Shown piece after piece: positions 1 to 64,000 of a stretch of DNA of 64,000 nt; within the stretch, counting starts at the first letter, position 1; the number at the start of each line of letters is the position of its first letter. A program made the position numbers and the translations under genes. The DNA comes from a candidate division WOR-1 bacterium RIFOXYB2_FULL_45_9 (lineage in GTDB: Bacteria; Margulisbacteria; WOR-1; O2-12-FULL-45-9; XYB2-FULL-48-7). The notes below the pieces were generated by a model. The model was not told the origin of the DNA. It saw only the letters and a list, made by a program, of their open reading frames with translations, and made no database searches. The DNA is taken from the NCBI GenBank assembly GCA_001771575.1, contig MEUD01000001.1:768815-832814 (forward strand), in the 5' to 3' direction.

Positions 1-1327
1 CTAGAACAACCCTATCTTCAATTCCCTCAAGATGTTTGGCAAGGACCTTTTCTCCAACTTGCCGGGTGGCGGGAGAGGCAAAGTCCAACAAATATTCCTT
101 AAAGGTCAGCAGAGCGTTTGGCGTGCAAAAATCGCGAATGAACCCAGTCTTGGCAAAGCCCATGAAATTCTCGCCAGTCCTGCCAAGGCGATAACAGGCG
201 GTGCAGAAGCTGGGAATACAACCCTTATCACACAGGTCATAGATCACCTGGTCAAGCGGTCTCGTATCCTCGATCTGGAACTGTTCTTCCACTTCAACAT
301 GCGCCAATTGGTCCTTGTATCCCCCAGGATATGTCCGCGAACCGGCCGAAATTTGAGAAATTCCCAACCCGACCAGCTCATCCCTCAATCCAGCCGACTC
401 CCGGGTGGAAAGGATCAGTCCGGTATAAGGGACTGCCAGGCGGATAATTGCCACAAGCTTCTTGAATTCATCGTTGGATACTGGGTGCGGCGGCCGATTG
501 GCCGCGGGAGCGTTGAGCGCCGGCTCAAGCCGGGGGACCGAAATGGTATGGGGACCCGAACCATATTCCTTTTCCAGGTGCATTGAATGAAAAAGTAAAG
601 CCAGGACCTCGAATTTATAATCATACAGGCCAAACAACACGCCGGCGCCGAGATCGTCGATCCCGGCTCGCTGGGCCCGATCAAAAGCGGAAAGACGCCA
701 CTCATAATCGGCTTTTTTACCTGAAGGGTGCATCTTTATATATGTTTCCCGATGATATGTCTCCTGAAAAGCCTGGTATGTGCCGATTTTCGCCGCTTTA
801 AGTCGTTTAAAGTCTTCTAAGGAAAGCGGAGCCAAATTAACATTTATTCTGCGAATCTCGCCTTTTTCGATCTTGACGGAATAAGCCCGATCGATCGCTT
901 GCTCAATAAAATCAATGTTCGCGTATTTTGGATGCTCGCCAAAAACCATCAAGATCCGTTTCTGCCCTATCTTCTCAAGGATCATAACCTCTTCGGCGAT
1001 CTCTGCCAAAGAAAGCGTTTTCCTAGTCAAACCGGTATTATCTTTGCGAAAACCGCAATAAAGACAGTTGTTAACGCATTCATTCGTCACATATAGCGGG
1101 GCAAAGAGGACCACCCGTTTACCGTATATTTGTTCTTTTACTTTCCTGGCGGTCTGGAAAATTTGTCCGACCAGGTCTTTATCCTCGCACTGCAAAAGAA
1201 TGGCGGTTTCCTCCGGTAAAAGCCCCTGACTTTCCTCTGCCTTGGCCAGTATCTCCCTGATCCTGACGGGATCAGGCTTTTTTGCTCTAACCAGCAGGGA
1301 ACCGATCTCAGCTTCGTTTATTATCAC
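1..1327 (-). CDS. hydG: [FeFe]-hydrogenase H-cluster maturase HydG (radical SAM tyrosine lyase); C-terminal end runs off the window
   Basis: Absent from the ORF track because no stop lies in the window. The minus-strand frame starts at GTG 1327-1325 (GTGA overlap with the stop of 1324..2094). It reads IINEAEIGSLL...VTNECVNNCLYCGFRK (CX3CX2C) ... PSFCTACYRLGRTGENFMGFAKTGFIRDFCTPNALL ... LEGIEDRVVL, then leaves the window. The CX2CX22C auxiliary cluster is what separates HydG from ThiH. Confidence 0.9.
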   Translation of the reverse strand, partial: MIINEAEIGSLLVRAKKPDPVRIREILAKAEESQGLLPEETAILLQCEDKDLVGQIFQTARKVKEQIYGKRVVLFAPLYVTNECVNNCLYCGFRKDNTGLTRKTLSLAEIAEEVMILEKIGQKRILMVFGEHPKYANIDFIEQAIDRAYSVKIEKGEIRRINVNLAPLSLEDFKRLKAAKIGTYQAFQETYHRETYIKMHPSGKKADYEWRLSAFDRAQRAGIDDLGAGVLFGLYDYKFEVLALLFHSMHLEKEYGSGPHTISVPRLEPALNAPAANRPPHPVSNDEFKKLVAIIRLAVPYTGLILSTRESAGLRDELVGLGISQISAGSRTYPGGYKDQLAHVEVEEQFQIEDTRPLDQVIYDLCDKGCIPSFCTACYRLGRTGENFMGFAKTGFIRDFCTPNALLTFKEYLLDFASPATRQVGEKVLAKHLEGIEDRVVL

Positions 1328-2094
1328 TCTTTCGGTCTCCTCCGTCTTACCTCTTTTTCATCCAATGGCCGGGTCTCCGGCCGCTCAACATCATAAACAG
1401 AATAAACCTTGATAAGTCCTGTATTCAGAAATATTTTCTTTATCTCAGCCATCTCATCGGCAGTCAGCGGTTTGATCGGGTTAGGCCGCAGGGGGGTGTT
1501 GAGTTGGACTTCGACCGGTCCGATCTCTTTAGCCAACCGCGCCATTTGAGCCGCTTCCTTTTTATTCTGCGGAATAAACATCATCTGCAAAGCTAGTTTG
1601 CGCGGATATTCCCTGTTAAATCTGACGATTCCATCAACAATCATATGGGAGGTTATACCACGCGATGGGCGGTTCACAAGCTTAAATATCTCTTCATTCG
1701 GCGCGTCGAGCTTGGCCACGACCAGATCGGCCGCGCTCAATTCCTTCCTAACCAAAGAGTCATGCATCATCGTGGAATTAGTCAAAACAGCGACCGGTTT
1801 ATTAAAATGCCCTTTGATCTTTTCAATGGCGTCCCCAAGGTTTACCGCCAGCGTCGGCTCTCCGGTACCGGACAATGTAACATAATCAATGTTTAAACGC
1901 GGGAGGCCTTCTAATTCCTTAACAATCTCCGTGATCGGAACAAACACCTGACGTTTGATAAAATGCCGGATGGTTTTACCAAGCTGGCAATAAAGACAGT
2001 CAAAAGAACAGGTTTTTTCTCCGGAAACAAGATCTACACCGAGGGAGCGTCCTAACCGCCAGGACGGGACCGGGCCATAAACATATTTCATCAT
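1324..2094 (-). CDS. small radical SAM protein, function unknown
   Basis: 256 aa. CSFDCLYC (CX3CX2C) about 30 aa from the N-terminus and a GTGEPTL SAM-pocket-like motif. 4-nt overlaps with both neighbours. Confidence 0.75.
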   Translation of the reverse strand: MMKYVYGPVPSWRLGRSLGVDLVSGEKTCSFDCLYCQLGKTIRHFIKRQVFVPITEIVKELEGLPRLNIDYVTLSGTGEPTLAVNLGDAIEKIKGHFNKPVAVLTNSTMMHDSLVRKELSAADLVVAKLDAPNEEIFKLVNRPSRGITSHMIVDGIVRFNREYPRKLALQMMFIPQNKKEAAQMARLAKEIGPVEVQLNTPLRPNPIKPLTADEMAEIKKIFLNTGLIKVYSVYDVERPETRPLDEKEVRRRRPKE

Positions 2095-3440
2095 ATTTTC
2101 CCAGCCGCATCCTGCGCCGCCAGGACCAGCGGGTACATGGTCGGCGCCGCGGTCAGATGAGGATGGGTCGCCATCTGCAGTGTTTCCAGTTCGGTGCAGG
2201 AAACCCTTTTCTGGATTGCCATGCCAACAATGTTGATTATTTCTCCGGCGGACATTCCTCCGGCCACCTGCCCTCCCATGACAATGCCGGACTGCTTGGA
2301 AAAGATCAATTTCAATCTGGTTTTCTCCGCGCCGGGCATAGCGGCAGGATGTTTGTTGGGCGCCTCCGCCTGACCGACCACGATCTCAAAACCCTCTTTT
2401 TTGGCGGCCGCTTCCGTCAAACCGCCGGAACCCATGACCAAACCGTCGATCCAGGTAGAATAAATGGCGATAGTTCCCTTGTTTTCCCGCACTACTTTTA
2501 ATTGGTATAGATTGGAGCCAGCGACCCTGGCTTCCGCTGTGGCGGTGGAAGCCAGCATTACCGGCAGATCTTTTCTGGTGAAAAAGTCGTTTTTACCGGC
2601 GCAGTCTCCCACCGCGAAGACATCAGGGTCCTGGGTACGCATGTATTCGTCCACCCAGATCCCTTTCCCTTTTCCCAGATCAAGGCCTGCCTCCCTCGCC
2701 AGTTTGGTGTTCGGTACGGCGCCGATTCCCAAAATAACCATGTCCGCCCGCAGACAGGCGCCGTTTGACAAATAAGCTTCGGTCGCCCCTTTTCCTTCTT
2801 TTAACTCCTGCACCTTGCAGTTGAGCAAAATATTGACCCCTTTGGCCTTTAGTTTCTCTTCCGCCATAATGCCAAACTCCTCGTCAAAGGAATTTTGTAA
2901 TAGATGAGGCAGAAATTCGACCAAATGAACGGTCAACCCCGCAATCCCGGCTAATTCATCGGCAAATTCCACTCCGATAAACCCTCCGCCGATAATCAGA
3001 ACATTTTTAGCCTTAAGCACCCGCTCTTTCAGTTGCTTTAAATACCCCAGCTCTTTAACGATCGGATAAACATTTGGCTGATCAATTCCTTTGATCGGCG
3101 GCAGGATAGGATTGGACCCTGTCGCCAGGATCAATTTTTCGTAGGTCAGCTCCTGCCCTTTTTTAGTCTTGATCGTTTTCACTTTGCGGTCGATCGCTAC
3201 CACTTCGTCGACCATGATTGAAACATTGTTCTTTTGCAAAGGGGCGTCGCCCATGATGTTGTCTTCCGGCTTAAAAAGAGTCTTGAACATATAAGGGATC
3301 CCGCACGGGACCACGCCGATCTCCGTGTTTTTGATCAATAGGATCTTTTTATCAGGATAATACTTCCGCGCAGTAACCGCGCTGATGATCCCCGCCGGGC
3401 CGCCGCCGACAACAACAACATCGAAATTCTCATTACTCAT
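2091..3440 (-). CDS. FAD-dependent pyridine nucleotide-disulfide oxidoreductase (NADH oxidase / CoA-disulfide reductase-like)
   Basis: 449 aa. N-terminal VVVVGGGPAGI dinucleotide fold, second fold VLIIGGGFIGVE, single Cys in VVPCGIPY at the Nox/CoADR position. Confidence 0.85.
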   Translation of the reverse strand: MSNENFDVVVVGGGPAGIISAVTARKYYPDKKILLIKNTEIGVVPCGIPYMFKTLFKPEDNIMGDAPLQKNNVSIMVDEVVAIDRKVKTIKTKKGQELTYEKLILATGSNPILPPIKGIDQPNVYPIVKELGYLKQLKERVLKAKNVLIIGGGFIGVEFADELAGIAGLTVHLVEFLPHLLQNSFDEEFGIMAEEKLKAKGVNILLNCKVQELKEGKGATEAYLSNGACLRADMVILGIGAVPNTKLAREAGLDLGKGKGIWVDEYMRTQDPDVFAVGDCAGKNDFFTRKDLPVMLASTATAEARVAGSNLYQLKVVRENKGTIAIYSTWIDGLVMGSGGLTEAAAKKEGFEIVVGQAEAPNKHPAAMPGAEKTRLKLIFSKQSGIVMGGQVAGGMSAGEIINIVGMAIQKRVSCTELETLQMATHPHLTAAPTMYPLVLAAQDAAGKI

Positions 3441-3482
3441 TGTTTTCCCCCTTTTTAAACAACTTAACCGATCATTTATAAT

Positions 3483-4253
3483 TCATATACCCCTGATAAT
3501 AACGTTTGATATCTCTTTTTTTGCCGCTTCAGCCATTTCTTCCAGTTTTTCGCGCGGATGCGGCTCGATCTTTCTAAATGATTCGTCCCAGCTGTGGTCC
3601 GGCGCGAACTGCTGCAGAACATACTTATCCGCCCCCGCGATATGTCCGACAATGTCTTTAACATCGGCAACATCGATCAAGGTAGGAACAACCGTCGTCC
3701 GGAATTCGTATTCAACCCCGCTACCCATAATAATCGCTATGCTCTGTTTGATCTTTTCGAGGTCAGTTTTTACCCCGGTCAGCCGGTCGTATCTTTCATC
3801 CAGCGGCCCCTTGATATCCATGGCAAAATAATCAACCAATTTCTCATTCAGCGCGTTTTTCAGGCATTCCGGCCTGGTCCCGTTGCTGTCCAATTTAATC
3901 ATGAACCCGTTGGCCTTGATCCTTTTCATGAAACGGATAAGTCCACGATCGTGATGCAAGCAGGGCTCCCCTCCGGTCAAACAAATCCCGTCAATAAAAT
4001 CCCGATGTTTTATTAGATGCTTTTCAATCCTCTCCAAAGAGATCGTTTCATACTCCTGCGGTTTTTCGATCAATCCGGCATTATGGCAAAATGGACAGCG
4101 AAAATTGCATCCTGCCACGTACAGGGTGGAAACGATTTTACCATCCCAATCAAGAAACGATGTTTCAATAAAACCTTTTATTTCCAGTTCCATTTTATTA
4201 TTTTCCTTTCCAACGAGTCGTGCCTCTATTGCGCTCTTAATGGGTCCAATCAA
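3483..4253 (-). CDS. radical SAM activating enzyme, NrdG/PflA (glycyl-radical activase) family
   Basis: FLDWDGKIVSTLYVAGCNFRCPFCHN is the NrdG-type signature. The real start may be M21 (MELEIKGF, nt 4193), which would remove the overlap with the upstream gene. Confidence 0.8.
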   Translation of the reverse strand: MIGPIKSAIEARLVGKENNKMELEIKGFIETSFLDWDGKIVSTLYVAGCNFRCPFCHNAGLIEKPQEYETISLERIEKHLIKHRDFIDGICLTGGEPCLHHDRGLIRFMKRIKANGFMIKLDSNGTRPECLKNALNEKLVDYFAMDIKGPLDERYDRLTGVKTDLEKIKQSIAIIMGSGVEYEFRTTVVPTLIDVADVKDIVGHIAGADKYVLQQFAPDHSWDESFRKIEPHPREKLEEMAEAAKKEISNVIIRGI

Positions 4254-4578
4254 TTATCTTTATCCCCGGGCCAATTTTTTTCGCGATGCTCTCCTTCATT
4301 TTTTCAAAATGCGGACAAGGAACCCCGATCGGGTTCCCTTTGCTTATACAGGACGCGATAACGATCGCCTCTGCGCCCCTCTCTACCATCATTTTTGCCC
4401 GCGAAACAGCCCTTTTCCCCGGACAACCACCGCAAGAAACAAAACCAACGATTTCGCAGGGACCGGCTTCTGCAAATGCCATTTTACCTTCACCGGCAAC
4501 TTTAAAATCGGTATTCCCCGGACACATATCCTCGGTTTGCTGACATCTAATTATCCCAATCTTCATTTTTTCGCTCAT
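4237..4578 (-). CDS. CGGC domain protein
   Basis: 113 aa. IIRCQQTEDMCPG ... VSCGGCPGKR ... ASCISKG ... PCPHF Cys pattern typical of the CGGC family. Confidence 0.7.
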   Translation of the reverse strand: MSEKMKIGIIRCQQTEDMCPGNTDFKVAGEGKMAFAEAGPCEIVGFVSCGGCPGKRAVSRAKMMVERGAEAIVIASCISKGNPIGVPCPHFEKMKESIAKKIGPGIKIIDWTH

Positions 4579-4584
4579 TATATA

Positions 4585-5268
4585 TCAATTCCTTACTTTC
4601 TTTTCCGCTAAAATCCCGATAAAAGAACTGTTGGGTAATTTAAAAAAAGATAACCAGGTCTCAATCTTCTCCCGCCAGCCAAGCGCTTGTTCCGTTGCCG
4701 GCAGCGGCAGATGAAGTGTTCCTTGCCAGGAGATCTTCTTGTCATGACCCAGCAATTCCTTTACTTCCGTTAAAGTATAAAAATTGACCTGCCGCCAGAT
4801 CCCCTCACCCATTTTTTGCCTACGCCAGTTAATAATGCCGTTTCGATTCAAAATCCCGATCAAAACCTTTCCTTTGCCGACTCTAAACGCTTCGTTAAGC
4901 GCTTTCCGGGGATCATCCAGCAATTCCAAAACGGTGATCATTGTTACCAGGTCGAACGAACGGTCGGCAAAAGGCAGTTTATAAGCATTACCCGGCAGGA
5001 AACTGACCCCTTTGTTTCCGTAAAGTCGCGTCGCTTCAGCCAACATTTCCGGAGAAAGTTCCAGTCCGGTCACTGTCCCGCCTAATTCGCTAAAAAAAAC
5101 GGAAAAATGCCCTGTCCCGCAACCAACATCCAACACTTTGTCTCCCGGCCTTATTTTCACCAAACCGGCAAGGACCTTTTTCTCCAACCGGTCGGCAAAG
5201 CGCCCCTTAATCGTTGAGAACCAAGCCTCATAACCCTTCGCGATCGCGCCCCGAAATTCCAAAGCCAT
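4585..5268 (-). CDS. class I SAM-dependent methyltransferase
   Basis: VLDVGCGTGHFS motif I. The track ORF extends to 5313, but the ATG at 5268 follows the upstream stop (5270-5272) by 1 nt, so the shorter start is preferred. Confidence 0.8.
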   Translation of the reverse strand: MALEFRGAIAKGYEAWFSTIKGRFADRLEKKVLAGLVKIRPGDKVLDVGCGTGHFSVFFSELGGTVTGLELSPEMLAEATRLYGNKGVSFLPGNAYKLPFADRSFDLVTMITVLELLDDPRKALNEAFRVGKGKVLIGILNRNGIINWRRQKMGEGIWRQVNFYTLTEVKELLGHDKKISWQGTLHLPLPATEQALGWREKIETWLSFFKLPNSSFIGILAEKKVRN

Positions 5269-5269
5269 C

Positions 5270-5602
5270 TTAAAACCAACCTTTGCCGGTCCCCCAGGTC
5301 GGATCGTCGCCAAACTGCTCTTTCCAGCGGGTTAACGGGTCATCCTCGGTCACTTTCCGTTCGATAAAATCGTAACGATAATTTTTTACATACCGCATAA
5401 TGATTTTATGAGCCAAGTTAATCTCTTTCATTTTTTCATGGCAAAGATCTTGGTCTCTCCCCTCTCGCTTGTCCGGATGCCATTCCTTGGCTAAACGGCG
5501 ATAGGCTTTTTGAATTTCAGCTAAATCCGCTTTTTCTCCCAGACCTAAAACTTTTCTTGCCTGCTCAATTTCCGTAAAAGTCGAACCGGCCATCCATTCC
5601 AC
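5270..5602 (-). CDS. small J-domain (DnaJ-like) protein
   Basis: 110 aa. KAYRRLAKEWHPDK contains the HPD motif. No Zn-finger or C-terminal DnaJ domains. Confidence 0.75.
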   Translation of the reverse strand: MEWMAGSTFTEIEQARKVLGLGEKADLAEIQKAYRRLAKEWHPDKREGRDQDLCHEKMKEINLAHKIIMRYVKNYRYDFIERKVTEDDPLTRWKEQFGDDPTWGTGKGWF

Positions 5603-5614
5603 CCTCCCTATCCA

Positions 5615-5947
5615 TTAGGCCATTTCCAATAAATCGCCTATCTCTCCATTCAACCTCTCCTCGTCCATAAAACCGGCGATCCGACCGACCTCTTCCCCTT
5701 TCGAAAACATCACCATGGAGGGAATGCTTCTAATCTGATATTTATCAGCCAGTTCTTTATCTGTTTCGCCGTTTATTTTTACGATTTTCAGCCTCCCTTT
5801 ATATTTATCAGCCGATTTTTCTAATAACGGAGCGATCATTTTGCATGGACCGCACCAGGGAGCCCAAAAATCGACCAAGACCGGACGATCGCTTTGCAAT
5901 ACTTCCGCGGTGAAATTTTGATTGGTTACCTCCAGTAGTCCGCTCAC
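5615..5947 (-). CDS. trxA: thioredoxin
   Basis: 110 aa. VLVDFWAPWCGPCK active site and thioredoxin-length protein. Confidence 0.9.
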   Translation of the reverse strand: MSGLLEVTNQNFTAEVLQSDRPVLVDFWAPWCGPCKMIAPLLEKSADKYKGRLKIVKINGETDKELADKYQIRSIPSMVMFSKGEEVGRIAGFMDEERLNGEIGDLLEMA

Positions 5948-6339
5948 CGCGAGCTTCCTTGGCCCTGCCGGCCGGCAGACTGGCCATTATGGCTGGCAAC
6001 CGACGGCCCCGCTATTTCCGTTAGCCTCCCGGCCTTATAATCAGCGATCGCCTGTCTAACGGTACCGGACGCCCCGACCAAAACCTTAACGCCCAAAGCG
6101 GACAACGTCTGGTGAGCATTCGGCCCGACATTTCCAGTGACAACCGCTTGAATCCCCTCGCTTGCTACCAGTTGAGCCGACTGGATCCCTGCTCCACCGG
6201 AAGACTCGAGGTTGGGATTGGGAAAAGCTTTGATTTCTAAACTTTCCGGATCAACAATAACAAAGTAAGCACAACGGCCAAAGCGCGGGTCAACCATGGC
6301 ATCTAAATTATCTTCAGTCGCGGTCACGCATATTTTCAT
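5944..6339 (-). CDS. NifX/NifB-C-like (dinitrogenase FeMo-cofactor-binding fold) protein
   Basis: PRFGRCAYFVIVD ... GAGIQSAQLVASEGIQAVVTGNVGPNA pattern of the NifX_NifB family. Confidence 0.8.
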   Translation of the reverse strand: MKICVTATEDNLDAMVDPRFGRCAYFVIVDPESLEIKAFPNPNLESSGGAGIQSAQLVASEGIQAVVTGNVGPNAHQTLSALGVKVLVGASGTVRQAIADYKAGRLTEIAGPSVASHNGQSAGRQGQGSSR

Positions 6340-6348
6340 TCTTTCTCC

Positions 6349-6726
6349 TTAGTGACAGGCGCCGGTCACGCCATGATCACGACAAGCATCCAATCCTCCC
6401 AGAGCGTTATTCATAAGGTCATCCAGCGCCGCCTGGGCCTTGCCGGAATAACCAAAAACTTTCACTCCAGCGCTAGCAAATTTCTGCTGCGCTCCCATCC
6501 CCATGCCTCCGGCTATCACGTGGGTCACGGCATGTTTTAATATCTCATCAACCGCGACACAACCGCCGCCTCCATGCTGGGCGTTATTGGGGACAATCAT
6601 GGAGCCAACAACTTTCTTTTTTTCACTGTCGACATCGGCAATAAAAAAATACTTGCACTGACCGAAATGAGCGCAAACATCCCCGGCTAAGCCGTTTTCA
6701 TTTTCTAAAACAATACCAACTTTCAT
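6349..6726 (-). CDS. NifX/NifB-C-like protein (second copy)
   Basis: AHFGQCKYFFIADVD ... HAVTHVIAGGMGMGA. ATG at 6726 preceded by AAGGAG, 1 nt after the upstream stop. The track version starts at 6747. Confidence 0.8.
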   Translation of the reverse strand: MKVGIVLENENGLAGDVCAHFGQCKYFFIADVDSEKKKVVGSMIVPNNAQHGGGGCVAVDEILKHAVTHVIAGGMGMGAQQKFASAGVKVFGYSGKAQAALDDLMNNALGGLDACRDHGVTGACH

Positions 6727-6727
6727 C

Positions 6728-6988
6728 TTACTTTTTCTCCTTTTCAATTTCGGCTAAACGCGCATCGATCATGTCGCGCTCCGCTTTCAGCTCCGCCACT
6801 TCATCCGCCGCATTGGAAGGGGCAAAAACATTGCTCACCGCTCCCAAAGCCCTGCCAAACCAGCTTCCTCTGCCTCGCCCCACACCACGACCGGCGCGAA
6901 GTCCGCGACCAAAAGGGACACAGCCGCCGCGTCCCCCACCCGTGCCAGCCCCCTGTCCCCATGGACCAGTCCTATCTCCACCTGGCAT
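6728..6988 (-). CDS. DUF5320-like Gly/Arg-rich small protein with C-terminal coiled coil
   Basis: MPGGDRTGPWGQGAGTGGGRGGC... followed by ELKAERDMIDARLAEIEKE. This composition and the position after DUF134 match the DUF5320 family. Confidence 0.6.
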   Translation of the reverse strand: MPGGDRTGPWGQGAGTGGGRGGCVPFGRGLRAGRGVGRGRGSWFGRALGAVSNVFAPSNAADEVAELKAERDMIDARLAEIEKEKK

Positions 6989-7008
6989 ATAAATTCACCC
7001 CCTTATAA

Positions 7009-7341
7009 TTACCAGCCTTGACCACAGCGCCTGCGACCTCTGCCGCGAGGAACAATGTGCTCTCCACCTTCAATTTGCAAAGCCTTCCCTTGAGTAATCG
7101 CTTCGATAGTCTTTTTTCTCCCAGCATACAGCAAGCGCTGAAGAGTTCCCCGCGAAATGTTCATCTGCATGGCCGCTTCTTCCTGCTCCAACCCTTCGTG
7201 GTCGCAGAGCCGCATCGCTTCTATCTCATCGTGGCCCAGCAGAATGATCTCCAGGGATGAAAGCGGCATCGCCCGGGGCTTATAAAAACCGTCTCCCATA
7301 AACGGCCGGCAAACCCTGCCCTTTCTTTGCCTTGGCGTCAT
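7009..7341 (-). CDS. DUF134 (UPF0251) putative DNA-binding protein
   Basis: FKPRAMPLSSLEIILLGHDEIEAMRLCDHEGLEQEEAAMQMNISRGTLQRLL, a sigma-70 region-4-like HTH typical of DUF134. GGAGG RBS upstream. Confidence 0.75.
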   Translation of the reverse strand: MTPRQRKGRVCRPFMGDGFYKPRAMPLSSLEIILLGHDEIEAMRLCDHEGLEQEEAAMQMNISRGTLQRLLYAGRKKTIEAITQGKALQIEGGEHIVPRGRGRRRCGQGW

Positions 7342-7359
7342 TGTTTTCCTCCAATCATT

Positions 7360-7375
7360 ATGTGCATATGCACAT
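7360..7375. promoter_or_regulatory. perfect 16-bp palindrome ATGTGCATATGCACAT (candidate operator)
   Basis: Lies between the -10 hexamer (overlapping it by 2 nt) and the RBS of the DUF134 gene. Confidence 0.45.
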
Positions 7376-7402
7376 TATAAGCCAACATACTTACTCTGTC
7401 AA
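7374..7402 (-). promoter_or_regulatory. sigma-70-type promoter of the DUF134-to-hydG operon
   Basis: The minus strand reads TTGACA (7402-7397), a 17-nt spacer, then TATAAT (7379-7374). Both hexamers are perfect consensus, about 32 nt upstream of the ATG. Confidence 0.65.
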
Positions 7403-7416
7403 CAATCGATCATAGA

Positions 7417-7452
7417 GAAAAAAATAAGGCGCCTGATGATCTCAGGCGCCTT
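7417..7452 (-). terminator. Rho-independent terminator after the RRM-protein gene
   Basis: 11-bp stem AAGGCGCCTGA / TCAGGCGCCTT (7426-7436 / 7442-7452). On the minus strand it is followed by ATTTTTTTCTC. Confidence 0.7.
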
Positions 7453-7476
7453 AAATGTTTTAGATGCGCAAAACGA

Positions 7477-7764
7477 CTAGAAGCGTTTAAAGTCTCTGCG
7501 TCCGCCGCCATCGCGGCTGTCGGTCCGTGGCTTGGCTTCGTTGACCGTTAGTTCACGATCGCCCCACTTGTAACCGCTCATGCCCGCTACCGCTTTGGCC
7601 ATGTCGTTATCGTCCATGTCGACAAAACCAAAACCGCGCGATTTATTCGTCATTTTATCCATCATGATCCTGGCGGAAATGACGTTGCCGAATTCAGAGA
7701 ATTTACTTCTAAGTTCGTCGTCAGTCGCCGACCATGGCAAATTTCCTACAAATATGCTTTTCAT
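7477..7764 (-). CDS. RRM-type RNA-binding protein
   Basis: 95 aa. IFVGNLPW (RNP2) and RGFGFVDM (RNP1) motifs, Gly/Arg tail. Confidence 0.85.
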   Translation of the reverse strand: MKSIFVGNLPWSATDDELRSKFSEFGNVISARIMMDKMTNKSRGFGFVDMDDNDMAKAVAGMSGYKWGDRELTVNEAKPRTDSRDGGGRRDFKRF

Positions 7765-7856
7765 GTTGCTTAACTCCTTATATCAGATTAAATACCATTA
7801 ATAGAAACTATTAATTTCGACCTTAGACTTATAGTATGACACCTTTTAATGAATAA

Positions 7857-8318
7857 TCATAGTGCCAGAATCTGGTATTCGACCAACCCCCGCGGCAGTT
7901 CAACTTCAACCTTGTCCCCCACTTTATGACCAAAGACCGCCGCGCCAAGAGGTGAATCGGTCGAGATCTTGCTCTCCAGCGGGTCGGCCTCCATGTCGGT
8001 CACCAGGGTAAATTCAAATTCGCTTCCGTTATCGAGCGCTTTGACCTTGACGGTGGAGCCAAGGTTTACCCCATCCCCTTTTGGAAGCTGGTCCTTCTCA
8101 ACGATCGTCGCGTTGGCGATCCTCTCTTCCAGTTCGCGGATCCTCATTTCGTTGAGTCCCTGTTCATCCTTGGCGGAGTGGTAGGCGGAATTTTCCCGGA
8201 GATCGCCGTGTTCCCGCGCCTCGCCGATCGTCTTTGAGATCTTGACCCGGCGCTTTTTTAGTTCTTCCAGTTTCTGTTGTAATTTCTCAAAGTTATCTTT
8301 AGTTATTAGTTCTCCCAT
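7857..8318 (-). CDS. greA: transcription elongation factor GreA
   Basis: 153 aa. Coiled-coil N-terminus with AREHGDLRENSAYHSAKDEQ acidic tip and a GreA C-terminal domain. Confidence 0.9.
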   Translation of the reverse strand: MGELITKDNFEKLQQKLEELKKRRVKISKTIGEAREHGDLRENSAYHSAKDEQGLNEMRIRELEERIANATIVEKDQLPKGDGVNLGSTVKVKALDNGSEFEFTLVTDMEADPLESKISTDSPLGAAVFGHKVGDKVEVELPRGLVEYQILAL

Positions 8319-8363
8319 AACATACTCCCTTCAATGATTGTTCACCATTATAGCAAAAATAAC

Positions 8364-10106
8364 TCAGAAGAAACTTAAAACAAAGTTAAGCAGGCCGCCG
8401 ACGGTCAAGGACGTGACCAGCATGATCGCCGTCGCCTTGAGCATGTCCCCCCATCCCAGCTCTTTGATAAAAATAATAAACGTGGCAATGCAGGGAAAGA
8501 AGGTCGCCAGAACGACCGACGCGACAATCAACTGCTTGACCGACAGGGCCAACGGTAGAAGCATGCCGACCGCGACGTCCTTGCGAAGAAAACCGATAAT
8601 GATCGCCACGATCGCCCCTTTGGGAAGCCCAAGCAGGCCACTGACCACCGGAGCGGTCACACCGGCAATCGCATCAAATATATTCAAATAATAGAGCAGA
8701 TTGACGACCAGCACCCCCAGCATGATCAGCGGTAGCGCTTCGGTAATAAATTCCCTCACCCGCCACCAGGTTTTACGGAACAGCACCTTGGGAGGAGGCC
8801 AGCGGTAAGGCGGGATCTCCAAAAGAAGTTCCGGACTAAATCCCGGGGTCAGGCGGTTCATAATTAAACCCAAAACCAGCCAGGTCAGGCCAAGTGTCCC
8901 GTAAACGACCATGACCGGTAATAACCCATGATGGCCCAAAAGGCCAATGATCATCGCCTGCAGAGCGGCGCACGGGATCCCGATCGAGATCAGGGTCGAG
9001 GCGATAAATCTCTCCCGTTTGCTCTCTAAAACCCTGGTCGCCAAAATACCAGGCACATTACAGCCAAAAGAAAGGAGGGTCGGCACAATGGCAAATCCAT
9101 GCAAACCGAGGTGATGCATCAAGTTGTCCATCAGGACCGCCAGCCGCGGCAAATATCCGGAATCCTCCAGCAAGCCGAGGATTAGATAAAAAGAAATGAT
9201 ATAGGGAAGGACCATGGCGAACTCAACGTAAAGCGCCGTGCTCAAGACCCCGAACGATTGAATATAATCGATCCGGCCGGCGATCAACCTGCCGACTAAA
9301 ACATCGTGAAGCAAGCCGCCTCCGCCAAGCCAGCCGCTAAGTTTCAGGAGGACCGGGGTCCAAATATTATCAAAAATCGGGATGGAAATATAATTAATGA
9401 TCCCTTCGCCCAACGCGCGGATCAAGAAAAACGAGGCAAGCGCGATGACCAGAGCGAAAGGCAAGCCGGTCTCCGGTTTGATCGTCATATCGTGGAGCTT
9501 TTCCCAAAAAGTGTGGTGCCGGTGCTCCAGCCTTTGAGCCAGAGCAATGATCCGCCCGATGTCTTCCCAACGCTCGTCGCGGGTGTGTTTTCTTATCTTT
9601 GGCGGTCGCACTTTATAGACCTGGCCGATCAAACGGGCAAATCCTTCACCGGTCACCGCCACGGTCGGCACGACCGGCACGTCCAGCCAGTCGGACAGTT
9701 GTTTCAGATCGATATGGATCCCCCGGTGCTTGGTATCGTCCCACATGTTTAGGGCAACGATGACCGGGATCTTTAGTTCCATCAGCTCAAGGGTCAGGTA
9801 AAGATTACGCTCCAGATTGGTCGCGTCAACCACGTTGATAATAATGTCTCCGGTCTTGACCGCGGCTTTGGTCGCCTCTTTAATAATTTCGCAGGTCACT
9901 TCTTCCGCTTTGCAGGTCGGCTCCAAAGTATATGTTCCGGGGACATCGATCACTTCGACTTTTTCTTCGCCCAGGAGCATGTACCCTTTGCGAAACTCGA
10001 CCGTCGTCCCTGGGTAGTTGGAGGTAATGACCTCCAGTCCGGTCAAACGGGAAAAGACGGCGCTTTTCCCGACGTTCGGGTTGCCGACCAACAGTACCTT
10101 TCTCAT
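8364..10106 (-). CDS. feoB: ferrous iron transporter FeoB (short form)
   Basis: 580 aa. N-terminal GNPNVGKS G-domain, DVPGTYTL, then a polytopic membrane domain. Confidence 0.9.
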   Translation of the reverse strand: MRKVLLVGNPNVGKSAVFSRLTGLEVITSNYPGTTVEFRKGYMLLGEEKVEVIDVPGTYTLEPTCKAEEVTCEIIKEATKAAVKTGDIIINVVDATNLERNLYLTLELMELKIPVIVALNMWDDTKHRGIHIDLKQLSDWLDVPVVPTVAVTGEGFARLIGQVYKVRPPKIRKHTRDERWEDIGRIIALAQRLEHRHHTFWEKLHDMTIKPETGLPFALVIALASFFLIRALGEGIINYISIPIFDNIWTPVLLKLSGWLGGGGLLHDVLVGRLIAGRIDYIQSFGVLSTALYVEFAMVLPYIISFYLILGLLEDSGYLPRLAVLMDNLMHHLGLHGFAIVPTLLSFGCNVPGILATRVLESKRERFIASTLISIGIPCAALQAMIIGLLGHHGLLPVMVVYGTLGLTWLVLGLIMNRLTPGFSPELLLEIPPYRWPPPKVLFRKTWWRVREFITEALPLIMLGVLVVNLLYYLNIFDAIAGVTAPVVSGLLGLPKGAIVAIIIGFLRKDVAVGMLLPLALSVKQLIVASVVLATFFPCIATFIIFIKELGWGDMLKATAIMLVTSLTVGGLLNFVLSFF

Positions 10107-10354
10107 CCTTCAACCTCCAGCATAACTTTCCCCGCCATGGAATGTCCCAGCGCGATCTGGGTATGGCCGACCCTCACGGTGATCGGGCCGAGGAAGTACA
10201 TCCCGCTGACCTTGGTCACTTTCAGGCCAACCCGCAAGCCAAGGGCCGCCAGGCGTCTTTTTAATCCATCGCCGCCACCGACATCTTTAACAATGCCGGA
10301 CTCGCCGTTGCGTGTCTTGTTCAAAGGGATGAGCATATGTTCATTATACTCCAA
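10103..10354 (-). CDS. feoA: FeoA family protein
   Basis: 83 aa SH3-like protein (GESGIVKDV...RLAALGLRVGLKV). 4-nt overlap with feoB. Confidence 0.8.
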   Translation of the reverse strand: MEYNEHMLIPLNKTRNGESGIVKDVGGGDGLKRRLAALGLRVGLKVTKVSGMYFLGPITVRVGHTQIALGHSMAGKVMLEVEG

Positions 10355-10434
10355 AAAACAATAAAAGTTGAAATTATCCGGCGGCGGAGCCGATAGATAG
10401 AAAGCATTCCCTCATCTGCTATAATGAGAAAGAA

Positions 10435-12231
10435 ATGAAAAAGATCATCAACATCGCGATCATCGCCCACGTCGACCACGGCAAGACGACGTTGACCGAC
10501 CATCTCCTCCGCCAAGGGGGAGCGTTCGGTGAGCGGGACGAAGTCGTGGAGCTGGTCATGGACAGCAACGACCTGGAGCGGGAGCGCGGCATCACCATTT
10601 TTTCCAAGAACTGCTCGATCAAGTACAAAGATTACAAGATCAACATCGTCGACACCCCCGGCCACGCCGATTTCGGCTCCGAGGTCGAACGGGTCCTAAA
10701 AATGGTCGACAGCGTCCTCCTGCTGGTCGACGCGCGCGAAGGACCGATGCCGCAAACCAAGTTCGTCCTTTCCAAGTCGCTCAAGCTCGGCTTACGCCCC
10801 ATCGTCGTCATCAACAAGATCGACAAAAAAGGGCACCGGGCACATAACGTCGTCGACGAGGTCTTTGACCTGTTCGTCAAGCTCGACGCCACCGACCTCC
10901 AGCTCGATTTTCCCATTGTCTACACCATCTCCCGGGAAGGGATCGCCAAACATAACCTGGAAGACAAAAGCACCGATCTGACCCCGCTGTTTGAAACCAT
11001 CCTGAAACACGTCGCCCCATACCCGGACAAGAGCGACAAGCCGCTCCAGATGCAGGTCACCAATCTGGCCTACGACGACTACGTCGGCCGGATCGCCATC
11101 GGCCGGGTACTAAGCGGCAAATTAAACAAAGGGGCTAACATCGCGGTTTGCAAGCGGGACGGCTCGGTCATTCCCGGCAAGATCACTAAACTTCATATTT
11201 TTGACGGCTTGAAGCAGGTCGAGTTAAATGAAGCCGATTGCGGCGACATCGTCTCGGTCGCGGGAATGCCCGACATCACCATTGGTGAAACGATCACCGC
11301 AGCGGAAGATCCCCGCCCTCTCCCTCTTTTAGTGATCGACGAGCCGACCCTGACCATGGAATTTATCGTCAACAACTCCCCTTTCGCCGGCCGCGAGGGG
11401 AAATTCGTCACCACCCGCCAGATCAAAGAGCGGCTGGAGCGGGAACTGGAGACCAACGTCGGTCTGCGGCTGGAGCCGCTGGAAAACGGCGAAGGGTTCA
11501 AGGTTTCCGGCCGCGGCGAGCTCCACCTGTCGATCCTGCTGGAAGAGATGCGCCGGGAAAATTACGAGGTACAGGTCTCCCAGCCCAAGGTCATCTTCAA
11601 GACGATCAACAACGAAAAGATGGAGCCGATGGAACAAGCGATCATCCAGGTGCCGGAGCAGTTTGCCGGAACAGTGATCGAAAAGCTCGGCAAACGCCGG
11701 GGAGAAATGCTCGATATGGGGAACAAGAACGGGACCACCACCCTCACCTACATGGTCCCGACCCGCGGGCTCCTCGGCTTCCGGGCGGAATTCATCATGG
11801 ACACCAAAGGAGAAGGGATCCTCAATCACGCTTTTGCCAAATACGAACGGTTCAAGGGGGAGATCGCCCAGCGCCAGAATGGGGTTTTGATCTCCGGCAA
11901 CACCGGCAAGACCGCCTCTTACGCCCTCGACAACCTCCAGCAGAGGGCCCGCCTCTTTGTTAAACCGGGAATTGAGGTTTACGAGGGGATGATCGTGGGA
12001 GAAAACTCCCGTGCCATGGATATGACGGTCAATCCGTGCAAAGAAAAAAAGCAGACCAACATCCGGGCGGCCAGCGCCGATGAAGCGATCCGGCTGACCC
12101 CGCCGATCATATTAACTCTGGAACAGGCGCTCGAATTCATCGATGACGACGAGCTGGTGGAGATCACCCCAAAAAACATCCGCCTGCGGAAAAAATACCT
12201 CACCGAGAACGAGCGGGACCGGAACCGTTAA
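10435..12231 (+). CDS. typA: translational GTPase TypA/BipA
   Basis: 598 aa. [27 protein letters not shown] motifs and BipA-length C-terminal domains. Confidence 0.95.
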
Positions 12232-12234
12232 TTA

Positions 12235-12307
12235 TGGAGCCGAGGGGGATCGAACCCCTGGCCTCTAGAATGCAAATCTAGCGCTCTCCCATCTGAGCTA
12301 CGGCCCC
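12235..12307 (-). tRNA. tRNA-Ala (anticodon UGC), CCA not encoded
   Basis: Reverse complement: GGGGCCGTAGCTCAGATGGGAGAGCGCTAGATTTGCATTCTAGAGGCCAGGGGTTCGATCCCCCTCGGCTCCA. It folds as a cloverleaf with a G3:U70 pair and anticodon loop TTTGCAT. The discriminator A is followed by TAA. Confidence 0.9.
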
Positions 12308-12309
12308 AA

Positions 12310-13662
12310 TTAGTCTACTTTAGGAACTTTTTTTAACGCTTCTTTGATCTTCTCCATCGGGTATTCATAATCTTCAAGCTTACCGGAAAGATAGGTGTCG
12401 TAGGCGGCCAGGTCAAAATGACCGTGCCCGCTCAAATTGAAAATGATCACTTCTCCCTCTTTCGCTTTTTTCGCTTCTTCGATCGCGCAATGGATGGCGT
12501 GCGAGCTCTCCGGCGCGGGGATGATCCCTTCGGTCCGGGCAAAAAGGACCGCGGAGGCAAAACACTCGGTCTGATGATACGCCTTGGCTTCAATAACTTT
12601 ATCTTTGGCCAGGTTGCTGACGATCGGGGCCATTCCGTGGTAGCGCAACCCCCCCGCATGGATCCCTGGAGGCATAAAGTCGTGCCCCAGAGTGAACATT
12701 TTGACCAATGGGGTCAGCCCGGCGGTATCGCCGAAGTCGTACTCAAAAAGCCCTTTAGTTAAAGTTGGACACGACATCGGCTCAACGGCGATGACTCTTG
12801 GATTGGTCTTTCCTTTTAACTTGTCTTTCAGGAACGGGAAAGCGAGACCGGCAAAATTACTCCCGCCGCCGACACAGCCGATAATGACGTCGGGATCCTT
12901 TTCGCCGATCGACTTCAATTGTTCGATCGCTTCCAAGCCAATGACCGTCTGGTGAAGGAGGACGTGATTTAAGACCGAGCCGAGAGAGTACTTGGTGTCT
13001 TCCCGTTTGACCGCGTCTTCCACCGCTTCGGAAATCGCCAGTCCCAGGCTCCCCTTGTTTTGCGGGTCGCTCTTCAAAACGCTCCGGCCGTATTCGGTCA
13101 GCTCGCTCGGCGAAGCGACAACATTCCCCCCCCAAGCTTGCATCATCAGCTTCCGGTATGGTTTTTGATCAAAGCTGACCCGGACCATATAGACCTGGCA
13201 TTCTAATTTAAACAAGGCGCAGGCAAAGGAAAGAGCTGATCCCCACTGCCCCGCCCCGGTCTCGGTCGCGATCCTTTTGACCCCTTCTTTTTTATTATAG
13301 TAAACCTGGGCCACGGCGGTGTTCGGCTTGTGCGACCCGGCCGGGGAAACGCTTTCGTTCTTATAGTAGATCCTGGCTTTTGTTCCCAACGCTTTCTCCA
13401 GGCTCAAAGCCCGGACCAGCGGCGTCGGCCGCCAAAGCTTGAGAATGTCGAGAACTTCCTGAGGGATATCGATCCACGGGTCGATCGAAACCTCCTGCTT
13501 GATGATCTCCATCGGAAAAAGCGGGGCCAGGTCGGCCGGGCCAAGCGGCTTATGGGTCGCCGGATGGAGCGGCGGCGCCAGTGGTGTTTTTAGGTCGGGA
13601 GCGATGTTGTACCAGCGGGTCGGCATCTCTTTTTCACTTAACAGGATCTTTCTATCTGTCAT
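12310..13662 (-). CDS. TrpB2-type tryptophan synthase beta-like PLP enzyme
   Basis: [12 protein letters not shown]... N-terminus typical of TrpB2, PLP-fold motifs ([15 protein letters not shown]). Start at 13662 preferred (GGAGGA 7 nt upstream). The track ORF extends to 13692. Confidence 0.85.
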
Positions 13663-13679
13663 AAGGGTTTCCTCCATAT

Positions 13680-13702
13680 CCCGCGAATTCATTCACGGTT
13701 AA
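13680..13702. repeat. palindromic intergenic element, copy 1 (imperfect, inverted orientation)
   Basis: CCCGCGAATTCATTCACGGTTAA. Arms CCGCGAAT / ATTCACGG have 1 mismatch. Shares the AACCG flank with copies at 13741, 25740 and 53035. Confidence 0.6.
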
Positions 13703-13740
13703 AAGCTATTTTAGCAAAATAATACCGGGAATGCTATTTT

Positions 13741-13762
13741 AACCGGCGAATTCATTCGCCGG
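13741..13762. repeat. palindromic intergenic element, copy 2
   Basis: AACCGGCGAATTCATTCGCCGG. Perfect 9-bp arms CCGGCGAAT / ATTCGCCGG. Overlaps the putative -35 of pyrK. Confidence 0.65.
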
Positions 13763-13779
13763 ATGTTTTATGATATAAT
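13751..13779 (+). promoter_or_regulatory. possible extended -10 promoter of pyrK
   Basis: TGATATAAT (13771-13779) with a weak TTCATT -35 at 17-nt spacing. Only 8 nt separate it from the ATG at 13788 and no SD is present, so the transcript would be nearly leaderless. Confidence 0.35.
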
Positions 13780-13787
13780 TACAATCA

Positions 13788-14582
13788 ATGGCGACACAAG
13801 AACAGTGCCAAGTCCTCGACCAAACCCAAGTTGGCCCTCGATATTTCAAGCTGACCCTCAAATCTCTTTACATTTCCACCAACGCCGAACCTGGGCAATT
13901 CGTCAACGTCAGGGTCGACAGCGGGACCGAGCCGCTACTGCGGCGCCCGATCAGTCTCCATAAGATCAACCGGGAAGACCAAACCTTTGAACTCCTCTAC
14001 GAAGTACTCGGCCAGGGGACGGAACTTCTCTCCAAAGTCATTATTGGCAGTAAACTCGACGTCCTCGGACCGCTCGGCAGTGGTTTCAAGTTCGACCCGG
14101 AGAAAAAGATCGCCATCCTGGTCGGCGGCGGCATGGGGGTCGCCCCTCTTCTCCCCCTCGCGCAACAATTAAAAACCCTTGGCGGACGGGCGGTCTATGC
14201 CCTGGCCGGGGCGAGAGATAAAAGCTGTCTTCTCTGTGAAACGGACTTTGCTGAACTGGCCAATGAAAAGGTCGTCGCTACCGATGACGGGAGCCACGGC
14301 CGTCGGGGCTACGTCTCCGATCTTCTGCTCGACCTGCTAAATAACACGGTCGAAGCGCGCCACTACCCGCAAACCACCATTTACGCCTGCGGCCCCAAGG
14401 GGATGCTCAAAGCGGTTGCCGAGATCGCCCTGCAGAGACAAATTGACTGCCAGGTCTCGCTCGAAGAAAAAATGGCCTGCGGCGTCGGCGCCTGTCTCGG
14501 CTGCGCGGTCATGACCACCGGCGGCTATAAGACGGTATGCAAGGACGGGCCGGTCTTCAACGCCAGGGAGATATCATGGTAG
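13788..14582 (+). CDS. pyrK: dihydroorotate dehydrogenase B electron-transfer subunit PyrK
   Basis: 264 aa. RRPISL FAD motif, GGGMGVAPL, C-terminal CGVGACLGC 2Fe-2S motif. Confidence 0.85.
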   Translation: MATQEQCQVLDQTQVGPRYFKLTLKSLYISTNAEPGQFVNVRVDSGTEPLLRRPISLHKINREDQTFELLYEVLGQGTELLSKVIIGSKLDVLGPLGSGFKFDPEKKIAILVGGGMGVAPLLPLAQQLKTLGGRAVYALAGARDKSCLLCETDFAELANEKVVATDDGSHGRRGYVSDLLLDLLNNTVEARHYPQTTIYACGPKGMLKAVAEIALQRQIDCQVSLEEKMACGVGACLGCAVMTTGGYKTVCKDGPVFNAREISW

Positions 14583-15475
14583 AACTCGCCGGCATAAAGC
14601 TAAACAACCCGGTTCTGGTCGCTTCCGGGACTTTTGGCTACGGCAAAGAGTATGCCGACTTCTTTGATCTGAACAAGCTCGGCGGGATCATCACCAAAAG
14701 CGTCACCCTAATGGCCAAAGAAGGGAATCCCCCGCCACGGATCGTCGAAACCCCCTCCGGCATGATCAACTCGATCGGCCTGCAAAACGAAGGGTTGGAA
14801 GCTTTCTTAAAGACCGCGCTCCCCTTCCTGGCAAAACTCGAGATCCCGGCCATCGTCAACATCGCCGGCGACACCGTGGACGAATACGCCGAACTAGCTA
14901 AACAGTTAAGTAAAGAAAAAACAGTCAAGGGGATCGAAGTTAACATCTCCTGCCCCAACGTCAAAAAAGGGGGAATGGCTTTCGGGATCGATCCAGCTAC
15001 GACCAAAGAAGTGATCGGCGCGGTCCGCAAGGCAACAACCCTGCCGGTCATCGCCAAACTCTCCCCTAACGTTACGGATATTACCCTGACCGCCAAAGCG
15101 GCCGAAAGCTCGGGGGCCAACGCCATTTCCCTGATAAACACCGTCGTCGCCATGGCAATTGACATCGAAACCCGGCGCTCCCGGATCGGCCGGAAGACCG
15201 GCGGGCTCTCCGGCCCGGCGATCCGTCCGATCGCAGTCCGAATGGTCCATGAAGCGAGCCGCGCGGTCAAGATCCCGATCATCGGCATCGGCGGGATCGT
15301 GACCGGCTCCGACGCGATCGAATTCTTCCTGGCGGGAGCCTCGGCAGTTGAAGTCGGGACCGCAAACTTTGTCGACACCGCCGCCCCCCTGCGAATCCTG
15401 GCGGAGATCAACGCTTATCTGGCCAAGCACGAGATTAGCGACTACGACGAACTGATCGGCGCGTTCAAAGAATAA
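14576..15475 (+). CDS. pyrD: dihydroorotate dehydrogenase B catalytic subunit PyrD
   Basis: LKLNNPVLVASGTFGYG, NISCPN, GGLSGPAIRP motifs. ATG at 14576 overlaps the pyrK stop (ATGGTAG). The track start at 14537 is probably too long. Confidence 0.9.
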   Translation: MVELAGIKLNNPVLVASGTFGYGKEYADFFDLNKLGGIITKSVTLMAKEGNPPPRIVETPSGMINSIGLQNEGLEAFLKTALPFLAKLEIPAIVNIAGDTVDEYAELAKQLSKEKTVKGIEVNISCPNVKKGGMAFGIDPATTKEVIGAVRKATTLPVIAKLSPNVTDITLTAKAAESSGANAISLINTVVAMAIDIETRRSRIGRKTGGLSGPAIRPIAVRMVHEASRAVKIPIIGIGGIVTGSDAIEFFLAGASAVEVGTANFVDTAAPLRILAEINAYLAKHEISDYDELIGAFKE

Positions 15476-16248
15476 TGTTCATCGACACCCACGCTCACCT
15501 GACCTACCCGGAATTCGACCTTGACCTAAACGGTGTGATCGCCCGGGCGAAAGAAGCCCGGCTCGAAGCGATCGTTAACATCGCGCTTGACGAAGAGGCC
15601 AGACGAAAAGCCCGCTCGATTGCCGCCGAATATCCCGGCTATATTTTTACCGCGGTCGGGATCCATCCGCACGAAGCTTCGACCTGGACTAAACAGACCG
15701 AAGCCGACCTGCGCTTATTCATGAAAGAGAATAAAGTAGTCGGCCTGGGCGAAATGGGATTGGATTATCACTACAAGCTCTCCCCGCTCGAAAAACAGCA
15801 GGAGGTTTTCCGCCGCCAGCTCCAGATGGCGCAAGAGCTCGATCTGCCGGCAATCATCCACTCCCGGGAAGCGGCGGAAGATACGATCACTATTATCCGC
15901 GAAGAAAACAAAGGAGGGTTAAAAGGAGTATTGCACTGTTTCGCCGGCGACCCGCAACTGGAACAAGCCGCTCTTGAAGCCGGCCTCTACATATCTTACA
16001 CGGCCAATATCACCTATCCGAAAGCGGAGATCATCAGGGAATCGGCGGTCCGGGTCCCGCTCGAGCGGACCCTGATCGAGACCGATTGCCCATTCCTGGC
16101 GCCGCAGGTTTTCCGCGGCCAGCGCAACGAACCAAGCTATGTCGTTAAGGTCGCCGAAAAGATCGCGGAAGTTAAGGGACTCCCGCTCGCCGACGTCGCC
16201 ATAGCCACAACCAAAAACGCCAGACGATTGTTCGGTTTGCTTAGCTAA
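15475..16248 (+). CDS. TatD-family metal-dependent hydrolase
   Basis: 257 aa. MFIDTHAHL, GEMGLDYHY, IHSREA, ETDCPFLAP motifs. TAATG overlap with pyrD. Confidence 0.9.
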   Translation: MFIDTHAHLTYPEFDLDLNGVIARAKEARLEAIVNIALDEEARRKARSIAAEYPGYIFTAVGIHPHEASTWTKQTEADLRLFMKENKVVGLGEMGLDYHYKLSPLEKQQEVFRRQLQMAQELDLPAIIHSREAAEDTITIIREENKGGLKGVLHCFAGDPQLEQAALEAGLYISYTANITYPKAEIIRESAVRVPLERTLIETDCPFLAPQVFRGQRNEPSYVVKVAEKIAEVKGLPLADVAIATTKNARRLFGLLS

Positions 16249-16661
16249 AGCTTATAACCAGCCTGGAGTTGGAGCTTCCCCGAATCGGCGACATCGATCC
16301 CGGCTTCGAAAAATAACCGGTTAATGTCAAAAGGTCGGTCAAAAATAAGCGAAACTGACGGGCCGAAATCGGCGTTACCGTCACCACCGGAATAGACAAC
16401 CAGACCGAGGCCAAAGGAGAGTGGATAACGGCCGGAAATATTGGTCAGGTAGAATTTACCGCCAAAAAATAGAATAAGCGGTTTTTTCCCGGTGCAGGCC
16501 TCGGCCCCGAACCTTAAGCCGACCCGCGTCCCTACTTCCTCGTCCGCCATCATCCCCAAAGCCACTCCGCCCCGCACTCCGCCAATTACCGCCGGTGAAA
16601 GGGCCATGACGGAAGAAGAAAAAAACAGGCAAAAACAGATCAAGATGACGTTAATTTTCAT
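16245..16661 (-). CDS. small secreted Gly-rich protein, probable small beta-barrel
   Basis: 138 aa. Signal peptide (LFFSSSVMA|LS), alternating Gly/hydrophobic strands. Stop overlaps the stop of the convergent TatD-family gene. Confidence 0.5.
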   Translation of the reverse strand: MKINVILICFCLFFSSSVMALSPAVIGGVRGGVALGMMADEEVGTRVGLRFGAEACTGKKPLILFFGGKFYLTNISGRYPLSFGLGLVVYSGGDGNADFGPSVSLIFDRPFDINRLFFEAGIDVADSGKLQLQAGYKL

Positions 16662-16686
16662 TATTGATTCACCCCCCTATTCAAGA

Positions 16687-16728
16687 AAGCGGGGCCGATC
16701 GTTCGTCTGACCAGGCCCCCGCTTTTTT
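16687..16728 (-). terminator. GC hairpin between the two Gly-rich protein genes (possible bidirectional terminator)
   Basis: AAAGCGGGGCC ... GGCCCCCGCTTT with one bulge. The T6 run is on the plus strand and TTTCTT on the minus strand. Confidence 0.35.
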
Positions 16729-17524
16729 ACAACAAGATAGGCTGAGAAACTGAGAACATAACGCCTTTAGACGTTACATTATTGGACCTGACGACACCCC
16801 AGCCAAGCTCAAGGCCGGTTTTGCCCAGACCAAAGCCGAAATCGACTTTGAATCCAACGCCGGCATCACCGCCGATCTTGCCGCTTGTCTTGCCGTTTCC
16901 GTAAACAACATAGTTCAGTCCGCCGACCAGGTAAGGCTCAACCCCTCCCATCATTGGCAGGGCGATGGTTCCTCCGGCATAAACCGGTATCCCCTTCAAC
17001 CCCCCGCCGCCGCCGGCAACTACGCCAACGCCAAGCTTATATTTGATCGCCTTGGGGGAGAGCCCAAGCAGATTGTCCAACCCGGTAAAATCATCCAGGA
17101 TGACCTCACCTTTGATGCCGCCTGTGCCACTGTAATTTCCTTTACCGGTGTTGATGTACAATCCGGTCAATGCCGTGGGCACCCCGATACCAAACAGACC
17201 GGGGGGCGGCGATGGAATATTCACAACCGGAGCAGGCGGATTAACAACAACAGGCGGTGGTGGAGTCGGTGTGACGACCGCCGGTTTTTCCATCAAATTT
17301 TTCAATTTGTACCAGCGCGCCAGAGTCGCCTGTTTTTCGGTCTGCAGAAGGCTAACTTTCCCTTTGTTGCCGGCTTTCCGGTAATTAATGATCTTTGTGT
17401 CGACAACTTTCAGGTAGGCCCTGACCGCGTCCCTTTCTTCATCCAGAGAACGCTGGGCCAGGACTAGGCCTGCGGCAGAGACGACAAACATCGCTGTAAC
17501 TATAAATACTATTAATTTCTTCAT
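16727..17524 (-). CDS. secreted protein: coiled-coil, Pro-rich linker, Gly-rich beta region
   Basis: 265 aa. Signal peptide (AAGLVLA|QR), linker TPTPPPPVVVNPPAPVVNIPSPPPG, then a Gly-rich alternating region resembling 16245..16661. Confidence 0.55.
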   Translation of the reverse strand: MKKLIVFIVTAMFVVSAAGLVLAQRSLDEERDAVRAYLKVVDTKIINYRKAGNKGKVSLLQTEKQATLARWYKLKNLMEKPAVVTPTPPPPVVVNPPAPVVNIPSPPPGLFGIGVPTALTGLYINTGKGNYSGTGGIKGEVILDDFTGLDNLLGLSPKAIKYKLGVGVVAGGGGGLKGIPVYAGGTIALPMMGGVEPYLVGGLNYVVYGNGKTSGKIGGDAGVGFKVDFGFGLGKTGLELGWGVVRSNNVTSKGVMFSVSQPILL

Positions 17525-17617
17525 TTATTTCACCTCCTTTGGCGGCAAGTTTAACATAATGCCCGAAAAATACAATCCTTTCATTCTTCCCGTTGCCAAC
17601 AGAAAAACAGCCGCCTT

Positions 17618-17637
17618 ATGTCAATAGTTATTGACAT
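17618..17637. promoter_or_regulatory. candidate ArsR operator: 9-bp inverted repeat ATGTCAATA-GT-TATTGACAT
   Basis: Perfect arms at 17618-17626 and 17629-17637. The right arm contains the TTGACA -35 hexamer. Confidence 0.55.
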
Positions 17638-17659
17638 ATAAGGCCGGCTGTGTTATCCT
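17631..17659 (+). promoter_or_regulatory. ars operon promoter
   Basis: TTGACA (17631-17636), 17 nt, TATCCT (17654-17659). The ATG at 17667 is only 7 nt downstream with no SD. Confidence 0.5.
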
Positions 17660-17666
17660 TTTTAAA

Positions 17667-17972
17667 ATGAAAAGAAATTGCCCCTGCATCAACAAAGAGC
17701 TAAAACCAGTCGCGGCAACATTAAAAACGATCACGGAAGACAATCGCCTCCGCATCATCTGCCTCCTGCTAAAAAACGAACTTTGCGTCTGCGAATTGAC
17801 CGAAGCACTCGGTCTGCCGCACAACCTCCTTCTTCATCATCTAAAAACCCTGACCGCGAGAGGCTTGATAAAAAAGAGAACGGCCGGTAAATACTCATAC
17901 TACCGTTTGAATAAACTCGCTTTCGCTAAATTCAAAAAACAATTGGCAATGTTGTTTGAAGGAGAAAAATGA
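17667..17972 (+). CDS. arsR: ArsR/SmtB family metalloregulator
   Basis: [39 protein letters not shown] (ELCVCE metal site plus wHTH). The track ORF starts at TTG 17631; the ATG at 17667 is preferred. Confidence 0.85.
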
Positions 17973-18991
17973 AAAAGCTCCCCTTTCTCGACCGTTTCCT
18001 GACCATCTGGATCTTTTTCGCTATGGCGATCGGCGTCATCTCCGGCTTCTTTCAACCAGGCCTCACTAAATTAGTCTCCGGCTGGCAGATCGGTTCGACC
18101 TCGATCCCCATCGCCATCGGCCTGATCCTGATGATGTACCCGTCGCTAGCCAAAGTAAAATACGAAGAACTATTCGATGTTTTCAAGGATACTAGAGTTT
18201 TACTCCTCTCCCTGGTCCAAAACTGGCTGATCGGCCCGTTCCTGATGTTCTTTCTCGCGCTGCTCTTCCTGCGGAGCTTTCCGGAATACATGATTGGGTT
18301 GATCCTGATCGGCTTGGCTCGTTGCATCGCCATGGTGATCGTCTGGAATGACCTGGCAGACGGGGACACCGAGTATGCCGCCGGCCTTGTCGCCTTCAAC
18401 AGCCTCTTCCAGGTCTTTTTCTACAGTTTTTACGCCTGGGTCTTTATTACCTACCTCCCCCCTCTTTTTGGCCTTAAGGGGCTCGCCGTTGATATTTCGA
18501 TCGTCTCGGTCGCGCAAAGCGTCTTTATTTATCTCGGTCTCCCCTTCCTGGCCGGGATCATCACCCGCCTCACGCTGGTTAAGATGAAAGGCGAAGCGTG
18601 GTATGACCAAAAATTCATTCCGCGGATCAGTCCGCTCACTTTGATCTCCCTGCTGTTCACCATCCTGATCATGTTCAGCTTAAAGGGGGAACTGATCATC
18701 CAAATCCCAAGGGATGTGGTCAGGATCGCCGTCCCGCTGGTCATTTACTTCGTGGCGATGTTCTTTATCAGTTTTTACTTAAGCCGGATGGTCGGCGCTA
18801 CTTTGAAAAAATCGACCACCCTTTCTTTTACCGCGGCCAGCAACAACTTTGAATTGGCGATCGCCGTCGCCATCGCGGTCTTCGGCCTCAATTCGGGGCA
18901 GGCATTCGCGGCGGTCATCGGTCCCTTGGTTGAGGTCCCGGTCATGATCGGTCTGGTCAACGTCGCGCGGCGACTAAAAGGAGAAAAATGA
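17969..18991 (+). CDS. acr3: arsenite efflux transporter, ACR3 family
   Basis: 340 aa, about 10 TM segments. [12 protein letters not shown] and GLARCIAMV (conserved Cys) motifs of Acr3. Confidence 0.9.
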
Positions 18992-19785
18992 AAGGCAATA
19001 AGATGGAAAAAAAAGCAAACGAGATCAAAAAAATAGTCAAAGAGGGTTACGCTAAAGTCGCCGGCCAAGGGACCTCCTGCTGTTCATCCGGGTCCTGCTG
19101 TCGCTCCGCCGGCTCGCCCCAAAATATTAGTAAAATCATCGGCTATAGCGAAGCGGAGATAAGCGCCGCTCCAGACGGCGCCAATCTGGGCCTCGGCTGC
19201 GGCAACCCGGTCGCCATCGCCTCGCTTAAAGAAGGCGACATTGTGCTTGATCTGGGAAGCGGCCCGGGCTTTGACGCTTTTCTCGCCGCCCGGCGGGTCG
19301 GTCGGACCGGACGCGTCATCGGCGTTGATATGACGCCGGAAATGCTGGCCAGAGCGAGGGCCAACGCCCAAAAAGGGGACTTTGGCAACGTGGAGTTCCG
19401 CCTTGGCGAAATAGAAAATTTGCCGGTCAAGGACGGCTCGATCGACGTGATCATTTCCAATTGCGTGATCAATCTCTCGCCCGACAAAGCAGCGGTGTTC
19501 AAAGAAGCTTTCCGGGTCTTAAAGCCGGGCGGCCGGCTTATGGTCTCCGACCTGGCGCTGGTCAGCGAACTGCCGGCCGCGGTTAAAGAGTCGATCGAGG
19601 CTTACGTCGGCTGTTTGGCCGGAGCGATCGAGGCGGACGCCTACCTGGAATTAATTGCCGCCGCCGGATTCCAGGAGGTTTCAATCGTCAGCCGGTCGGC
19701 TTATCCAACCGATGGACTGTCCGACGAATTAAAAGCGGCCGGCAACGCCGTAGCCAGTATCAAGGTCTCGGCCTTAAAACCTTAA
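18988..19785 (+). CDS. arsM: arsenite S-adenosylmethionine methyltransferase
   Basis: N-terminal Cys cluster ([10 protein letters not shown]), [14 protein letters not shown] motif, [11 protein letters not shown] conserved Cys. Confidence 0.85.
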
Positions 19786-19798
19786 AGGAGAAAAAAAC

Positions 19799-20200
19799 AT
19801 GGATAAAATTAAGCTCTTGTTTGTTTGCGTTGAAAATTCCTGCCGCTCACAAATGGCGGAGGGATTCGCCAAAAAATATGGGGGCGACAAGATCGAGGCG
19901 TATTCAGCCGGATCAAAGCCGTCCGGGACCGTTAATCCAGATGCCGTCAAAGTCATGGGCGAAATAGGTATTGATATTTCCGAACAAAACTCGAAAGGGT
20001 TCATGGACCTGCCTTATCAGGCCTTTGATTATATAGTAACCATGGGGTGCAAGGACACCTGTCCCTATTTCCCCGCCAGAGAAAAGATCGACTGGCAGAT
20101 CGAGGACCCGAAAGAAAAAGGGCCGGATTTCTTTAGGAAAGTCAGGGACAAGATCGGGGAGAAGGTAAAAACAATAATTGATAAGCTGGAGGAGAAATAA
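19799..20200 (+). CDS. arsC: arsenate reductase, LMW-PTP (thioredoxin-coupled) type
   Basis: 133 aa. LLFVCVENSCRSQMAEG P-loop (CX5R) plus downstream Cys residues. Confidence 0.9.
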   Translation: MDKIKLLFVCVENSCRSQMAEGFAKKYGGDKIEAYSAGSKPSGTVNPDAVKVMGEIGIDISEQNSKGFMDLPYQAFDYIVTMGCKDTCPYFPAREKIDWQIEDPKEKGPDFFRKVRDKIGEKVKTIIDKLEEK

Positions 20201-20291
20201 ATGTTAACGATCGAATGACAAAGGCTTGTCATCGACAAAGAGACCTGTCCAAACCTTAAAGCTCTGCGCGCTGTCGTTCTTTTCTCTAAAA

Positions 20292-21896
20292 TCAGCTTTT
20301 TATTGTACTTTCTGGGGAATCCAACAATCGTATGGACGGGTTTTTTTCTGAAAAATAATTTAAAGACCATTCGGCGGTAAACAGTAGAACTCTGCGGCCC
20401 TGATCATCATGTGCCATGATCGATCCCTGCGGCAGAAGATTTACCAGCTTTTCGTTTTCAAGCGAAGATTCCACCCACCTTAAAACTTTCCATGGCATCA
20501 TCTCCAGCCGGGAATTCGCCTTGTACTCGTCTTTCAAGCGGTATTGAAAAACCTCAAATTGCAAAGGACCTACCGCGCCCAAAAGCGGGGTAGTCTGCTG
20601 TGAATTATGAGGAAAAAATGCCTGGACAATGTCTTCGGCAAGCAGGTGGTCCAGCCCTTTGCGAAAAGGCTTATAAGCTGCGGCGGCATTGTTCTGTAAA
20701 TACCCAAAACATTCCGGGGCAAAGCGAGGGATGGTTTCAAAAGCCAGCTTAGGGTCGGTGCTAATGGTGTCTCCAATGCGAAAGTTGTGTTTGGTGACAA
20801 AACCGATAATGTCTCCCGGATAAGCTTCATCGGCTGTTTCGCGGTCGCGGCCAAAAAGGTTGTACGAGTCGGACAGGGAGATGGTGCGGCCGGACCGGGC
20901 ATGATAGGCTTTCATGTCGCGAATAAACTTGCCCGAACAAACCCGGGCAAAGACCACTCGATCGCGGTGCAGGGGATTCATGTTGATCTGGACCTTAAAA
21001 ACAAAAGAGGAAAAATGCGGATAGTCTACTGCAATCTCTCCGTCTTTTGTCGTTCTGAGCCCCGGGCCTGGAGCGTATTTTACAAAATAATTTAAAAACG
21101 ATTCTACGCCAAAATTATTGGCCGCACTGCCAAAAAAAACCGGCGTGGATCTCCCCTGTAAAATTTCCGTCAGGTCAAAGCCGGCGTGGGCGACATCGAG
21201 CATTTCCAGCTCTTCAACTACCTCGCGGTAAATATGTTCATTTAGAATGTTCTTTACTTGAGGATCGTTAAGATCGCGCACAAAAACCGGCGCGCGGTAT
21301 GAGCCGCCCGGAACCCGCTCAAAAAGATGCACTTCTTTTTTCATGCGGTCATAAACGCCCTTAAAATCAGGACCGTTGCCCAGGGGCCAATTAACCGGAT
21401 AAGCGTGCAGGTTAAGGACTTTCTCCAATTCGTCTATCAGGTCCAGCGGAGATTTTGCCGACCGATCGAGTTTGTTAATAAAGGTAAATATCGGCAGTCC
21501 GCGCTTGCGGCATATTTCAAAAAGCTTGCGGGTTTGGCTTTCAATGCCTTTGCCGGCATCAATTACCATAACAACCGAGTCAACAGCCATCAGCACCCGA
21601 TAGGTATCTTCTGAAAAGTCTTTATGGCCCGGCGTATCCAGCAGATTTAAACGATGATCATCATATTCAAACTGTAAGACCGTAGAAGAAATGGAAATAC
21701 CACGCTTTTTTTCCAGCTCCATCCAGTCCGAGGCGGTTTCCCGCTGTTTCTTTTTTGCGGTTACCGACCCGGCCAAATTAAGCGCTCCTCCGTAAAGCAG
21801 CAGCTTTTCGGTCAGGGTCGTTTTTCCAGCATCCGGGTGCGAAATGATCGCAAAGGTTTTTCGACGCGAGGATTCTCTTTTTATCTGATTGTCCAT
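20292..21896 (-). CDS. prfC: peptide chain release factor 3
   Basis: 534 aa. RRKTFAIISHPDAGKTTLTEKLL, DTPGHKDF, NKLD; RF3 length. Confidence 0.95.
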   Translation of the reverse strand: MDNQIKRESSRRKTFAIISHPDAGKTTLTEKLLLYGGALNLAGSVTAKKKQRETASDWMELEKKRGISISSTVLQFEYDDHRLNLLDTPGHKDFSEDTYRVLMAVDSVVMVIDAGKGIESQTRKLFEICRKRGLPIFTFINKLDRSAKSPLDLIDELEKVLNLHAYPVNWPLGNGPDFKGVYDRMKKEVHLFERVPGGSYRAPVFVRDLNDPQVKNILNEHIYREVVEELEMLDVAHAGFDLTEILQGRSTPVFFGSAANNFGVESFLNYFVKYAPGPGLRTTKDGEIAVDYPHFSSFVFKVQINMNPLHRDRVVFARVCSGKFIRDMKAYHARSGRTISLSDSYNLFGRDRETADEAYPGDIIGFVTKHNFRIGDTISTDPKLAFETIPRFAPECFGYLQNNAAAAYKPFRKGLDHLLAEDIVQAFFPHNSQQTTPLLGAVGPLQFEVFQYRLKDEYKANSRLEMMPWKVLRWVESSLENEKLVNLLPQGSIMAHDDQGRRVLLFTAEWSLNYFSEKNPSIRLLDSPESTIKS

Positions 21897-21940
21897 ATTG
21901 CTTAATTAATCTATACTATCTACCGGGTTTCCTGTCAAGC

Positions 21941-22051
21941 TCTGTGATCGGCGGCATGCTGGCGGCGACACTGCTGACCCTGTTTGTGATCCCATCTGTC
22001 TATCTGATCTTTTATCCGCAAAAAGAGAGATCAATGGAGCATAAAAAATAA
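21941..22051 (+). pseudogene. remnant of the last transmembrane helix/C-terminus of an RND efflux pump
   Basis: In-frame translation SVIGGMLAATLLTLFVIPSVYLIFYPQKERSMEHKK* matches the conserved TM12 end of AcrB/CzcA-type pumps (GG..ssTlLTL.v.P.lY). There is no upstream pump body; the prfC start is 45 nt away on the other strand. Confidence 0.55.
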
Positions 22052-22522
22052 ATGCAGATTCTTATCGCAATTACCGTAATTTGTATATTTCTTTCCCTGG
22101 CAGTTGACCAAAAAATAACTATTGAGGGAATAACACGAGGCTTGAAGATGTTCTTTGACCTCCTCCCTTCCCTGCTGACCGTCCTGGCCCTGGTGAGTGT
22201 TTTTCTTTACCTGGTCCCGGACGAAACGATCATTTTACTCCTGGGGAGCAAAAGCGGCGCGATGGGAATAGCTATCGCCGCGATGGTTGGGTCAATCGCT
22301 CTTATCCCCGCGTTTATCGCTTTTCCAATAGCTAAGATCCTTATGGTCAAGGGAGTTTCATACCCGGTAGTGGCGGTCTTTATTACCACTTTGATCATGG
22401 TCGGAGTTTTAACCCTCCCCATCGAAATAAAGTACTTCGGCAAAAAAGCGGCGCTCATGAGGAACGGCTTGAGCTTCTTTGGCGCCTTAATTGTCGGACT
22501 GCTGATCGGAATATTTTTATGA
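22052..22522 (+). CDS. predicted permease, first half of a two-ORF pair
   Basis: 156 aa, about 5 TM segments. 4-nt overlap with the next ORF. Resembles split DUF318/ArsP-type permeases by eye only. Confidence 0.5.
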   Translation: MQILIAITVICIFLSLAVDQKITIEGITRGLKMFFDLLPSLLTVLALVSVFLYLVPDETIILLLGSKSGAMGIAIAAMVGSIALIPAFIAFPIAKILMVKGVSYPVVAVFITTLIMVGVLTLPIEIKYFGKKAALMRNGLSFFGALIVGLLIGIFL

Positions 22523-23037
22523 TCGGCAAAAACCACCTAAAAGCTTATTTCTGGACAATATTGTTTGCCATTTTTATTATCGGCTCCCTGGCACTTAGTT
22601 TTGACCCGGGCCTCAAGATCTACGCTAATTTCAGCGAGTTCTTTCTGGAAATGATCACCTTCCTGCCGCTCATGTTTTTGCTGGTCGGCCTCTTTGACGT
22701 CTGGATCCCCAAGGAAAAAATTGAAAAGCATATCGGCCATGGATCGGGGATAGGAGGAACTTTGTGGGTGATCCTTTTAGCCACGCTTCAGGCCGGGCCG
22801 CTCTACGGCGCTTTCCCTGTGGCTTATATCCTTTCCCAAAAAGGGGCGAGCGTAAGGAACATTTTCATCTATCTTGGCGTTTTCAGCGCCATGAAGATCC
22901 CGATGCTCACCTTTGAGATCGGCTTTCTCGGCCTAAAGTTCTCCATCCTCCGCACTCTGTTCTCCCTGCCGATCTTTATCACTATCGGTTTTATAATGGA
23001 AAGGTACTTAGACAAAGATTATAAGGTTACGACTTGA
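22519..23037 (+). CDS. predicted permease, second half of the pair
   Basis: 172 aa, polytopic. Translationally coupled to 22052..22522. Confidence 0.5.
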   Translation: MIGKNHLKAYFWTILFAIFIIGSLALSFDPGLKIYANFSEFFLEMITFLPLMFLLVGLFDVWIPKEKIEKHIGHGSGIGGTLWVILLATLQAGPLYGAFPVAYILSQKGASVRNIFIYLGVFSAMKIPMLTFEIGFLGLKFSILRTLFSLPIFITIGFIMERYLDKDYKVTT

Positions 23038-23070
23038 TTTTTTCCCCTCCCCTTTGCATAATATCGTTAT

Positions 23071-24591
23071 ATGGCTGAAGCGCGGCAAAAATGGGGGACC
23101 AAGCTCGGCATCATCCTGGCAGTGGCCGGATCGGCCGTAGGCTTGGGTAACTTTCTCCGTTTCCCGGTCCAGGCGGCGCAAAACGGGGGCGGCGCTTTTC
23201 TTATTCCCTACTTTATCTCTTTCGTCCTGCTCGGCATCCCGCTGATGTGGATCGAATGGGCGATCGGCCGGCACGGCGGCCTATTTGGCCACGGCAGTGC
23301 CCCACTGATACTGAACCGCTTGTGGAAAAACCGGCTGGCAAAATATCTTGGCGTGGTCGGGGTTTTTGGACCGATTGTCATTTTTCTTTATTACACTTAC
23401 ATCGAATCATGGCTTCTGGGCTACGCTTTTTTCTCCCTGACCGGCCAGCTTTTTAAAGCGATCACCCCTGAAGCGATGAAAGGCTTTCTTTCCGCCTATC
23501 AGGGACTGGCGCCGGGAAGCAACCTGGCCACCGCCTACCTCTTCTTTTTTGTCACTTTTCTGATCAATTTCTATTTTATCTACCGCGGGATCCAGGGAGG
23601 GATAGAATTACTCTGCAAGATCGCGATGCCGATCCTGTTTTTCTTCGGCTTTATCCTGGCGGCCAGAGTACTGATGATACCGAACATCATCGACGGGCTG
23701 GGTTTCCTTTGGAACCCTGATTTTTCGGTCCTGACCAGCGCCAAAGTCTGGATGGCGGCGGCCGGGCAGATCTTCTTTACCTTAAGCGTTGGGATCGGGG
23801 TGATCCTGACCTATGCCAGTTACCTTAAAAAGGGGGACGACGTCGCTCTATCCGGATTGACCGCCGCTTCGACCAACGAATTGGCCGAAGTTGTCTTAGG
23901 CGGGACGATCGTTATCCCAGCCGCTTTTGTCTTTTTTGGCGCGGCAGGAGCGACCGCGGCGGCCGCCAGCGGCGCCTTTAACCTCGGCTTCGTCACCATG
24001 CCGCTGATCTTCGGACAAATTGATTTTGGCGGTTTTTTCGCCTTATTGTGGTTCGCCCTCCTTTTTTTGGCCGGGATCACCTCTTCAGTTTCATTATTGG
24101 CCCCCGCCGTCGCTTTCTTTTCCGATGATTTCGGCCTGACCAGAAAAAAAGCGGTCCTCTGGCTGGGAGGGATCCTGTTCATCCTCTGCCAGTTCCCGGT
24201 CTTCTTCCTGGGGCGCGGCGTGGTCGATGAGCTTGATTTTTGGGGTGGGACCTTTTCTCTGGTCCTTTTCGGCACGATCGAGACGATCATTTTTGTCTGG
24301 TTCTTTGGGATCGAAAAAGCGTGGGACGAGATCCACAGCGGGGCGGAAATGCGGATCCCCGGGTTTTACAAACCGATCATTCGCTACGTTACCCCTGTCT
24401 TCTTGCTCCTGATTCTCGGCTTCTGGTTTTTTCAACAGGGACTTCCGGTCATCATGATGCAAGGAGTAGCCGAGGCGAATAAACCTTATGTATTGGCGAC
24501 CAGGATCGGTCTTATCTTATTATTTATCTCGATAGCGCTGGCAGTCAGGATCGCTTATTATCGCAAAAAGCGGGCGGGAGAGTTGGAATGA
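23071..24591 (+). CDS. sodium-dependent transporter, NSS (SNF) family
   Basis: 506 aa. GIILAVAGSAVGLGNFLRFPVQAAQNGGGAFLIPY is the NSS TM1 signature. Confidence 0.9.
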   Translation: MAEARQKWGTKLGIILAVAGSAVGLGNFLRFPVQAAQNGGGAFLIPYFISFVLLGIPLMWIEWAIGRHGGLFGHGSAPLILNRLWKNRLAKYLGVVGVFGPIVIFLYYTYIESWLLGYAFFSLTGQLFKAITPEAMKGFLSAYQGLAPGSNLATAYLFFFVTFLINFYFIYRGIQGGIELLCKIAMPILFFFGFILAARVLMIPNIIDGLGFLWNPDFSVLTSAKVWMAAAGQIFFTLSVGIGVILTYASYLKKGDDVALSGLTAASTNELAEVVLGGTIVIPAAFVFFGAAGATAAAASGAFNLGFVTMPLIFGQIDFGGFFALLWFALLFLAGITSSVSLLAPAVAFFSDDFGLTRKKAVLWLGGILFILCQFPVFFLGRGVVDELDFWGGTFSLVLFGTIETIIFVWFFGIEKAWDEIHSGAEMRIPGFYKPIIRYVTPVFLLLILGFWFFQQGLPVIMMQGVAEANKPYVLATRIGLILLFISIALAVRIAYYRKKRAGELE

Positions 24592-24695
24592 ACCTTTACG
24601 GCTGGATCTTTATGCTCGGTTCCTGGGGTGCGATCATTACCCTCTGCGCTTACTGTTTCTGGCGGGTCTTTAAGACACCGGAAAAAGATCTCTAA
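24588..24695 (+). CDS. 35-aa single-TM small subunit coupled to the NSS transporter (MetS-like)
   Basis: Below the track size cutoff. The ATG overlaps the transporter stop (ATGA). Translation: MNLYGWIFMLGSWGAIITLCAYCFWRVFKTPEKDL. Confidence 0.55.
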   Translation: MNLYGWIFMLGSWGAIITLCAYCFWRVFKTPEKDL

Positions 24696-25324
24696 GCGAA
24701 AAGGATTATCAACCGTTCATCAATTTCCAACTTCGAAAAGCTGAATTTATCCTTGATCCACTCGAGTGCTTCGCGGCTGTAAAAAAACCGATGGGTCGGG
24801 TCATTCTTGTAAAACCATTCAGAAAAATTGATTGTTTCATCATATAGTCTGGTCAGGCAATAAAGGGCGCCGCCCGGGTTAAGCCGCGAACGGAGGAGCG
24901 AAAACTCCCTGGCCGGCGAGCGAAAATGCTCGATCACTTCGGAGCAGGCGATATAGTCGTAGCTTCGGCTCAAAAGTTCCCGGTTATCGTCAAAAAATGG
25001 GTCATACGAAGCCGCATCATAGCCTTTTTCCCGCAAAAGAGTTGAAACGATCGCGCCGGGACCGGAGCCAAAATCAAGTCCCCGGTCTCCCGGCTTAAAG
25101 CGCTCGGTTATTGCCGTTATTATCGGCGAGACATACTCGCGATAATCGGGGTCGGTCGGGTCGTTATGATGCAAATCATAGCGCTTTTTCTCTTCGGCTG
25201 GTGAGAGGTCATTCTCCGGATCACGAAAGACCGACCCACAGCTATTGCACCTATAAAAGATCGTCCCGCGATGTTCCTGGAAAAGATCGGCGGCAGAAGA
25301 ACATAGGGGGCAAGTGATTTTCAT
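24692..25324 (-). CDS. SAM-dependent methyltransferase with N-terminal Zn-ribbon
   Basis: 210 aa. CPLCSS...CNSCGS ribbon, then GLDFGSGPG motif I. Confidence 0.8.
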   Translation of the reverse strand: MKITCPLCSSAADLFQEHRGTIFYRCNSCGSVFRDPENDLSPAEEKKRYDLHHNDPTDPDYREYVSPIITAITERFKPGDRGLDFGSGPGAIVSTLLREKGYDAASYDPFFDDNRELLSRSYDYIACSEVIEHFRSPAREFSLLRSRLNPGGALYCLTRLYDETINFSEWFYKNDPTHRFFYSREALEWIKDKFSFSKLEIDERLIILFA

Positions 25325-25436
25325 ACAATATTCTACTACTTTGATGGCTATTCGCCATCAATCGATACGAAGTTTTGTCTCCTTAGGCTTTTGGGCTATC
25401 CGCAACCATTGCTTAACCCCTTCTTGTTTGCTGGGT

Positions 25437-25474
25437 GTCCATTTTCTTTTTCTACAGCAAAAAAGAAAATGGAC
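25437..25474. other. 15-bp perfect stem hairpin in the noncoding gap
   Basis: GTCCATTTTCTTTTT (25437-25451), 8-nt loop, AAAAAGAAAATGGAC (25460-25474). Confidence 0.6.
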
Positions 25475-25489
25475 GAAAAGAAAACGCCG

Positions 25490-25526
25490 GCGCATTTCGA
25501 TTTTTCTCAAGGTAAGCGAAATGCGC
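25490..25526. other. 10-bp perfect stem hairpin in the noncoding gap
   Basis: GCGCATTTCG (25490-25499), 17-nt loop, CGAAATGCGC (25517-25526). Confidence 0.6.
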
Positions 25527-25739
25527 GCCCATCCGGAACTTCTATTCTAATCCAGTGCCATTATTAAAGTATTTGCCTCACATAACACTGGGACAAACCG
25601 CTCTTTAGGCGTTTAAAATCAAATATGGCCTTCAAGGGGTTTCTTTAGCGGGGGCATTCTGAAGGCCGGGATCCTTAAGGGGGACCCCCTTATGCAGTTT
25701 CCCTGCCGGCAGGCAGGTCGCGGGTTTCCTTTCTCTTTT

Positions 25740-25763
25740 AACCGCGCAATTCATTGCGCGTTT
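25740..25763. repeat. palindromic intergenic element, copy 3
   Basis: AACCGCGCAATTCATTGCGCGTTT. Perfect 8-bp arms CGCGCAAT / ATTGCGCG at 25743-25760. Same TTTTAACCG left flank as copy 2. Confidence 0.65.
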
Positions 25764-25805
25764 AGCATGGCTGGTTTAGCAGGCAACGGCGGACCGTGTC
25801 GTTGG

Positions 25806-25955
25806 TTATCCAAGTAGCTTATAGACCAGCATCGCCGGCCAGACCATCGCCTTTAGGATGCCGTAAACCCCGTTCCAGAAACTGGTCGAATGCTGAATGT
25901 AGTAGACCAAGGCGCCAAGAAAACCTAAACCGTAAATTCCCCCGCAATCTTTCAT
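25806..25955 (-). CDS. 49-aa small membrane protein downstream of rnfB
   Basis: Below the track cutoff. GGGAGGG RBS 6 nt before the ATG. Translation: MKDCGGIYGLGFLGALVYYIQHSTSFWNGVYGILKAMVWPAMLVYKLLG (two hydrophobic helices). Confidence 0.6.
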   Translation of the reverse strand: MKDCGGIYGLGFLGALVYYIQHSTSFWNGVYGILKAMVWPAMLVYKLLG

Positions 25956-25969
25956 AATAATCCCTCCCG

Positions 25970-26758
25970 CTACTTAACGATGCACTTGGTCGGGCACTTG
26001 GCGATCGCCGGGGCTGGGTCAACCCCTTGAGCGGAATAATCGATAACCGCCAAATTATCAACCACTTTGTAAACCTCGGGGACCGCCTTTTCACATATTT
26101 TACAACCGATACAACCGACCGGACAGATCTTGCGGACCATCGCGCCCGGATCTTTTGACGAACAGGCGATCACCGCGCCAAAATCGTGCGGCACAATGGA
26201 GATGATCCGGCGCGGACAGGCGGCAACACATTTGCCGCAGGAAGTGCATTTATCAGGGTCGACCTTCGGCAGGCCGCCCTCCATGCTGATCGCGTCAAAG
26301 GGACAGACGCAGAAGCAGTCGCCAAAGCCTAAACAGCCAAAGCCGCAAGCCAGTCCCCCGCCCCGCAATTGATGAGCGGCCGAACACTTGGCCACCCCTT
26401 CATAGCGGGCGAGCTTTTTCCGGTCTTTGGTCGTGGCGCCGCAATGGACGGCGGCAATTTTCTTATGGTAATCGCTCGGTACTTCGACCCCCATGATCGA
26501 GCCGATCTTTTCGGCCACTTCCTTCCCGCCGACGACACAACCGCTGATCACGATCTCCCCAAGGGCGACCCGTTCCGCAAAATTATAACAACCGGCCGCG
26601 CCGCAGGCGCCACAGTTGGCCCCCGGCAGGATCGCCGCGATCGCTTCAACTTTTGGATCGACCTCGACCCTGAAATGATCGGCCGCCATCCCAAGCAGGG
26701 CAGCAAAAACAAAGCCGAGCAGGCCTAAAACCATGATCGAAGCTAAAAATATCATCAT
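25970..26758 (-). CDS. rnfB: Rnf complex subunit B (polyferredoxin)
   Basis: N-terminal TM helix, then CGACGAAGC and several CxxCxxCxxxCP 4Fe-4S motifs. The ATGATG start at 26758 overlaps the rnfA stop. The track version (to 26842) would overlap rnfA. Confidence 0.9.
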   Translation of the reverse strand: MMIFLASIMVLGLLGFVFAALLGMAADHFRVEVDPKVEAIAAILPGANCGACGAAGCYNFAERVALGEIVISGCVVGGKEVAEKIGSIMGVEVPSDYHKKIAAVHCGATTKDRKKLARYEGVAKCSAAHQLRGGGLACGFGCLGFGDCFCVCPFDAISMEGGLPKVDPDKCTSCGKCVAACPRRIISIVPHDFGAVIACSSKDPGAMVRKICPVGCIGCKICEKAVPEVYKVVDNLAVIDYSAQGVDPAPAIAKCPTKCIVK

Positions 26759-27336
26759 AACCCGAACATCCTCGTGAAGCCTAAAAAGGCGAGAGACATC
26801 AGCGCCGCGGTAATAAAGGCGATCGGATATCCCTGGAACCATTTGGGGATCGGCGCCAGCGCCGTCCGTTCCCTAACGTAAGCGAACAATATAATGGCCA
26901 ATGAATATCCGCCGGAGACCCCAAGTGAATAAACCATCGATTGGATAAAATTGTATTTGTAATCGATCGCCAGAAAAGCAACCGCCAGAATAGCGCAATT
27001 GGTGGTAATAAGCGGCAGATAAATCCCCATTGCCCGATAGAGGGCTGGGATCGCTTTTTTAAGATAAAGCTCTTCTAGCTGTACCAGCGAAGCGATCGTC
27101 AAGATAAAGACCGCGGTCCGTAAAAATTCCAGGTGGAGGGGGGCAAGGACCGTATTGTAAGCGATCCATGAAATAGCGGAAGAGACGGTCATCACGAATA
27201 TTACCGCCGAGCTCATCCCGATTGAAGTATCCAGCTTGGTCGAAACCCCAAAAAACGAGCAAAGCGCGATGAACCTGATCAATAAAATGTTATTGATCAA
27301 AAAAGCGGCAAAAAATATGCCTAATAATTCGCTCAT
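26755..27336 (-). CDS. rnfA: Rnf complex subunit A
   Basis: 193 aa, 6 TM segments. GIYLPLITTNCAILA motif. Position in rnfCDGEAB order. Confidence 0.95.
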   Translation of the reverse strand: MSELLGIFFAAFLINNILLIRFIALCSFFGVSTKLDTSIGMSSAVIFVMTVSSAISWIAYNTVLAPLHLEFLRTAVFILTIASLVQLEELYLKKAIPALYRAMGIYLPLITTNCAILAVAFLAIDYKYNFIQSMVYSLGVSGGYSLAIILFAYVRERTALAPIPKWFQGYPIAFITAALMSLAFLGFTRMFGL

Positions 27337-27923
27337 TGGACCCGGTTCTCCACTTTATTGAGCAGAGCCATAAGAAAACCGATCGTAATAAAGGCTCCCG
27401 GCGGCAAGATCATGACGGTAGCGGCGGCCAGCTGGTTGAATAATGGGTAGCCAAAAAGAGAACCGGCCCCCAGGATTTCTCTGACTGAACCGATCGAGAG
27501 CAAAGCCATGGTAAACCCAAGGCTCATTCCGATCCCGTCAAAAACTGAATTTAGGACCGGGTTCTTGTAAGCAAACGCTTCCGCCCGGCCCAGGATAATG
27601 CAATTAACCACGATCAATGGGATGAAAACACCCAGCGACTTGTGAAGTTCCGGCGTGTATGCCTGCATCACATAATCAATGATCGTCACAAAAGTCGAGA
27701 TGATAATGATAAAGATCGGGATCCTGATCTGGTCAGGGACAAATTTGCGAATCGCCGCCACTACCAGATTGGAAAATATCAAAACGAAAGAGGTCGCCGC
27801 TCCCATCCCGATGGCGTTGATCGCGCTGGTTGAAACCGCCAGCGCGGGACAAAGCCCGATCATCAACCGAAGTACCGGGTTTTCACCGACCAGCCCGCGG
27901 TTTAGTTCGGTTAAAAGTTTCAT
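27333..27923 (-). CDS. rnfE: Rnf complex subunit E
   Basis: 196 aa. NPVLRLMIGLCPALAVS and GVFIPLIVVNCIILGRAEAFA motifs. Confidence 0.95.
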   Translation of the reverse strand: MKLLTELNRGLVGENPVLRLMIGLCPALAVSTSAINAIGMGAATSFVLIFSNLVVAAIRKFVPDQIRIPIFIIIISTFVTIIDYVMQAYTPELHKSLGVFIPLIVVNCIILGRAEAFAYKNPVLNSVFDGIGMSLGFTMALLSIGSVREILGAGSLFGYPLFNQLAAATVMILPPGAFITIGFLMALLNKVENRVQ

Positions 27924-28429
27924 GGTTTTACCTTTCCAAATAGTTCAAGGGCCTGACGGACACCTTTGCAAACCCCGTTGCTCGAAATAGTCGCTCCGGT
28001 AACCGCGTCAATATCTTCTTTGGCCTTAATTTTATCGCCGACTGATTTACCGGAAAATTGCTTTAAAAACTTTGGGTTCAATATGTTTGTTCCCAATCCG
28101 GGGGTCTCTTTATTGCTTATGATCTTGACCGCGATGACCTTGCCCCCCTTATCTAAACTAACCATCATTTCGATCGCGCCGCCATAACCCGCGGGATTGA
28201 CGGGAAAAACATAGCCGACCGTCTCTTTGCCTTTTCTAGCCAGATAACATCCCTGGGACCCGGGAGTAAAAGAATCGGCGGAAATGACTTCGCCCATCGA
28301 GCGTTTAAACGATAAAGCGGAATTCGCCGCGATCATCGGCCTGGTCAGGTTATAAACATAAGCAAGGGCTCCGGCGGAGATCAGGCAAAAGATGGTCAGG
28401 ACCGCCGCCAATTTAAGATTTTTTAGCAT
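27920..28429 (-). CDS. rnfG: Rnf complex subunit G (FMN-binding)
   Basis: 169 aa. N-terminal TM helix, ETPGLG and VDAVTGATISS (covalent FMN site). Confidence 0.9.
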   Translation of the reverse strand: MLKNLKLAAVLTIFCLISAGALAYVYNLTRPMIAANSALSFKRSMGEVISADSFTPGSQGCYLARKGKETVGYVFPVNPAGYGGAIEMMVSLDKGGKVIAVKIISNKETPGLGTNILNPKFLKQFSGKSVGDKIKAKEDIDAVTGATISSNGVCKGVRQALELFGKVKP

Positions 28430-29348
28430 TTTTTTCTCCGTATATCCGAGGCCGGCTGTATTTGTCGATCACCGGAGTCATAATGTTCATTAGTAAAATG
28501 GAGTAATTAACCCCTTCCGGAAAACCGCCAAAAAAGCGGATCAAGACCGTGATCAAGCCGCAGCCAAACCCAAAGATCAGCCGCCCTTTGGTCGTGACCG
28601 GGACGGTCACGTAATCAGTCACCATAAAGACCGCGCCAAAAATCACCCCGCCGGTCAGCAAATGAAAAAGTGGATCGTGCCCCAAAGTGAACGACAACAA
28701 AAAAACCGTGCCGATGAAGGCTACCGGAGCGGGCCAGTCGATCACTTTTTTCCAAACCAGGAAGGCGGCCGCCAGCAAGATCATCAGGATGGAGGTCTCG
28801 CCAAGAGAGCCGGCCCGATTTCCCAAAAAGAGATCAAGATAGCCGGGAACATTTTCGCCGATCCTGGCCAGATAAAGGGGGCTGGCGGTCGTCACCGAGT
28901 CGAACGGCCTGGTCCAAAGGGTCATGGCGACCGGCCAGGAAGCCATCAGAAAAGCCCTCCCTGCCAGAGCGGGATTAAAGATGTTAAAACCGAGCCCGCC
29001 AAAGAGGCATTTGACGACGACCACGGAAAAGACCGCCCCGACAGCCGCCATCCAGAGGGGAAAGGTCGGCGGCAGGACCAGGGCAAGTAAAACCCCGGTG
29101 ATCAAAGCGCTACCGTCGTCGATCGTCACTTTTTGTTTGGCCAGCCGCTGGAAAGCGGCTTCGGCGGCGACCGCCGAGACGGCGGTCACGGCCACCAAAA
29201 GAAGGGCCTGGAAACCAAAAAAGAACGTCCCCGCGGCGACCGGAAAGATCAGCGAGACGGCAAACCAGCGCATCAGGCTTTTCGCGTCGGCCGCGTCGCG
29301 CAGGTGCGGCCCGTTCTGGATGATTAAATTGTTTTCGTTTATCGGCAT
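28413..29348 (-). CDS. rnfD: Rnf complex subunit D
   Basis: 311 aa, polytopic. FNPALAGRAFL and ...VTTASPL motifs. Confidence 0.95.
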   Translation of the reverse strand: MPINENNLIIQNGPHLRDAADAKSLMRWFAVSLIFPVAAGTFFFGFQALLLVAVTAVSAVAAEAAFQRLAKQKVTIDDGSALITGVLLALVLPPTFPLWMAAVGAVFSVVVVKCLFGGLGFNIFNPALAGRAFLMASWPVAMTLWTRPFDSVTTASPLYLARIGENVPGYLDLFLGNRAGSLGETSILMILLAAAFLVWKKVIDWPAPVAFIGTVFLLSFTLGHDPLFHLLTGGVIFGAVFMVTDYVTVPVTTKGRLIFGFGCGLITVLIRFFGGFPEGVNYSILLMNIMTPVIDKYSRPRIYGEKNAKKS

Positions 29349-30676
29349 ACCGCTTTTTTCTCCGCTAGTTTTAATTCCCGGACGGCATTTTTGGCCAGTT
29401 TAAAATATTGGACCAGTGGGATCCGGCTCGGACAAACAAAGCCGCAACAGCCGCACTCAATGCAGTCGATCACATTGTAATCATAAGCCCCTTGCCAGTT
29501 GCCGGTCTTGGCGTATTCCGCTAAAAAGTTCGGGGTCAGACCGATCGGACAGGACCTGACGCACCGGCCGCAGCGGATACAATTCCCTTCGGGTTCAACC
29601 TTAACTTCCTGATCGGTCAGGAGCAAAATGGCGCTGGTCGCTTTGACGACCGGGACTTGAGCGGTCGGCACCGCGATCCCCATCATCGGCCCCCCCATGA
29701 TCAATTTGACCACGTTCCCCACGGTTCCGCCGCACTGTTCGATCAGTTCGGCAAAGGGGGTCCCGATCTTAACCAATAAATTCTGCGGCTCCTTGATCCC
29801 CGGCCCGGTCACCGTCACTACCCGTTTGGTCAACGGAAGCCCATGGGTCACCGCTTCGGCCGCTGCGGCGGCGGTCGCCACGTTGCAAACCACCGCTCCG
29901 ACATCGGACGGAAGTCCGCCGGAGGGGACCTCACGATCAAGCAGGGCTTTAATCAGCATCTTTTCCCCACCCTGGGGATATTTGGTTTTGACTTGAACGA
30001 CCGAAACACCCCCTCTGACCTTGAGACCTTCAAAATTGACCGCTTTATAAGCATCAAGCTTGTTGCTTTCGATCCCGACCACGATCTTTTCGGCGCCAAC
30101 CGCTTTGGCCAGCGCCCGCGCTCCCAAAATTATCGCGGCCGCTTTTTCCACCATCACCCGGTGGTCGGAGGTGATGAACGGTTCGCACTCACAGCCATTG
30201 ACCACGACCGTGTCGACGGTTTTTCCCTTGGGGACTGCCAGCTTAACATGAGTTGGAAAGGCGGCGCCCCCCAAGCCGACCAGCCCCGCTTCTCTGATAA
30301 TTTTTCTGATCTGCTCCGGAGCAAGCTCTTCCAGTGTCCAGCGGCTCCCGGGACGGGTCACTTTGTCGACCGCGTCGGTCGCCTCAATAACAATGGAAGG
30401 GATGTCGTAATCGCAGGCATTGGGATAATATTTGATCTCGGTCACTCGTCCGGAGATGGGGGCATGGATCGGGGCGGAGACAAACGCGGCTGAATCGGCG
30501 ATCTTTTCCCCTTCGCTCACCTCATCCCCGACTTTGACCAGCGGTTCACACGGACAGCCTAAATTTTGCTGGAGGGGCAAGATAACCTTGCGGGGAGAGA
30601 GGGCTTCCTTGATTGGTTTGGCGGCTGATCGTTCCTTACTGTCTTGGGGATGGATCCCGCGGCTGAAAGATTTCAT
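29339..30676 (-). CDS. rnfC: Rnf complex subunit C
   Basis: 445 aa. GLVGLGGAAFPTHVK NADH/FMN site and two C-terminal CxxCxxCxxxCP motifs. Confidence 0.95.
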   Translation of the reverse strand: MKSFSRGIHPQDSKERSAAKPIKEALSPRKVILPLQQNLGCPCEPLVKVGDEVSEGEKIADSAAFVSAPIHAPISGRVTEIKYYPNACDYDIPSIVIEATDAVDKVTRPGSRWTLEELAPEQIRKIIREAGLVGLGGAAFPTHVKLAVPKGKTVDTVVVNGCECEPFITSDHRVMVEKAAAIILGARALAKAVGAEKIVVGIESNKLDAYKAVNFEGLKVRGGVSVVQVKTKYPQGGEKMLIKALLDREVPSGGLPSDVGAVVCNVATAAAAAEAVTHGLPLTKRVVTVTGPGIKEPQNLLVKIGTPFAELIEQCGGTVGNVVKLIMGGPMMGIAVPTAQVPVVKATSAILLLTDQEVKVEPEGNCIRCGRCVRSCPIGLTPNFLAEYAKTGNWQGAYDYNVIDCIECGCCGFVCPSRIPLVQYFKLAKNAVRELKLAEKKAVCR

Positions 30677-30701
30677 TTCAGCTATATTATCATTTTATTT
30701 T

Positions 30702-31349
30702 TTAACTTGTCAATTTCCGCGCCAGCCAAGAGATTAAGGGGTCGACCCCGCTATTTGTTTTGCAGGACAAGGGAAAGAGCGGGGCCCGCTCGTTCAATAC
30801 CCTGACCCGGGAGGTAAAGGTCTCCAGGTCAAAATCGACCTGGCCCAGGAGATCGTTCTTGTTTATGACGATCGCGTCGGCGCTCTGAAAGACGGCCGGG
30901 TATTTTACCGGCTTGTCATCACCTTCAGGAACGCTCGCCACTACCAGCCGCAGGCTCTCTCCCAGGTCATACTCGACCGGACAAATTAAATTGCCGATGT
31001 TTTCAATAAAAACGATCCCGGGACCGGTTAGCGCCAATCGGTCTAAAGCTTGACCGATCATCGCGGCGGTCAGGTGGCACCCGCCATCGGTATTGATCTG
31101 GACCGCGGGAAAGCCGGCCGCTTTGATCTTTTCGGTATCGATCGACGAGGCGACATCCCCTTCGATCACGCCAACCTTCAGTTTTGGGGAAAGGGCATTT
31201 AGCAGTCGGAGGAGGAGACTGGTCTTTCCCGCACCCGGAGAAGCGAGCAGATTGACCGCGGCCAGCTCCAGCCCGGCCAGTTTTTTTCTGACCGCCGCCG
31301 CTGTTTGATCATTGGTCGCGAAGATCGATTTTTTTATTTGAATTTTCAT
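30702..31349 (-). CDS. hypB: hydrogenase/Ni-enzyme nickel-insertion GTPase HypB
   Basis: 215 aa. LASPGAGKTSLL P-loop, ENIGNLICP, NKNDL. Starts with no spacer after the upstream stop. Confidence 0.9.
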   Translation of the reverse strand: MKIQIKKSIFATNDQTAAAVRKKLAGLELAAVNLLASPGAGKTSLLLRLLNALSPKLKVGVIEGDVASSIDTEKIKAAGFPAVQINTDGGCHLTAAMIGQALDRLALTGPGIVFIENIGNLICPVEYDLGESLRLVVASVPEGDDKPVKYPAVFQSADAIVINKNDLLGQVDFDLETFTSRVRVLNERAPLFPLSCKTNSGVDPLISWLARKLTS

Positions 31350-32285
31350 TTACCAAATACCACCAAAGGATATCCTATGGACATTGGACCTTGATAATTC
31401 CTGGGAAACATAGCCGTAATCAACGATCACGTGACCGACCACGAAACCGACCCCAGCGGTCAGACCGCTGGCATTATACCCGGCCCTAAATGATAGTCCG
31501 CGATCGGACCACTCAAAGCCGGTCGCAACCTCCGGAGAATAATTTGATTTAACAGTTTGGCTGACATCAACCGCCACCCGGCTTTCGGACCAAGGAAACC
31601 AGCTCAAGCCCAGCCGCGCCTTGGGCGGAACGTTTTCGACTGTCCCGGTCCCCCACTGCTGGGTATTGACCAGCTCGTCGATCTTAAAACCAAGGGTAAC
31701 AGGGTACGGTAGACGGGACACGGAAGAGGAATTGCCAAATCTAATCATTATCCCAGGGGTTAAAGAGTAGCCCCAGCCGCTCCCCCCACTGATCCCAAAC
31801 ATCTCGGAGCTTAGATATTTCGCCGTCAGACCAAAGGCAATATGGTCGTTAAGCTTTTTTCCGAAAGAAATGAGATAAGCGTTAGAAAAGTAACTAAACA
31901 GGCTGATATCCTGAACTTCGTTGTGAATATCAACCTCGCTAGATGTTTGGGCTATATTCCCCAGCCCAACCTGAATCCAGGAAAGACCGATTGTCCCACC
32001 CAGAGCCGGAGTCACATAACTAAGATAGTAATGATCGGCGTCGGTCGAGAGCCTGGTTTGACTGCAGGTGATCTCCTGGCTGGTAATAAACCCAAGACCG
32101 GCCGGGTTCCAGTAAGGAGCGTCGGCGTTATCGGCAATGGCGGTAAAGGCTCCTCCCATTGCCAGCGGACGAGCTCCGACGCCAGCATTGAGGACGGCGA
32201 TGTCGGTACCGGATTGGCCAAGGGCGAGAACAGCTGTAAGCGATAAGCCGTAAGCAATGAGCAAGAGAAATACAACTTTCTTCAT
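31350..32285 (-). CDS. PorV/PorQ-like (FadL-fold) outer-membrane beta-barrel
   Basis: 311 aa. Signal peptide. N-terminal GARPLAMGGAFTAIADNADAPYWNPAGLG matches the PorV/UPF0164 signature (aMGGAf.A.aDDa.a.ywNPAGL). Alternating strands, C-terminal ISFGGIW. Confidence 0.65.
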   Translation of the reverse strand: MKKVVFLLLIAYGLSLTAVLALGQSGTDIAVLNAGVGARPLAMGGAFTAIADNADAPYWNPAGLGFITSQEITCSQTRLSTDADHYYLSYVTPALGGTIGLSWIQVGLGNIAQTSSEVDIHNEVQDISLFSYFSNAYLISFGKKLNDHIAFGLTAKYLSSEMFGISGGSGWGYSLTPGIMIRFGNSSSVSRLPYPVTLGFKIDELVNTQQWGTGTVENVPPKARLGLSWFPWSESRVAVDVSQTVKSNYSPEVATGFEWSDRGLSFRAGYNASGLTAGVGFVVGHVIVDYGYVSQELSRSNVHRISFGGIW

Positions 32286-35200
32286 TTGAGCACCGCAATT
32301 TTGCCGCGTCCTCTGACGGTCCTATCCCCTATCCGCGCCGTGACCTCGAAGGGGTAAATTCCATTAACCACCAGATCGCCTCGACCATTCCGCCCATCCC
32401 AGGAAACATCGTTATACTTTTGCCAAACACTGGTTCCTTCGCCGTTGGTCGTCCCGTCAAGCTCGGTAACCAATGAACCAGTTAGGTCATAAATCCTGAT
32501 CTTGACCTCATCGGCGTCAGACGAGAGCCGGTAGCGGATCTTGGTCTCTTCCCGGTTCGGGTTGAAGGGGTTTGGATAATTGGTCACTCCGACCAGGGTC
32601 AGTTCCGGCTGAACCCGGAAGCTCCAGCTCTCCGAAGTTGCCGCATTGGTCGGAAAAAGAGCGGTCACTCTCCAAAAGTAGTCAGTGTTCCGCTCCAGCC
32701 CCGGGTCAAATTCGTGGATCGCGTAGTTGTAGTAATAGAGTTCGCTATCTGCTTTATCCTGGGTCCCAGTCCCGGCCGCTTTACTGAAAGTCTGGTGGTC
32801 AATCGTAAAGCTATCGTTCTTGGCGACCTCAATCCGGTACTCGGTCGTCTCCGCCTTGTGATGCTGCCATTCAAAGACCGGTCGGATATTCTGTACGTTT
32901 TGCTGATCCCTGGCCGGGGCTATAAGGGAAGGAGATTCGAGGGTAGCGGCGGCCATTATTCCTTTCGTAATCGCGCTTGCTCCTAATTTTGTTCCGGTAA
33001 TGGGGGCAAAATTTATCGGGATCTTCTGGAAAAACAACTCGTCAAATTGCCCAATATTTATTATCCAAGCAATATATGAACTATTATTATTTTCAGCACA
33101 AATAGCCACATCAGTCGCGTTTCCCCCGTTAAACACTTTTACCGGACCATAAATATCATTACCAACTATTCGCTTATAATATATATTGCCATTTGAAATC
33201 GAAACAATATGTCGATAATTGTCAATTGAATAATTAGCGCTCTTTGGAACGATCCCTGATCGAGGATTAACAGCCGCTGAAACAATCTTTGCCTGATATT
33301 CCTTCCCACATCCCTTTTCATAATAAGGGTTATTGTCAGGCCCATCATGCCATTGCAAGGTCATATAATCCTGGGTACTGATATCAAAGCCGGTTATCTC
33401 AACTAGGACATTGCTGTGTTGTAATAATCGCTGATCATCCAGCAAGTTAATATCAATATTCCTTGTTATTGCATTATTTCCAATATTATCAACGGCACCA
33501 ATCTCGATCGAATAGCTCCCCTCGTTCTCATAGTCGCCGCTGTTATTCGTCCCGTCCCACGACACATAATAACCGCCGCTTCCGTTGCTATTAACCGTCA
33601 AGTTTTTAACTATAGCGCTTCCGAATCTAACAACCGAGGAGATATTGCCGATCGCGAAACCGGAGCTTGGAGCGCCATCGCTCGCCGTAAAATCGACCCG
33701 AGCGCCGCTGTCAACATAAGGGTTAAAAGTAATTGCCAACGTTTGAATGATATTGATTACCGGCGGAATGTTATCGATCTTTATCGTTATTTTTGTTTCC
33801 GCGTAGTTGCCAACTTCGTCGGTCGCGGAAAGTCTTATGTCGTAATCACCATCAACACCGGCAGTGTTCCAGGAAGTTATTGTCCCGCTTATCGGATAAC
33901 TATCTTTTTTGATAACCGTCCAGGTATTTGACCCAAATGGCGCGTAGTCAACTTTATAAGCGCCAGGGTTAGTATCAGTCGCGCTGCCGGCAATAATGAT
34001 CGATCCTTTAATCCATTCATTCGCGGCCGGCGCTGAAATATTTACGGCCGGCGGCGTTTTGTCAACTAATATCCGATAATAAGTATCCTCTCCACCCAAT
34101 GGCTTATATGCACCATAGCCGGCTTTTCTGGAATCAAAGGAATTCCCGGCGGCGTCGGTCGCGGTATAGTAATAGTAGTAATAGCCATCATGTCCGGTCG
34201 GTTCCCACTCCTGATTGATAACCAGGTCACCGGTTTGCGGAGGAACTGCCGTCGCTCCAAAGGTCTTCACCAAACCGCCGCCGGCATTCACGATTTTGAT
34301 CTGCCAATTGTTTATCCCCGAAATCGCGTCCGCGCCGCCATTGAAATCGGCCATGACCCCAAGTAAAGTAGTTGTCGGATTATTGACCGTAACCGGCGGG
34401 GGTTGAACGACCGACTTAATAACAGGGGCGGCGGAATCCAACACAATCTGGTCGGCAAAAAGAGCGGTCGAATAATTCCCCGCCCTGTCCATTAGTCTCA
34501 CCCGCGCCGTCTTGGTCCCGTCTCCGGCCGAAAGCGTCCAACTTCTCCCCACCGCGTAAGCCTCCCAGGAGGACCAGTTGATACCATCAGGGCTGAAGCT
34601 CATCTGGTCGACCCCCGAGGTTGGATCGCTGGCGGAGACGAACACCTCAACGGTCAAAGAGCTGGTAAAATCAGGGTTACCCGCGTTGACGATCACGCTT
34701 CCATCAGGCGCTAAAGTATCAGCGACAACGCTGACCGTTTGAGCCGTTGAATTATTTCCAGCCTCATCGATCGCAATGATGTTAAAGTAATATTCTCCGT
34801 CGCCAAATCCGCTTCCATTTGCCGCGCCGACATAACCGGTCGCGCCGGAGCCGTCCCAGAGGGCGGAACAGCTTCCGCTCGTCCGCCAAACCTCTGAAGT
34901 CAGGCTCTTCACTAAATCGTTCCCTTTAAAAACCTCGACCGCGACTTTAGCCCGGCCGGAATTATCGCTCACTTCATAGGTACAAACAGTTGTTTTACCG
35001 GATGAGTTAGTTCCGCCGGGAGCAAAATAATATGGCGTTGCTAAAACATTTTTAACCTCGGGCAAGGAGTTGTCGACCGTCACCTCTCCGGTCAACGGAG
35101 GTAGGTGATTGCCGGCATAATCTTCAAGATCGATCGCGAGCCAATACTTCCCATTGGCGGCATAAGAACCGTTGTTATCCTTGCCATCCCAATCCTCCCA

Positions 35201-38200
35201 GGAGAGGGTCCCAGATTGGGCGACAGCGTCAGTCGTAATGGTCCGGACCAGGCTGGTCATGGCGCTATCGCCATAAACCTTAAGGGAATACTTGCCGACC
35301 GGCTTGGTGTCTATGGTCACCCCCATCGCCTCGATCCTCTCCGCCGCCGGAACCGTCGCCGGATTTAAAGAGAGATCGACCATAAAGTAGAATCGAGCCC
35401 GTTTTTGGAACTCTTGGCTGTTGCCGTTTGGCGAAATGACTTGTGGATCGGGATTATTTGTCACATCGGAAGCCTCAAACTGCTCCGGAGAGCGGAGAGT
35501 TAAAACATTGTTCTGGACCCAAACAGTTCCACCCCATTTTCGGAGAGTGGCGTTCCCCAGACTGTCTTCACCTTCGACAATAAAGGCGTATTTGCCGGGA
35601 TCAACATAATCACCGCCAGCCATTTTCCCGTCCCAATTAACCTGGTACTGCTGACCACCGCTCTGCCATTGGCCGGCTATCAGCGTTGTCACTAAATTTG
35701 TGAAATCGGTTTTTTGCTTATTGGGATCGAGCCGATAAACTTTAACCGAGACCAGGGTGTCTTCAGTCAACATGTAATACAGAGTGGTAGCGCGCGGACG
35801 GTCGCTCCCATCAGGGTTGGCATTGGTCGAGAAGCTCCCCGGGTTGGCGATCATCCCCTCTTCACTGGAAATAATGACCATCGGGTTGGTGACATCGACC
35901 GCAAAATCCTTGGTCAACGAAGTGATCGTTCCCAATCGGTCTTGAATGGTAATTTTGGCGTAATACTTGCCGGTCGGAAGAAGCGAGCCGCTCGACAAGC
36001 CCGCGGCAGGATAATTGGTCCGGCCGTCGTAAACATAGGAGTAGCTCCCGGAAGAGCGTTCCAGTCCGGTTTCAAAAAGTATTTCGCCGTTTGCCGAAAG
36101 GACCGACAAAAGGACGCTCGGTTCTCCTTCGACAACGTAAAACGGTGGATAGATGACTGAATAATTGATCGTCATAGTTTCATTATTATCGTCGCCATTG
36201 GGAGAAAAGGCGGCTGGATTCAAAGTGAAATCAGGGGTGATCTTTCCACCCGCCGCTTCGAGCCTGCCGCTCGCCTCGACTTTTACCCCATCCGCGTCGG
36301 TCGCCGTTATTTGGTAGTGGTATTCGCCGTCCGGGACATATGTTTCAGCCGACGAAAGGACAATTGATTTTCCATCCCAATAGAATGAATAGCTCCCCGA
36401 CGATTGTTCGTCATTTTCTGCCAGGCGTCGGATAGTGGTCCCAATGGCATTAACAACATCAACGTTAACAATGTAAGGCGGGGTTCCGCCGCTAAGTTGA
36501 TAGGCAATCCGGATGGTATCGGTATGACCGTCGCCGTTCGGGGTAAAGATCGCCGGATCGGCAAGATGGTCCAAGATCGTGGCGGCCGCGAAAGCGAATT
36601 TCTCGGAGGCGGTCGCTTCATTTGAGGATCGATCGACCGCCCTGACCGTCACCGTCCCTCTGTAGCCGACTGCTTCCTCATCGAAAATCAGCTTATATTC
36701 CCCGGCGGTTTTAGCTTCGCAGGTCATAAGCGGGGCGGCTTTGCCATCATCGCAGGTAAGGGTGACATCGACGGTCGAGTCTTCGGGGACCATGAAGGTG
36801 ACGGTCGCTTGTTTGCCGTCGATCTGGACCGGCCGGAGAATAACGGTCGGCGCGGTCCCGTCGACCCGGACAGTATTGCTTGCTTCCGCAGAAATTCCGT
36901 CCGAGCCAATAACAGCCAGTTTGATCAAATAAGAGCCGTCGCTGACTTTTTCCCCATCCCCTCCCCTGCCGGACCAGTAAACAGCATGTTCCCCTTTTCC
37001 CTGGGAGGCATCCTTTAGAAGAGTTGTGACGATTTGTTCACCGGTTATCGCCAAATTGACCTTAAGGTCGTCCCGGGAAAGATAGTATTTTATCGCGGCG
37101 CCGGACGCCGGAGAAAAAGGGTCCGGCTCGGCAAAAAGATATGAAATAAGAGTTGGCGCCCGGTCGACAACGATCGCTTTAATCTCGGAGGTAACGCTGT
37201 TGCCGACCCAGTCTTCGGCATAGATATAATATGAATAGTTTCCACCGAGAAGTTCATTGCTGTTCCCGCGGCCATCCCAGCTCCAGCTCCCGCTGGAGAA
37301 TGACAAATGACCAATGTCAAATGACAAATTGGGATATTGAAATTTCTCGGTCTGACTTTCAGCATTCTTGAAGAGCTCGCCGTCTTCGCGATAAATCCCA
37401 AGCTTGACCGCGGAGGGTTCGCTCAATTTATACCAAAAATCGGTCGTATCTTTTACCCCATCATCGTTGGGGGTGAACGGGTTTGGCGCGGCGTTCAAAC
37501 CCAAAACCTTTGGCGGAGTAAGGTCGATCACGGTCTTGACCATGACGTTCTCGGAAATATTCCCCGCCTCATCGATAGCGTAACCAACCACGGAGTATTC
37601 TCCGTCTATTAAATTTGCAGGATTTGGGACCTGGGAATAAAGGGCCCAAAGGCCGGTCGCGTCATCCCGGCGATACAGCTTAAACCCTTCATTTGACCAA
37701 TTGACCTTAAGCTCTTTTCCCGCCGGAAGCGGCGCGTCGATATTGATCAGGTCGCTTGATTCCTTAACTCCCAGGTAGATCTTTCCTTTTTCATTGATCG
37801 TCATGAGGAAATCGACACTATCGTATTTTCCATCGCCGTTAGGGGAAAAAGCGTAGAGATTTGGAACAATACCAACCGTTGGCGGGGCGGTATCCTTCAT
37901 GACCATGACATCGCCACAGGTTAAAACATCGGGATTCCCTTGGGGATGAGAAGTCACGTAAATGTAATTAGCTCCTTCCTGTAATAGGGGAACATTCTCA
38001 AAACGGAAATTGCCGTCCTCATCGGCCACCTCACCCTCATCCACCATCGCCTTCGGCGACGGTCCCCCTTCTCCCGCTGTGGCGGGAGAAGGCCGCACAA
38101 TCAGATTTAAGACCGAGCCTGGCTCTGCCGTGCCGTAAATAGTCACGCTGTTTTTATTGGTAACATAACGATCAGCCAGGACGATCGGCGCGGAAAGCTT

Positions 38201-41200
38201 AAATTTGCCGGGAAGAAGAGCGTAGGTCGAAAAATGGTCGAGAGCTGCGTAAAAGACATATTGCTTTTCGCCGTTATTCTCTTCGATCGTCTGCTGGTTG
38301 TCGGAAATTATCTGCAGATCCCCCGCCTCCGTCACCTGGTGGATATTCCAGGGAAGATTTTTCGGCTCCCCTTCTCCGCTCCAGGCGCCAAGTTCTTTTA
38401 ACTCGTCAAAGGTATAAATAAAACGGAGGGTCGGCCGGAGGTCAACCCCTTCGAGGGAACTGACCGTAAATTTCCAGGGCGAAGGTTTTATCTCCACGAT
38501 CGGCCCGGAGGTCAAAATAATCGGCTTATTGCGGATCTTAATTTCTTTCATCGTCACCGGAGTAACCGTCGCCAGCTGGTCGCGATCGCCAAACGCGCGA
38601 GGGGGGAATTTGAGCTGGGCTCGTTTGTAGGCGCTCCAGGCGTCACCGCCCGTCTCTTTTTTGATCAGCGTACCGATTGAAACATTTTGGGTGGCGATAA
38701 AACTGCCGGAGCGGAGCAGGACCGTGTAATCGCCGCTTAAGCGGGAGACGTTCCACCAGGCCAGACGTCCGCTGGTCGGGGCTTCGTCAAACGATTGAGC
38801 GATCGACTGCCAGCTCTTGCCGTCGTAATATTGCAGTTCATATGGGCCGGGAGCCTGGCCGGTAATTTCCACGAAACGGGATTCGGAAGCATCAAGCTTT
38901 AGCTTGAGGGCGAGGGTATCGTCCAAACGCCTTTCTCCGGCAGTGATCCCTTCAAGAACAATATCTTTATTGATCGCGCCGCTTTTATCTTTTATTAATA
39001 CATCCCAGCGATCGATCTCAAGATGAGGGTTATCGACCGGACTGTCAAAGTTGTCCGGCTCCCAGGGATCTCTTTTTAAGAAAGTCTGTTTTGCTGCGGC
39101 CGCCGACCGGTAATCATCGGCAACCTGGTAAGCGGAAGAGAGCTTAAGGAGGCGTCTCGACCGGAAAGCATCCGGATTGAACGCGAGAGGGAGGCTCCTA
39201 AGATAACCCCGGCTAGCGAGCAAATTTGTATCGTCGGCAGTCGTCCAGGGGAAGCCGCTTATATCCTGGTCCTCGGCGTTAACGACCGCGCTGGGGGCGG
39301 AAGATGACAGAGAAACCATGATCCCCGGTGTGTTGCTCTCGACCTGAAATAACTTGTCGTAGACATAATTGGGCAAAGGGAGGAGTTGATCGACCGCCTG
39401 GGAACTCCATTCTCCCCGTTTTGAAGTTTTATTGTAATAAACCTGTCCGGTAAAAACAGCGGAGTTATTTTGGTCGATCCGCCGCTGGTTGACCTGGGAG
39501 AGATCAAGTTTCCACCAGGTCCCGGCGATAGTCGGACCGGTATAATTTTGCGGCTCGCCGCCAAGCTCCTTGTCCAGCTTTCTTTGTTGAGCGGTCTGAC
39601 TGGCAACAGCGGTGGCATATTCGCTTTCCCGCCACGGCCAGCTGAAGATAAAGGGAGATTGAGGGTTGCCGTCGTAGAGATAAACCAGGTCGGTGTGGGC
39701 GGTAACGATCGTGGAGCCATCGGAAAAATCAAGGCCTCCCCGGTTGCCGCCGGCCTGGTCCGGATAAGTGATCGGAATAAATTCAAAGTATTCTTCGGAG
39801 AGGTAGCTGTCGTAGCCGGCTGATGACGCGAGCGAATCTTTATAGCCCAAGAGGCTTGCCTGTTCGCTCATCTCTTTAAGTTTTGCGCTCCGGTCGCTCC
39901 AGGAAGTAAGTCCGGCAAACTCCGCTTCGATCTCGTTTTTCGGCTTGTAAGGGAGATCGGGTTTAGCGTCGGGATCGTCAAAAAACTTTTTCCCGGGGAA
40001 GCCCAAGCCCCGATTGATATCCGTTAAATACTCGGAAAAATCCTTCCGCTTCTCCTCATTAGCGTTAACAAAACCGAACCAGGGGACAAAACGGTTGGTG
40101 AGGCGGGAATAGGGAATTTCGCCATCCAGCGAAAGTCTAACAATTATTTTGGGTTTTGCATTATCTGTTTGTTTGTTTATCAACTTAATTTTAAATATCC
40201 CTTTTTGTGTAGAAAAAGTACTTAAATTCTTCTCAAGCACATTCCATTGCGCTCGTTGATAATCGTTCATTTTGTCAAGTAAAAACTCGCTTTCGGAATG
40301 GACTTCTACTAAGGCATCAACACCGGTTATTCCTTGCCAATCCCAATCGGCAGCATTGAGATTAAATGTTAGCTCATATACTGGGTTATCCTTAGATAAT
40401 TCAAATATTTTAAAATCAGATTCGCTGTCAATAATCGTATAAGCTTGACCGTTATCTAAACCAAACATATCTTTTGACGGTCGATAACAATGCGATTTAA
40501 ATTTAACCTTAATTTTCCCAAATACCCGATTAAACCCCCGATGCATCAGTCCGGCGAAAGGCACATATGGATAAGCGGTTATTTTTTGTTTGCCAAAGGC
40601 GGTCAAAGTATAGGTCAAATCCTTGACCGGATGATAACTGCCATAACCTTTGGCTTCAAAATAGAAGGGAGAGTCACCGTCCGCCAACCAAAGATTGCCG
40701 ACCTGCCGGCCAATCGGGTCAAGCTTCACTTGGCTTTCGTTTCTTTCAAACGAAACGACTTTTATCCCGTCAATAACCTCCGTCTTGGTCCCCGACCCGT
40801 CTTTGGCGGCGGCGATCAAAACGATCTTGTAATTTCCACTGGTCACCACCTGGGTCGAGTCACTGTTGGGATAATTCCCGGTCCACACCAGTCCCTCTTT
40901 CCCTACGGCCAGGCCGGCGACAAAATCACCGTTTTCTTTTTGAACCCGCGCGGTTATAAGGGCGTCTTTGGAAACGTTATAGAAAACGGAAACCCGGTCA
41001 GGGACAGAGAGTGAACTAAACTCTTTATTGGTCGCCTCTTTAACCTTCAATTCGAACGGCGTGGTCACATTAACCACCGCCTCATCGGAGGCTAAGCCGC
41101 GGCCATCCGCCCCTTCCGCGATCACTCTGACAATATAGGCGCCGTTGTCGACATAAGCGCCGGTATCCAAGCGACCATCCCAGGAAGTAGTAAGGGATAA

Positions 41201-44200
41201 GTTGTAAGTAGTAAGAGAGGAATGGGAACCCATTTCTGTCAAATTAATCAGCCTTTGATTGGCGACGTCGATCACCAGCGGCAGGAATTGCTGGGTCTGT
41301 TTGGTTATCCCCAGGTAGACATTATCAGCGTAGATCGAAGGAGATGGGTCTTCGTCAAGTTTGGGGGTGATCATCAACTGGCCACCGTCAGCGGTAAAGT
41401 CAAAGCCTTTTTCTCCCCCGGCAATCGTTGAGTCCCAAGAGATCATGTTGTGGGCAACTCTCACCCCTATCCCCTCTCCCCCACCAGAGGCGGGCAGGCT
41501 CGGGAGAGGGGTAATGTTCCCTCCAATGGTGATAATATTTCCCGTGAACTTATGACTTGAACCATCGGCCGACCAACGAATATGATAACCGGCTTCATCG
41601 CTCCAGATAAAATAACCAAGATCGGTCCCCGGCTTATAATCGGGTTTGCCGACAAACGGCGCCCCGGCGATGTTGGGGAAGTATTTGAAGAAGACGACCT
41701 CACCCCCCTCACCCACCGTCCCGCCTGCGGCGGACGGTCCCCCCTCTCCCGCTGGGGCGGGAGAGGGCCAAGCCCTGGGTTTAATGATTTCGACATAGAC
41801 ATTGGCTGGTTTGACGCTATTGATGAAACCTATCGGCAGTTTTACTGAATCATCGGCTCGAAAATCAACGTTTGACGCAAGGGGGTTGAGGTTAACGTAT
41901 GGGGAGGTCGCCATGGTTGAAGCGAATGAATTATTATTGACTTTGACGACCCTGGTCGCGGCGAGCGACTCGCCGTTCTCTTCATCAACCACCACCATGA
42001 TGGTGTATTCCCCATTCTCCAGCCCATTGGTGTTGAAGTATGCCAGGGTCGCGTCATTTTGCAGAGGGCGCAAAGAAACATTGGAATTCCCGCTCGCCCG
42101 GTTGATAAGGGGGACTTCGAGGGCGGCGGTCGAAAGCACGGAAGCCTGCGACAAGATCGTCGCGGCTTCCTGTTTCCCCTTCATATAGAATACCCGATAC
42201 TGCTTAAACGGTTTATCGTTTGACCAGTCGGGGTCCATGGCGGTGCCGCGGATGGCGATTAACCCAAATACTTCCGCTCCATTTTCCGCCGGGAAAGAAA
42301 TGACTGGAGCAATCCCGTCTTTAACACATGAAGAATACGCGGTCGCGCTGTTGCCGACATCATCGGTCGCGGTGATCTGGAATTTGTAGGAGCCTTTGGG
42401 GAGAGGGATCGAGGCATCAAGGGATCGAGCGGCATTCCAGGCAAGTTTGTTTTCTTCACTGATCAAACCGGAAGCGTTCTCAAAAAAGTCAACCTCCTGT
42501 CCGGTATTAACATTAAATACTTTTACTTTCACCTTGATCCCTTGATCCCTTTTATTCCCTTCCGCGTCGTTATTTTCCGACAATTGGTAAAATAGTGTTG
42601 TTTTATAAGCATTGGCGCCGATGTTGGTCAAAACATAGGGATTGGCGATCTGGCCGTAAATAACCGGCGGGGTCCGATCGATCCGGATCGCTTCTAACGT
42701 GCGGGGAGGACTTTCGTTCCCGGCATCGTCACGGGCAATCACTTCGACCCGGTAGAGGCCGTCTTCGGGTCCGGGATTGAAAGAGTTATTGAAGGGCCAG
42801 GAGTAAGAAGCGGGAAAGCTGTAAGCATTAAGCGGGAAAGCATTTGCTTGCGTTAAGTACGCCGTTATCTTTTTGTTCGATAAATTGTTGAGCTTGATGA
42901 TAACCTGCGCTTTTTCGCTGACGTTAGCGGTCAATTTCATTTCGGTGTTTATCGAGGTCGTCGGATTAGGGGTAATGGCTACCTCGCCAATAGTCGGTGG
43001 AGTGGAATCAACGACAAGCGGCGTTTCGGCAACGGCAGAGTTCCCCGCCAGGTCGAAAGCTTTTATTTTAACAATATATTTACCATCAGGAAGCGAGGCG
43101 CCAAGGTTTCCAGGCACCAAGGTGAAAAAGTTTTCACCTTTGGATAACGAATCAGCGGTAGCAATATTTGTAACAAATACTTGATTACTTGATTCCTCGA
43201 TGCCTTGATACCTATACAAATCACAGCGGACGGAGCGGAGGATGGGAGAGACTTCGTCGGTGGCTGACCAGCGGATCGTTGCCGGGGCGCGGGGACTGTA
43301 TGGCATAAGTGGTGAAACTGCCAGACTGGGAGCGCCGGTGTCGACGAAAAAGCCCCAGGCCGCCTGCGCGGTCCCAACATTGCTCTCGGCAACAACAAGT
43401 ACCTGATGCATTCCGTCGCTTAAGGGATGGTCTCCTTTCACTCTGACTATTGCTTTGGGATGATACGGATCGTTGATTATCTCAACCTCATACTCTACCT
43501 CCATCCCATCAACCAACACTCTTATAATTTTTACCGACTCCACTTCAAAGCTCCCGCTATACTCCGCTTTGTTAAACTCAACCGAGATCTCCGGGTTAGG
43601 CGTCGCGACATAATATTCCGGCAGAGGCTTAAATTGGCTTGGTTGCATTGGGATGGTGTTAAGGATTACCTTGAGAAGCTGGTTGGATTCATACCCGACC
43701 TTGTTCTTGGCTCTAAAAGCAATGACATTCTGCCCTTCGGCGAGCTTTAAACCGTCTACCTCAAAATTCCCCCATTCATCCATTTTGGGTACAGGCTTCC
43801 AGGCGGCGAAGTTTTCTGAACACTGGAAATATTGCATCTTACTCGGCATAAAATCGCGCAAGACCCCGCTTATTTTTGTCGGGGCTTCCTTAACCGAAAT
43901 CGACGTCACTTTTTGTTCCTGGCCATCGATCACAATTGGCACACTGGTGTTTGATCGGTTGTCATAGGAATATCCCTTGACCTCCACCGGGTGAAAAGCG
44001 CTTAAAGTTGTCACCTTACCGTCACTTTCTTTGGTTTGGTTGGTTGAGAGGATAAAGGGAATTTCTCGAAGGCTGGTCGTACTCGTGCTTCCAATATACG
44101 AAGAGTCAAAAATTGCTTCTTCAAGCATCGTCGCTCCGGTTAAATCCTCTTCAAATGAGACTTTTACCGGCGGATCGTTTGTTCCTATATTCGAAGTTGC

Positions 44201-45508
44201 CTCTGTTATCATTGGGTGTCTTATAATAACTTTATCTTTCATTGCGTTATGAGCCATTATATAATCGGTAGCATCTTCCATCGGCAAACACGCGAGGCCG
44301 GCTCCTACAGCAATCCATATTGACACATTTCCAGGCAGAAAATAGGTTGCCGCTAATACGCTGTCAATAACTGTCCCTAAAACAGCAATTGAAGAGCTTC
44401 TAAAGGTGTATTCATATCTTTTTGCTTCTCTTAAGCTTGCAATCCCTTCTCCTTTTTGGCTCGCAACCGAAGAAACAAGGTCGCCATCGTCAAAAAAAGG
44501 ATAGCCGGACATTACCGTCAATCCAATGCTTGATATCTTTTCTTCATAATTTCCCATATCTTTTTTGGTCAAAGCATTAGATAGCGCAGCGGTGAAACGC
44601 GTGACTACCACGGAATTATATACAAGCCCTGTTCCATCAGACACCCTGGTTGGCGTCGGAACCCCTTTTCCGGCTATTAAACTATACGAAGGCGCTTCAT
44701 ATATTCCTGGGACTTCTGATAATAAATTTAATTCATTTAAAAATGGCCCGTTCGGTTTTTGCTCCTGAACTATTGGTTGGCGAGCGTGTCTATCCAGTCC
44801 GGTTAGGGCTCCTTCAGTTAAAGCAGTTGAGGTCAACGCGGCTACCGCGTTGGAAGCCACAAACACCCTGGATGAGTAATCCCATGGAAATGCGCATAAG
44901 GCCAGCGCTGTCCAGGGGATTAGTATTCTTGCTCCCGCGTTTTCTTCCGACCAAATAGCCGCTTCTCCCGCCTGACTGCCAAGATGGGGAGTATCAATCG
45001 TTATTATCTTTTTTACGTTCCCCTCATAAAGTGGATTGCCATTTTCGTCTCTCCCCATCACGTAATAGCGAGCCGCGAGACCTCCAGCCGAGTGGCAGAT
45101 TAAGATGAATTGAGAGGGAACCATTGAGTCGGGGACATCGGCAATTGTGTTATAGTCATCATGCGAATCCAGCCTTATAACATATTTCTTAAAATCCGAC
45201 TTTGCCCATACAAACCAATCCTTAAGCTCCTTAGCCCAAGTTTTGATACTGCCAAATTTGTCTGAAAATTTATATCGGTAGACATGACCTCTTAATCCCA
45301 AACCGCCATCAGCAATAGATTTCTCGAGATATTCTTGAGTAGCCTTAAGACAATCTTCGCCATCTCCCGTACCATGGAGCATCAAGATTAAATAATTATT
45401 TAGAGATTCAACATTTCTATCCCGATCGGATACTAATTCAGCATTTGCTACACATGCCAAAACAACTAATAAACCAACCAAAACAATGTACTTAAACAGT
45501 CTCCCCAC
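32282..45508 (-). CDS. 4,408-aa secreted giant surface protein: N-terminal lipase-like alpha/beta-hydrolase, Ig-like array, repeated FlgD-Ig/CTD-like modules, C-terminal T9SS type-A-like sorting domain
   Basis: Single uninterrupted ORF with a GTG start. Signal peptide MGRLFKYIVLVGLLVVLACVANA|E. Hydrolase motifs LMLHGTGDG, ILICHSAGG (Ser140), IDTPHLGS. Many D.T.P-delimited Ig-like units. C-terminus: NYPNPFNPNREETKIRYRL...VKIRIYDLTGSLV...VSWDGRNGRGDLVVNGIYPFEV...GKIAVLK. Confidence 0.9.
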   Translation of the reverse strand: MGRLFKYIVLVGLLVVLACVANAELVSDRDRNVESLNNYLILMLHGTGDGEDCLKATQEYLEKSIADGGLGLRGHVYRYKFSDKFGSIKTWAKELKDWFVWAKSDFKKYVIRLDSHDDYNTIADVPDSMVPSQFILICHSAGGLAARYYVMGRDENGNPLYEGNVKKIITIDTPHLGSQAGEAAIWSEENAGARILIPWTALALCAFPWDYSSRVFVASNAVAALTSTALTEGALTGLDRHARQPIVQEQKPNGPFLNELNLLSEVPGIYEAPSYSLIAGKGVPTPTRVSDGTGLVYNSVVVTRFTAALSNALTKKDMGNYEEKISSIGLTVMSGYPFFDDGDLVSSVASQKGEGIASLREAKRYEYTFRSSSIAVLGTVIDSVLAATYFLPGNVSIWIAVGAGLACLPMEDATDYIMAHNAMKDKVIIRHPMITEATSNIGTNDPPVKVSFEEDLTGATMLEEAIFDSSYIGSTSTTSLREIPFILSTNQTKESDGKVTTLSAFHPVEVKGYSYDNRSNTSVPIVIDGQEQKVTSISVKEAPTKISGVLRDFMPSKMQYFQCSENFAAWKPVPKMDEWGNFEVDGLKLAEGQNVIAFRAKNKVGYESNQLLKVILNTIPMQPSQFKPLPEYYVATPNPEISVEFNKAEYSGSFEVESVKIIRVLVDGMEVEYEVEIINDPYHPKAIVRVKGDHPLSDGMHQVLVVAESNVGTAQAAWGFFVDTGAPSLAVSPLMPYSPRAPATIRWSATDEVSPILRSVRCDLYRYQGIEESSNQVFVTNIATADSLSKGENFFTLVPGNLGASLPDGKYIVKIKAFDLAGNSAVAETPLVVDSTPPTIGEVAITPNPTTSINTEMKLTANVSEKAQVIIKLNNLSNKKITAYLTQANAFPLNAYSFPASYSWPFNNSFNPGPEDGLYRVEVIARDDAGNESPPRTLEAIRIDRTPPVIYGQIANPYVLTNIGANAYKTTLFYQLSENNDAEGNKRDQGIKVKVKVFNVNTGQEVDFFENASGLISEENKLAWNAARSLDASIPLPKGSYKFQITATDDVGNSATAYSSCVKDGIAPVISFPAENGAEVFGLIAIRGTAMDPDWSNDKPFKQYRVFYMKGKQEAATILSQASVLSTAALEVPLINRASGNSNVSLRPLQNDATLAYFNTNGLENGEYTIMVVVDEENGESLAATRVVKVNNNSFASTMATSPYVNLNPLASNVDFRADDSVKLPIGFINSVKPANVYVEIIKPRAWPSPAPAGEGGPSAAGGTVGEGGEVVFFKYFPNIAGAPFVGKPDYKPGTDLGYFIWSDEAGYHIRWSADGSSHKFTGNIITIGGNITPLPSLPASGGGEGIGVRVAHNMISWDSTIAGGEKGFDFTADGGQLMITPKLDEDPSPSIYADNVYLGITKQTQQFLPLVIDVANQRLINLTEMGSHSSLTTYNLSLTTSWDGRLDTGAYVDNGAYIVRVIAEGADGRGLASDEAVVNVTTPFELKVKEATNKEFSSLSVPDRVSVFYNVSKDALITARVQKENGDFVAGLAVGKEGLVWTGNYPNSDSTQVVTSGNYKIVLIAAAKDGSGTKTEVIDGIKVVSFERNESQVKLDPIGRQVGNLWLADGDSPFYFEAKGYGSYHPVKDLTYTLTAFGKQKITAYPYVPFAGLMHRGFNRVFGKIKVKFKSHCYRPSKDMFGLDNGQAYTIIDSESDFKIFELSKDNPVYELTFNLNAADWDWQGITGVDALVEVHSESEFLLDKMNDYQRAQWNVLEKNLSTFSTQKGIFKIKLINKQTDNAKPKIIVRLSLDGEIPYSRLTNRFVPWFGFVNANEEKRKDFSEYLTDINRGLGFPGKKFFDDPDAKPDLPYKPKNEIEAEFAGLTSWSDRSAKLKEMSEQASLLGYKDSLASSAGYDSYLSEEYFEFIPITYPDQAGGNRGGLDFSDGSTIVTAHTDLVYLYDGNPQSPFIFSWPWRESEYATAVASQTAQQRKLDKELGGEPQNYTGPTIAGTWWKLDLSQVNQRRIDQNNSAVFTGQVYYNKTSKRGEWSSQAVDQLLPLPNYVYDKLFQVESNTPGIMVSLSSSAPSAVVNAEDQDISGFPWTTADDTNLLASRGYLRSLPLAFNPDAFRSRRLLKLSSAYQVADDYRSAAAAKQTFLKRDPWEPDNFDSPVDNPHLEIDRWDVLIKDKSGAINKDIVLEGITAGERRLDDTLALKLKLDASESRFVEITGQAPGPYELQYYDGKSWQSIAQSFDEAPTSGRLAWWNVSRLSGDYTVLLRSGSFIATQNVSIGTLIKKETGGDAWSAYKRAQLKFPPRAFGDRDQLATVTPVTMKEIKIRNKPIILTSGPIVEIKPSPWKFTVSSLEGVDLRPTLRFIYTFDELKELGAWSGEGEPKNLPWNIHQVTEAGDLQIISDNQQTIEENNGEKQYVFYAALDHFSTYALLPGKFKLSAPIVLADRYVTNKNSVTIYGTAEPGSVLNLIVRPSPATAGEGGPSPKAMVDEGEVADEDGNFRFENVPLLQEGANYIYVTSHPQGNPDVLTCGDVMVMKDTAPPTVGIVPNLYAFSPNGDGKYDSVDFLMTINEKGKIYLGVKESSDLINIDAPLPAGKELKVNWSNEGFKLYRRDDATGLWALYSQVPNPANLIDGEYSVVGYAIDEAGNISENVMVKTVIDLTPPKVLGLNAAPNPFTPNDDGVKDTTDFWYKLSEPSAVKLGIYREDGELFKNAESQTEKFQYPNLSFDIGHLSFSSGSWSWDGRGNSNELLGGNYSYYIYAEDWVGNSVTSEIKAIVVDRAPTLISYLFAEPDPFSPASGAAIKYYLSRDDLKVNLAITGEQIVTTLLKDASQGKGEHAVYWSGRGGDGEKVSDGSYLIKLAVIGSDGISAEASNTVRVDGTAPTVILRPVQIDGKQATVTFMVPEDSTVDVTLTCDDGKAAPLMTCEAKTAGEYKLIFDEEAVGYRGTVTVRAVDRSSNEATASEKFAFAAATILDHLADPAIFTPNGDGHTDTIRIAYQLSGGTPPYIVNVDVVNAIGTTIRRLAENDEQSSGSYSFYWDGKSIVLSSAETYVPDGEYHYQITATDADGVKVEASGRLEAAGGKITPDFTLNPAAFSPNGDDNNETMTINYSVIYPPFYVVEGEPSVLLSVLSANGEILFETGLERSSGSYSYVYDGRTNYPAAGLSSGSLLPTGKYYAKITIQDRLGTITSLTKDFAVDVTNPMVIISSEEGMIANPGSFSTNANPDGSDRPRATTLYYMLTEDTLVSVKVYRLDPNKQKTDFTNLVTTLIAGQWQSGGQQYQVNWDGKMAGGDYVDPGKYAFIVEGEDSLGNATLRKWGGTVWVQNNVLTLRSPEQFEASDVTNNPDPQVISPNGNSQEFQKRARFYFMVDLSLNPATVPAAERIEAMGVTIDTKPVGKYSLKVYGDSAMTSLVRTITTDAVAQSGTLSWEDWDGKDNNGSYAANGKYWLAIDLEDYAGNHLPPLTGEVTVDNSLPEVKNVLATPYYFAPGGTNSSGKTTVCTYEVSDNSGRAKVAVEVFKGNDLVKSLTSEVWRTSGSCSALWDGSGATGYVGAANGSGFGDGEYYFNIIAIDEAGNNSTAQTVSVVADTLAPDGSVIVNAGNPDFTSSLTVEVFVSASDPTSGVDQMSFSPDGINWSSWEAYAVGRSWTLSAGDGTKTARVRLMDRAGNYSTALFADQIVLDSAAPVIKSVVQPPPVTVNNPTTTLLGVMADFNGGADAISGINNWQIKIVNAGGGLVKTFGATAVPPQTGDLVINQEWEPTGHDGYYYYYYTATDAAGNSFDSRKAGYGAYKPLGGEDTYYRILVDKTPPAVNISAPAANEWIKGSIIIAGSATDTNPGAYKVDYAPFGSNTWTVIKKDSYPISGTITSWNTAGVDGDYDIRLSATDEVGNYAETKITIKIDNIPPVINIIQTLAITFNPYVDSGARVDFTASDGAPSSGFAIGNISSVVRFGSAIVKNLTVNSNGSGGYYVSWDGTNNSGDYENEGSYSIEIGAVDNIGNNAITRNIDINLLDDQRLLQHSNVLVEITGFDISTQDYMTLQWHDGPDNNPYYEKGCGKEYQAKIVSAAVNPRSGIVPKSANYSIDNYRHIVSISNGNIYYKRIVGNDIYGPVKVFNGGNATDVAICAENNNSSYIAWIINIGQFDELFFQKIPINFAPITGTKLGASAITKGIMAAATLESPSLIAPARDQQNVQNIRPVFEWQHHKAETTEYRIEVAKNDSFTIDHQTFSKAAGTGTQDKADSELYYYNYAIHEFDPGLERNTDYFWRVTALFPTNAATSESWSFRVQPELTLVGVTNYPNPFNPNREETKIRYRLSSDADEVKIRIYDLTGSLVTELDGTTNGEGTSVWQKYNDVSWDGRNGRGDLVVNGIYPFEVTARIGDRTVRGRGKIAVLK
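38067..38092. repeat. in-frame GC hairpin element A inside the giant gene
   Basis: CCTTCTCCCGC-TGTG-GCGGGAGAAGG, a perfect 11-bp stem. Encodes PSPATAGEGG. Confidence 0.8.
41471..41511. repeat. related in-frame inverted repeat C inside the giant gene
   Basis: CCCCTCTCCC (41471-41480) and GGGAGAGGGG (41502-41511) separated by 21 nt. Encodes PLPSLPASGGGEG. Confidence 0.65.
41742..41767. repeat. in-frame GC hairpin element B inside the giant gene
   Basis: CCCTCTCCCGC-TGGG-GCGGGAGAGGG, a perfect 11-bp stem. It differs from element A by a compensatory T:A to C:G pair and shares the left flank GGCG(G)ACGGTCCCC. Encodes PSPAPAGEGG. Confidence 0.8.
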
Positions 45509-45520
45509 AGTCGGCCCCCA

Positions 45521-46483
45521 TTATTTTATCTCCTTATAACCAGATCCATCGATACTTATAATCCAAATTCCACTTTTGTCATATTCATTCAGGTATATGC
45601 CGCCACAAACTTGATTGTTATCTGGTGATAGCTTGGGATTTGTCCATGTTTTAGGCGACAATTGTCCACTAAGACCATGCGTTATGGTATTTATAATTGT
45701 CTTGTTCAGCACATCAATTTTTAAAAAGCTCGTGCTATTACTTGTAAATATATAATTGCCATCAGAATAATATTGAGGGTATGCGCCTATGCTTTCGCTT
45801 GAAAGAGTTGTGGTTTCAATATTCAAGCCGTCTGCCCCGGTAAAAGCCAAACAATAGTAACCATTTATTGCATTCAAAAATGCTATTTTTGTTGAATATT
45901 TCCATGTGGGTTCAGCCGCATGAATTCCTGATATTTCAACTTTATTACTTCCATCAATATTCACGGAAAACAATGGGATAACACTATTAAAAGGTGTATA
46001 GGTTAATATCTCTTCCCGATAAACTAACTTATCCTCTTCCGGTCCCCAATCAAGCTCGGCAATGGCTTGAGTTGTTGGTTGAAAACTATAAACCTGGGTG
46101 TTATCTGACCTCCGAACAATATGAAAAGTCGAGGTATTATCAACATAACAAACATATGTCCCTTTGGGTGAAAAATATGGATAATATGAATACGGCAATA
46201 TTGATTGATGAGTCCCATTAGTATCCATTGTCGCATAATAAGTGTCTTCGCCCGTCTTAATTGTCTTTTGCCCGCCAAAAAATAATCCTTGCCATTCATT
46301 TTTGTAATGGGACACAACCATCCTGGCGTAAATATTCCCCTCCGGTGTCCAGTTAGGATCGAAATATGATATTTCGTCATATACCGTCTCCCCACACCCT
46401 CCTCCTACAATCGCCAACCCAAAAAGAGCCGCCGCCAACAACATTAATCCAACCGCTTTTTTTATCGTCATTTTAACAACCAC
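45521..46483 (-). CDS. lipoprotein with TolB-like beta-propeller repeats
   Basis: 320 aa. Lipobox LAIVGGGC. Recurrent SP.G / dG..i.y strand patterns (FSPKGTYVCYV, LSPDNNQV, ISIDGSGYKEI). Very AT-rich gene. Confidence 0.55.
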   Translation of the reverse strand: MVVKMTIKKAVGLMLLAAALFGLAIVGGGCGETVYDEISYFDPNWTPEGNIYARMVVSHYKNEWQGLFFGGQKTIKTGEDTYYATMDTNGTHQSILPYSYYPYFSPKGTYVCYVDNTSTFHIVRRSDNTQVYSFQPTTQAIAELDWGPEEDKLVYREEILTYTPFNSVIPLFSVNIDGSNKVEISGIHAAEPTWKYSTKIAFLNAINGYYCLAFTGADGLNIETTTLSSESIGAYPQYYSDGNYIFTSNSTSFLKIDVLNKTIINTITHGLSGQLSPKTWTNPKLSPDNNQVCGGIYLNEYDKSGIWIISIDGSGYKEIK

Positions 46484-46647
46484 CCTTCTTGTTTATAAGC
46501 AATTTTTTTGCCAGGGGGAACAAGGAGACAAGGCACCTAGACGCCTTGAAACCTAGCAGTCTGACCATACCTAATATTATCATCCTTTTTCCCCAGAAAT
46601 TGCAATCAATATTTCTTATAAGGTGGCGGGATTTCGACGGACACAAG

Positions 46648-46661
46648 GGAAAGGAATCAAG
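46648..46661. repeat. left arm of the 14-bp inverted repeat flanking the four-helix-bundle gene
   Basis: GGAAAGGAATCAAG. Embedded in about 4 degenerate NNNCAAGG tandem units (46648-46687). Confidence 0.75.
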
Positions 46662-46688
46662 AAGCCAAGGCATCAAGGGGCCAAGGGC

Positions 46689-47087
46689 TTATTCCCCTTC
46701 TCGACACCTTGATGCCTTAATGCCTAGATGCCTCTCCCCTAAGGCCCTAATCAAAGCCGCCAGCATTCTTTCAATCTCATTTTGCTTCTCGAATAAATCA
46801 TTAAACTTAGCTTGATTAAGATATTCTAGGTCTTTGGCCAACAACAATTGCGTTTCAAGTTCAGCTCCAGACGCGTAAGCAATTTTAAGGAACTGAATAT
46901 ATTGCCCCAAATACCTACGACCATACCCTTCCGCGATATTAAAAGGAATGGAAGCCGCCGCTCGCCTAATTTGTGATGTTAACCCATATTTCTCATCAGT
47001 CGGAAATTCTTTTGTTTCTTTATACACATCAAGCGTCAACACATATGACTTTTGCCATACCACTAGATCTTTGAAGGTTTTTATCAT
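46689..47087 (-). CDS. four-helix-bundle protein (23S rRNA intervening-sequence protein family)
   Basis: 132 aa. FKDLVVWQKSYVLTLDVYKETKEFPTDEKYGLTSQIRRAAASIPFNIAEGYGR...FLKIAYASGAELETQL matches the family signature closely. Confidence 0.85.
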   Translation of the reverse strand: MIKTFKDLVVWQKSYVLTLDVYKETKEFPTDEKYGLTSQIRRAAASIPFNIAEGYGRRYLGQYIQFLKIAYASGAELETQLLLAKDLEYLNQAKFNDLFEKQNEIERMLAALIRALGERHLGIKASRCREGE

Positions 47088-47125
47088 CGTTCTCTTTTCA
47101 CCTCAATCCCTCGATTCCTCGATCC

Positions 47126-47139
47126 CTTGATTCCTTTCC
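47126..47139. repeat. right arm of the 14-bp inverted repeat flanking the four-helix-bundle gene
   Basis: CTTGATTCCTTTCC is the exact reverse complement of 46648-46661. It is preceded by tandem CCTCAATC/CCTCGATTC/CTCGATC/CCTTGATTCC units (47101-47134). Confidence 0.75.
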
Positions 47140-47223
47140 TCACTAAACCAATCCGTTTGAAAGATGCTTCTCTATTGGGGACCCGGGTAAACCCAGGCCC
47201 CCAACGTAAAAACTACCTAAAAA

Positions 47224-47892
47224 TTATAAATAGTAATTTATCCCAACCCCAATTTGCGAATTACTATACGCTGGCAGCCAACTCGCCGAAACCGTGTTGC
47301 TGGTTAATTCCACAAGAATCGAACTGTTTGGTAGCCAGGCATAAGACCCTCCAACTGTCACGCCAAGCTGGGTTGATGGCTCACTGCCGCCTGAATAATA
47401 GTTGCAATATCCGAAACCCACATATGGAGTAAAAGCGGAAAGCTTCTTGCTGATCTCAACCGCCGCCAAATATTGCGAAACAATGTTATTGGCAGTTACC
47501 GAAAATGAAGTGGCTGAAAAATTCATTGATTTATATCCAAGTCGGCCGGCGACCGAAATTGATGAATTGGCCCCTTCTTCCAAAAATTGGTAATTTGTCA
47601 CTAAACCGATTGTGGCTACTGACATTGCGACACCGGTTGGCAAATTCCCCACATTTGAGGAAGCGGCAGTGAAATAAAGGTCCAGCTTGTCGGTCAATCC
47701 ATAGCCGATATTTCCTCCCCAAGTCGACATATTCATATCATCTGAACCAATAGTTCCAACTTTTGAATCTTTGACATAATTCCCACTAACCGCAAATTTC
47801 CCTTGTCCAATCGGATCCCCGGTCGACATGATCTCCGCGGAAGCAATAGAGGCTATTAATACGATTAGCATTAAACTTGAAACAATTTTCAT
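47224..47892 (-). CDS. small outer-membrane beta-barrel protein
   Basis: 222 aa. Signal peptide (IASIASA|E), alternating amphipathic strands, C-terminal GVGINYYL. Confidence 0.55.
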   Translation of the reverse strand: MKIVSSLMLIVLIASIASAEIMSTGDPIGQGKFAVSGNYVKDSKVGTIGSDDMNMSTWGGNIGYGLTDKLDLYFTAASSNVGNLPTGVAMSVATIGLVTNYQFLEEGANSSISVAGRLGYKSMNFSATSFSVTANNIVSQYLAAVEISKKLSAFTPYVGFGYCNYYSGGSEPSTQLGVTVGGSYAWLPNSSILVELTSNTVSASWLPAYSNSQIGVGINYYL

Positions 47893-47964
47893 TTTATTTT
47901 CCTCCTAAATTTTATTTGAAACTGTTTTTTCTCTTTTTATTAGTTGATCACCTCCTTAAGCCAC

Positions 47965-48744
47965 TTAAATATTTTTTAACCGGTACCGGAAATTAACCGC
48001 TATTGAGAAGAAAGAGGTGGTTTGCGATTTGTAGTAATCGTCAACTATTTCAAATTGCCAGGGCTCGTCATTATTGGCAGGGCCAAACCCAGCCAAGGTG
48101 CGCCAACCGGTCGCCATCCCCCCCGACATTGAAGAAAAATACGCGCCAACACCAAAGCCGAAATATCTTCCGTCATCTAAGCTGAATATCAGATCGTTGG
48201 TCACCGGCAGAACACCACACCTTGTCCCAAATAGGTAACCGACCGAAACTCTTGATTTTAGAGAAAACAACTGGTAGTCATGACTAAAACCGACCTGCAC
48301 GCCGGAGTTTGACCCGTAATTATAATAGGTGTTTTCATCATGATAACTAATGGCAGAATAGCCAAGTTGCCATCCCCAACCAGGCGAGGATTGGAGCGCG
48401 TTTGGTCGCGCAATTTCCTCGACAATAGCCTCCTGGGATGGTTCAATCTCCTGATTTTTAGCAATTGACACCCACAAAACGGCTTCTTCGCTTACCTTCA
48501 CTTCGATCATTTGAGAAAATATTTGCTGGTCAGCGCTATTCGCGGTTACCAGGTGCCGGCCGGCCTGAACTTTGGGCAAAGAAACCGGCGTCGCGCCAAC
48601 ATCGACCATATCCAAAGAGACCGGGATCGAGCCTGATTCTGAAGTGATAATTAATGAACCGTAGCCATTTGCCGCCAGGGTCGAAGAAGCCAAGAAAGCC
48701 AGAAAGCCAAGGATTAATACTTTTTTACTCAATTGAAATATCAT
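47965..48744 (-). CDS. PEGA-like domain protein with C-terminal beta-barrel region
   Basis: Start chosen at ATG 48744 (MIFQLSKKVLILGFLAFLASSTLA, a signal peptide, GAGGGGG RBS), overlapping the upstream gene by 20 nt. GSLIITSESGSIPVSLDMVDVGATPVSLPKVQAGRHLV resembles PEGA. The track version (to 48918) adds an implausible N-terminus. Confidence 0.55.
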   Translation of the reverse strand: MIFQLSKKVLILGFLAFLASSTLAANGYGSLIITSESGSIPVSLDMVDVGATPVSLPKVQAGRHLVTANSADQQIFSQMIEVKVSEEAVLWVSIAKNQEIEPSQEAIVEEIARPNALQSSPGWGWQLGYSAISYHDENTYYNYGSNSGVQVGFSHDYQLFSLKSRVSVGYLFGTRCGVLPVTNDLIFSLDDGRYFGFGVGAYFSSMSGGMATGWRTLAGFGPANNDEPWQFEIVDDYYKSQTTSFFSIAVNFRYRLKNI

Positions 48745-49999
48745 CGATATATACCCCCTCATAATCAACACTTGAATCGGTCGCGTACCTAAACCTAATA
48801 AAAATTGCTCTACCAGCGTAGGCGTCCAACGACAGCTCCTTTCTTGCCCAGCTCGAATTACTACCGTTATAACTGGCCAAAGACGTCCAGGTTGCTCCGT
48901 CAAGCGACGCCTGGACATAAAGGTAATCGTACGAGGATTCGGTTTCGTAATAAGTCTGAAAAACTAAATGTTTGCCGCTGGTAATCATCACCGGTGAAAC
49001 CATGGTTAAAATGTTGTTTAAATTGTTTCCCCGGCCGGAATAAAAGCTATGCGTACCGTTTGCCGCCCTGGCCATGGAGATAGAAAAGCCATTGGCCAGC
49101 CATTTCTCGGCCCCCGACTCGGCATCGTCGCTGAAACTACTCTCCGCTGACGGAGAAACTGATGTCGGGCCAGGCGAGGGCGCGGCCCCGATATCGTAAA
49201 ACCTGGTTTCATTGATGGCGGTTTGGAAGACATAATCAAAAGTGATTTCTGAATTATTAAGCTCAACGATCTTGAATTTGCCGAAATACCGGCTGCCGGC
49301 AACGAACAACGCAAAACAATAAATATCACCGGCTTTGACAAGTGGGTAGGACCTCCACTGGTTTTCCTTAGTATTGCCGGCGCTGTAATAATCGCCGGTG
49401 TATTTTTCGCAGACCTGATCAAGCCCGGTAATCTGCCCGTCAAGAGCGGTTAAATTGACGAAACCGCCGTCAAAATCGTAGGTGGTCCCGCCGTTATGAT
49501 CGCCATAAAACACCAGCGATTCGCCGTAATACGAAGACTGATGGATATAATCAAGGTCACCGTAATATTGGTCCCTTACAGAGCCGCTTAAAAAATCAAA
49601 GCTTTTCCCCACCGGCAAAGTCACCTGACCGGAATGGAGAGTCGTTTCCGTTGCTACCGCATCTACCTGGACGGTAACTTTGGCGTGAGCGTCCAGCCGG
49701 CCGTTGCCGACATAAATATCAATATCCTGCGAGCCGCAGTCCGCCGACGCCTGAACGACAGCCGCCGCGCCGCTGGCGTAAAGATGGCTGGCCCCATTGC
49801 CAACCTTGTAGCTTAAAATGTTCCCCTGGCTATCGCTTGCTCTTAAAGCTACTTTGACGTAACCGCCCGGAGCGACTGCCTCCGGGGAAACAACAACCCC
49901 TTGAATCGTCGGAGCAGTCATGTCGCCGGCGGTCGTTGTGCCGCAGCCGACTATCACCAGCGGAATTAGGAGCAGAAGAGAATAAACTAGTTTTTTCAT
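48725..49999 (-). CDS. lipoprotein with Ig-like N-domain and C-terminal MAM/choice-of-anchor-J-like domain
   Basis: 424 aa. Lipobox LVIVGC. C-terminal ...SWARKELSLDAYAGRAIFIRFRYATDSSVDYEGVYIDDISIE resembles jelly-roll anchor-J/MAM ends. Confidence 0.5.
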   Translation of the reverse strand: MKKLVYSLLLLIPLVIVGCGTTTAGDMTAPTIQGVVVSPEAVAPGGYVKVALRASDSQGNILSYKVGNGASHLYASGAAAVVQASADCGSQDIDIYVGNGRLDAHAKVTVQVDAVATETTLHSGQVTLPVGKSFDFLSGSVRDQYYGDLDYIHQSSYYGESLVFYGDHNGGTTYDFDGGFVNLTALDGQITGLDQVCEKYTGDYYSAGNTKENQWRSYPLVKAGDIYCFALFVAGSRYFGKFKIVELNNSEITFDYVFQTAINETRFYDIGAAPSPGPTSVSPSAESSFSDDAESGAEKWLANGFSISMARAANGTHSFYSGRGNNLNNILTMVSPVMITSGKHLVFQTYYETESSYDYLYVQASLDGATWTSLASYNGSNSSWARKELSLDAYAGRAIFIRFRYATDSSVDYEGVYIDDISIE

Positions 50000-51870
50000 T
50001 AGAATTTCACCCCCGTGCTGAATTTAATCCGCGCGTCCTTGTAGCCAGTGAGCAATGTCCTGCTTTGAGAGCCGGCGGCAAAATCAGGGTAAACAACGAC
50101 ATTGCCTTCCCGCAAGACTTCATATTCTCCCGCCAGGTCAAAAGTCAGCGAACCAAACGCTAAACCGACTCCGGCGCTATATAGGTTTGTCCTGAAGTTA
50201 TAGCCGTTCGGATAATTGGGATCGTCTGCGAGATTGGGCAAACGGATAAAGCGGCCACCCGTACCAAGGCGTAAAGAGATGTTATCGGTCAGCATGTACT
50301 CTGTTCCATATTTTACGTCGTAAATCGAGGAAGCGTAATAATTAAGTAAATCAATGTTTACAACCAGGCGGTCAAGCGGCTTATAAGAAAGCCCCAAACC
50401 TAAATTCTCCGGATCGTGAAACGAGAAATCCTGTTCGGTTGGATTGGCTGAATTAGCCAGGCGGCCATTGATAGTAGCCGGTATTTCCAGTCTGGCGCCC
50501 AAACCTAAAGACTCGGTCGGCCGAGTCAGGATCCCAACCTGACCGCCAATGCCGCCACCGCGGAATTCACAACTGCTCCCATTGTTATGCAAGCCAACCC
50601 AGCGATCACTATAAGTAACTCCCATCCCAAAAAGAATTTTGGGCAGAACTGCGGCGCCGGCATAAAGACTAAGATTTATCCCGCCGTTATCGTATTGAAA
50701 AAAACTATTGTTTATCCTTAAATTGCCAACATTAAGATTGAGGCCCAAGCCTCCCCGTTCGGTTGGGACAACAATACTAAAATCGCTGGGACAAGCCGGG
50801 TTTTCAACATAACTGTTGTATATATCTTTTACGTTGTAAGAAAGGCCGGCGTTCGGCATGGTTATGTTGGCACTGCTGTATTGCGCGCTCCAATTAAGCG
50901 ACATCGCTGTTTCTGTTATCTGGCCAAGACCGGCGGCATTGTATTTAATCGATTCCGGACCAACCGCCTCCCCGATAAAGGCGTCTCCCATTCCCAGAGG
51001 TCTTGTTTTTTCTTTAGGTAGGCGTCGCGCCCGCTCAAGAAGAGGCATGGTTTCCATGGGTAGAACTTCAACCAGATCTCCATTCCTGACGGGATCAAAA
51101 GTCTGGGTAGTGATAATTCGACACACCGCTGAATCATTGGCGGTTTCAACCACTTCAAGTTCGCCATATTTTACCTTCTCGTCAAGTAAGGGTTCTGTAT
51201 GAAAAAGTTCTAAAATATCACCGTTAGCCACGCCTGACTTTTTACCAAGATCAATATAAATCAGATTATCCTCTTGGTCTAATACCTGTCCCTTAACCCG
51301 GCAATTTCGAAGTATCGTTAAATATATCTCTTGTATTGATTGTTCAATATTGCCTGGATCGGTAAGATTTTCCTGGGCAATTATCTTTTGTTTCGCAGTC
51401 TCGATCGCGGTCAAAGAAATCTGGTAACTGCTAACTTTCACGGTATAGGCCTTATCGCTTGACCCGTTCATCAATAATAACGGGGGAAAGAAAAAGCCAT
51501 ACATCCAACCATAACCCAGATTGCTATCCCCGCTCTTGCGTTTAACAACCTCTTTCTCTTTTCTATCAACTTTACAAATAACGATCGCCCGCAGGTCCAG
51601 TAATTCGGCTATTTGGGAATAATTATAGTTTCCACCCTCTAATATGGAGGGAAAACCGGCTTTTTTCTGGGCAGCGAACAATTCTTCTTTCTGGTAGACA
51701 TTAAACCGGCCGCTATCAACCAGCTTCCGCGTTAGCTTATTAGCAATGGTCTCGCTCACTTGTTGGTCATTAAAGGATTGGCCCAACACCAGAATCGCAG
51801 GCTTATCATCAGCAAACGAAACGTTTATTGTGACTACTGCGATACAAAGTATTAAAAATATTTTTTTCAT
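49999..51870 (-). CDS. fusion protein: CsgG/LpoB/FlgO-like periplasmic N-domain, beta-sandwich, PorV-like C-terminal beta-barrel
   Basis: 623 aa. Signal peptide (NVSFA|DD). ILVLGQSFNDQQVSETIANKLTRKLVDSGRFNVYQKEEL resembles CsgG/LpoB N-domains. RPLGMGDAFIGEAVGPESIKYNAAGLG repeats the PorV-like signature. C-terminal KFSTGVKF. Confidence 0.55.
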   Translation of the reverse strand: MKKIFLILCIAVVTINVSFADDKPAILVLGQSFNDQQVSETIANKLTRKLVDSGRFNVYQKEELFAAQKKAGFPSILEGGNYNYSQIAELLDLRAIVICKVDRKEKEVVKRKSGDSNLGYGWMYGFFFPPLLLMNGSSDKAYTVKVSSYQISLTAIETAKQKIIAQENLTDPGNIEQSIQEIYLTILRNCRVKGQVLDQEDNLIYIDLGKKSGVANGDILELFHTEPLLDEKVKYGELEVVETANDSAVCRIITTQTFDPVRNGDLVEVLPMETMPLLERARRLPKEKTRPLGMGDAFIGEAVGPESIKYNAAGLGQITETAMSLNWSAQYSSANITMPNAGLSYNVKDIYNSYVENPACPSDFSIVVPTERGGLGLNLNVGNLRINNSFFQYDNGGINLSLYAGAAVLPKILFGMGVTYSDRWVGLHNNGSSCEFRGGGIGGQVGILTRPTESLGLGARLEIPATINGRLANSANPTEQDFSFHDPENLGLGLSYKPLDRLVVNIDLLNYYASSIYDVKYGTEYMLTDNISLRLGTGGRFIRLPNLADDPNYPNGYNFRTNLYSAGVGLAFGSLTFDLAGEYEVLREGNVVVYPDFAAGSQSRTLLTGYKDARIKFSTGVKF

Positions 51871-51981
51871 CTCTTCCTCCTTTTTGGATTCAGGAGAAAT
51901 TAAGCAATCTTATTGCCAGGAGGTTTTGTGATTAATTAGAGAAAATAGAGGAATTTTCGACAGTTAACTGGCGATATTTCG

Positions 51982-52326
51982 TCAGATCACTTCAACATGA
52001 TCTATATAGAAGAGTTTTTCGGTCTCCAGCTTATTGAGACCGCCGCAAGAGAGGCATTTTTCCTGGAGCTTTTCCCGGCCATTAAATAAATTGACCTTGC
52101 CGCAAACCGTGCAGACTAGTTTGGCCGGCTTGATCGAAAAGTTAAGCTCCGCTCCGGCCGCTTTCCCCCCCTTGCTTAACTCGGCAAAATAGAGATCAAG
52201 CGACTCTTTTTCGATCCCGGAGAGGGCCCCGACCACTAAATTGATCTTCTTGACCAGGAGGGTTTCCGGAGGGATGGACTTGAGGACCAATCCGAGGATC
52301 GCTTCGGCTACGGTCGCTTCGTGCAT
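51982..52326 (-). CDS. hypA: nickel-insertion metallochaperone HypA
   Basis: 114 aa. N-terminal MHE nickel motif and CTVCG ... CLSCGG zinc site. Confidence 0.85.
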   Translation of the reverse strand: MHEATVAEAILGLVLKSIPPETLLVKKINLVVGALSGIEKESLDLYFAELSKGGKAAGAELNFSIKPAKLVCTVCGKVNLFNGREKLQEKCLSCGGLNKLETEKLFYIDHVEVI

Positions 52327-52709
52327 ATCGCCACGATCCTGGGGAGGCTCCCCTTTGGAAAAAACTGATCGATAAGACGGACCAAGCCAAAACTGGCCAT
52401 TAACAACACGACCGCCCCAACAATCCCGCCGGCTTCGCCAAAATATAACTGTCCCAAATAATAGCCGAGGAAAAAGAGAAACAGGGGCAAACCAAAAACC
52501 ACCAGGGCGGCCCGGGCAAACGACCGGTCTGAAAATTCAACTTCCACCTCTTCCCCTATCTTCCCCCCCGCCTGGTTAAAGACTGTCGCGATCATCTTCC
52601 CATCAGCCATCGCCTTGCAAGCGGTACAACTGCCGCAAGCCGGGTTCCGCTGGAAAATTATTTCCGCCAGCTCGCCGTCAATTTTAGTAACTTTGCCGAT
52701 TTCGATCAT
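52308..52709 (-). CDS. RseC/MucC-family (SoxR-reducing system) membrane protein
   Basis: 133 aa. GKVTKIDGELAEIIFQRNPACGSCTACKAMADG followed by two TM helices. Confidence 0.7.
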   Translation of the reverse strand: MIEIGKVTKIDGELAEIIFQRNPACGSCTACKAMADGKMIATVFNQAGGKIGEEVEVEFSDRSFARAALVVFGLPLFLFFLGYYLGQLYFGEAGGIVGAVVLLMASFGLVRLIDQFFPKGSLPRIVAICTKRP

Positions 52710-52986
52710 TTACCACCTTGTTCGCGCTAATTACGGCGTTGCCGACTGAAACGACAGCCCCTATGATCCCGATCGCGTCCCAATGGACCGGCTGGCCGGC
52801 AAAGAGCAAGCGGTCGCCAAAATATGCCCAAAAAGTGACAAAAGGAGCGGTCTGCCAAAAGGTTATATCAAACTCGGTAAGAAAGTTGGCCGGCTTGGCT
52901 TCGGCGCTCACCAGCGCTTCTCCTGTCACCGCGCTAACCGGCGACAAAAGCGACAAGACCAGCAAAAGAGAAACAACCGCTTTCAT
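52684..52986 (-). CDS. hypothetical small exported/membrane protein
   Basis: 100 aa. Signal peptide (LSPVSA|VT) and one more hydrophobic helix. No family recognised. Confidence 0.4.
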   Translation of the reverse strand: MKAVVSLLLVLSLLSPVSAVTGEALVSAEAKPANFLTEFDITFWQTAPFVTFWAYFGDRLLFAGQPVHWDAIGIIGAVVSVGNAVISANKVVNDRNRQSY

Positions 52987-53034
52987 GAATAAATTATAAC
53001 ACGATCTCTCTTGAAAGCCGTGCTTGTCTGCCTC

Positions 53035-53060
53035 TAACCGCGCAATTAATTGCGCGGTTA
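53035..53060. repeat. palindromic intergenic element, copy 4 (perfect 26-bp palindrome)
   Basis: TAACCGCGCAATT|AATTGCGCGGTTA, 33 nt upstream of the panD -35. Confidence 0.75.
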
Positions 53061-53092
53061 ATCCCGGTCTCCCGCTGGTAGGTGAGGATTCC

Positions 53093-53121
53093 TTGAATTA
53101 TCAGGCTTTTTTCGATATACT
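53093..53121 (+). promoter_or_regulatory. panD promoter
   Basis: TTGAAT (53093-53098), 17 nt, TATACT (53116-53121). ATG at 53132. Confidence 0.5.
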
Positions 53122-53131
53122 AAGTTCGCGC

Positions 53132-53473
53132 ATGTTAATTACCGTTTTGAAATCAAAAATCCATATGGCGACCGTAACCGACACCCTGCCGAATTACGAC
53201 GGGAGCATCGCCATCGACAAACAATTGATCGAAGCCTCCGGCCTGATCCCGGGAGAAAAAGTCCACGTCCTCAACTTTGACAACAGCCATCGTTTTGAGA
53301 CCTACGTGATTGAAGGAGAGCCGGGAGAAATTTCCCTGCGCGGCCCGGCCGCCAAGCTTGGCCAAAAAGGGGAAAAAGTCGTCATTATCGCCTACGCCCT
53401 GGCGACGCCGGAAGAAGCAAAAGCCTTAAAGGCTAAAATAGTAAAAGTGAATGGGAGGAATGAAGTAAAATGA
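53132..53473 (+). CDS. panD: aspartate 1-decarboxylase (pyruvoyl-dependent)
   Basis: MLITVLKSKIHMATVT...NYDGSIAID (Gly-Ser self-cleavage site). 113 aa from ATG 53132. The track ORF starts at TTG 53024. Confidence 0.9.
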   Translation: MLITVLKSKIHMATVTDTLPNYDGSIAIDKQLIEASGLIPGEKVHVLNFDNSHRFETYVIEGEPGEISLRGPAAKLGQKGEKVVIIAYALATPEEAKALKAKIVKVNGRNEVK

Positions 53474-54150
53474 AAAAGTTAATCGTCTCTTTGGCCCTGG
53501 TCTGCGCCGTTTCCTGGTTTGCCGGTTCCGTTTCCGCGATGGGTGGCCCCGCTCCGGAAGACAAATACAAACTGGAGATCCTCAAGGTCGAGATCATCAG
53601 CGCTGAAGCGACCACAGAAGCCGAGGTCCCTTCGGTCGCCGGAAAAAAGGTCCTCCTGGTCGTTGCCCCGACCAAGTTTGATGATAAAGAATTTGCCGCG
53701 GTAAAAAAATCTTTTGAAGAGGCCGGCCTCGAAATTACCGTTTCTGCCACCAGTAAAACCGCTTACGGCGCATTCGGCGCCAGAGCCAATTGCGACCTCC
53801 TGCTCCAGAAAGCCAATGCCGCCGACTACGACGCGATAGTCTTCATCGGCGGGCCGGGCGTAACCGCCTATAACCGGAGTGAAACGGCAACCGGCGTCAT
53901 CGCCAAAGCGGTCAAGGAAGGCAAAGTTATCGGCGGCCTCTCGCTCGCCCCGATCACCCTGGTCAACGGCGGAGCGCTGGTAAAAGGGAAAAAAGCGGCG
54001 GTCTCGCCTTACGGCAAACGGGCGCTCAAGGGGGTTGGGGTTATCTGCACTGGCCAACCAGTTGAAACAGACGGCAAAGTCGTCACCGGGAGCGGCCCGG
54101 AAGCGGCTGGGGACTTCGCCCAGGCGGTCATCGAAGCTCTGCGGCAATAA
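53470..54150 (+). CDS. exported DJ-1/PfpI-fold protein with Ser at the nucleophile position
   Basis: 226 aa. Signal peptide (AGSVSA|MG). YDAIVFIGGPG and KVIGGLSLAPITL, where canonical members have aaiChgP. Confidence 0.7.
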   Translation: MKKLIVSLALVCAVSWFAGSVSAMGGPAPEDKYKLEILKVEIISAEATTEAEVPSVAGKKVLLVVAPTKFDDKEFAAVKKSFEEAGLEITVSATSKTAYGAFGARANCDLLLQKANAADYDAIVFIGGPGVTAYNRSETATGVIAKAVKEGKVIGGLSLAPITLVNGGALVKGKKAAVSPYGKRALKGVGVICTGQPVETDGKVVTGSGPEAAGDFAQAVIEALRQ

Positions 54151-54152
54151 TC

Positions 54153-54647
54153 ATGGCGCAGGACCATTCTTTCGATATTGTTTCAAAGCCGAACATGCAG
54201 GAGTTAGACAACGCCCTGCAAATGGCGGCCAAGGAGCTGGCCACCCGTTTTGATTTTAAAGGGAGCGTCAGCTCTATTGATAAAGAAGGGGAAGACAAGA
54301 TCAACCTCGTTTCCGAGGACGAGTTCAAGCTCAAGAACGTCGTTGGTATTCTCCAGGATAAATTCGCCCGCCGCCAGCTGTCGATCAAGTTCTTTGAGTT
54401 CGGTAAAATAGAATCGGCGCTCGGCGGGACGGTAAAACAGGTCGTCAAGATCAAGAACGGGATCGAGCAGGAACAAGCCAAAGAGATCACCAAACTGATC
54501 AAAGCCTCCGGCTTAAAAGTTCAAACCCAGATCCAGGGAGAGACCATCAGGGTGACCGCCAAGAAGATCGACGACCTGCAGGCGGTAATGCAAAAGGTCA
54601 ACGCCGCCAATTTACCGATCGCCCTGCAGTTCACTAATTACCGTTGA
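54153..54647 (+). CDS. yajQ: YajQ-family nucleotide/c-di-GMP-binding protein (UPF0234)
   Basis: 164 aa. SFDIVSKPNMQELDNALQMAAKELATRFDFKGS is the family N-terminus. Confidence 0.9.
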   Translation: MAQDHSFDIVSKPNMQELDNALQMAAKELATRFDFKGSVSSIDKEGEDKINLVSEDEFKLKNVVGILQDKFARRQLSIKFFEFGKIESALGGTVKQVVKIKNGIEQEQAKEITKLIKASGLKVQTQIQGETIRVTAKKIDDLQAVMQKVNAANLPIALQFTNYR

Positions 54648-54665
54648 AAATCCGCCTTGGGCGGG

Positions 54666-56159
54666 TTAACGGCCGTATTCGTCGGTCAGCTTCCAGAGCT
54701 TGAGGGCGAGCTGGGGGGTAATTTGGTGCGGGGTCATCCGCCAGCTCCAGTTTCCTTTGGGGGTCCCGGGCTTATTCATCCTCGCTTTTTCACCCAGGCC
54801 TAATATGTCCTGCATCGGAAAGATCGCCAGGGAGGCGACCGATTCAAGCGCCAGCCGGATCAATTCCCAACCGACATCGCTCCCGTGTACCCCTTTTCCC
54901 AAATAGCGCGCCAGCCGTTCCTTTTCATCATGCCTCGCTTCGTGCTCAAACCAGCCGCGCGCCGTGTTATTGTCGTGCGTTCCGGTGTAAACGACGCACT
55001 CCGGCGAATAATTGTGCGGCAGGTAAGGATGATGCGAATTCTCTTCGCCAAAAGCAAAGAGCAGGACCTTCATCCCCCAGAGGTGGTAGCGGCGCATCAC
55101 TTCCCGGACATCGGGGGTAATGATCCCCAGGTCTTCGGCGATGAACGGAAATGGCTTAAAATGATCGGTCAGCCTGGCAAAAAAGTCGTCGGCCGGCACC
55201 CCGACCCAGCTTCCGTTGATCGCGGTCTCTTCTTCCGCCGGGATCTGCCAAAAGCCGACCAGTCCGCGAAAATGATCGATCCTGATCAGGTCAAAAAGTT
55301 TTAGATTGTGGGCCAGGCGGTCGATCCACCACTTGTACCCTGTCCGTTTAAGTTCGTCCCAATCGTAGACCGGGTTCCCCCAGCGCTGGCCGGTCTGGCT
55401 GAAATAGTCCGGCGGGACACCGGCAACAAAGGTCGGGTTCTTGTCGGCATCAAGCTTGAAAAAGCGCGGGTTGGTCCAAACGTCGGCGCTGTCAAAGCTG
55501 ACATAGATCGGGATATCGCCAAAGATCTTGACCCCTTTTTCGGCGCTGTATTTTTTCAGTTCATCCCACTGCGTGAAGAAAAGATATTGCTGGAATTTTT
55601 CCAGCTCGATCGCGTCATGGAACTTCACCCTCGCCTCCGCCAGCGCCTGATGATCGCGATCGCGCAATTCCCTGGGCCAGGAGTTCCACATCTTGCCGTG
55701 GAAATGATTTTTCAAGACGACGAACAAGGCGTAGTCGTCAAGCCAGGGCTTATTGCCGGCGCAAAAAATGTCGTATCCCCCCTGATCGCGGTTGTTCTTG
55801 AAACGGACGAAGGCCAGGCCGAAGATCCGGTCTTTATAAGCCCTGACCGCTTCAAAATCGACCTTATCGTCGGCGTGCCGGGGGAATGGGACAATGTCTT
55901 CGCGGGTGATCAAACCGTCGCGCAGAAGGAGCCCCGGGCTGATCAGGTACGGGTTGGCGGCGTATGACGAAAAACTGCTGTAGGGGGAATTGCCGCAAGC
56001 GGCGTTGGTCGGGTTCAGCGGCAGGACCTGCCAACAGCGCTGTTTGCCCTCGGCCAGAAAATCGACAAATTCACGGGCGCTGGGGCCAAGATCCCCTATC
56101 CCGTAAGCGGACGGGAGCGACGTGATGTGAAGGAGAATCCCGCTCTCTCTTTTTGGCAT
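54666..56159 (-). CDS. malQ: 4-alpha-glucanotransferase (GH77 amylomaltase)
   Basis: 497 aa. RESGILLHITSLPSAYGIGDLG, IRIDHFRG, IAEDLG, YTGTHDN motifs. Confidence 0.9.
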   Translation of the reverse strand: MPKRESGILLHITSLPSAYGIGDLGPSAREFVDFLAEGKQRCWQVLPLNPTNAACGNSPYSSFSSYAANPYLISPGLLLRDGLITREDIVPFPRHADDKVDFEAVRAYKDRIFGLAFVRFKNNRDQGGYDIFCAGNKPWLDDYALFVVLKNHFHGKMWNSWPRELRDRDHQALAEARVKFHDAIELEKFQQYLFFTQWDELKKYSAEKGVKIFGDIPIYVSFDSADVWTNPRFFKLDADKNPTFVAGVPPDYFSQTGQRWGNPVYDWDELKRTGYKWWIDRLAHNLKLFDLIRIDHFRGLVGFWQIPAEEETAINGSWVGVPADDFFARLTDHFKPFPFIAEDLGIITPDVREVMRRYHLWGMKVLLFAFGEENSHHPYLPHNYSPECVVYTGTHDNNTARGWFEHEARHDEKERLARYLGKGVHGSDVGWELIRLALESVASLAIFPMQDILGLGEKARMNKPGTPKGNWSWRMTPHQITPQLALKLWKLTDEYGR

Positions 56160-56206
56160 GATGAAGTTATTATAGCGAAAAAAATAATGATCCGATAGCT
56201 GGATTT

Positions 56207-56812
56207 TTACCGCGAGCTTAGCTCAAAGATCCCTTCGGCGGCGCGCCAGCTGATCAGCCGGCCACCGATCTTTTCGCCGTCTTCGCCCAAAAAGGTCTCG
56301 CCGATAATTTTGATCCCGCTCTCCCGGCAAAGGACCCGGAAGTCTTTGATCGTCATCAAACGAATATTGGGGGTATTGTACCACTCGTATGGGAGGGTCT
56401 TGTTTTTCGGCATCCTCTCTTTTAACAGGAGGCTCAAGACCAGTTTCCAATGGCCGAAGTTGGGAAACCCGACGATCGCCTTGCGGCCGACCCGGACCAT
56501 CTCTTTGATCAATTGGAGGGGGTTATATGTCGCCTGCAGGGTCATGTTCAAGATAACGTAATCAAAGGAGCCGTCCTTGAAGCGGGAGAGCCCTTTATTC
56601 AGGTCGAGCTGTAGGACCGATAGTCCTTTTTTTAAACAATCGTTCAACCCATCTTCGTAAATATCGACCCCCACCCCTTTGACCTGTTTGCGTTCGATCA
56701 ATAAAGAGAGAAGGGTCCCGTCGCCACAGCCAAGGTCCAGGACCTTGGCCCCGGTCGAGACCAACCCTTCGATCAGGTTGTAGTCTGGTTTTATCTTGGT
56801 CCGGTAGCCCAT
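56207..56812 (-). CDS. metW: methionine biosynthesis protein MetW
   Basis: 201 aa. VLDLGCGDGTLL methyltransferase-like fold. 1-nt overlap behind metX, the usual metXW arrangement. Confidence 0.85.
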   Translation of the reverse strand: MGYRTKIKPDYNLIEGLVSTGAKVLDLGCGDGTLLSLLIERKQVKGVGVDIYEDGLNDCLKKGLSVLQLDLNKGLSRFKDGSFDYVILNMTLQATYNPLQLIKEMVRVGRKAIVGFPNFGHWKLVLSLLLKERMPKNKTLPYEWYNTPNIRLMTIKDFRVLCRESGIKIIGETFLGEDGEKIGGRLISWRAAEGIFELSSR

Positions 56813-57918
56813 TATTTCGCTCCTTCAAGAAAACTAACGATCGTCCTGGTCAGCGCCTCTTCCTCCAAAAGAAAGGCATCGTGTCCGTAGTTTGACTCGA
56901 TCACCCGGTAAGAGACATTGGCCAAATTATCTTTAAGCGCGTCAACCAGCTCCAGCGCCTGGTATTCAGGAAAAAGCCAATCGGAAGAAAAATGGATAAT
57001 GAGGAACCGGCTCGTCGCCCTGGCCAGCGCTTTGGCCAGCGAACCTCCCCCTTCGTCTTCCAGGTTGAAGAGATCGATCGCTTTGGTAATATAGAGATAG
57101 CTGTTGGCGTCGAAACGCTCGGTGAAGGTCGTTCCTTTGTACTTGAGATAGCTTTCCACTTCAAACTGGTGTTCGCCAAACTTGGCGACAAACCCTTTTC
57201 CTGACTGGACCTTCCGACCAAACTTCTCGCGCATCGTCTTATCGCTCAAATAGGTGATGTGGCCGATCATTCGGGCGATCGAGAGCCCGTCGCTGGGTGG
57301 CGTTTTATCGTAATAAGCCCCGCCATACCAATGGGGATCGCTGATGATCGCCCGGCGGCCGACCTCGTTGAAGGCAATATTTTGCGCGGAGACGTGGGCC
57401 GAGGTGGCTACCCCGATCACGTTCCTGACCCGGCCGGGAGCGCTGACCGCCATTTGCAGGGCGAGCATCCCCCCCATCGATCCCCCCGTCGCCGCCAGCA
57501 CGGTTTCAATCCCTAAGAAGTCGAGAAGTTTGAGCTGGCAGTTGACCATGTCTTTGATGGTGATCAGCGGAAAATCCGGCCCATAGGGTTTCCCGCTTTT
57601 TGGATCGATCGACGAAGGGCCGGTCGTCCCCTTGCATCCGCCAAGCACGTTGGCGCAGATCACGAAGTATTTATTGGTATCAAAAGCTTTTCCAGGGCCG
57701 ACCATGTTGTCCCACCAACCGGGTTTTTTGTCATCTGCGGAATGCCGGCCCGCCACGTGAGCATCCCCCGAGAGAGCGTGAAAGATCAGGATCGCGTTGC
57801 TTTTAGCGTCGTTTAGGGCCCCGTAGGTTTCGTAGGCGACCGTAACCGGCCCAAGTCTCCCGCCGCTCTCAAGGGAAAGCTCCGGGAACTCAAAATGTTT
57901 TGTTTCTACCAGTAAAAT
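56812..57918 (-). CDS. metX: homoserine O-acetyltransferase MetX; start codon non-canonical or uncertain
   Basis: The conserved N-terminus (FEFPELSLESGGRLGPVTVAYETYGALNDAKSNAILIFHALSGDAH) lies upstream of the first in-frame ATG/GTG/TTG (GTG 57756). The frame is open back to a TGA at 57945-57943. ATT at 57918 sits 5 nt after GGAGGA. GGSMGG nucleophile elbow present. Confidence 0.8.
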   Translation of the reverse strand: MLLVETKHFEFPELSLESGGRLGPVTVAYETYGALNDAKSNAILIFHALSGDAHVAGRHSADDKKPGWWDNMVGPGKAFDTNKYFVICANVLGGCKGTTGPSSIDPKSGKPYGPDFPLITIKDMVNCQLKLLDFLGIETVLAATGGSMGGMLALQMAVSAPGRVRNVIGVATSAHVSAQNIAFNEVGRRAIISDPHWYGGAYYDKTPPSDGLSIARMIGHITYLSDKTMREKFGRKVQSGKGFVAKFGEHQFEVESYLKYKGTTFTERFDANSYLYITKAIDLFNLEDEGGGSLAKALARATSRFLIIHFSSDWLFPEYQALELVDALKDNLANVSYRVIESNYGHDAFLLEEEALTRTIVSFLEGAK

Positions 57919-57928
57919 AACGATCCTC

Positions 57929-60153
<2,225 letters not shown>

Positions 60154-60182
60154 TTTACTCTTCTCCTTATTTACCCTCGCGG

Positions 60183-60635
60183 CTAAATGCTGTAGTCTAA
60201 ATATTTCTTCCCCTGAATCTCTTTCTTTTTCTGCCGATCACGCAATTCCGCGAAGGTCAACGAATCGACCTTCCTGGCCAGATAAACGCCGATCTCATCG
60301 AAGACGTCGTGCAGGACACAGCGATCGGCAAAATCACAACGGGTCCCCCCCTTTTTCAAAACACAGCCGATCGGCTCGACCGGCCCTTCCACAAAGCGGA
60401 TCACCTGCCCGAGGGTGATCTTCTCCGGCGCGCGGGCCAGCTCATAGCCGCCGCTCCGGCCTCGAAGGCTCCGGACAAAGCCCCCTTTCTTTAATGAAAG
60501 GAGGATCTGCTCCAGAAACTTCACCGGGATATCCTGATGCTTGGCGATCTCTTCGATCCGTTGAGGAGCTCCAACACGAGCGCTTAGCTCCAGGATCGCC
60601 TTCAGCGCGTAATCACCTTTAAATGTTATTTTCAT
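60183..60635 (-). CDS. Rrf2-family transcriptional regulator (CymR/IscR-like)
   Basis: 150 aa. [13 protein letters not shown] wHTH start and three Cys (C91, C100, C106) spaced as in cluster-binding Rrf2 members. Confidence 0.85.
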
Positions 60636-60670
60636 CAGCCACCTCCCTATACTCTACTATATCGATAGAG

Positions 60671-60700
60671 ATTATATAGTATTTCACCATGTTTTGTCAA
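60671..60700 (-). promoter_or_regulatory. promoter of the Rrf2-cysK-metY-metX-metW operon, with an overlapping inverted repeat
   Basis: The minus strand reads TTGACA (60700-60695), 18 nt, TATAAT (60676-60671). An inverted repeat, TACTATAT (60655-60662) / ATATAGTA (60674-60681), spans the -10 and the leader. Confidence 0.5.
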
Positions 60701-60729
60701 GGGGTGATTTTCAAATGAATATTGATGGA

Positions 60730-61218
60730 TTATTTGGTGGCGCTGCCAGCAACTATAACGGTCGCGTCGGAACCCTTCTTAATCGTAGCGGAACAACCAG
60801 CCGACCTTAAGATCGCGGCCAGACGATCGGCCGCCAATCGCAAATCAGGCTCTGACGGCCAGCCATAATAACCGGAATCACCGCTAAAAACAAACTCAAA
60901 TGAATTTCCGGTTTTCTTATAATCGAGCTCTCCGCCAAAAACAAATTCACTGCTCGCGTCGATAAGCTTCGCGCGCGCGATATAACGATGCGGGATTTCG
61001 TCCTCAATCGCGCATACGGCTAACTGCCCGACCCTGCGGTCGAAAACATACTTTGCTTCAAAATCCTCAAAAAAGCTTAAAAATTGCCTGACTGTCGACT
61101 CGTCAAGCAAGAAGGAATGCTTAAAAAGGAAGCTAACTTTCGACGCCGGCCGCGTAACACGGTCAACCTCTGTCCTCGTCGCGCCAGTCACGAGGCGCAT
61201 CAGGTTTATTCTTATCAT
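60730..61218 (-). CDS. hypothetical protein
   Basis: 162 aa from ATG 61218 (GGAGGTG RBS). The track version starts at TTG 61263. No motif recognised. Confidence 0.45.
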   Translation of the reverse strand: MIRINLMRLVTGATRTEVDRVTRPASKVSFLFKHSFLLDESTVRQFLSFFEDFEAKYVFDRRVGQLAVCAIEDEIPHRYIARAKLIDASSEFVFGGELDYKKTGNSFEFVFSGDSGYYGWPSEPDLRLAADRLAAILRSAGCSATIKKGSDATVIVAGSATK

Positions 61219-61261
61219 TGCGCTCACCTCCACGGTAGCCGAATATATATTCACGAAAATC

Positions 61262-61277
61262 AACTGAAATTTCAGTT
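61262..61277. promoter_or_regulatory. perfect 16-bp palindrome AACTGAAATTTCAGTT in a divergent intergenic region
   Basis: Lies between the hypothetical gene (minus) and the glgA-like gene (plus). Confidence 0.35.
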
Positions 61278-61360
61278 TTCATTAAAAGATAAGCAATTAT
61301 GAGAATTGAACGCAACCCGCATTTGATCCGGGACACGCTTTAATATTTGGAGGATAAATC

Positions 61361-62851
61361 ATGAGAGGAATCTTACCGCCCAGCACCCAAGTCACCCGCC
61401 GCGCCCCCTTAGTTTTATTATTTTCCCATGAAGCTTTTACTAGGAACCGGCTGTCCGGCTACGGCCAAGCAATTCACGCCCTCGGCGCCGGTTTAACCGC
61501 CAAGGGGATCGATTGCCATGTCCTGACCCCTCATATCAGAGATTACTACGCCTACCAGCGGCCGGAAAACACCGGCGACGTTTTTACCTTAGAGATCAAG
61601 GGAAGAAAACCCTTCCTCTGTTCGTTTTTTCATCAAGTCCGCGACGGCGTTTCCTACCTGGAAATCGATCACGCCGATAAGGACGGTTATTTTGGCTTTT
61701 CCACTTACAAAGAAGGGGACAAAAATAATATCATGTCTTCGACCGACTTGCCGGAACAGTACGCCGGAGGGACCTTAACCGACGCCGCGCTGGTCTATAA
61801 TTACGCTTTGGCAAAAGCGGCCGCGCTGATCGGCGGAGAAAACACTCCCTTTAAACAAGTAATCGCCCATGGTCACGACCATCTCACCGCCCTGGCGATT
61901 TATCTGGCCCACCGCGCCGGCATCCCGACCGCTTTCACCGTCCACAATCCGGCTTACACTTCCCTTTTACCGGCCGAAACCGCCCGCGCGCTCGATATTA
62001 ATCCTGGAGATCGGCCGCAGCTCGACCTGTTGGGACTGGCACTGGCTTACGCCGATATTTTAACCACCGTTAGCCCAAGATACGCCCAAGAAATGGAATC
62101 CCGCTATTTCGATTATGGCCCAACCGACCTAAAATACGGTTCGATCATCTGCGGCCGCAATCGCCGGTCTAGGTTGGTCGGCATCCTTAACGCCCTGGTC
62201 CCTTCTTACTTAAAAGATATTGCCCGCAAGACGCGAGAACAAGGCTCCCCGGTCTCTGTCCTGGCAGCGAACCGGTTGGACCACGCTAAAGGATACGACA
62301 GGCTCCTTGAGTCCTTCCCTTTAGCCGTCGAGCTTGCCGCCGCGGCCGGGGTTAAGTTAAATTTCGAGATTATCGCCTCCGGTGATCCACTGATCAAAAA
62401 AGCGATCGAAGAAACACGGAAAAAAGCGCCGGAAGGAAGCTTATGTTTGTCAGGGTATCACGAAGAAGGTTTTCGTTGCGCGTTGCGAAGCGCCGATCTT
62501 GCCATTCAACCAAGCCGCTTTGAGCCGTGCGGACTGTTCGCGATGACCGCGCAAGCCCAGGGAGTCTTGCCGATCGTGGCCCAAACAGGCGGATTAATGG
62601 ATATCGTCGGCAAATCAATCGCCAGCAGCAAAGATTACGCCTTAATTATGAACGAATACGGCTTCTCTTTTGGCGCTCTCCCGTGGGCTTTCTGGAAAGC
62701 GGTCATCAAAACAGCTAAATTGGTCCAGGATAACGATCCCAGGATAGCAGGAACCAGAGAAAGAATGATGCTGCGGGCGCAACAGGAATACGCCCCGACT
62801 AGAATGGCGCAAGATTACCTGGATCAGGTTTATAGCCAATTAATTAAGTAA
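61361..62851 (+). CDS. divergent glycogen/starch synthase-like glycosyltransferase
   Basis: 496 aa. HGHDHLTALAIYL, FTVHNPAY and PSRFEPCGLFAMTAQAQGVLPIVAQTGGLMD parallel the GlgA motifs (HDWHTAL, TIHNLAYQG, PSRFEPCGL...GGL.D). The N-terminus lacks the usual KxGGL. Confidence 0.7.
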   Translation: MRGILPPSTQVTRRAPLVLLFSHEAFTRNRLSGYGQAIHALGAGLTAKGIDCHVLTPHIRDYYAYQRPENTGDVFTLEIKGRKPFLCSFFHQVRDGVSYLEIDHADKDGYFGFSTYKEGDKNNIMSSTDLPEQYAGGTLTDAALVYNYALAKAAALIGGENTPFKQVIAHGHDHLTALAIYLAHRAGIPTAFTVHNPAYTSLLPAETARALDINPGDRPQLDLLGLALAYADILTTVSPRYAQEMESRYFDYGPTDLKYGSIICGRNRRSRLVGILNALVPSYLKDIARKTREQGSPVSVLAANRLDHAKGYDRLLESFPLAVELAAAAGVKLNFEIIASGDPLIKKAIEETRKKAPEGSLCLSGYHEEGFRCALRSADLAIQPSRFEPCGLFAMTAQAQGVLPIVAQTGGLMDIVGKSIASSKDYALIMNEYGFSFGALPWAFWKAVIKTAKLVQDNDPRIAGTRERMMLRAQQEYAPTRMAQDYLDQVYSQLIK

Positions 62852-62853
62852 GC

Positions 62854-64000
62854 CTACCAGACTTTGGCCCTTTTCGATTCCGGCCGGTACATCGCTTCAG
62901 TGGAAGCAACGTTGAAGGCATTGTAAAATTCGGGGAGATTGCTTAAGGGGCTGTTGACCCGGTATTTCGCCGGCGCGTGCGGGTCAACCTTGATAAGCAG
63001 TTTTGCTCTCTCTTCTCTCATGTTCATCTTCCAAACTTCGGCGTAAGAGAGAAAAAACCGCTGTTCCGGGGTCAAGTTATCGAGAAGCGATTGCTTTTTC
63101 TTTCCCAGCGCGATCTTTAACGCGTCATAAGCAATGCTCACCCCTCCCAGGTCGGCAATATTCTCACCCAATGTCAGCTCCCCATTGAGGGGCATCCCGG
63201 GAAATTGTTCATAAGCCTTTGCCTGCTCAATTACCGTCTTTGCCTTAGCCTTAAAATTAGCCTCATCCCGGTTTGTCCACCATCCTTTAAGGTTCCCCCG
63301 CTCGTCAAACTTTCTCCCCTGGTCGTCAAATCCGTGGGTCATTTCATGGGCGATCACCATGCCGATCGCGCCGTAATTGATCGGGTCGTCGGCTTCCGCG
63401 TCAAAGAAAGGGGGCTGGAGGATCCCGGCGGGAAAGACCATTTCGTTCCGCTGGGGAAGATAGCCGGCATTAACGATCTGGACCGGCATCGGCCACTCGC
63501 TCCGGTCGACCTTTTTGCCGACCTTGGCCAGTTCCCGATGGAATTCAAAATAATTGCCGCGCAGAACATTCCCCAGGTACGAGCTCCGGTCGATCTTGAG
63601 CTTGGAGTAGTCCCGCCATTTCTCCGGATAGCCGATCTTAAAGGTCATTGCCGCCAATTTTTTAGCGGCCGCTTTTTTAGTCTTTGGGGTCATCCAATCA
63701 AGATTAGCCAGCCGTTTTTTAAAGGCGGTCCGGATATTTCTCACCATTTCTCCCGCCCGGCTTTTGGCCTGGGGAGAGAACCGCTCTTTTACAAATAGCC
63801 TGCCGACCGCCTGGTCAAGATAGGCGTTAACCGTCCCGACTACTCTCTTCCAGCGGGGCATCAGGACCTTGTTGCCATTTAATGTTTTCCCGTAGAAGGC
63901 AAATTCTTCATTAACGAAAGAGGAACTTAAGAATTCAGCGTTATCGTTAACCAAGGTAAAGGTTAAATACACCCGCCACTCCGCGATCGAAAACGCCGCC
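62854..64000 (-). CDS. M13-family zinc metallopeptidase (PepO/neprilysin-like), N-terminus outside the window
   Basis: VIAHEMTHGFD (HExxH), GENIADLGG, C-terminal ...RPESKRAKVW. The ORF stays open to the window edge. Confidence 0.85.
   Translation of the reverse strand, partial: AAFSIAEWRVYLTFTLVNDNAEFLSSSFVNEEFAFYGKTLNGNKVLMPRWKRVVGTVNAYLDQAVGRLFVKERFSPQAKSRAGEMVRNIRTAFKKRLANLDWMTPKTKKAAAKKLAAMTFKIGYPEKWRDYSKLKIDRSSYLGNVLRGNYFEFHRELAKVGKKVDRSEWPMPVQIVNAGYLPQRNEMVFPAGILQPPFFDAEADDPINYGAIGMVIAHEMTHGFDDQGRKFDERGNLKGWWTNRDEANFKAKAKTVIEQAKAYEQFPGMPLNGELTLGENIADLGGVSIAYDALKIALGKKKQSLLDNLTPEQRFFLSYAEVWKMNMREERAKLLIKVDPHAPAKYRVNSPLSNLPEFYNAFNVASTEAMYRPESKRAKVW

Follow-up and report, generated by a model that had tools for sequence, protein, structure and literature searches.

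A giant Ig-repeat protein with a T9SS-class C-terminal domain and its PorV/PorQ-family barrel as a candidate cargo-anchor unit in Margulisbacteria

The window analyzed here, a stretch of DNA of 64 kb, carries a block of eight protein-coding genes that all lie on the minus strand. In transcription order, these open reading frames (ORFs) encode a 623-aa fusion of a FlgT-like module with an outer-membrane barrel (positions 49999-51870), a 424-aa MAM lipoprotein (48725-49999), a PEGA protein (47965-48918 for the ORF, 47965-48744 from the likely start), a 222-aa small putative outer-membrane protein (47224-47892), a 132-aa four-helix-bundle protein (46689-47087), a 320-aa TolB-like beta-propeller lipoprotein (45521-46483), a giant protein of 4,408 aa (32282-45508), and a 311-aa barrel of the PorV/PorQ family (31350-32285). 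The genes overlap by 1 nt at the junction of the 623-aa and 424-aa proteins, by about 20 nt between the MAM and PEGA genes, and by 4 nt between the giant and the 311-aa barrel, while the remaining gaps, again in transcription order, are 72, 136, 205 and 12 nt. The first-pass annotation, which described eight co-directional genes with gaps of 0-205 nt and several overlaps, is thus correct on this point. All proteins of the block carry a signal peptide or a lipobox, except the four-helix-bundle protein.

The block is flanked upstream by hypA (51982-52326, minus strand; PF01155, E 1.5e-17) and downstream by hypB (30702-31349, minus strand; TIGR00073, 231 bits against a cut-off of 121), which follows the 311-aa barrel gene with a gap of 0 nt. 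Beyond hypB lie the genes rnfCDGEA(B), and the rnf subunits pass their cut-offs. The 20.5 kb that keep hypA apart from hypB-rnf are the eight-gene block itself, which is deviant in GC3 (hypA has a GC3 of 0.64 and hypB of 0.65). The whole block would have arrived between hypA and hypB through rearrangement or acquisition. Almost all of the remaining window ORFs of at least 180 aa match housekeeping families, a few lack a Pfam match, and no ORF in the window exceeds 600 aa besides those of the block.

The giant begins with a signal peptide and a hydrolase-like N-terminus, continues through many Ig-like domains (Big_13, Big_3, internal FlgD_ig/CHU_C-like and OmpL47-type), and ends in a sorting domain. 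Orthologues at four loci of relatives (L008, L012, L013 and L014) are 45-70% identical to it. The alpha/beta-hydrolase-like domain (44729-45391, minus strand) resembles PGAP1, palmitoyl-thioesterase and DUF676 proteins, and is assigned from a motif together with two Pfam matches that stay below threshold (PGAP1 at 22.9 bits, cut-off 24.3; Palm_thioest at 21.2 bits). The motif is a nucleophile elbow, LICHSAGGLA, and is kept as HS[AM]GG in the orthologues of L013, L014 and L016, where the region is present; Palm_thioest is also found in the orthologue of L019. The passenger would then be an Ig-repeat stalk carrying a lipase/esterase-like head.

The last 100 residues of the giant (32285-32584, minus strand) make up its C-terminal sorting/anchoring domain (CTD), with type A CTD motifs at the extreme C-terminus (NYPNPFNP...IRIYDLTGSLV...NGIYPFEV...GKIAVLK). 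Within the window, YPNPF is unique to this domain. FlgD_ig (PF13860) passes at 57 bits, whereas both type A models fall below their cut-offs, TIGR04183 just barely (21.9 bits against 23) and PF18962 by more (20.2 against 27), and the type B model TIGR04131 reaches only 17.4 bits against 35. The cargo of L012 passes TIGR04183 at 33.1 bits. An isolated 122-aa C-terminal piece matches the C-terminal region of the PorU model (E 2.8e-11), a T9SS-dependent M6-like protease (E 2.2e-10) and PorZ (E 1.3e-5). By profile search, the terminal domain is therefore CTD-like and of the T9SS CTD/FlgD_ig class, which sustains the original call of a T9SS type-A-like domain. Across five cargo-barrel pairs the CTD is the most conserved segment, with 72-94% identity as compared to 49-81% for barrels and 24-70% for passengers. 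Over the last 100 codons, the giant and its in-genome paralogue (at locus L005) differ in 35 cases by synonymous changes only and in 10 by an amino-acid change. Judged by these substitutions, the CTD is under strong purifying selection.

The 311-aa protein has a signal peptide and passes the PorV/PorQ family model NF033709 with 95 bits against a cut-off of 90; its homologues score 80-143 bits. An AF2 model of the protein (pLDDT 77.6) has about 14 strands, and its best PDB matches are 8gl6_F (E 3e-11) and 6h3i_F (E 6.5e-9), with TM-scores of 0.64-0.65. We take chain F of these two T9SS entries to be PorV. Next in rank are TbuX, TodX, FadL and BamG-containing BAM entries; chain B of BAM entry 9n2d, also matched, may be BamG. 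The protein remains below the cut-offs of the equivalog models (NF033710 / NF033711 for PorV/PorQ), with 28 bits against 250 for PorV, 37 against 220 for PorQ, and 65 against 325 for PorV2, and a profile search at E<=0.1 returned no PorP/SprF model. There are 482 homologues, with 52-83% identity among the 120 listed, and those that are named come nearly all from Margulisiibacteriota or Saganbacteria. The description of the downstream protein as PorV-like is upheld by the family model and by the top structures. As had also been reported, the signature G-x-R-P-L-x-M-G-x-A-F...N-P/A-A-G-L-G is present in two proteins of the block, and we read it as the general N-terminal 'NPA' hatch motif of the FadL superfamily, not as a PorV-specific one. 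We propose the 311-aa barrel as the receptor and anchor for the CTD of the giant.

Gene order in relatives links these two proteins. In all five sampled loci, a barrel homologue lies directly downstream of a FlgD_ig giant of 3,200-5,067 aa, the two genes either overlapping or lying no more than 75 nt apart, and further cargo-barrel pairs are found in L012 and L013. A second CTD class occurs with a second barrel class in two pairs, whose CTDs are 52% and whose barrels are 43% identical to each other; identity to the class of the window is about 31% for CTDs and 23-27% for barrels. CTD class thus tracks barrel class in sequence comparisons of seven pairs, a covariation that is confounded by phylogeny. 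Preferential linkage of cargo and barrel, as was first suggested, is evident from the five sampled homologues and the two second-class pairs. The paralogous pair at L005, whose passenger has FG-GAP, NHL and SGL domains, has none of the other six genes nearby, and hence cargo and barrel do not need these genes in cis. The CTDs of the two paralogues are 90% identical, whereas the barrels are 65% identical, which fits a shared trans-acting recognizer as well as cognate pairing.

The propeller lipoprotein belongs with this pair. A profile of 16 homologues matches TolB structures (E 4e-7) and the Gly-Cys of its lipobox is invariant, both in accord with its initial description as a beta-propeller lipoprotein. 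A homologue is located upstream of the orthologous giant at every locus examined, at a distance of 2-13 nt from the FlgD_ig gene in L013 and L014-L016 and of about 510 nt in L012. By gene order, the propeller lipoprotein, the giant and the 311-aa barrel are a conserved core unit.

The reading we favor, with moderate confidence, is that this core acts as a three-gene cargo-anchor unit in which the CTD tethers the giant non-covalently to its cognate barrel. The giant would be exported by Sec, would cross the outer membrane via machinery encoded outside the block, and would be displayed on the surface because its conserved and probably uncleaved CTD binds the 14-strand barrel encoded downstream. 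The propeller lipoprotein may be a periplasmic or outer-membrane accessory that is specific to this lineage of cargo and might act in the manner of PorE. From computed homologies, fold, synteny, CTD conservation and CTD/barrel class covariation we infer that the CTD is retained and binds the barrel, that the giant is located at the surface, and what the propeller protein and the upstream cluster may do. Conserved linkage, selection on the CTD and class tracking make surface tethering a reasonable reading of the cargo-barrel pair, and to this extent the earlier idea of a minimal CTD-handling or surface-tethering system survives; however, the eight genes are not one module.

Such tethering would follow the logic of PorZ-PorQ, PorU-PorV and SprB-SprF / PG1035-PorP-PorE of Bacteroidota. 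The CTDs of PorU and PorZ are retained in P. gingivalis, where PorQ serves as the anchor of PorZ (PMC10947112). The system described here shares with these a barrel of the PorV/PorQ family, a CTD with the C-terminal regions of PorU and PorZ among its best profile matches and, if our model is correct, a surface protein held through an uncleaved T9SS-class CTD. However, an Ig-repeat protein of 4,408 aa here takes the place of a sortase or a component of LPS delivery, the genes for cargo and barrel form one dicistron, a genome contains several cognate pairs, the barrel stays below the cut-offs of the PorV and PorQ equivalogs, and the host lies outside the FCB superphylum, with the rest of the T9SS absent from the 64-kb window. 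For proteins with a type B CTD, the binding partner is an adjacent PorP/SprF-like barrel (PMC9143113; PMC12618676). The arrangement of a giant adhesin gene followed by the gene for its own 14-strand barrel is that of SprB-SprF (Flavobacterium johnsoniae sprCDBF). Several specific cargo-barrel pairs per genome are likewise common to SprB-SprF / PG1035-PorP-PorE and the present case, and so may be the anchoring of cargo by barrel binding. In contrast, the CTD here is of type A / FlgD_ig and not of type B, and the barrel is of the PorV/PorQ family. The beta-propeller in PorE parallels the propeller lipoprotein (PMC9143113, PMC12618676), although the latter has no TPR, CRD or OmpA_C domains.

How the giant would reach the surface is the step on which alternatives diverge. 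Profile scans of the eight proteins and the other scanned ORFs of the 64-kb window revealed no SprA/Sov, PorK/L/M/N, PorU, PorZ or PorT, in agreement with what had been noted for all of these but PorT, and no protein of the block looks like a translocon that could accommodate a folded Ig-repeat protein. Export must depend on machinery that is encoded outside the block or is of a novel type. According to reviews, the T9SS is confined to the FCB superphylum (PMC12398890, PMC11205867), and hence we assign no machinery to this step. Our literature search found no paper linking the T9SS with Margulisbacteria or Saganbacteria. Both of these points, together with a lineage that is sibling to Cyanobacteria, would suit a T9SS-independent two-partner system, in which CTD, barrel and general factors such as BAM suffice to bring the cargo across the outer membrane and keep it there, like a split autotransporter, in a lineage that would lack SprA/PorKLMN machinery. 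The recurrence of the pair as a stand-alone dicistron at L005, its strictness in all sampled cases, and a stop/start codon overlap that suggests coupled synthesis could be explained in the same way. Nevertheless, we know of no precedent for a FadL-type barrel that exports a protein exceeding 4,000 residues. Moreover, one relative combines a cargo above the cut-off of the curated type A CTD model with a barrel that reaches 105 bits against PorQ, and this likeness would be most easily explained if the rest of the T9SS were present. We consequently regard a two-partner system as unlikely.

Alternatively, the barrel could be an ordinary FadL-type importer of hydrophobic products from the lipase/esterase-like head of the giant, with the CTD being only the last Ig-like repeat. 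FadL, TodX and TbuX are strong structural matches, there is a weak Pfam match to FadL/Toluene_X (PF03349), many barrel homologues are annotated as UPF0164 (presumably a FadL-like family of Treponema), the giant does have a hydrolase-like N-terminus, and FlgD_ig-like domains are also found in its interior. At 17.9 bits the Pfam match is below the gathering threshold of 29.7, and kinship is at the level of fold only. However, barrels also follow giants that lack the hydrolase head (L005; L012a differs again), and uptake does not account for a terminal domain that is the best conserved segment and sole carrier of YPNPF, or for CTD class tracking barrel class. The T9SS chain-F barrels outrank FadL structurally, and the 311-aa protein is shorter than the matched FadL chains (360-444 residues). 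An uptake function therefore seems very improbable, and we retain tethering as the preferred interpretation of the pair.

The first four genes of the block constitute a separate outer-membrane cluster. In the 623-aa protein, a FlgT-like module (approximately residues 25-280) precedes a barrel of the FadL/PorV superfamily (approximately residues 284-623). Foldseek searches with its model returned FlgT (3w1e, E 2e-8) and an LPHT ring entry (8z5n, E 3e-8), and CsgG only at about 1e-2; the low TM-score against 3w1e is due to the poor, low-confidence barrel half of the model. FlgT_C (PF16538) reaches 23.2 bits against a cut-off of 27. The C-terminal 340 aa align with the 311-aa barrel family in hhalign (probability 96.8%, E 2.4e-10) and score only 16.8 bits on the PorV_fam model. 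Of the fusion originally proposed, the PorV-like barrel half is retained as a homologue of the 311-aa family, but the N-terminus is better described as FlgT-like than as CsgG/LpoB-like. The approximately 280 N-terminal residues may share their fold with FlgT of the Vibrio flagellar H-ring, although no flagellar genes are near, the module is fused to an outer-membrane barrel, and the Pfam score is below its cut-off. The fusion is rare, with three relatives among 5.8 billion protein clusters and 8 matches at E<=1e-30 among 1.84 billion representatives.

The 424-aa protein has a lipobox (VIVGC) and matches InhA-like MAM (PF20773, 86 bits) and choice-of-anchor J (NF038128, 39.8 against a cut-off of 30), as expected from the jelly-roll end first ascribed to it. 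In L002, L003 and L004, the fusion gene is immediately followed by a gene for a homologue of this protein (48-67% identity). The PEGA domain had likewise been recognized correctly (23.7 bits against a cut-off of 20.8). This protein probably starts at an internal Met at 48744, and the resulting 259 aa agree with the 252-aa gene called in L002, where the gene for a PEGA homologue (59% identity) comes after the one for the MAM lipoprotein. The C-terminal half is beta-rich, and a barrel there is putative. A signal peptide and the sequence pattern make the 222-aa protein a putative outer-membrane protein; its match to DUF6588 is sub-threshold, and its homologues (45-47% identity) are encoded upstream of a 630-aa gene in L001, L002 and L004. 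The four genes are kept as a set of their own in relatives, in another order and another neighborhood, and adjoin the giant only in this genome. In the BAM complex of Bacteroidota, BamG, a 14-strand barrel of the FadL family, acts as the socket for a surface-exposed lipoprotein, BamH (PMC12611786). By a purely conceptual analogy, our guess is that the 623-aa fusion, together with the MAM lipoprotein encoded next to it, is perhaps a second device of this kind, although a BamA/BamD context is missing and the barrel of the fusion is joined to a FlgT-like periplasmic module.

Between the two groups lies a cassette (46648-47139, minus strand) in which a 32-nt imperfect inverted repeat (46648-46679 / 47108-47139; 78% complementarity) brackets the 132-aa gene. 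The encoded protein, correctly recognized at first as a four-helix bundle, belongs to the 23S rRNA intervening-sequence family (PF05635, 133 bits against 33.8; TIGR02436, 127.5 against 24) and has no signal peptide. In L013, the corresponding slot is filled by DUF1016, ParE and PDDEXK_3 genes. The cassette is not part of the envelope system. An assignment as Avd of a diversity-generating retroelement was rejected (NF033474, 26.8 against 80; no reverse-transcriptase family on the scanned window ORFs).

Judged by its distribution in relatives, the block is three units, namely the cargo-anchor core, the outer-membrane cluster and the unrelated cassette. That all eight genes form one self-contained export-and-anchoring machine, as the first-pass annotation suggested, with passage provided by the barrels and the FlgT/CsgG-like module, might be argued from the tight co-directional packing, the export signals on all but one protein, the two barrels of one superfamily, the weak CsgG likeness and the absence of other secretion genes from the window, but it is most doubtful given that the sub-clusters adjoin only here, that the 623/424/PEGA/222 set is missing from L012, L013 and L014 although the propeller-giant unit is there, that the L005 pair stands alone, that the inverted-repeat cassette and the largest intergenic gaps fall between the halves, that the N-terminal module is far more like FlgT than the channel-former CsgG, and that 14-strand FadL-type barrels are, to our knowledge, not translocons for folded multi-domain proteins.

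What would remain, if the cargo-anchor reading is correct, is a T9SS-style cargo and a PorV/PorQ-family anchor that occur as a pair in a non-FCB lineage (Saganbacteria/Margulisbacteria), and thus beyond the phyla with a known T9SS.

The eight co-directional open reading frames of the block (31350-51870, minus strand) include a conserved T9SS-type cargo-anchor unit in an unexpected lineage, lodged between hypA and hypB together with an outer-membrane cluster and a cassette. ORF calls and measured junctions confirm the layout given in the first-pass annotation, with products, in order of transcription, of 623 aa, 424 aa, a PEGA protein, 222 aa, 132 aa, a 320-aa propeller, a 4,408-aa giant and a 311-aa barrel. 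Successive genes overlap by 1 nt and by about 20 nt, are then spaced by 72, 136, 205 and 12 nt, and at the last junction overlap by 4 nt. For the PEGA gene, the ORF finder gives an extension as far as 48918; a Met at 48744 carries a signal peptide and agrees with the 252-aa gene called in L002, a relative's locus with the same cluster. Upstream (51982-52709) lie hypA (51982-52326, minus strand) and an RseC-family gene, and hypB (30702-31349, minus strand) starts 0 nt after the barrel gene and is followed by rnfCDGEA and a gene for an RnfB-like Fe-S protein. These hyp genes are neighbours in most cases, and in the window 20.5 kb separates them. Third-position GC content ranges from 0.33 to 0.55 across the block, with its lowest values in the propeller gene (0.33) and at the 5′ end of the giant gene (0.38), versus 0.63-0.65 for the flanks. 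Because of this split and the deviant composition, the block looks like an insertion or rearrangement into a hyp-rnf operon. It is not marked by an integrase, a tRNA or a flanking direct repeat, and promoter and terminator scans gave counts at the level of shuffled sequence. Elsewhere in the window, eight small minus-strand ORFs (86-153 aa; 5270-8318) lie upstream of feoB, and their GC skew is negative and unusually strong (-0.23 to -0.26).

The 311-aa protein scores 95 bits on the PorV/PorQ family model of NCBIfam, above its cut-off of 90, and fails all three equivalogs (PorV, PorQ and PorV2). Its AlphaFold2 model (pLDDT 77.6, about 14 strands) is closest to two T9SS entries, 8gl6_F (E 3e-11) and 6h3i_F (E 6.5e-9), at a TM-score near 0.65, chain F of which we take to be PorV; TbuX, TodX, FadL and BamG-containing BAM entries come next. 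The protein was thus rightly called PorV-like, at the level of the family. Its profile found zero matches among PDB sequences. The PorV signature noted twice in the block is a real motif, presumably the N-terminal "NPA" hatch common to the entire FadL superfamily. In all, 482 members of the barrel family can be detected, with 52-83% identity among the 120 matches listed, and its named members, several per contig, are nearly all from Margulisiibacteriota, WOR-1 or Saganbacteria.

All barrel homologues with fetched context lie directly downstream of a FlgD_ig protein of 3,200-5,067 aa. Because every one of them follows a giant in this way, the possibility that cargo and barrel have no preferential linkage is excluded. 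Additional cargo-barrel pairs occur in L012 and L013, two relatives' loci with propeller-giant homologues. These pairs form a second class, in which the C-terminal domains (CTDs) of L012a and L013a are 52% identical and the barrels 43%, versus about 31% and 23-27%, respectively, against the class of the window. The L012a CTD passes TIGR04183 (33.1 bits) and matches the C-terminal region of PorZ (E 1.5e-15), and the L012a barrel reaches 143 bits with PorV_fam and 105 bits with PorQ.

Second-class pairs stand in tandem arrays (L012, 67-1185 and 2856-8130; L013, 2-2556), the barrels of which score close to 100 bits with the PorQ model, and CarboxypepD_reg-domain proteins recur nearby. In L018, a further cargo-barrel locus, a PorV-like barrel is directly followed by a minimal cargo of 184-196 aa (11050-11640; also L017, 11086-11640), with little in it besides signal peptide and CTD (…SYPNPFNPD…GVYLVRV…VMAVR). 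A large serine recombinase (Resolvase, Recombinase and Zn_ribbon_recom domains; 12053-13615) is encoded some 1.1 kb beyond the downstream end of the paralogous pair in L005, which belongs to the genome of the window.

The terminal domain of the giant might be merely the last of its Ig repeats, but a sorting signal is favoured on five grounds, one of them the second class of pairs described above. A single YPNPF motif is present in the window, and it stands where this domain starts. Scanned alone, the last 122 residues match best the C-terminal region of the PorU model (E 2.8e-11), followed by those of a T9SS-dependent M6-like protease (E 2.2e-10) and PorZ (E 1.3e-5). The proposed type A-like CTD falls short of the TIGR04183 threshold (21.9 bits, cut-off 23); against PDB sequences, the CTD gave only a marginal match to FlgD. 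Over five cargo-barrel pairs (the window, its in-genome paralogue L005, L008, L018 and L019), identity is 72-94% in the last 100 residues, 49-81% in the barrels and 24-70% in the passengers. Between the in-genome paralogues, the last 234 residues are 86% identical and the passengers 24-37%. Recent gene conversion would also yield such similarity, but nucleotide identity of 74-83% and many synonymous changes led us to reject it. The CTD similarity of the paralogues instead reflects purifying selection: the last 100 codons hold 35 synonymous-only differences versus 10 amino-acid changes and nucleotide identity over the last 234 residues is only about 83%.

From its N-terminus, the giant comprises a signal peptide, a hydrolase-like head, long Ig-like arrays, internal FlgD_ig/CHU_C-like domains and the terminal FlgD_ig domain. 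The head resembles an alpha/beta-hydrolase at a sub-threshold score, with a conserved HS[AM]GG motif, and no tandem repeats were found in the gene. The 320-aa protein is, as proposed, a beta-propeller lipoprotein, with a TolB-type propeller and a conserved Gly-Cys lipobox. Sixteen relatives were found, and in all fetched loci the propeller gene lies upstream of an orthologue of the window giant (by 2-13 nt in L013-L016 and about 510 nt in L012).

These distributions do not bear out a single self-contained module. The L005 pair stands alone, with zero accessory genes in cis; the first four genes form a separate cluster in L001-L004; and homologues of the 623-aa, 424-aa, PEGA and 222-aa proteins were not found in L012, L013 or L014, despite their propeller-giant unit. 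On this evidence the eight genes do not make up one module, and the rare outer-membrane cluster is unrelated to the cargo unit beside it. The two are seen side by side in the window alone, contigs breaking off close to the giant gene.

The cluster homologues are grouped in L001-L004 in an order unlike that of the window (222, then 630, 420 and PEGA), and adjoin ybaB-type genes rather than hypA. The 623-aa protein has a cleavable signal peptide and had been described as a fusion of a CsgG/LpoB-like domain with a PorV-like barrel. Residues 284-623 are indeed homologous to the 311-aa barrel family (hhalign probability 96.8%, E 2.4e-10, 230 columns); hhalign was used for this half because the AlphaFold2 model, built from an alignment of four sequences, has a pLDDT below 50 there and is unusable. 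Residues 25-280 (pLDDT about 75) adopt a FlgT-like fold (Foldseek 3w1e, E 2e-8; LPHT ring, E 3e-8), whereas CsgG reaches only about 1e-2. The 424-aa lipoprotein does end in a jelly-roll, of the InhA-like MAM or choice-of-anchor J type, and the PEGA domain passes its Pfam cut-off, the barrel half of that protein being putative. The sole match of the 222-aa protein is a sub-threshold one to DUF6588, and comparison gave no support to its paralogy with the C-terminal half of the PEGA protein. The 623-aa fusion is very rare, with 3 relatives among 5.8 billion clusters, 8 matches at E<=1e-30 among 1.84 billion representatives and one carrier among GTDB species genomes; when GTDB genomes and metagenomes from JGI were scanned with this family, the same three short contigs came back and nothing else. 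By conceptual analogy with BamG-BamH, in which a FadL-type barrel is the socket for a surface lipoprotein (PMC12611786), the barrel of the fusion might hold the MAM lipoprotein encoded beside it.

Cluster and cargo halves are parted by the largest gaps and by the 132-aa gene, which encodes a cytoplasmic four-helix-bundle protein of the 23S-rRNA-IVS type and lies, with its inverted repeat, at 46648-47139 (minus strand). The repeat is imperfect (32 nt, 46648-46679 and 47108-47139, 78% complementary). The gene is a selfish cassette and looks like an IVS-type one in an intergenic region instead of an rRNA gene. A diversity-generating retroelement was rejected, the match being below Avd level, and no scanned window ORF matched reverse-transcriptase families. 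In L013 the equivalent position ahead of the propeller gene (6668-8661) holds DUF1016_N, ParE-toxin and PDDEXK_3 genes and an adjacent 92-aa gene without a Pfam hit, which suggests that small mobile genes have a hot spot there, between the two operons.

Profile scans of the block and the other window ORFs revealed no translocon-like gene, and the reported absence of PorK-N, SprA, PorU and PorZ from the window holds; outside the block, no ORF exceeds 600 aa. Nor were T9SS components found among neighbouring genes in L012-L014, only more PorV-like barrels and a weak LolA-like match. Because block and window have no translocon-like gene, the best-supported model is that cargo and barrel serve for anchoring and not for secretion. 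In this model, the CTD would dock onto its cognate PorV/PorQ-type barrel, which would keep the Ig-repeat stalk and hydrolase-like head at the cell surface. Similarly, a CTD protein is held by a PorV/PorQ-type barrel in the P. gingivalis attachment complex, where PorZ is bound to PorQ and PorU occurs with PorV, with uncleaved CTDs on PorU and PorZ (PMC10947112). Further published analogues are SprB-SprF and PG1035-PorP-PorE (PMC9143113), and F. johnsoniae has cognate PorP/SprF shuttles (PMC12618676). Type B systems share the one-cargo-one-barrel genetics, but the window CTD is of the type A/FlgD_ig class; the arrangement is hence a hybrid of such a CTD with a gene organization reported to date for type B CTDs only.

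The closest named proteins are from candidate division WOR-1/Candidatus Saganbacteria and from Margulisiibacteriota. Saganbacteria and Margulisbacteria are siblings of Cyanobacteria with Rnf- and hydrogenase-based metabolism (PMC6349859), with which the hyp and rnf flanks agree. According to reviews, T9SS is a system specific to the FCB superphylum (PMC12398890, PMC11205867), and we found no literature tying T9SS or PorV to Margulisbacteria or Saganbacteria, or to FlgD_ig. Type IX secretion and its CTD/PorV logic are regarded as a defining trait of Bacteroidota and, more widely, of the FCB superphylum. Here, uncultured hydrogen-metabolising siblings of Cyanobacteria have barrels of the PorV/PorQ family in strict pairing with giant cargo that bears a T9SS-class CTD, in several cognate classes. 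A bolder reading, which we consider unlikely, is that these lineages lack SprA and PorKLMN and that CTD and cognate barrel are an autonomous two-partner module for display, possibly export, either ancestral to the shuttle and anchor proteins of T9SS or an independent re-use of them; if true, "type IX-style" sorting would operate in a cyanobacterial sibling lineage without a type IX translocon.

For the anchoring pair, the presence or absence of a T9SS core decides between two cases, a T9SS that reaches beyond the FCB group and pairs of CTD and barrel that work without one. A core in this genome would extend the known range of T9SS well past that group. Its absence would give the finding high interest, since CTD-barrel tethering would then work without a translocon, which bears on T9SS evolution. 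The hybrid arrangement offers a natural test set for the determinants of CTD-shuttle specificity. Published descriptions of these organisms, as far as we found, concern metabolism alone; the pairs suggest that a major feature of their envelope is giant surface proteins, 3,000-5,000 residues in length.

Follow-up and report, generated by a model that had tools for sequence, protein, structure and literature searches.

Cargo proteins exported by a type IX secretion system (T9SS) have a standard, gingipain-type layout in which a signal peptide is followed by an enzyme, one or more Ig-like domains and a C-terminal domain (CTD). Giant secreted proteins that are rich in bacterial Ig-like domains and carry a specialised distal module, as does the protein described here, are also found among the Bap/RTX-type adhesins. 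The PorV/PorQ family of outer-membrane barrels takes in FadL-like barrels of organisms without a T9SS, and UPF0164, a Pfam family that overlaps it, is treponemal. Within the T9SS, type-A cargo is shuttled by PorV (PMC5562754). A PorV/PorQ-family barrel may also retain a CTD-bearing surface protein whose CTD stays uncleaved (PMC10947112, PMC5562754), and the CTDs of PorU–PorV and PorZ–PorQ remain uncleaved (PMC10947112). The system has been described as restricted to Bacteroidota and their relatives (PMC12365241), and our literature search found no paper linking it with Margulisbacteria or Saganbacteria.

We analysed a 64,000-nucleotide stretch of DNA (the window) from an organism outside the Bacteroidota/FCB lineages, whose closest loci and named homologues belong to Candidatus Margulisiibacteriota, WOR-1 and Saganbacteria. 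It encodes a real secreted protein of 4,408 residues from an uncultured Margulisiibacteriota bacterium, and the layout of this giant follows the familiar T9SS cargo plan on a much larger scale, in a phylum beyond the usual T9SS range. With type-A cargo (gingipain RgpB) and with Flavobacterium SprB and RemA it has in common a signal peptide, a putatively functional N-terminal domain, Ig-like domains, a predicted C-terminal beta-sandwich sorting domain of ∼100 aa and the involvement, here suggested by gene order, of a PorV-family barrel. In size it is comparable to Flavobacterium SprB. The reading frame and its first segment are as follows.

32282..45508, minus strand: giant ORF, 4,408 aa, GTG start and TGA stop (ORF listing and translation)
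45440..45508, minus strand: Sec signal peptide, aa 1–23, predicted cleavage after ANA (reading of the translation)

The initial annotation had described one uninterrupted ORF, and this is what we find: a single 4,408-aa frame with no internal stop, identical in independent assemblies. The GTG start is preceded 8–12 nt upstream by a G-rich stretch, and is supported by orthologue P0005, which begins at the matching position (MRGLIKYIVLV, against VGRLFKYIVLV here). Identical 4,408-aa products are encoded by a 909-kb ENA scaffold and a separate 91-kb ENA contig, and 11 further similar places carry the same product call. A single JGI contig breaks the ORF into pieces of 216 and 2,345 aa, as would be expected if the long frame were chimeric, or broken in the real genome. 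That contig, however, differs from the window only by a ∼34-nt deletion situated 279 nt from the contig start and otherwise matches it at 100% identity, so that the split is most likely an end-of-contig artefact. With the gene intact in at least two other independent assemblies and its orthologues collinear along the full length, the view that the giant is an assembly artefact or a pseudogene is already largely refuted, and we give it next to no weight.

Residues 1–23, correctly annotated as a signal peptide, have a basic n-region, a hydrophobic core and an ANA site followed by E. A lipoprotein signal cleaved by SPase II at Cys19 was considered and rejected, because the homologues keep the A-x-A site and do not keep Cys19.

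The domain that follows the signal peptide is a remote relative of the bacterial family-I lipases.

44213..45439, minus strand: lipase-like alpha/beta-hydrolase head, aa 24–432 (AF2, Foldseek, hhalign against LipA)
45089..45091, minus strand: codon of Ser140, predicted nucleophile (C-H-S-A-G-G), invariant in 40/40 heads and aligned to LipA Ser77
44480..44482, minus strand: codon of Asp343, candidate catalytic acid (DDGDLV, strand end)
44249..44251, minus strand: codon of His420, candidate catalytic base (YIMAHN, ahead of the final helix), with His in 25/29 of the aligned heads

The three motifs from which a hydrolase had been proposed lie where they were placed: LMLHGTGDG at aa 42–50 (H45, G46), ILICHSAGG at aa 135–143 (S140) and IDTPHLGS at aa 171–178. 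An AF2 model of the head built on a 24-sequence alignment reached a pLDDT of 86.4 and a pTM of 0.87 (an earlier run on five sequences gave a pLDDT of 48 and weak fold matches), and the predicted structure has an alpha/beta-hydrolase core fold. In the model, strand 39–44 leads into H45–G46, the oxyanion HG motif, and strand 133–139 into Ser140, which is followed by helix 141–151. Structure prediction and Foldseek comparison had been suggested as a check on the earlier reading, and they gave this confident model and matches almost exclusively to bacterial family-I lipases: there were 76 PDB matches at E ≤ 1e-3, the best being family-I lipases, and nearly all of the best 50 of the 76 are bacterial lipases with a probability of 1.0. 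Because the Foldseek TM-scores are just 0.3–0.4, this resemblance is limited to the core. hhalign against the verified Bacillus subtilis LipA gave 96.7% probability (E 4e-10, 98 aligned columns), pairing LipA Ser77 with Ser140 and the HG motif with LipA VHGIGG; the likeness in sequence is confined to the first half of the head.

Searches with family models were less sensitive. No Pfam or NCBIfam hydrolase model reached its cut-off on the head, the best being PGAP1 at 22.7 bits against 24.3; HMMER found no match between the head sequence and PDB sequences, and the best PDB match to the head profile, again LipA, had an E-value of about 0.1. The best Pfam matches (PGAP1, Palm_thioest, DUF676 and LCAT) do tie the head to these lipid esterases and palmitoyl-thioesterases in the region of the nucleophile elbow, but all score below gathering and cover ∼50 residues. 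From the initial description of a lipase-like or PGAP1-type hydrolase, the lipase-like part therefore stands, and the PGAP1-type part stays sub-threshold. When set against B. subtilis LipA (I.4) and the enzymes of Pseudomonas, Proteus and Burkholderia (I.1/I.2) and of Geobacillus (I.5), the head shares with family-I lipases the alpha/beta-hydrolase core, the HG oxyanion motif, the A/C-H-S-x-G-G elbow, a ..D.PH.GS motif past strand 6 and an Asp-x-hydrophobic-V motif past strand 7. It differs from them in that no family model was passed, and in its large helical insertions: helices follow strand 6, and a pair of hydrophobic helices separates strand 8 from His420. The candidate His lies 77 residues past Asp343, and the two hydrophobic helices between them are poorly modelled.

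Several positions are constant or nearly so among 40 homologous heads: besides Ser140, G342 and S350 are present in 40/40, H139 in 39/40 and the HG motif in 38/40. Position 343 is Asp in 27/40, Ser in 12/40 and Thr in 1/40; nine of the 13 heads that lack Asp343 have an Asp two residues earlier, and in 4/40 positions 341 and 343 both lack an acid. Around His420 the local pLDDT is ∼91, and Ser140, Asp343 and His420 stand in the canonical triad order along the head. Conservation and position make it plausible that Asp343 and His420 are the triad partners of Ser140. It could be argued that the head is instead a non-catalytic pseudo-lipase that binds a hydrophobic ligand, the giant being purely an adhesin: Asp343 is not kept family-wide, the hydrolase models are sub-threshold, and the large hydrophobic insertions are poorly modelled. 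We think this rather unlikely, since the invariance of Ser140, His139 and HG in 40 diverged heads is hard to explain other than by catalysis, and since Ser, Asp and His are each present in the giant and its closest orthologues. A catalytic head is accordingly the reading that we carry forward; its predicted fold and its nucleophile are supported by the comparisons above, and an esterase activity and a lipid substrate are proposed.

Beyond the head lies a long stalk, which is only partly Ig-like.

43649..44212, minus strand: linker and first conserved beta domain (VKEAPTKISGVLRDF...NTIPM), aa 433–620, kept in all full-length homologues
42209..43648, minus strand: first Ig-like block (Big_13 and Big_3 types), aa 621–1100, with VD.T.P boundaries (Pfam and boundary-motif scan)
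37898..42208, minus strand: conserved central region, aa 1101–2537, matched by no family, collinear with orthologues at 37–64% identity
32909..37897, minus strand: second Ig-like block, aa 2538–4200 (FlgD_ig, CHU_C-like, Big_3_2, OmpL47-type barrel, Big_13, Big_3_3)
32603..32908, minus strand: Fn3/Ig-like domain ahead of the tail, aa 4201–4302 (weak Ig_Rha78A_N match)

The stalk had been portrayed as a uniform series of Ig-like units delimited by D.T.P motifs, and this picture has to be abandoned: 16 boundaries of this type were found in the whole body, and for ∼1,400 residues in its centre there is no matching family. In the interval from aa 1063 to 2538 no boundary was found at the spacing of ∼100–125 residues expected for such units, the lone match being VDQLLP at aa 2039, and Pfam returned only weak matches on aa 1101–2537, to FlgD_ig, SOP4 (aa 2487–2514) and Big_6. 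Self-BLASTP of the giant gave zero internal matches at E ≤ 1e-3, and Tandem Repeats Finder found nothing in its DNA. The order of domains is fixed and conserved between orthologues. In its lack of near-identical tandem repeats at either the protein or the DNA level, in this fixed order and in its different sorting signal, the giant is unlike the Bap/RTX-type adhesins; in having a stalk of dozens of different domains together with a 1,400-aa unmatched region, it is also unlike T9SS type-A cargo. The domain at aa 4201–4302 is near-identical in a second giant encoded in the same genome, which we consider below.

The end of the protein, and the gene that follows it, provide the link to the T9SS.

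32285..32602, minus strand: putative C-terminal sorting/anchor domain, T9SS type-A-like, aa 4303–4408 (FlgD_ig, Por_Secre_tail and TIGR04183 matches)
31350..32285, minus strand: 311-aa outer-membrane barrel of the PorV/PorQ family (NF033709 at 95 bits, cut-off 90)

The tail reads NYPNPFNP...IRIYDLTGSLV...WDGRNGRGDLVVNGIYPFEV...KIAVLK. It passes FlgD_ig comfortably (61 bits, cut-off 27), falls 1.4 bits short of TIGR04183 (21.6 bits, cut-off 23) and is below the cut-off of Por_Secre_tail (PF18962; 19.9 bits, cut-off 27), and the C-terminal parts of PorU and PorZ are among its best NCBIfam matches, with a further match to the C-terminus of a T9SS-dependent M6-like protein. Judged by these scores the tail would be a T9SS type-A-like CTD lying just under the curated cut-off, and together with an adjoining gene that passes the PorV/PorQ cut-off this bears out the T9SS-like tail of the initial annotation. 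The second giant, a head-less FG-GAP/NHL protein of 3,205 aa whose gene lies on the same scaffold at a distance of ∼57 kb, closes with a near-identical CTD, and a G8 protein of 1,470 aa in the Saganbacteria locus L003 has the same CTD at its end. The CTD is common to unrelated passengers, as for a sorting signal.

The ATG of the barrel gene overlaps the TGA of the giant (ATGA), a 4-nt overlap by which the two genes are translationally coupled. The second giant also has its own PorV-like gene, and in 4/4 cases examined a gene for a CTD-bearing protein is followed immediately by a PorV/PorQ-family gene, two of them with the same 4-nt overlap. The barrel has 444 homologues, of which the named ones come mostly from Margulisiibacteriota, WOR-1 or Saganbacteria metagenome-assembled genomes (MAGs), and many bear the NCBI name 'PorV/PorQ family protein'. 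The arrangement resembles the PorU–PorV and PorZ–PorQ protein pairs in the attachment complex of the T9SS, in which a CTD-bearing protein is partnered by a PorV/PorQ-family barrel. By analogy with those pairs (PMC10947112), the CTD of the giant may dock on the neighbouring barrel and stay uncleaved. The passenger differs, being an enzyme-tipped giant stalk and not a sortase or an LPS carrier.

The same evidence could be read as that of a classical T9SS cargo. The genome would then encode a full T9SS, with recognition of the CTD by PorV, threading through SprA/Sov, cleavage by the PorU sortase and covalent binding of the new C-terminus to lipopolysaccharide; the neighbouring barrel would be a shuttle and not the final anchor. 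The type-A class of the CTD, the adjoining PorV-family gene and the shuttling of type-A cargo by PorV (PMC5562754) all fit this scheme, and an exact-pattern GTDB scan with NYPNPFNPN, the motif that opens the tail, found, among the matches listed, mostly Ignavibacteria, Cloacimonadota, Balneolaceae, KSB1, Zixibacteria and Bacteroidota, which are largely FCB lineages. Nevertheless, no core T9SS gene was seen among the genes of the window or of the fetched loci, and both the described range of the system (PMC12365241) and the outcome of our literature search speak against it. The giant further departs from type-A cargo in its host, which belongs to Margulisiibacteriota and not to an FCB phylum, and in a CTD just below both curated cut-offs. 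Each giant gene, moreover, is translationally coupled to a PorV-like gene of its own; to our knowledge, the PorV of Bacteroidota is not organised as one such barrel gene per cargo gene. We therefore regard classical T9SS export as unlikely, and prefer a CTD docked on the coupled barrel.

The giant is no one-off, and belongs to a conserved yet unstudied family. The head family has 977 database representatives at E ≤ 1e-3. Orthologues of 4,400–7,800 aa occur across Margulisiibacteriota and Saganbacteria, and are collinear with the giant over 3,300–4,400 residues at 37–64% identity; stand-alone head proteins of ∼720–800 aa stop at the same domain boundary. A 2,223-aa ORF in L003 was rejected as a complete short homologue, because its stop falls mid-body, ∼130 nt from the contig end. 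The initial annotation had called the architecture unusual. We consider it ordinary in kind, because the order of its parts is that of standard T9SS cargo, enlarged, and because the head-on-giant arrangement recurs in many orthologues. The head-bearing orthologues are all unnamed or mis-named, being labelled 'hypothetical' or, wrongly, 'FlgD', so that a correct description would improve many MAG annotations.

Upstream of the giant are the gene of the lipoprotein partner and a gene cluster, both of which are conserved in other loci.

45521..46483, minus strand: lipoprotein of 320 aa with a TolB/PD40-like beta-propeller and the lipobox GGC, immediately upstream of the giant (alignment with homologues)
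47965..48918, minus strand: PEGA-domain protein, 317 aa (conserved upstream cluster)
48725..49999, minus strand: InhA-like MAM/choice-of-anchor-J protein, 424 aa (conserved upstream cluster)
49999..51870, minus strand: 623-aa fusion of a CsgG/FlgT-like domain with a beta-barrel (conserved upstream cluster)

Orthologues of the 623-aa protein in loci L005 and L020 match CsgG plus Toluene_X/OMP_b-brl. Homologues of the lipoprotein match PD40, DPPIV_N and DUF5050, and a PDB profile search with it gave chance-level matches alone. In the window, and in seven other loci that include distant heads on different bodies, the lipoprotein gene immediately precedes the head gene. Such constancy would be expected if the head were a toxin, released by cleavage at the Ser/Thr-rich linker (aa 433–520) or shed in vesicles to act as a phospholipase against competitors, with the lipoprotein as its immunity protein, as in the Tle–Tli pairs of type VI secretion; the common boundary at which the stand-alone heads finish could be taken in the same sense. 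Yet no cleavage site or protease was identified, the lipoprotein is a beta-propeller without similarity to known immunity proteins or lipase foldases, and its gene is absent from loci L020 and L013. A delivered toxin thus seems to us quite improbable.

Taken together, we think it probable that the giant is a cell-surface protein of a diderm Margulisiibacteriota bacterium, with the CTD docked on the coupled barrel, a stalk, and the lipase-like head distal. In this scheme the Sec signal peptide, whose features are present, would carry the giant over the inner membrane. The CTD would then pass the outer membrane and dock on the PorV/PorQ-like barrel from the coupled gene, so that the C-terminus is held at the surface. 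Some 3,900 residues, mostly beta-sandwich domains in a fixed and non-repetitive order, would form a stalk that by rough arithmetic might measure ∼100 nm if extended, presenting at its far end the head with Ser140 and, probably, Asp343 and His420. The head would hydrolyse ester bonds in the lipids of whatever the stalk contacts, for example other cells or particles. Judging from its conserved adjacency, the probable role of the TolB-like lipoprotein is to handle the head in the periplasm or to restrain it there.

If this is correct, CTD and PorV-like sorting reaches beyond the Bacteroidota-related phyla into a Cyanobacteria-sibling lineage, and its arrangement of one cargo and one barrel could serve as a simple model of the way in which CTDs interact with PorV/PorQ barrels. 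At the tip of some of the largest proteins in these uncultured bacteria there would be a new lipase-like family, hinting at contact-dependent lipid attack or lipid harvesting. A bolder proposal, which we offer as speculation and ourselves doubt, is that Margulisiibacteriota and Saganbacteria have a reduced relative of type IX sorting, one that does without the T9SS core. An uncleaved CTD would sit on a private, co-translated PorV/PorQ-like barrel, the CsgG-like-barrel, MAM and PEGA genes would aid export, the head would be a contact-dependent phospholipase kept at a distance from its own cell, and the TolB-like lipoprotein would keep it harmless in the periplasm. If true, this would be a new secretion module of cargo plus private anchor in a sister phylum of Cyanobacteria.

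An Avd-like gene is present at 46689–47087. The diversity-generating retroelement that it suggested was dismissed for the window, because the window contains no direct repeat of 45 nt or longer. The remainder of the window consists of housekeeping genes.

The giant protein of the window is encoded by one reading frame:

32282–45508, minus strand: 4,408-aa giant, GTG start (ORF calling)

Its translation is free of internal stops, in agreement with the initial annotation of a single uninterrupted ORF. The identical 4,408-aa product was recovered from a 909-kb ENA scaffold, from an independent 91-kb ENA contig and from 11 more similar places; an assembly accident is ruled out by this recurrence in separate assemblies. 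In a JGI contig (L018, 1–651; JGI 3300025152), about 34 nt corresponding to window positions 39634–39667 are absent and the ORF is split there. This deletion lies 279 nt from the contig start and the remaining sequence is 100% identical to the window; the split is probably an end-of-contig artefact, a true frameshift variant being the less likely explanation. The signal peptide claimed for the N-terminus was recognized as a Sec-type signal, with basic residues followed by a hydrophobic core and ANA↓E. The GTG start is credible because of this signal, because the orthologue P0005 begins in a comparable manner (MRGLIKYIVLV, as compared with VGRLFKYIVLV in the giant), and because the 13 nt between the end of the upstream gene and the start include a G-rich stretch.

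The three motifs on which a lipase-like head had been proposed were located in the translation:

aa 42–50: LMLHGTGDG
aa 135–143: ILICHSAGG, containing Ser140
aa 171–178: IDTPHLGS

The PGAP1, palmitoyl-thioesterase, DUF7379, DUF676, LCAT and Abhydrolase_6 models match the head (aa 24–432) solely near the nucleophile elbow, within aa 113–238 and mostly at ∼129–184. No hydrolase family model reaches its curated cut-off on the head, the best being PGAP1 with 22.7 bits against a required 24.3. With the head as query, a word-indexed protein search gave just four relatives; an exhaustive profile search returned 977 representatives at E ≤ 1e-3, of which 50 reach E ≤ 1e-30. Although the family models all fall below cut-off, a lipase fold was indicated by structure prediction and by profile comparison. 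AlphaFold2, run on a 24-sequence alignment, gave a confident model with a mean pLDDT of 86.4 and a pTM of 0.87, which had 76 matches in the PDB at E ≤ 1e-3 (Foldseek). The best 50 of these are nearly all bacterial ‘true’ family I lipases with probability 1.0, including those of Geobacillus, Burkholderia, Proteus, Pseudomonas aeruginosa and Staphylococcus. TM-scores to these lipases are just 0.3–0.4, and therefore the head and the family I lipases share a core but differ in their insertions. Profile–profile alignment with Bacillus subtilis LipA (the sequence used is identical to PDB 1I6W) gave 96.7% probability and an E-value of 4e-10, pairing the HG oxyanion motif, AHSMGG with CHSAGG, and LipA Ser77 with Ser140.

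In the model, Ser140 sits between strand 133–139 and helix 141–151, and H45-G46 directly follows strand 39–44. Over 40 full heads, Ser140, Gly342 and Ser350 are invariant (40/40 each), with His139 kept in 39/40 and HG (45–46) in 38/40. Asp343 is placed at a strand end, in a D-x-hydrophobic-V…S..G motif that in our reading resembles the surroundings of LipA Asp133. At position 343, 27 of the 40 heads have Asp, 12 have Ser and one has Thr; nine of the 13 non-Asp heads have an Asp two residues earlier, leaving 4/40 with no acid at either position. His420 is kept in 25 of the 29 heads aligned there and lies just before the last helix of the head, as in other lipases, 77 residues past Asp343 and beyond two hydrophobic helices with pLDDT of merely 59–77. 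From sequence and model together, we read the head as a predicted lipase-type hydrolase, genuine and very divergent; Ser140 is secure as the predicted nucleophile, and Asp343 and His420 are the probable candidates for acid and base.

The stalk had been described as a long series of Ig-like units delimited by D.T.P motifs. Ig-like domains are indeed present (Pfam Big_13, Big_3_2/3/4, Big_6, FlgD_ig in five stretches, a CHU_C-like domain and K319L-PKD), together with an OmpL47-type barrel domain (NCBIfam) and 16 VD.T.P-type boundaries. The description is nevertheless too simple, as aa ∼1100–2540 gave no significant family match and are skipped by these boundaries but for a lone match at aa 2039. 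Neither internal repeats (self-BLASTP) nor tandem DNA repeats were detected in the giant, and its entire body is collinear with its orthologues:

P0012: 64% identity, ∼4,400 residues aligned
P0019: 46% identity, ∼3,000 residues aligned
P0007: 42% identity, ∼3,300 residues aligned
P0040: 40% identity, ∼3,900 residues aligned
P0057: 38% identity, ∼3,300 residues aligned

The stalk is therefore a fixed series of differing domains rather than a repeat array.

GC-rich, double-hairpin palindromic DNA elements occur in frame within the giant ORF, at window positions 41699–41785, 38024–38110 and 41429–41515, with like elements in two compared loci (L001, 5830–5891; L011, 4743–4782). Their translations read PSPAPAGEGGPS.., PSPATAGEGGPSPKAMVDEGE and GGGEGIGVRV. 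The core CTCCCGC-N4-GCGGGAG is found twice in the window, where 0.01 would be expected, both times inside the giant gene, and orthologues carry the same peptide signature at sites that do not correspond. These features are suggestive of a mobile element able to enter coding sequence without breaking it. Rickettsia palindromic elements show comparable in-frame insertion.

The T9SS-like character claimed for the tail (aa 4303–4408) is largely borne out. FlgD_ig matches the last ∼100 residues with 61 bits (cut-off 27), and there are further matches to the far C-terminal ends of PorU, of PorZ and of an M6-like protein that depends on T9SS, but TIGR04183 (T9SS type A; 21.6, cut-off 23) and Por_Secre_tail (PF18962; 19.9, cut-off 27) remain below threshold. 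An exact scan of GTDB genomes for the opening motif, NYPNPFNPN, found at least 120 loci; the matches listed are mostly from Ignavibacteria, Cloacimonadota, Balneolaceae, KSB1, Zixibacteria, Calditrichota, Marinimicrobia and Bacteroidota, the lineages in which this class of CTD is common.

Directly downstream, the ATG of a 311-aa gene overlaps the TGA of the giant (…AAATGA…). Its product has its own signal peptide and passes the PorV/PorQ family model (95 bits, cut-off 90). A second giant lies ∼57 kb away on the ENA scaffold of the window:

L141, 387–10927: 3,205-aa giant

It carries FG-GAP, NHL, SGL propeller and Ig-like domains, lacks the lipase head, and ends in a pre-CTD domain and CTD almost identical to those of the first. 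A PorV-like paralogue, 66% identical to the barrel, comes after it, and the two genes again overlap by 4 nt. Likewise, P0007 (5,281 aa, Saganbacteria) precedes a PorV-like gene 56% identical to the barrel, and in L003 a PorV-family gene scoring 142 bits comes after the gene for a 1,470-aa protein that has a G8 domain and this type of CTD. Because the same CTD is found on unrelated passengers, it looks like a sorting or anchoring signal. Judged from gene order, the pairing of a CTD protein with a PorV-like gene appears to be systematic rather than coincidental. In Porphyromonas, PorU and PorZ retain their CTDs and the PorQ barrel holds PorZ at the surface (PMC10947112), while PorV shuttles ordinary cargo (PMC5562754). 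By analogy, we propose that each giant would dock through its CTD onto its own barrel. No T9SS core genes appeared in the 64-kb window or the compared loci. T9SS has been described as a Bacteroidota system (PMC12365241), and our literature search found no link between it and Margulisbacteria.

Giants of 4,400–7,800 aa with the N-terminal head and the same CTD recur (P0007, P0012, P0019, P0040, P0053, P0057), and the head is also found on other bodies, for example in P0069, P0096 and a group of ∼3,800–4,000 aa (P0123, P0128, P0145). Where sources name these proteins, the label is ‘hypothetical protein’ (as for MBI5701146.1 of Saganbacteria and PZM82174.1 of Margulisiibacteriota) or else ‘flagellar hook assembly protein FlgD’; the latter name is wrong for head giants. 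The initial annotation was thus largely right about the head and the tail but oversimplified the stalk, and its view of the architecture as unusual does not hold in kind: this is a conserved family with the layout of standard T9SS cargo, only about tenfold larger. What is new is the divergent lipase-like head family, the coupling of one cargo to one barrel, the conserved accessory genes, and the phylum (Margulisiibacteriota) for such cargo. Stand-alone heads of ∼720–800 aa (head plus two beta domains) also exist (L013, 9896–12277; P0001; P0004). They end at a VDT.PP…SR boundary where the giants run on, and the L013 gene lies well within a 143-kb contig; the head module may thus function in a short, secreted form as well.

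A head-profile scan of the GTDB species genomes yielded 16 loci (best, 85% identical), most of them in Candidatus Margulisiibacteriota, WOR-1 or Saganbacteria MAGs; NCBI-named homologues of the barrel come mostly from the same groups. The remaining window genes are chromosomal housekeeping genes (TypA, RF3, Rnf complex, PyrD, glycogen synthase and others).

Upstream, the giant is adjoined by a gene for a 320-aa lipoprotein (lipobox GGC), whose homologues match the PD40, DPPIV_N and DUF5050 beta-propeller models. A homologue lies directly 5′ of the head gene in L001, L002, L003, L005, L010, L011 and L016, a pairing that extends to heads merely ∼25% identical to that of the giant; among the compared loci it is missing from L020, L013 and the short single-cell contigs. 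The head-less second giant has no lipoprotein neighbour, which suggests that the lipoprotein goes with the head. Farther upstream lies a conserved trio:

49999–51870, minus strand: 623-aa fusion of a CsgG/FlgT-like domain to a FadL/PorV-like beta-barrel (homologues: L005, 3815–5842; L020, 7217–9157)
InhA-like MAM/choice-of-anchor-J protein, 424 aa
PEGA protein, 317 aa

The trio is in the same order in L005, occurs also in L020 and partly in L001. Fusions of the CsgG/FlgT-like periplasmic domain to a barrel, an unusual combination, span 620–675 aa. Our guess is that the trio forms a putative export or anchoring platform.

A 132-aa ‘23S rRNA intervening sequence’/Avd-like four-helix-bundle gene (46689–47087, minus strand) lies between this cluster and the lipoprotein gene, with homologues in L005 and L020. 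No direct repeat in the window reaches 45 nt, so the window shows no sign of a diversity-generating retroelement. A lipoprotein and head pair is also present at 8989–12848 of L016, a 13.8-kb scaffold binned as Candidatus Taylorbacteria (CPR). A CPR bacterium would be without an outer membrane; this pair reflects either mis-binning or its horizontal transfer.
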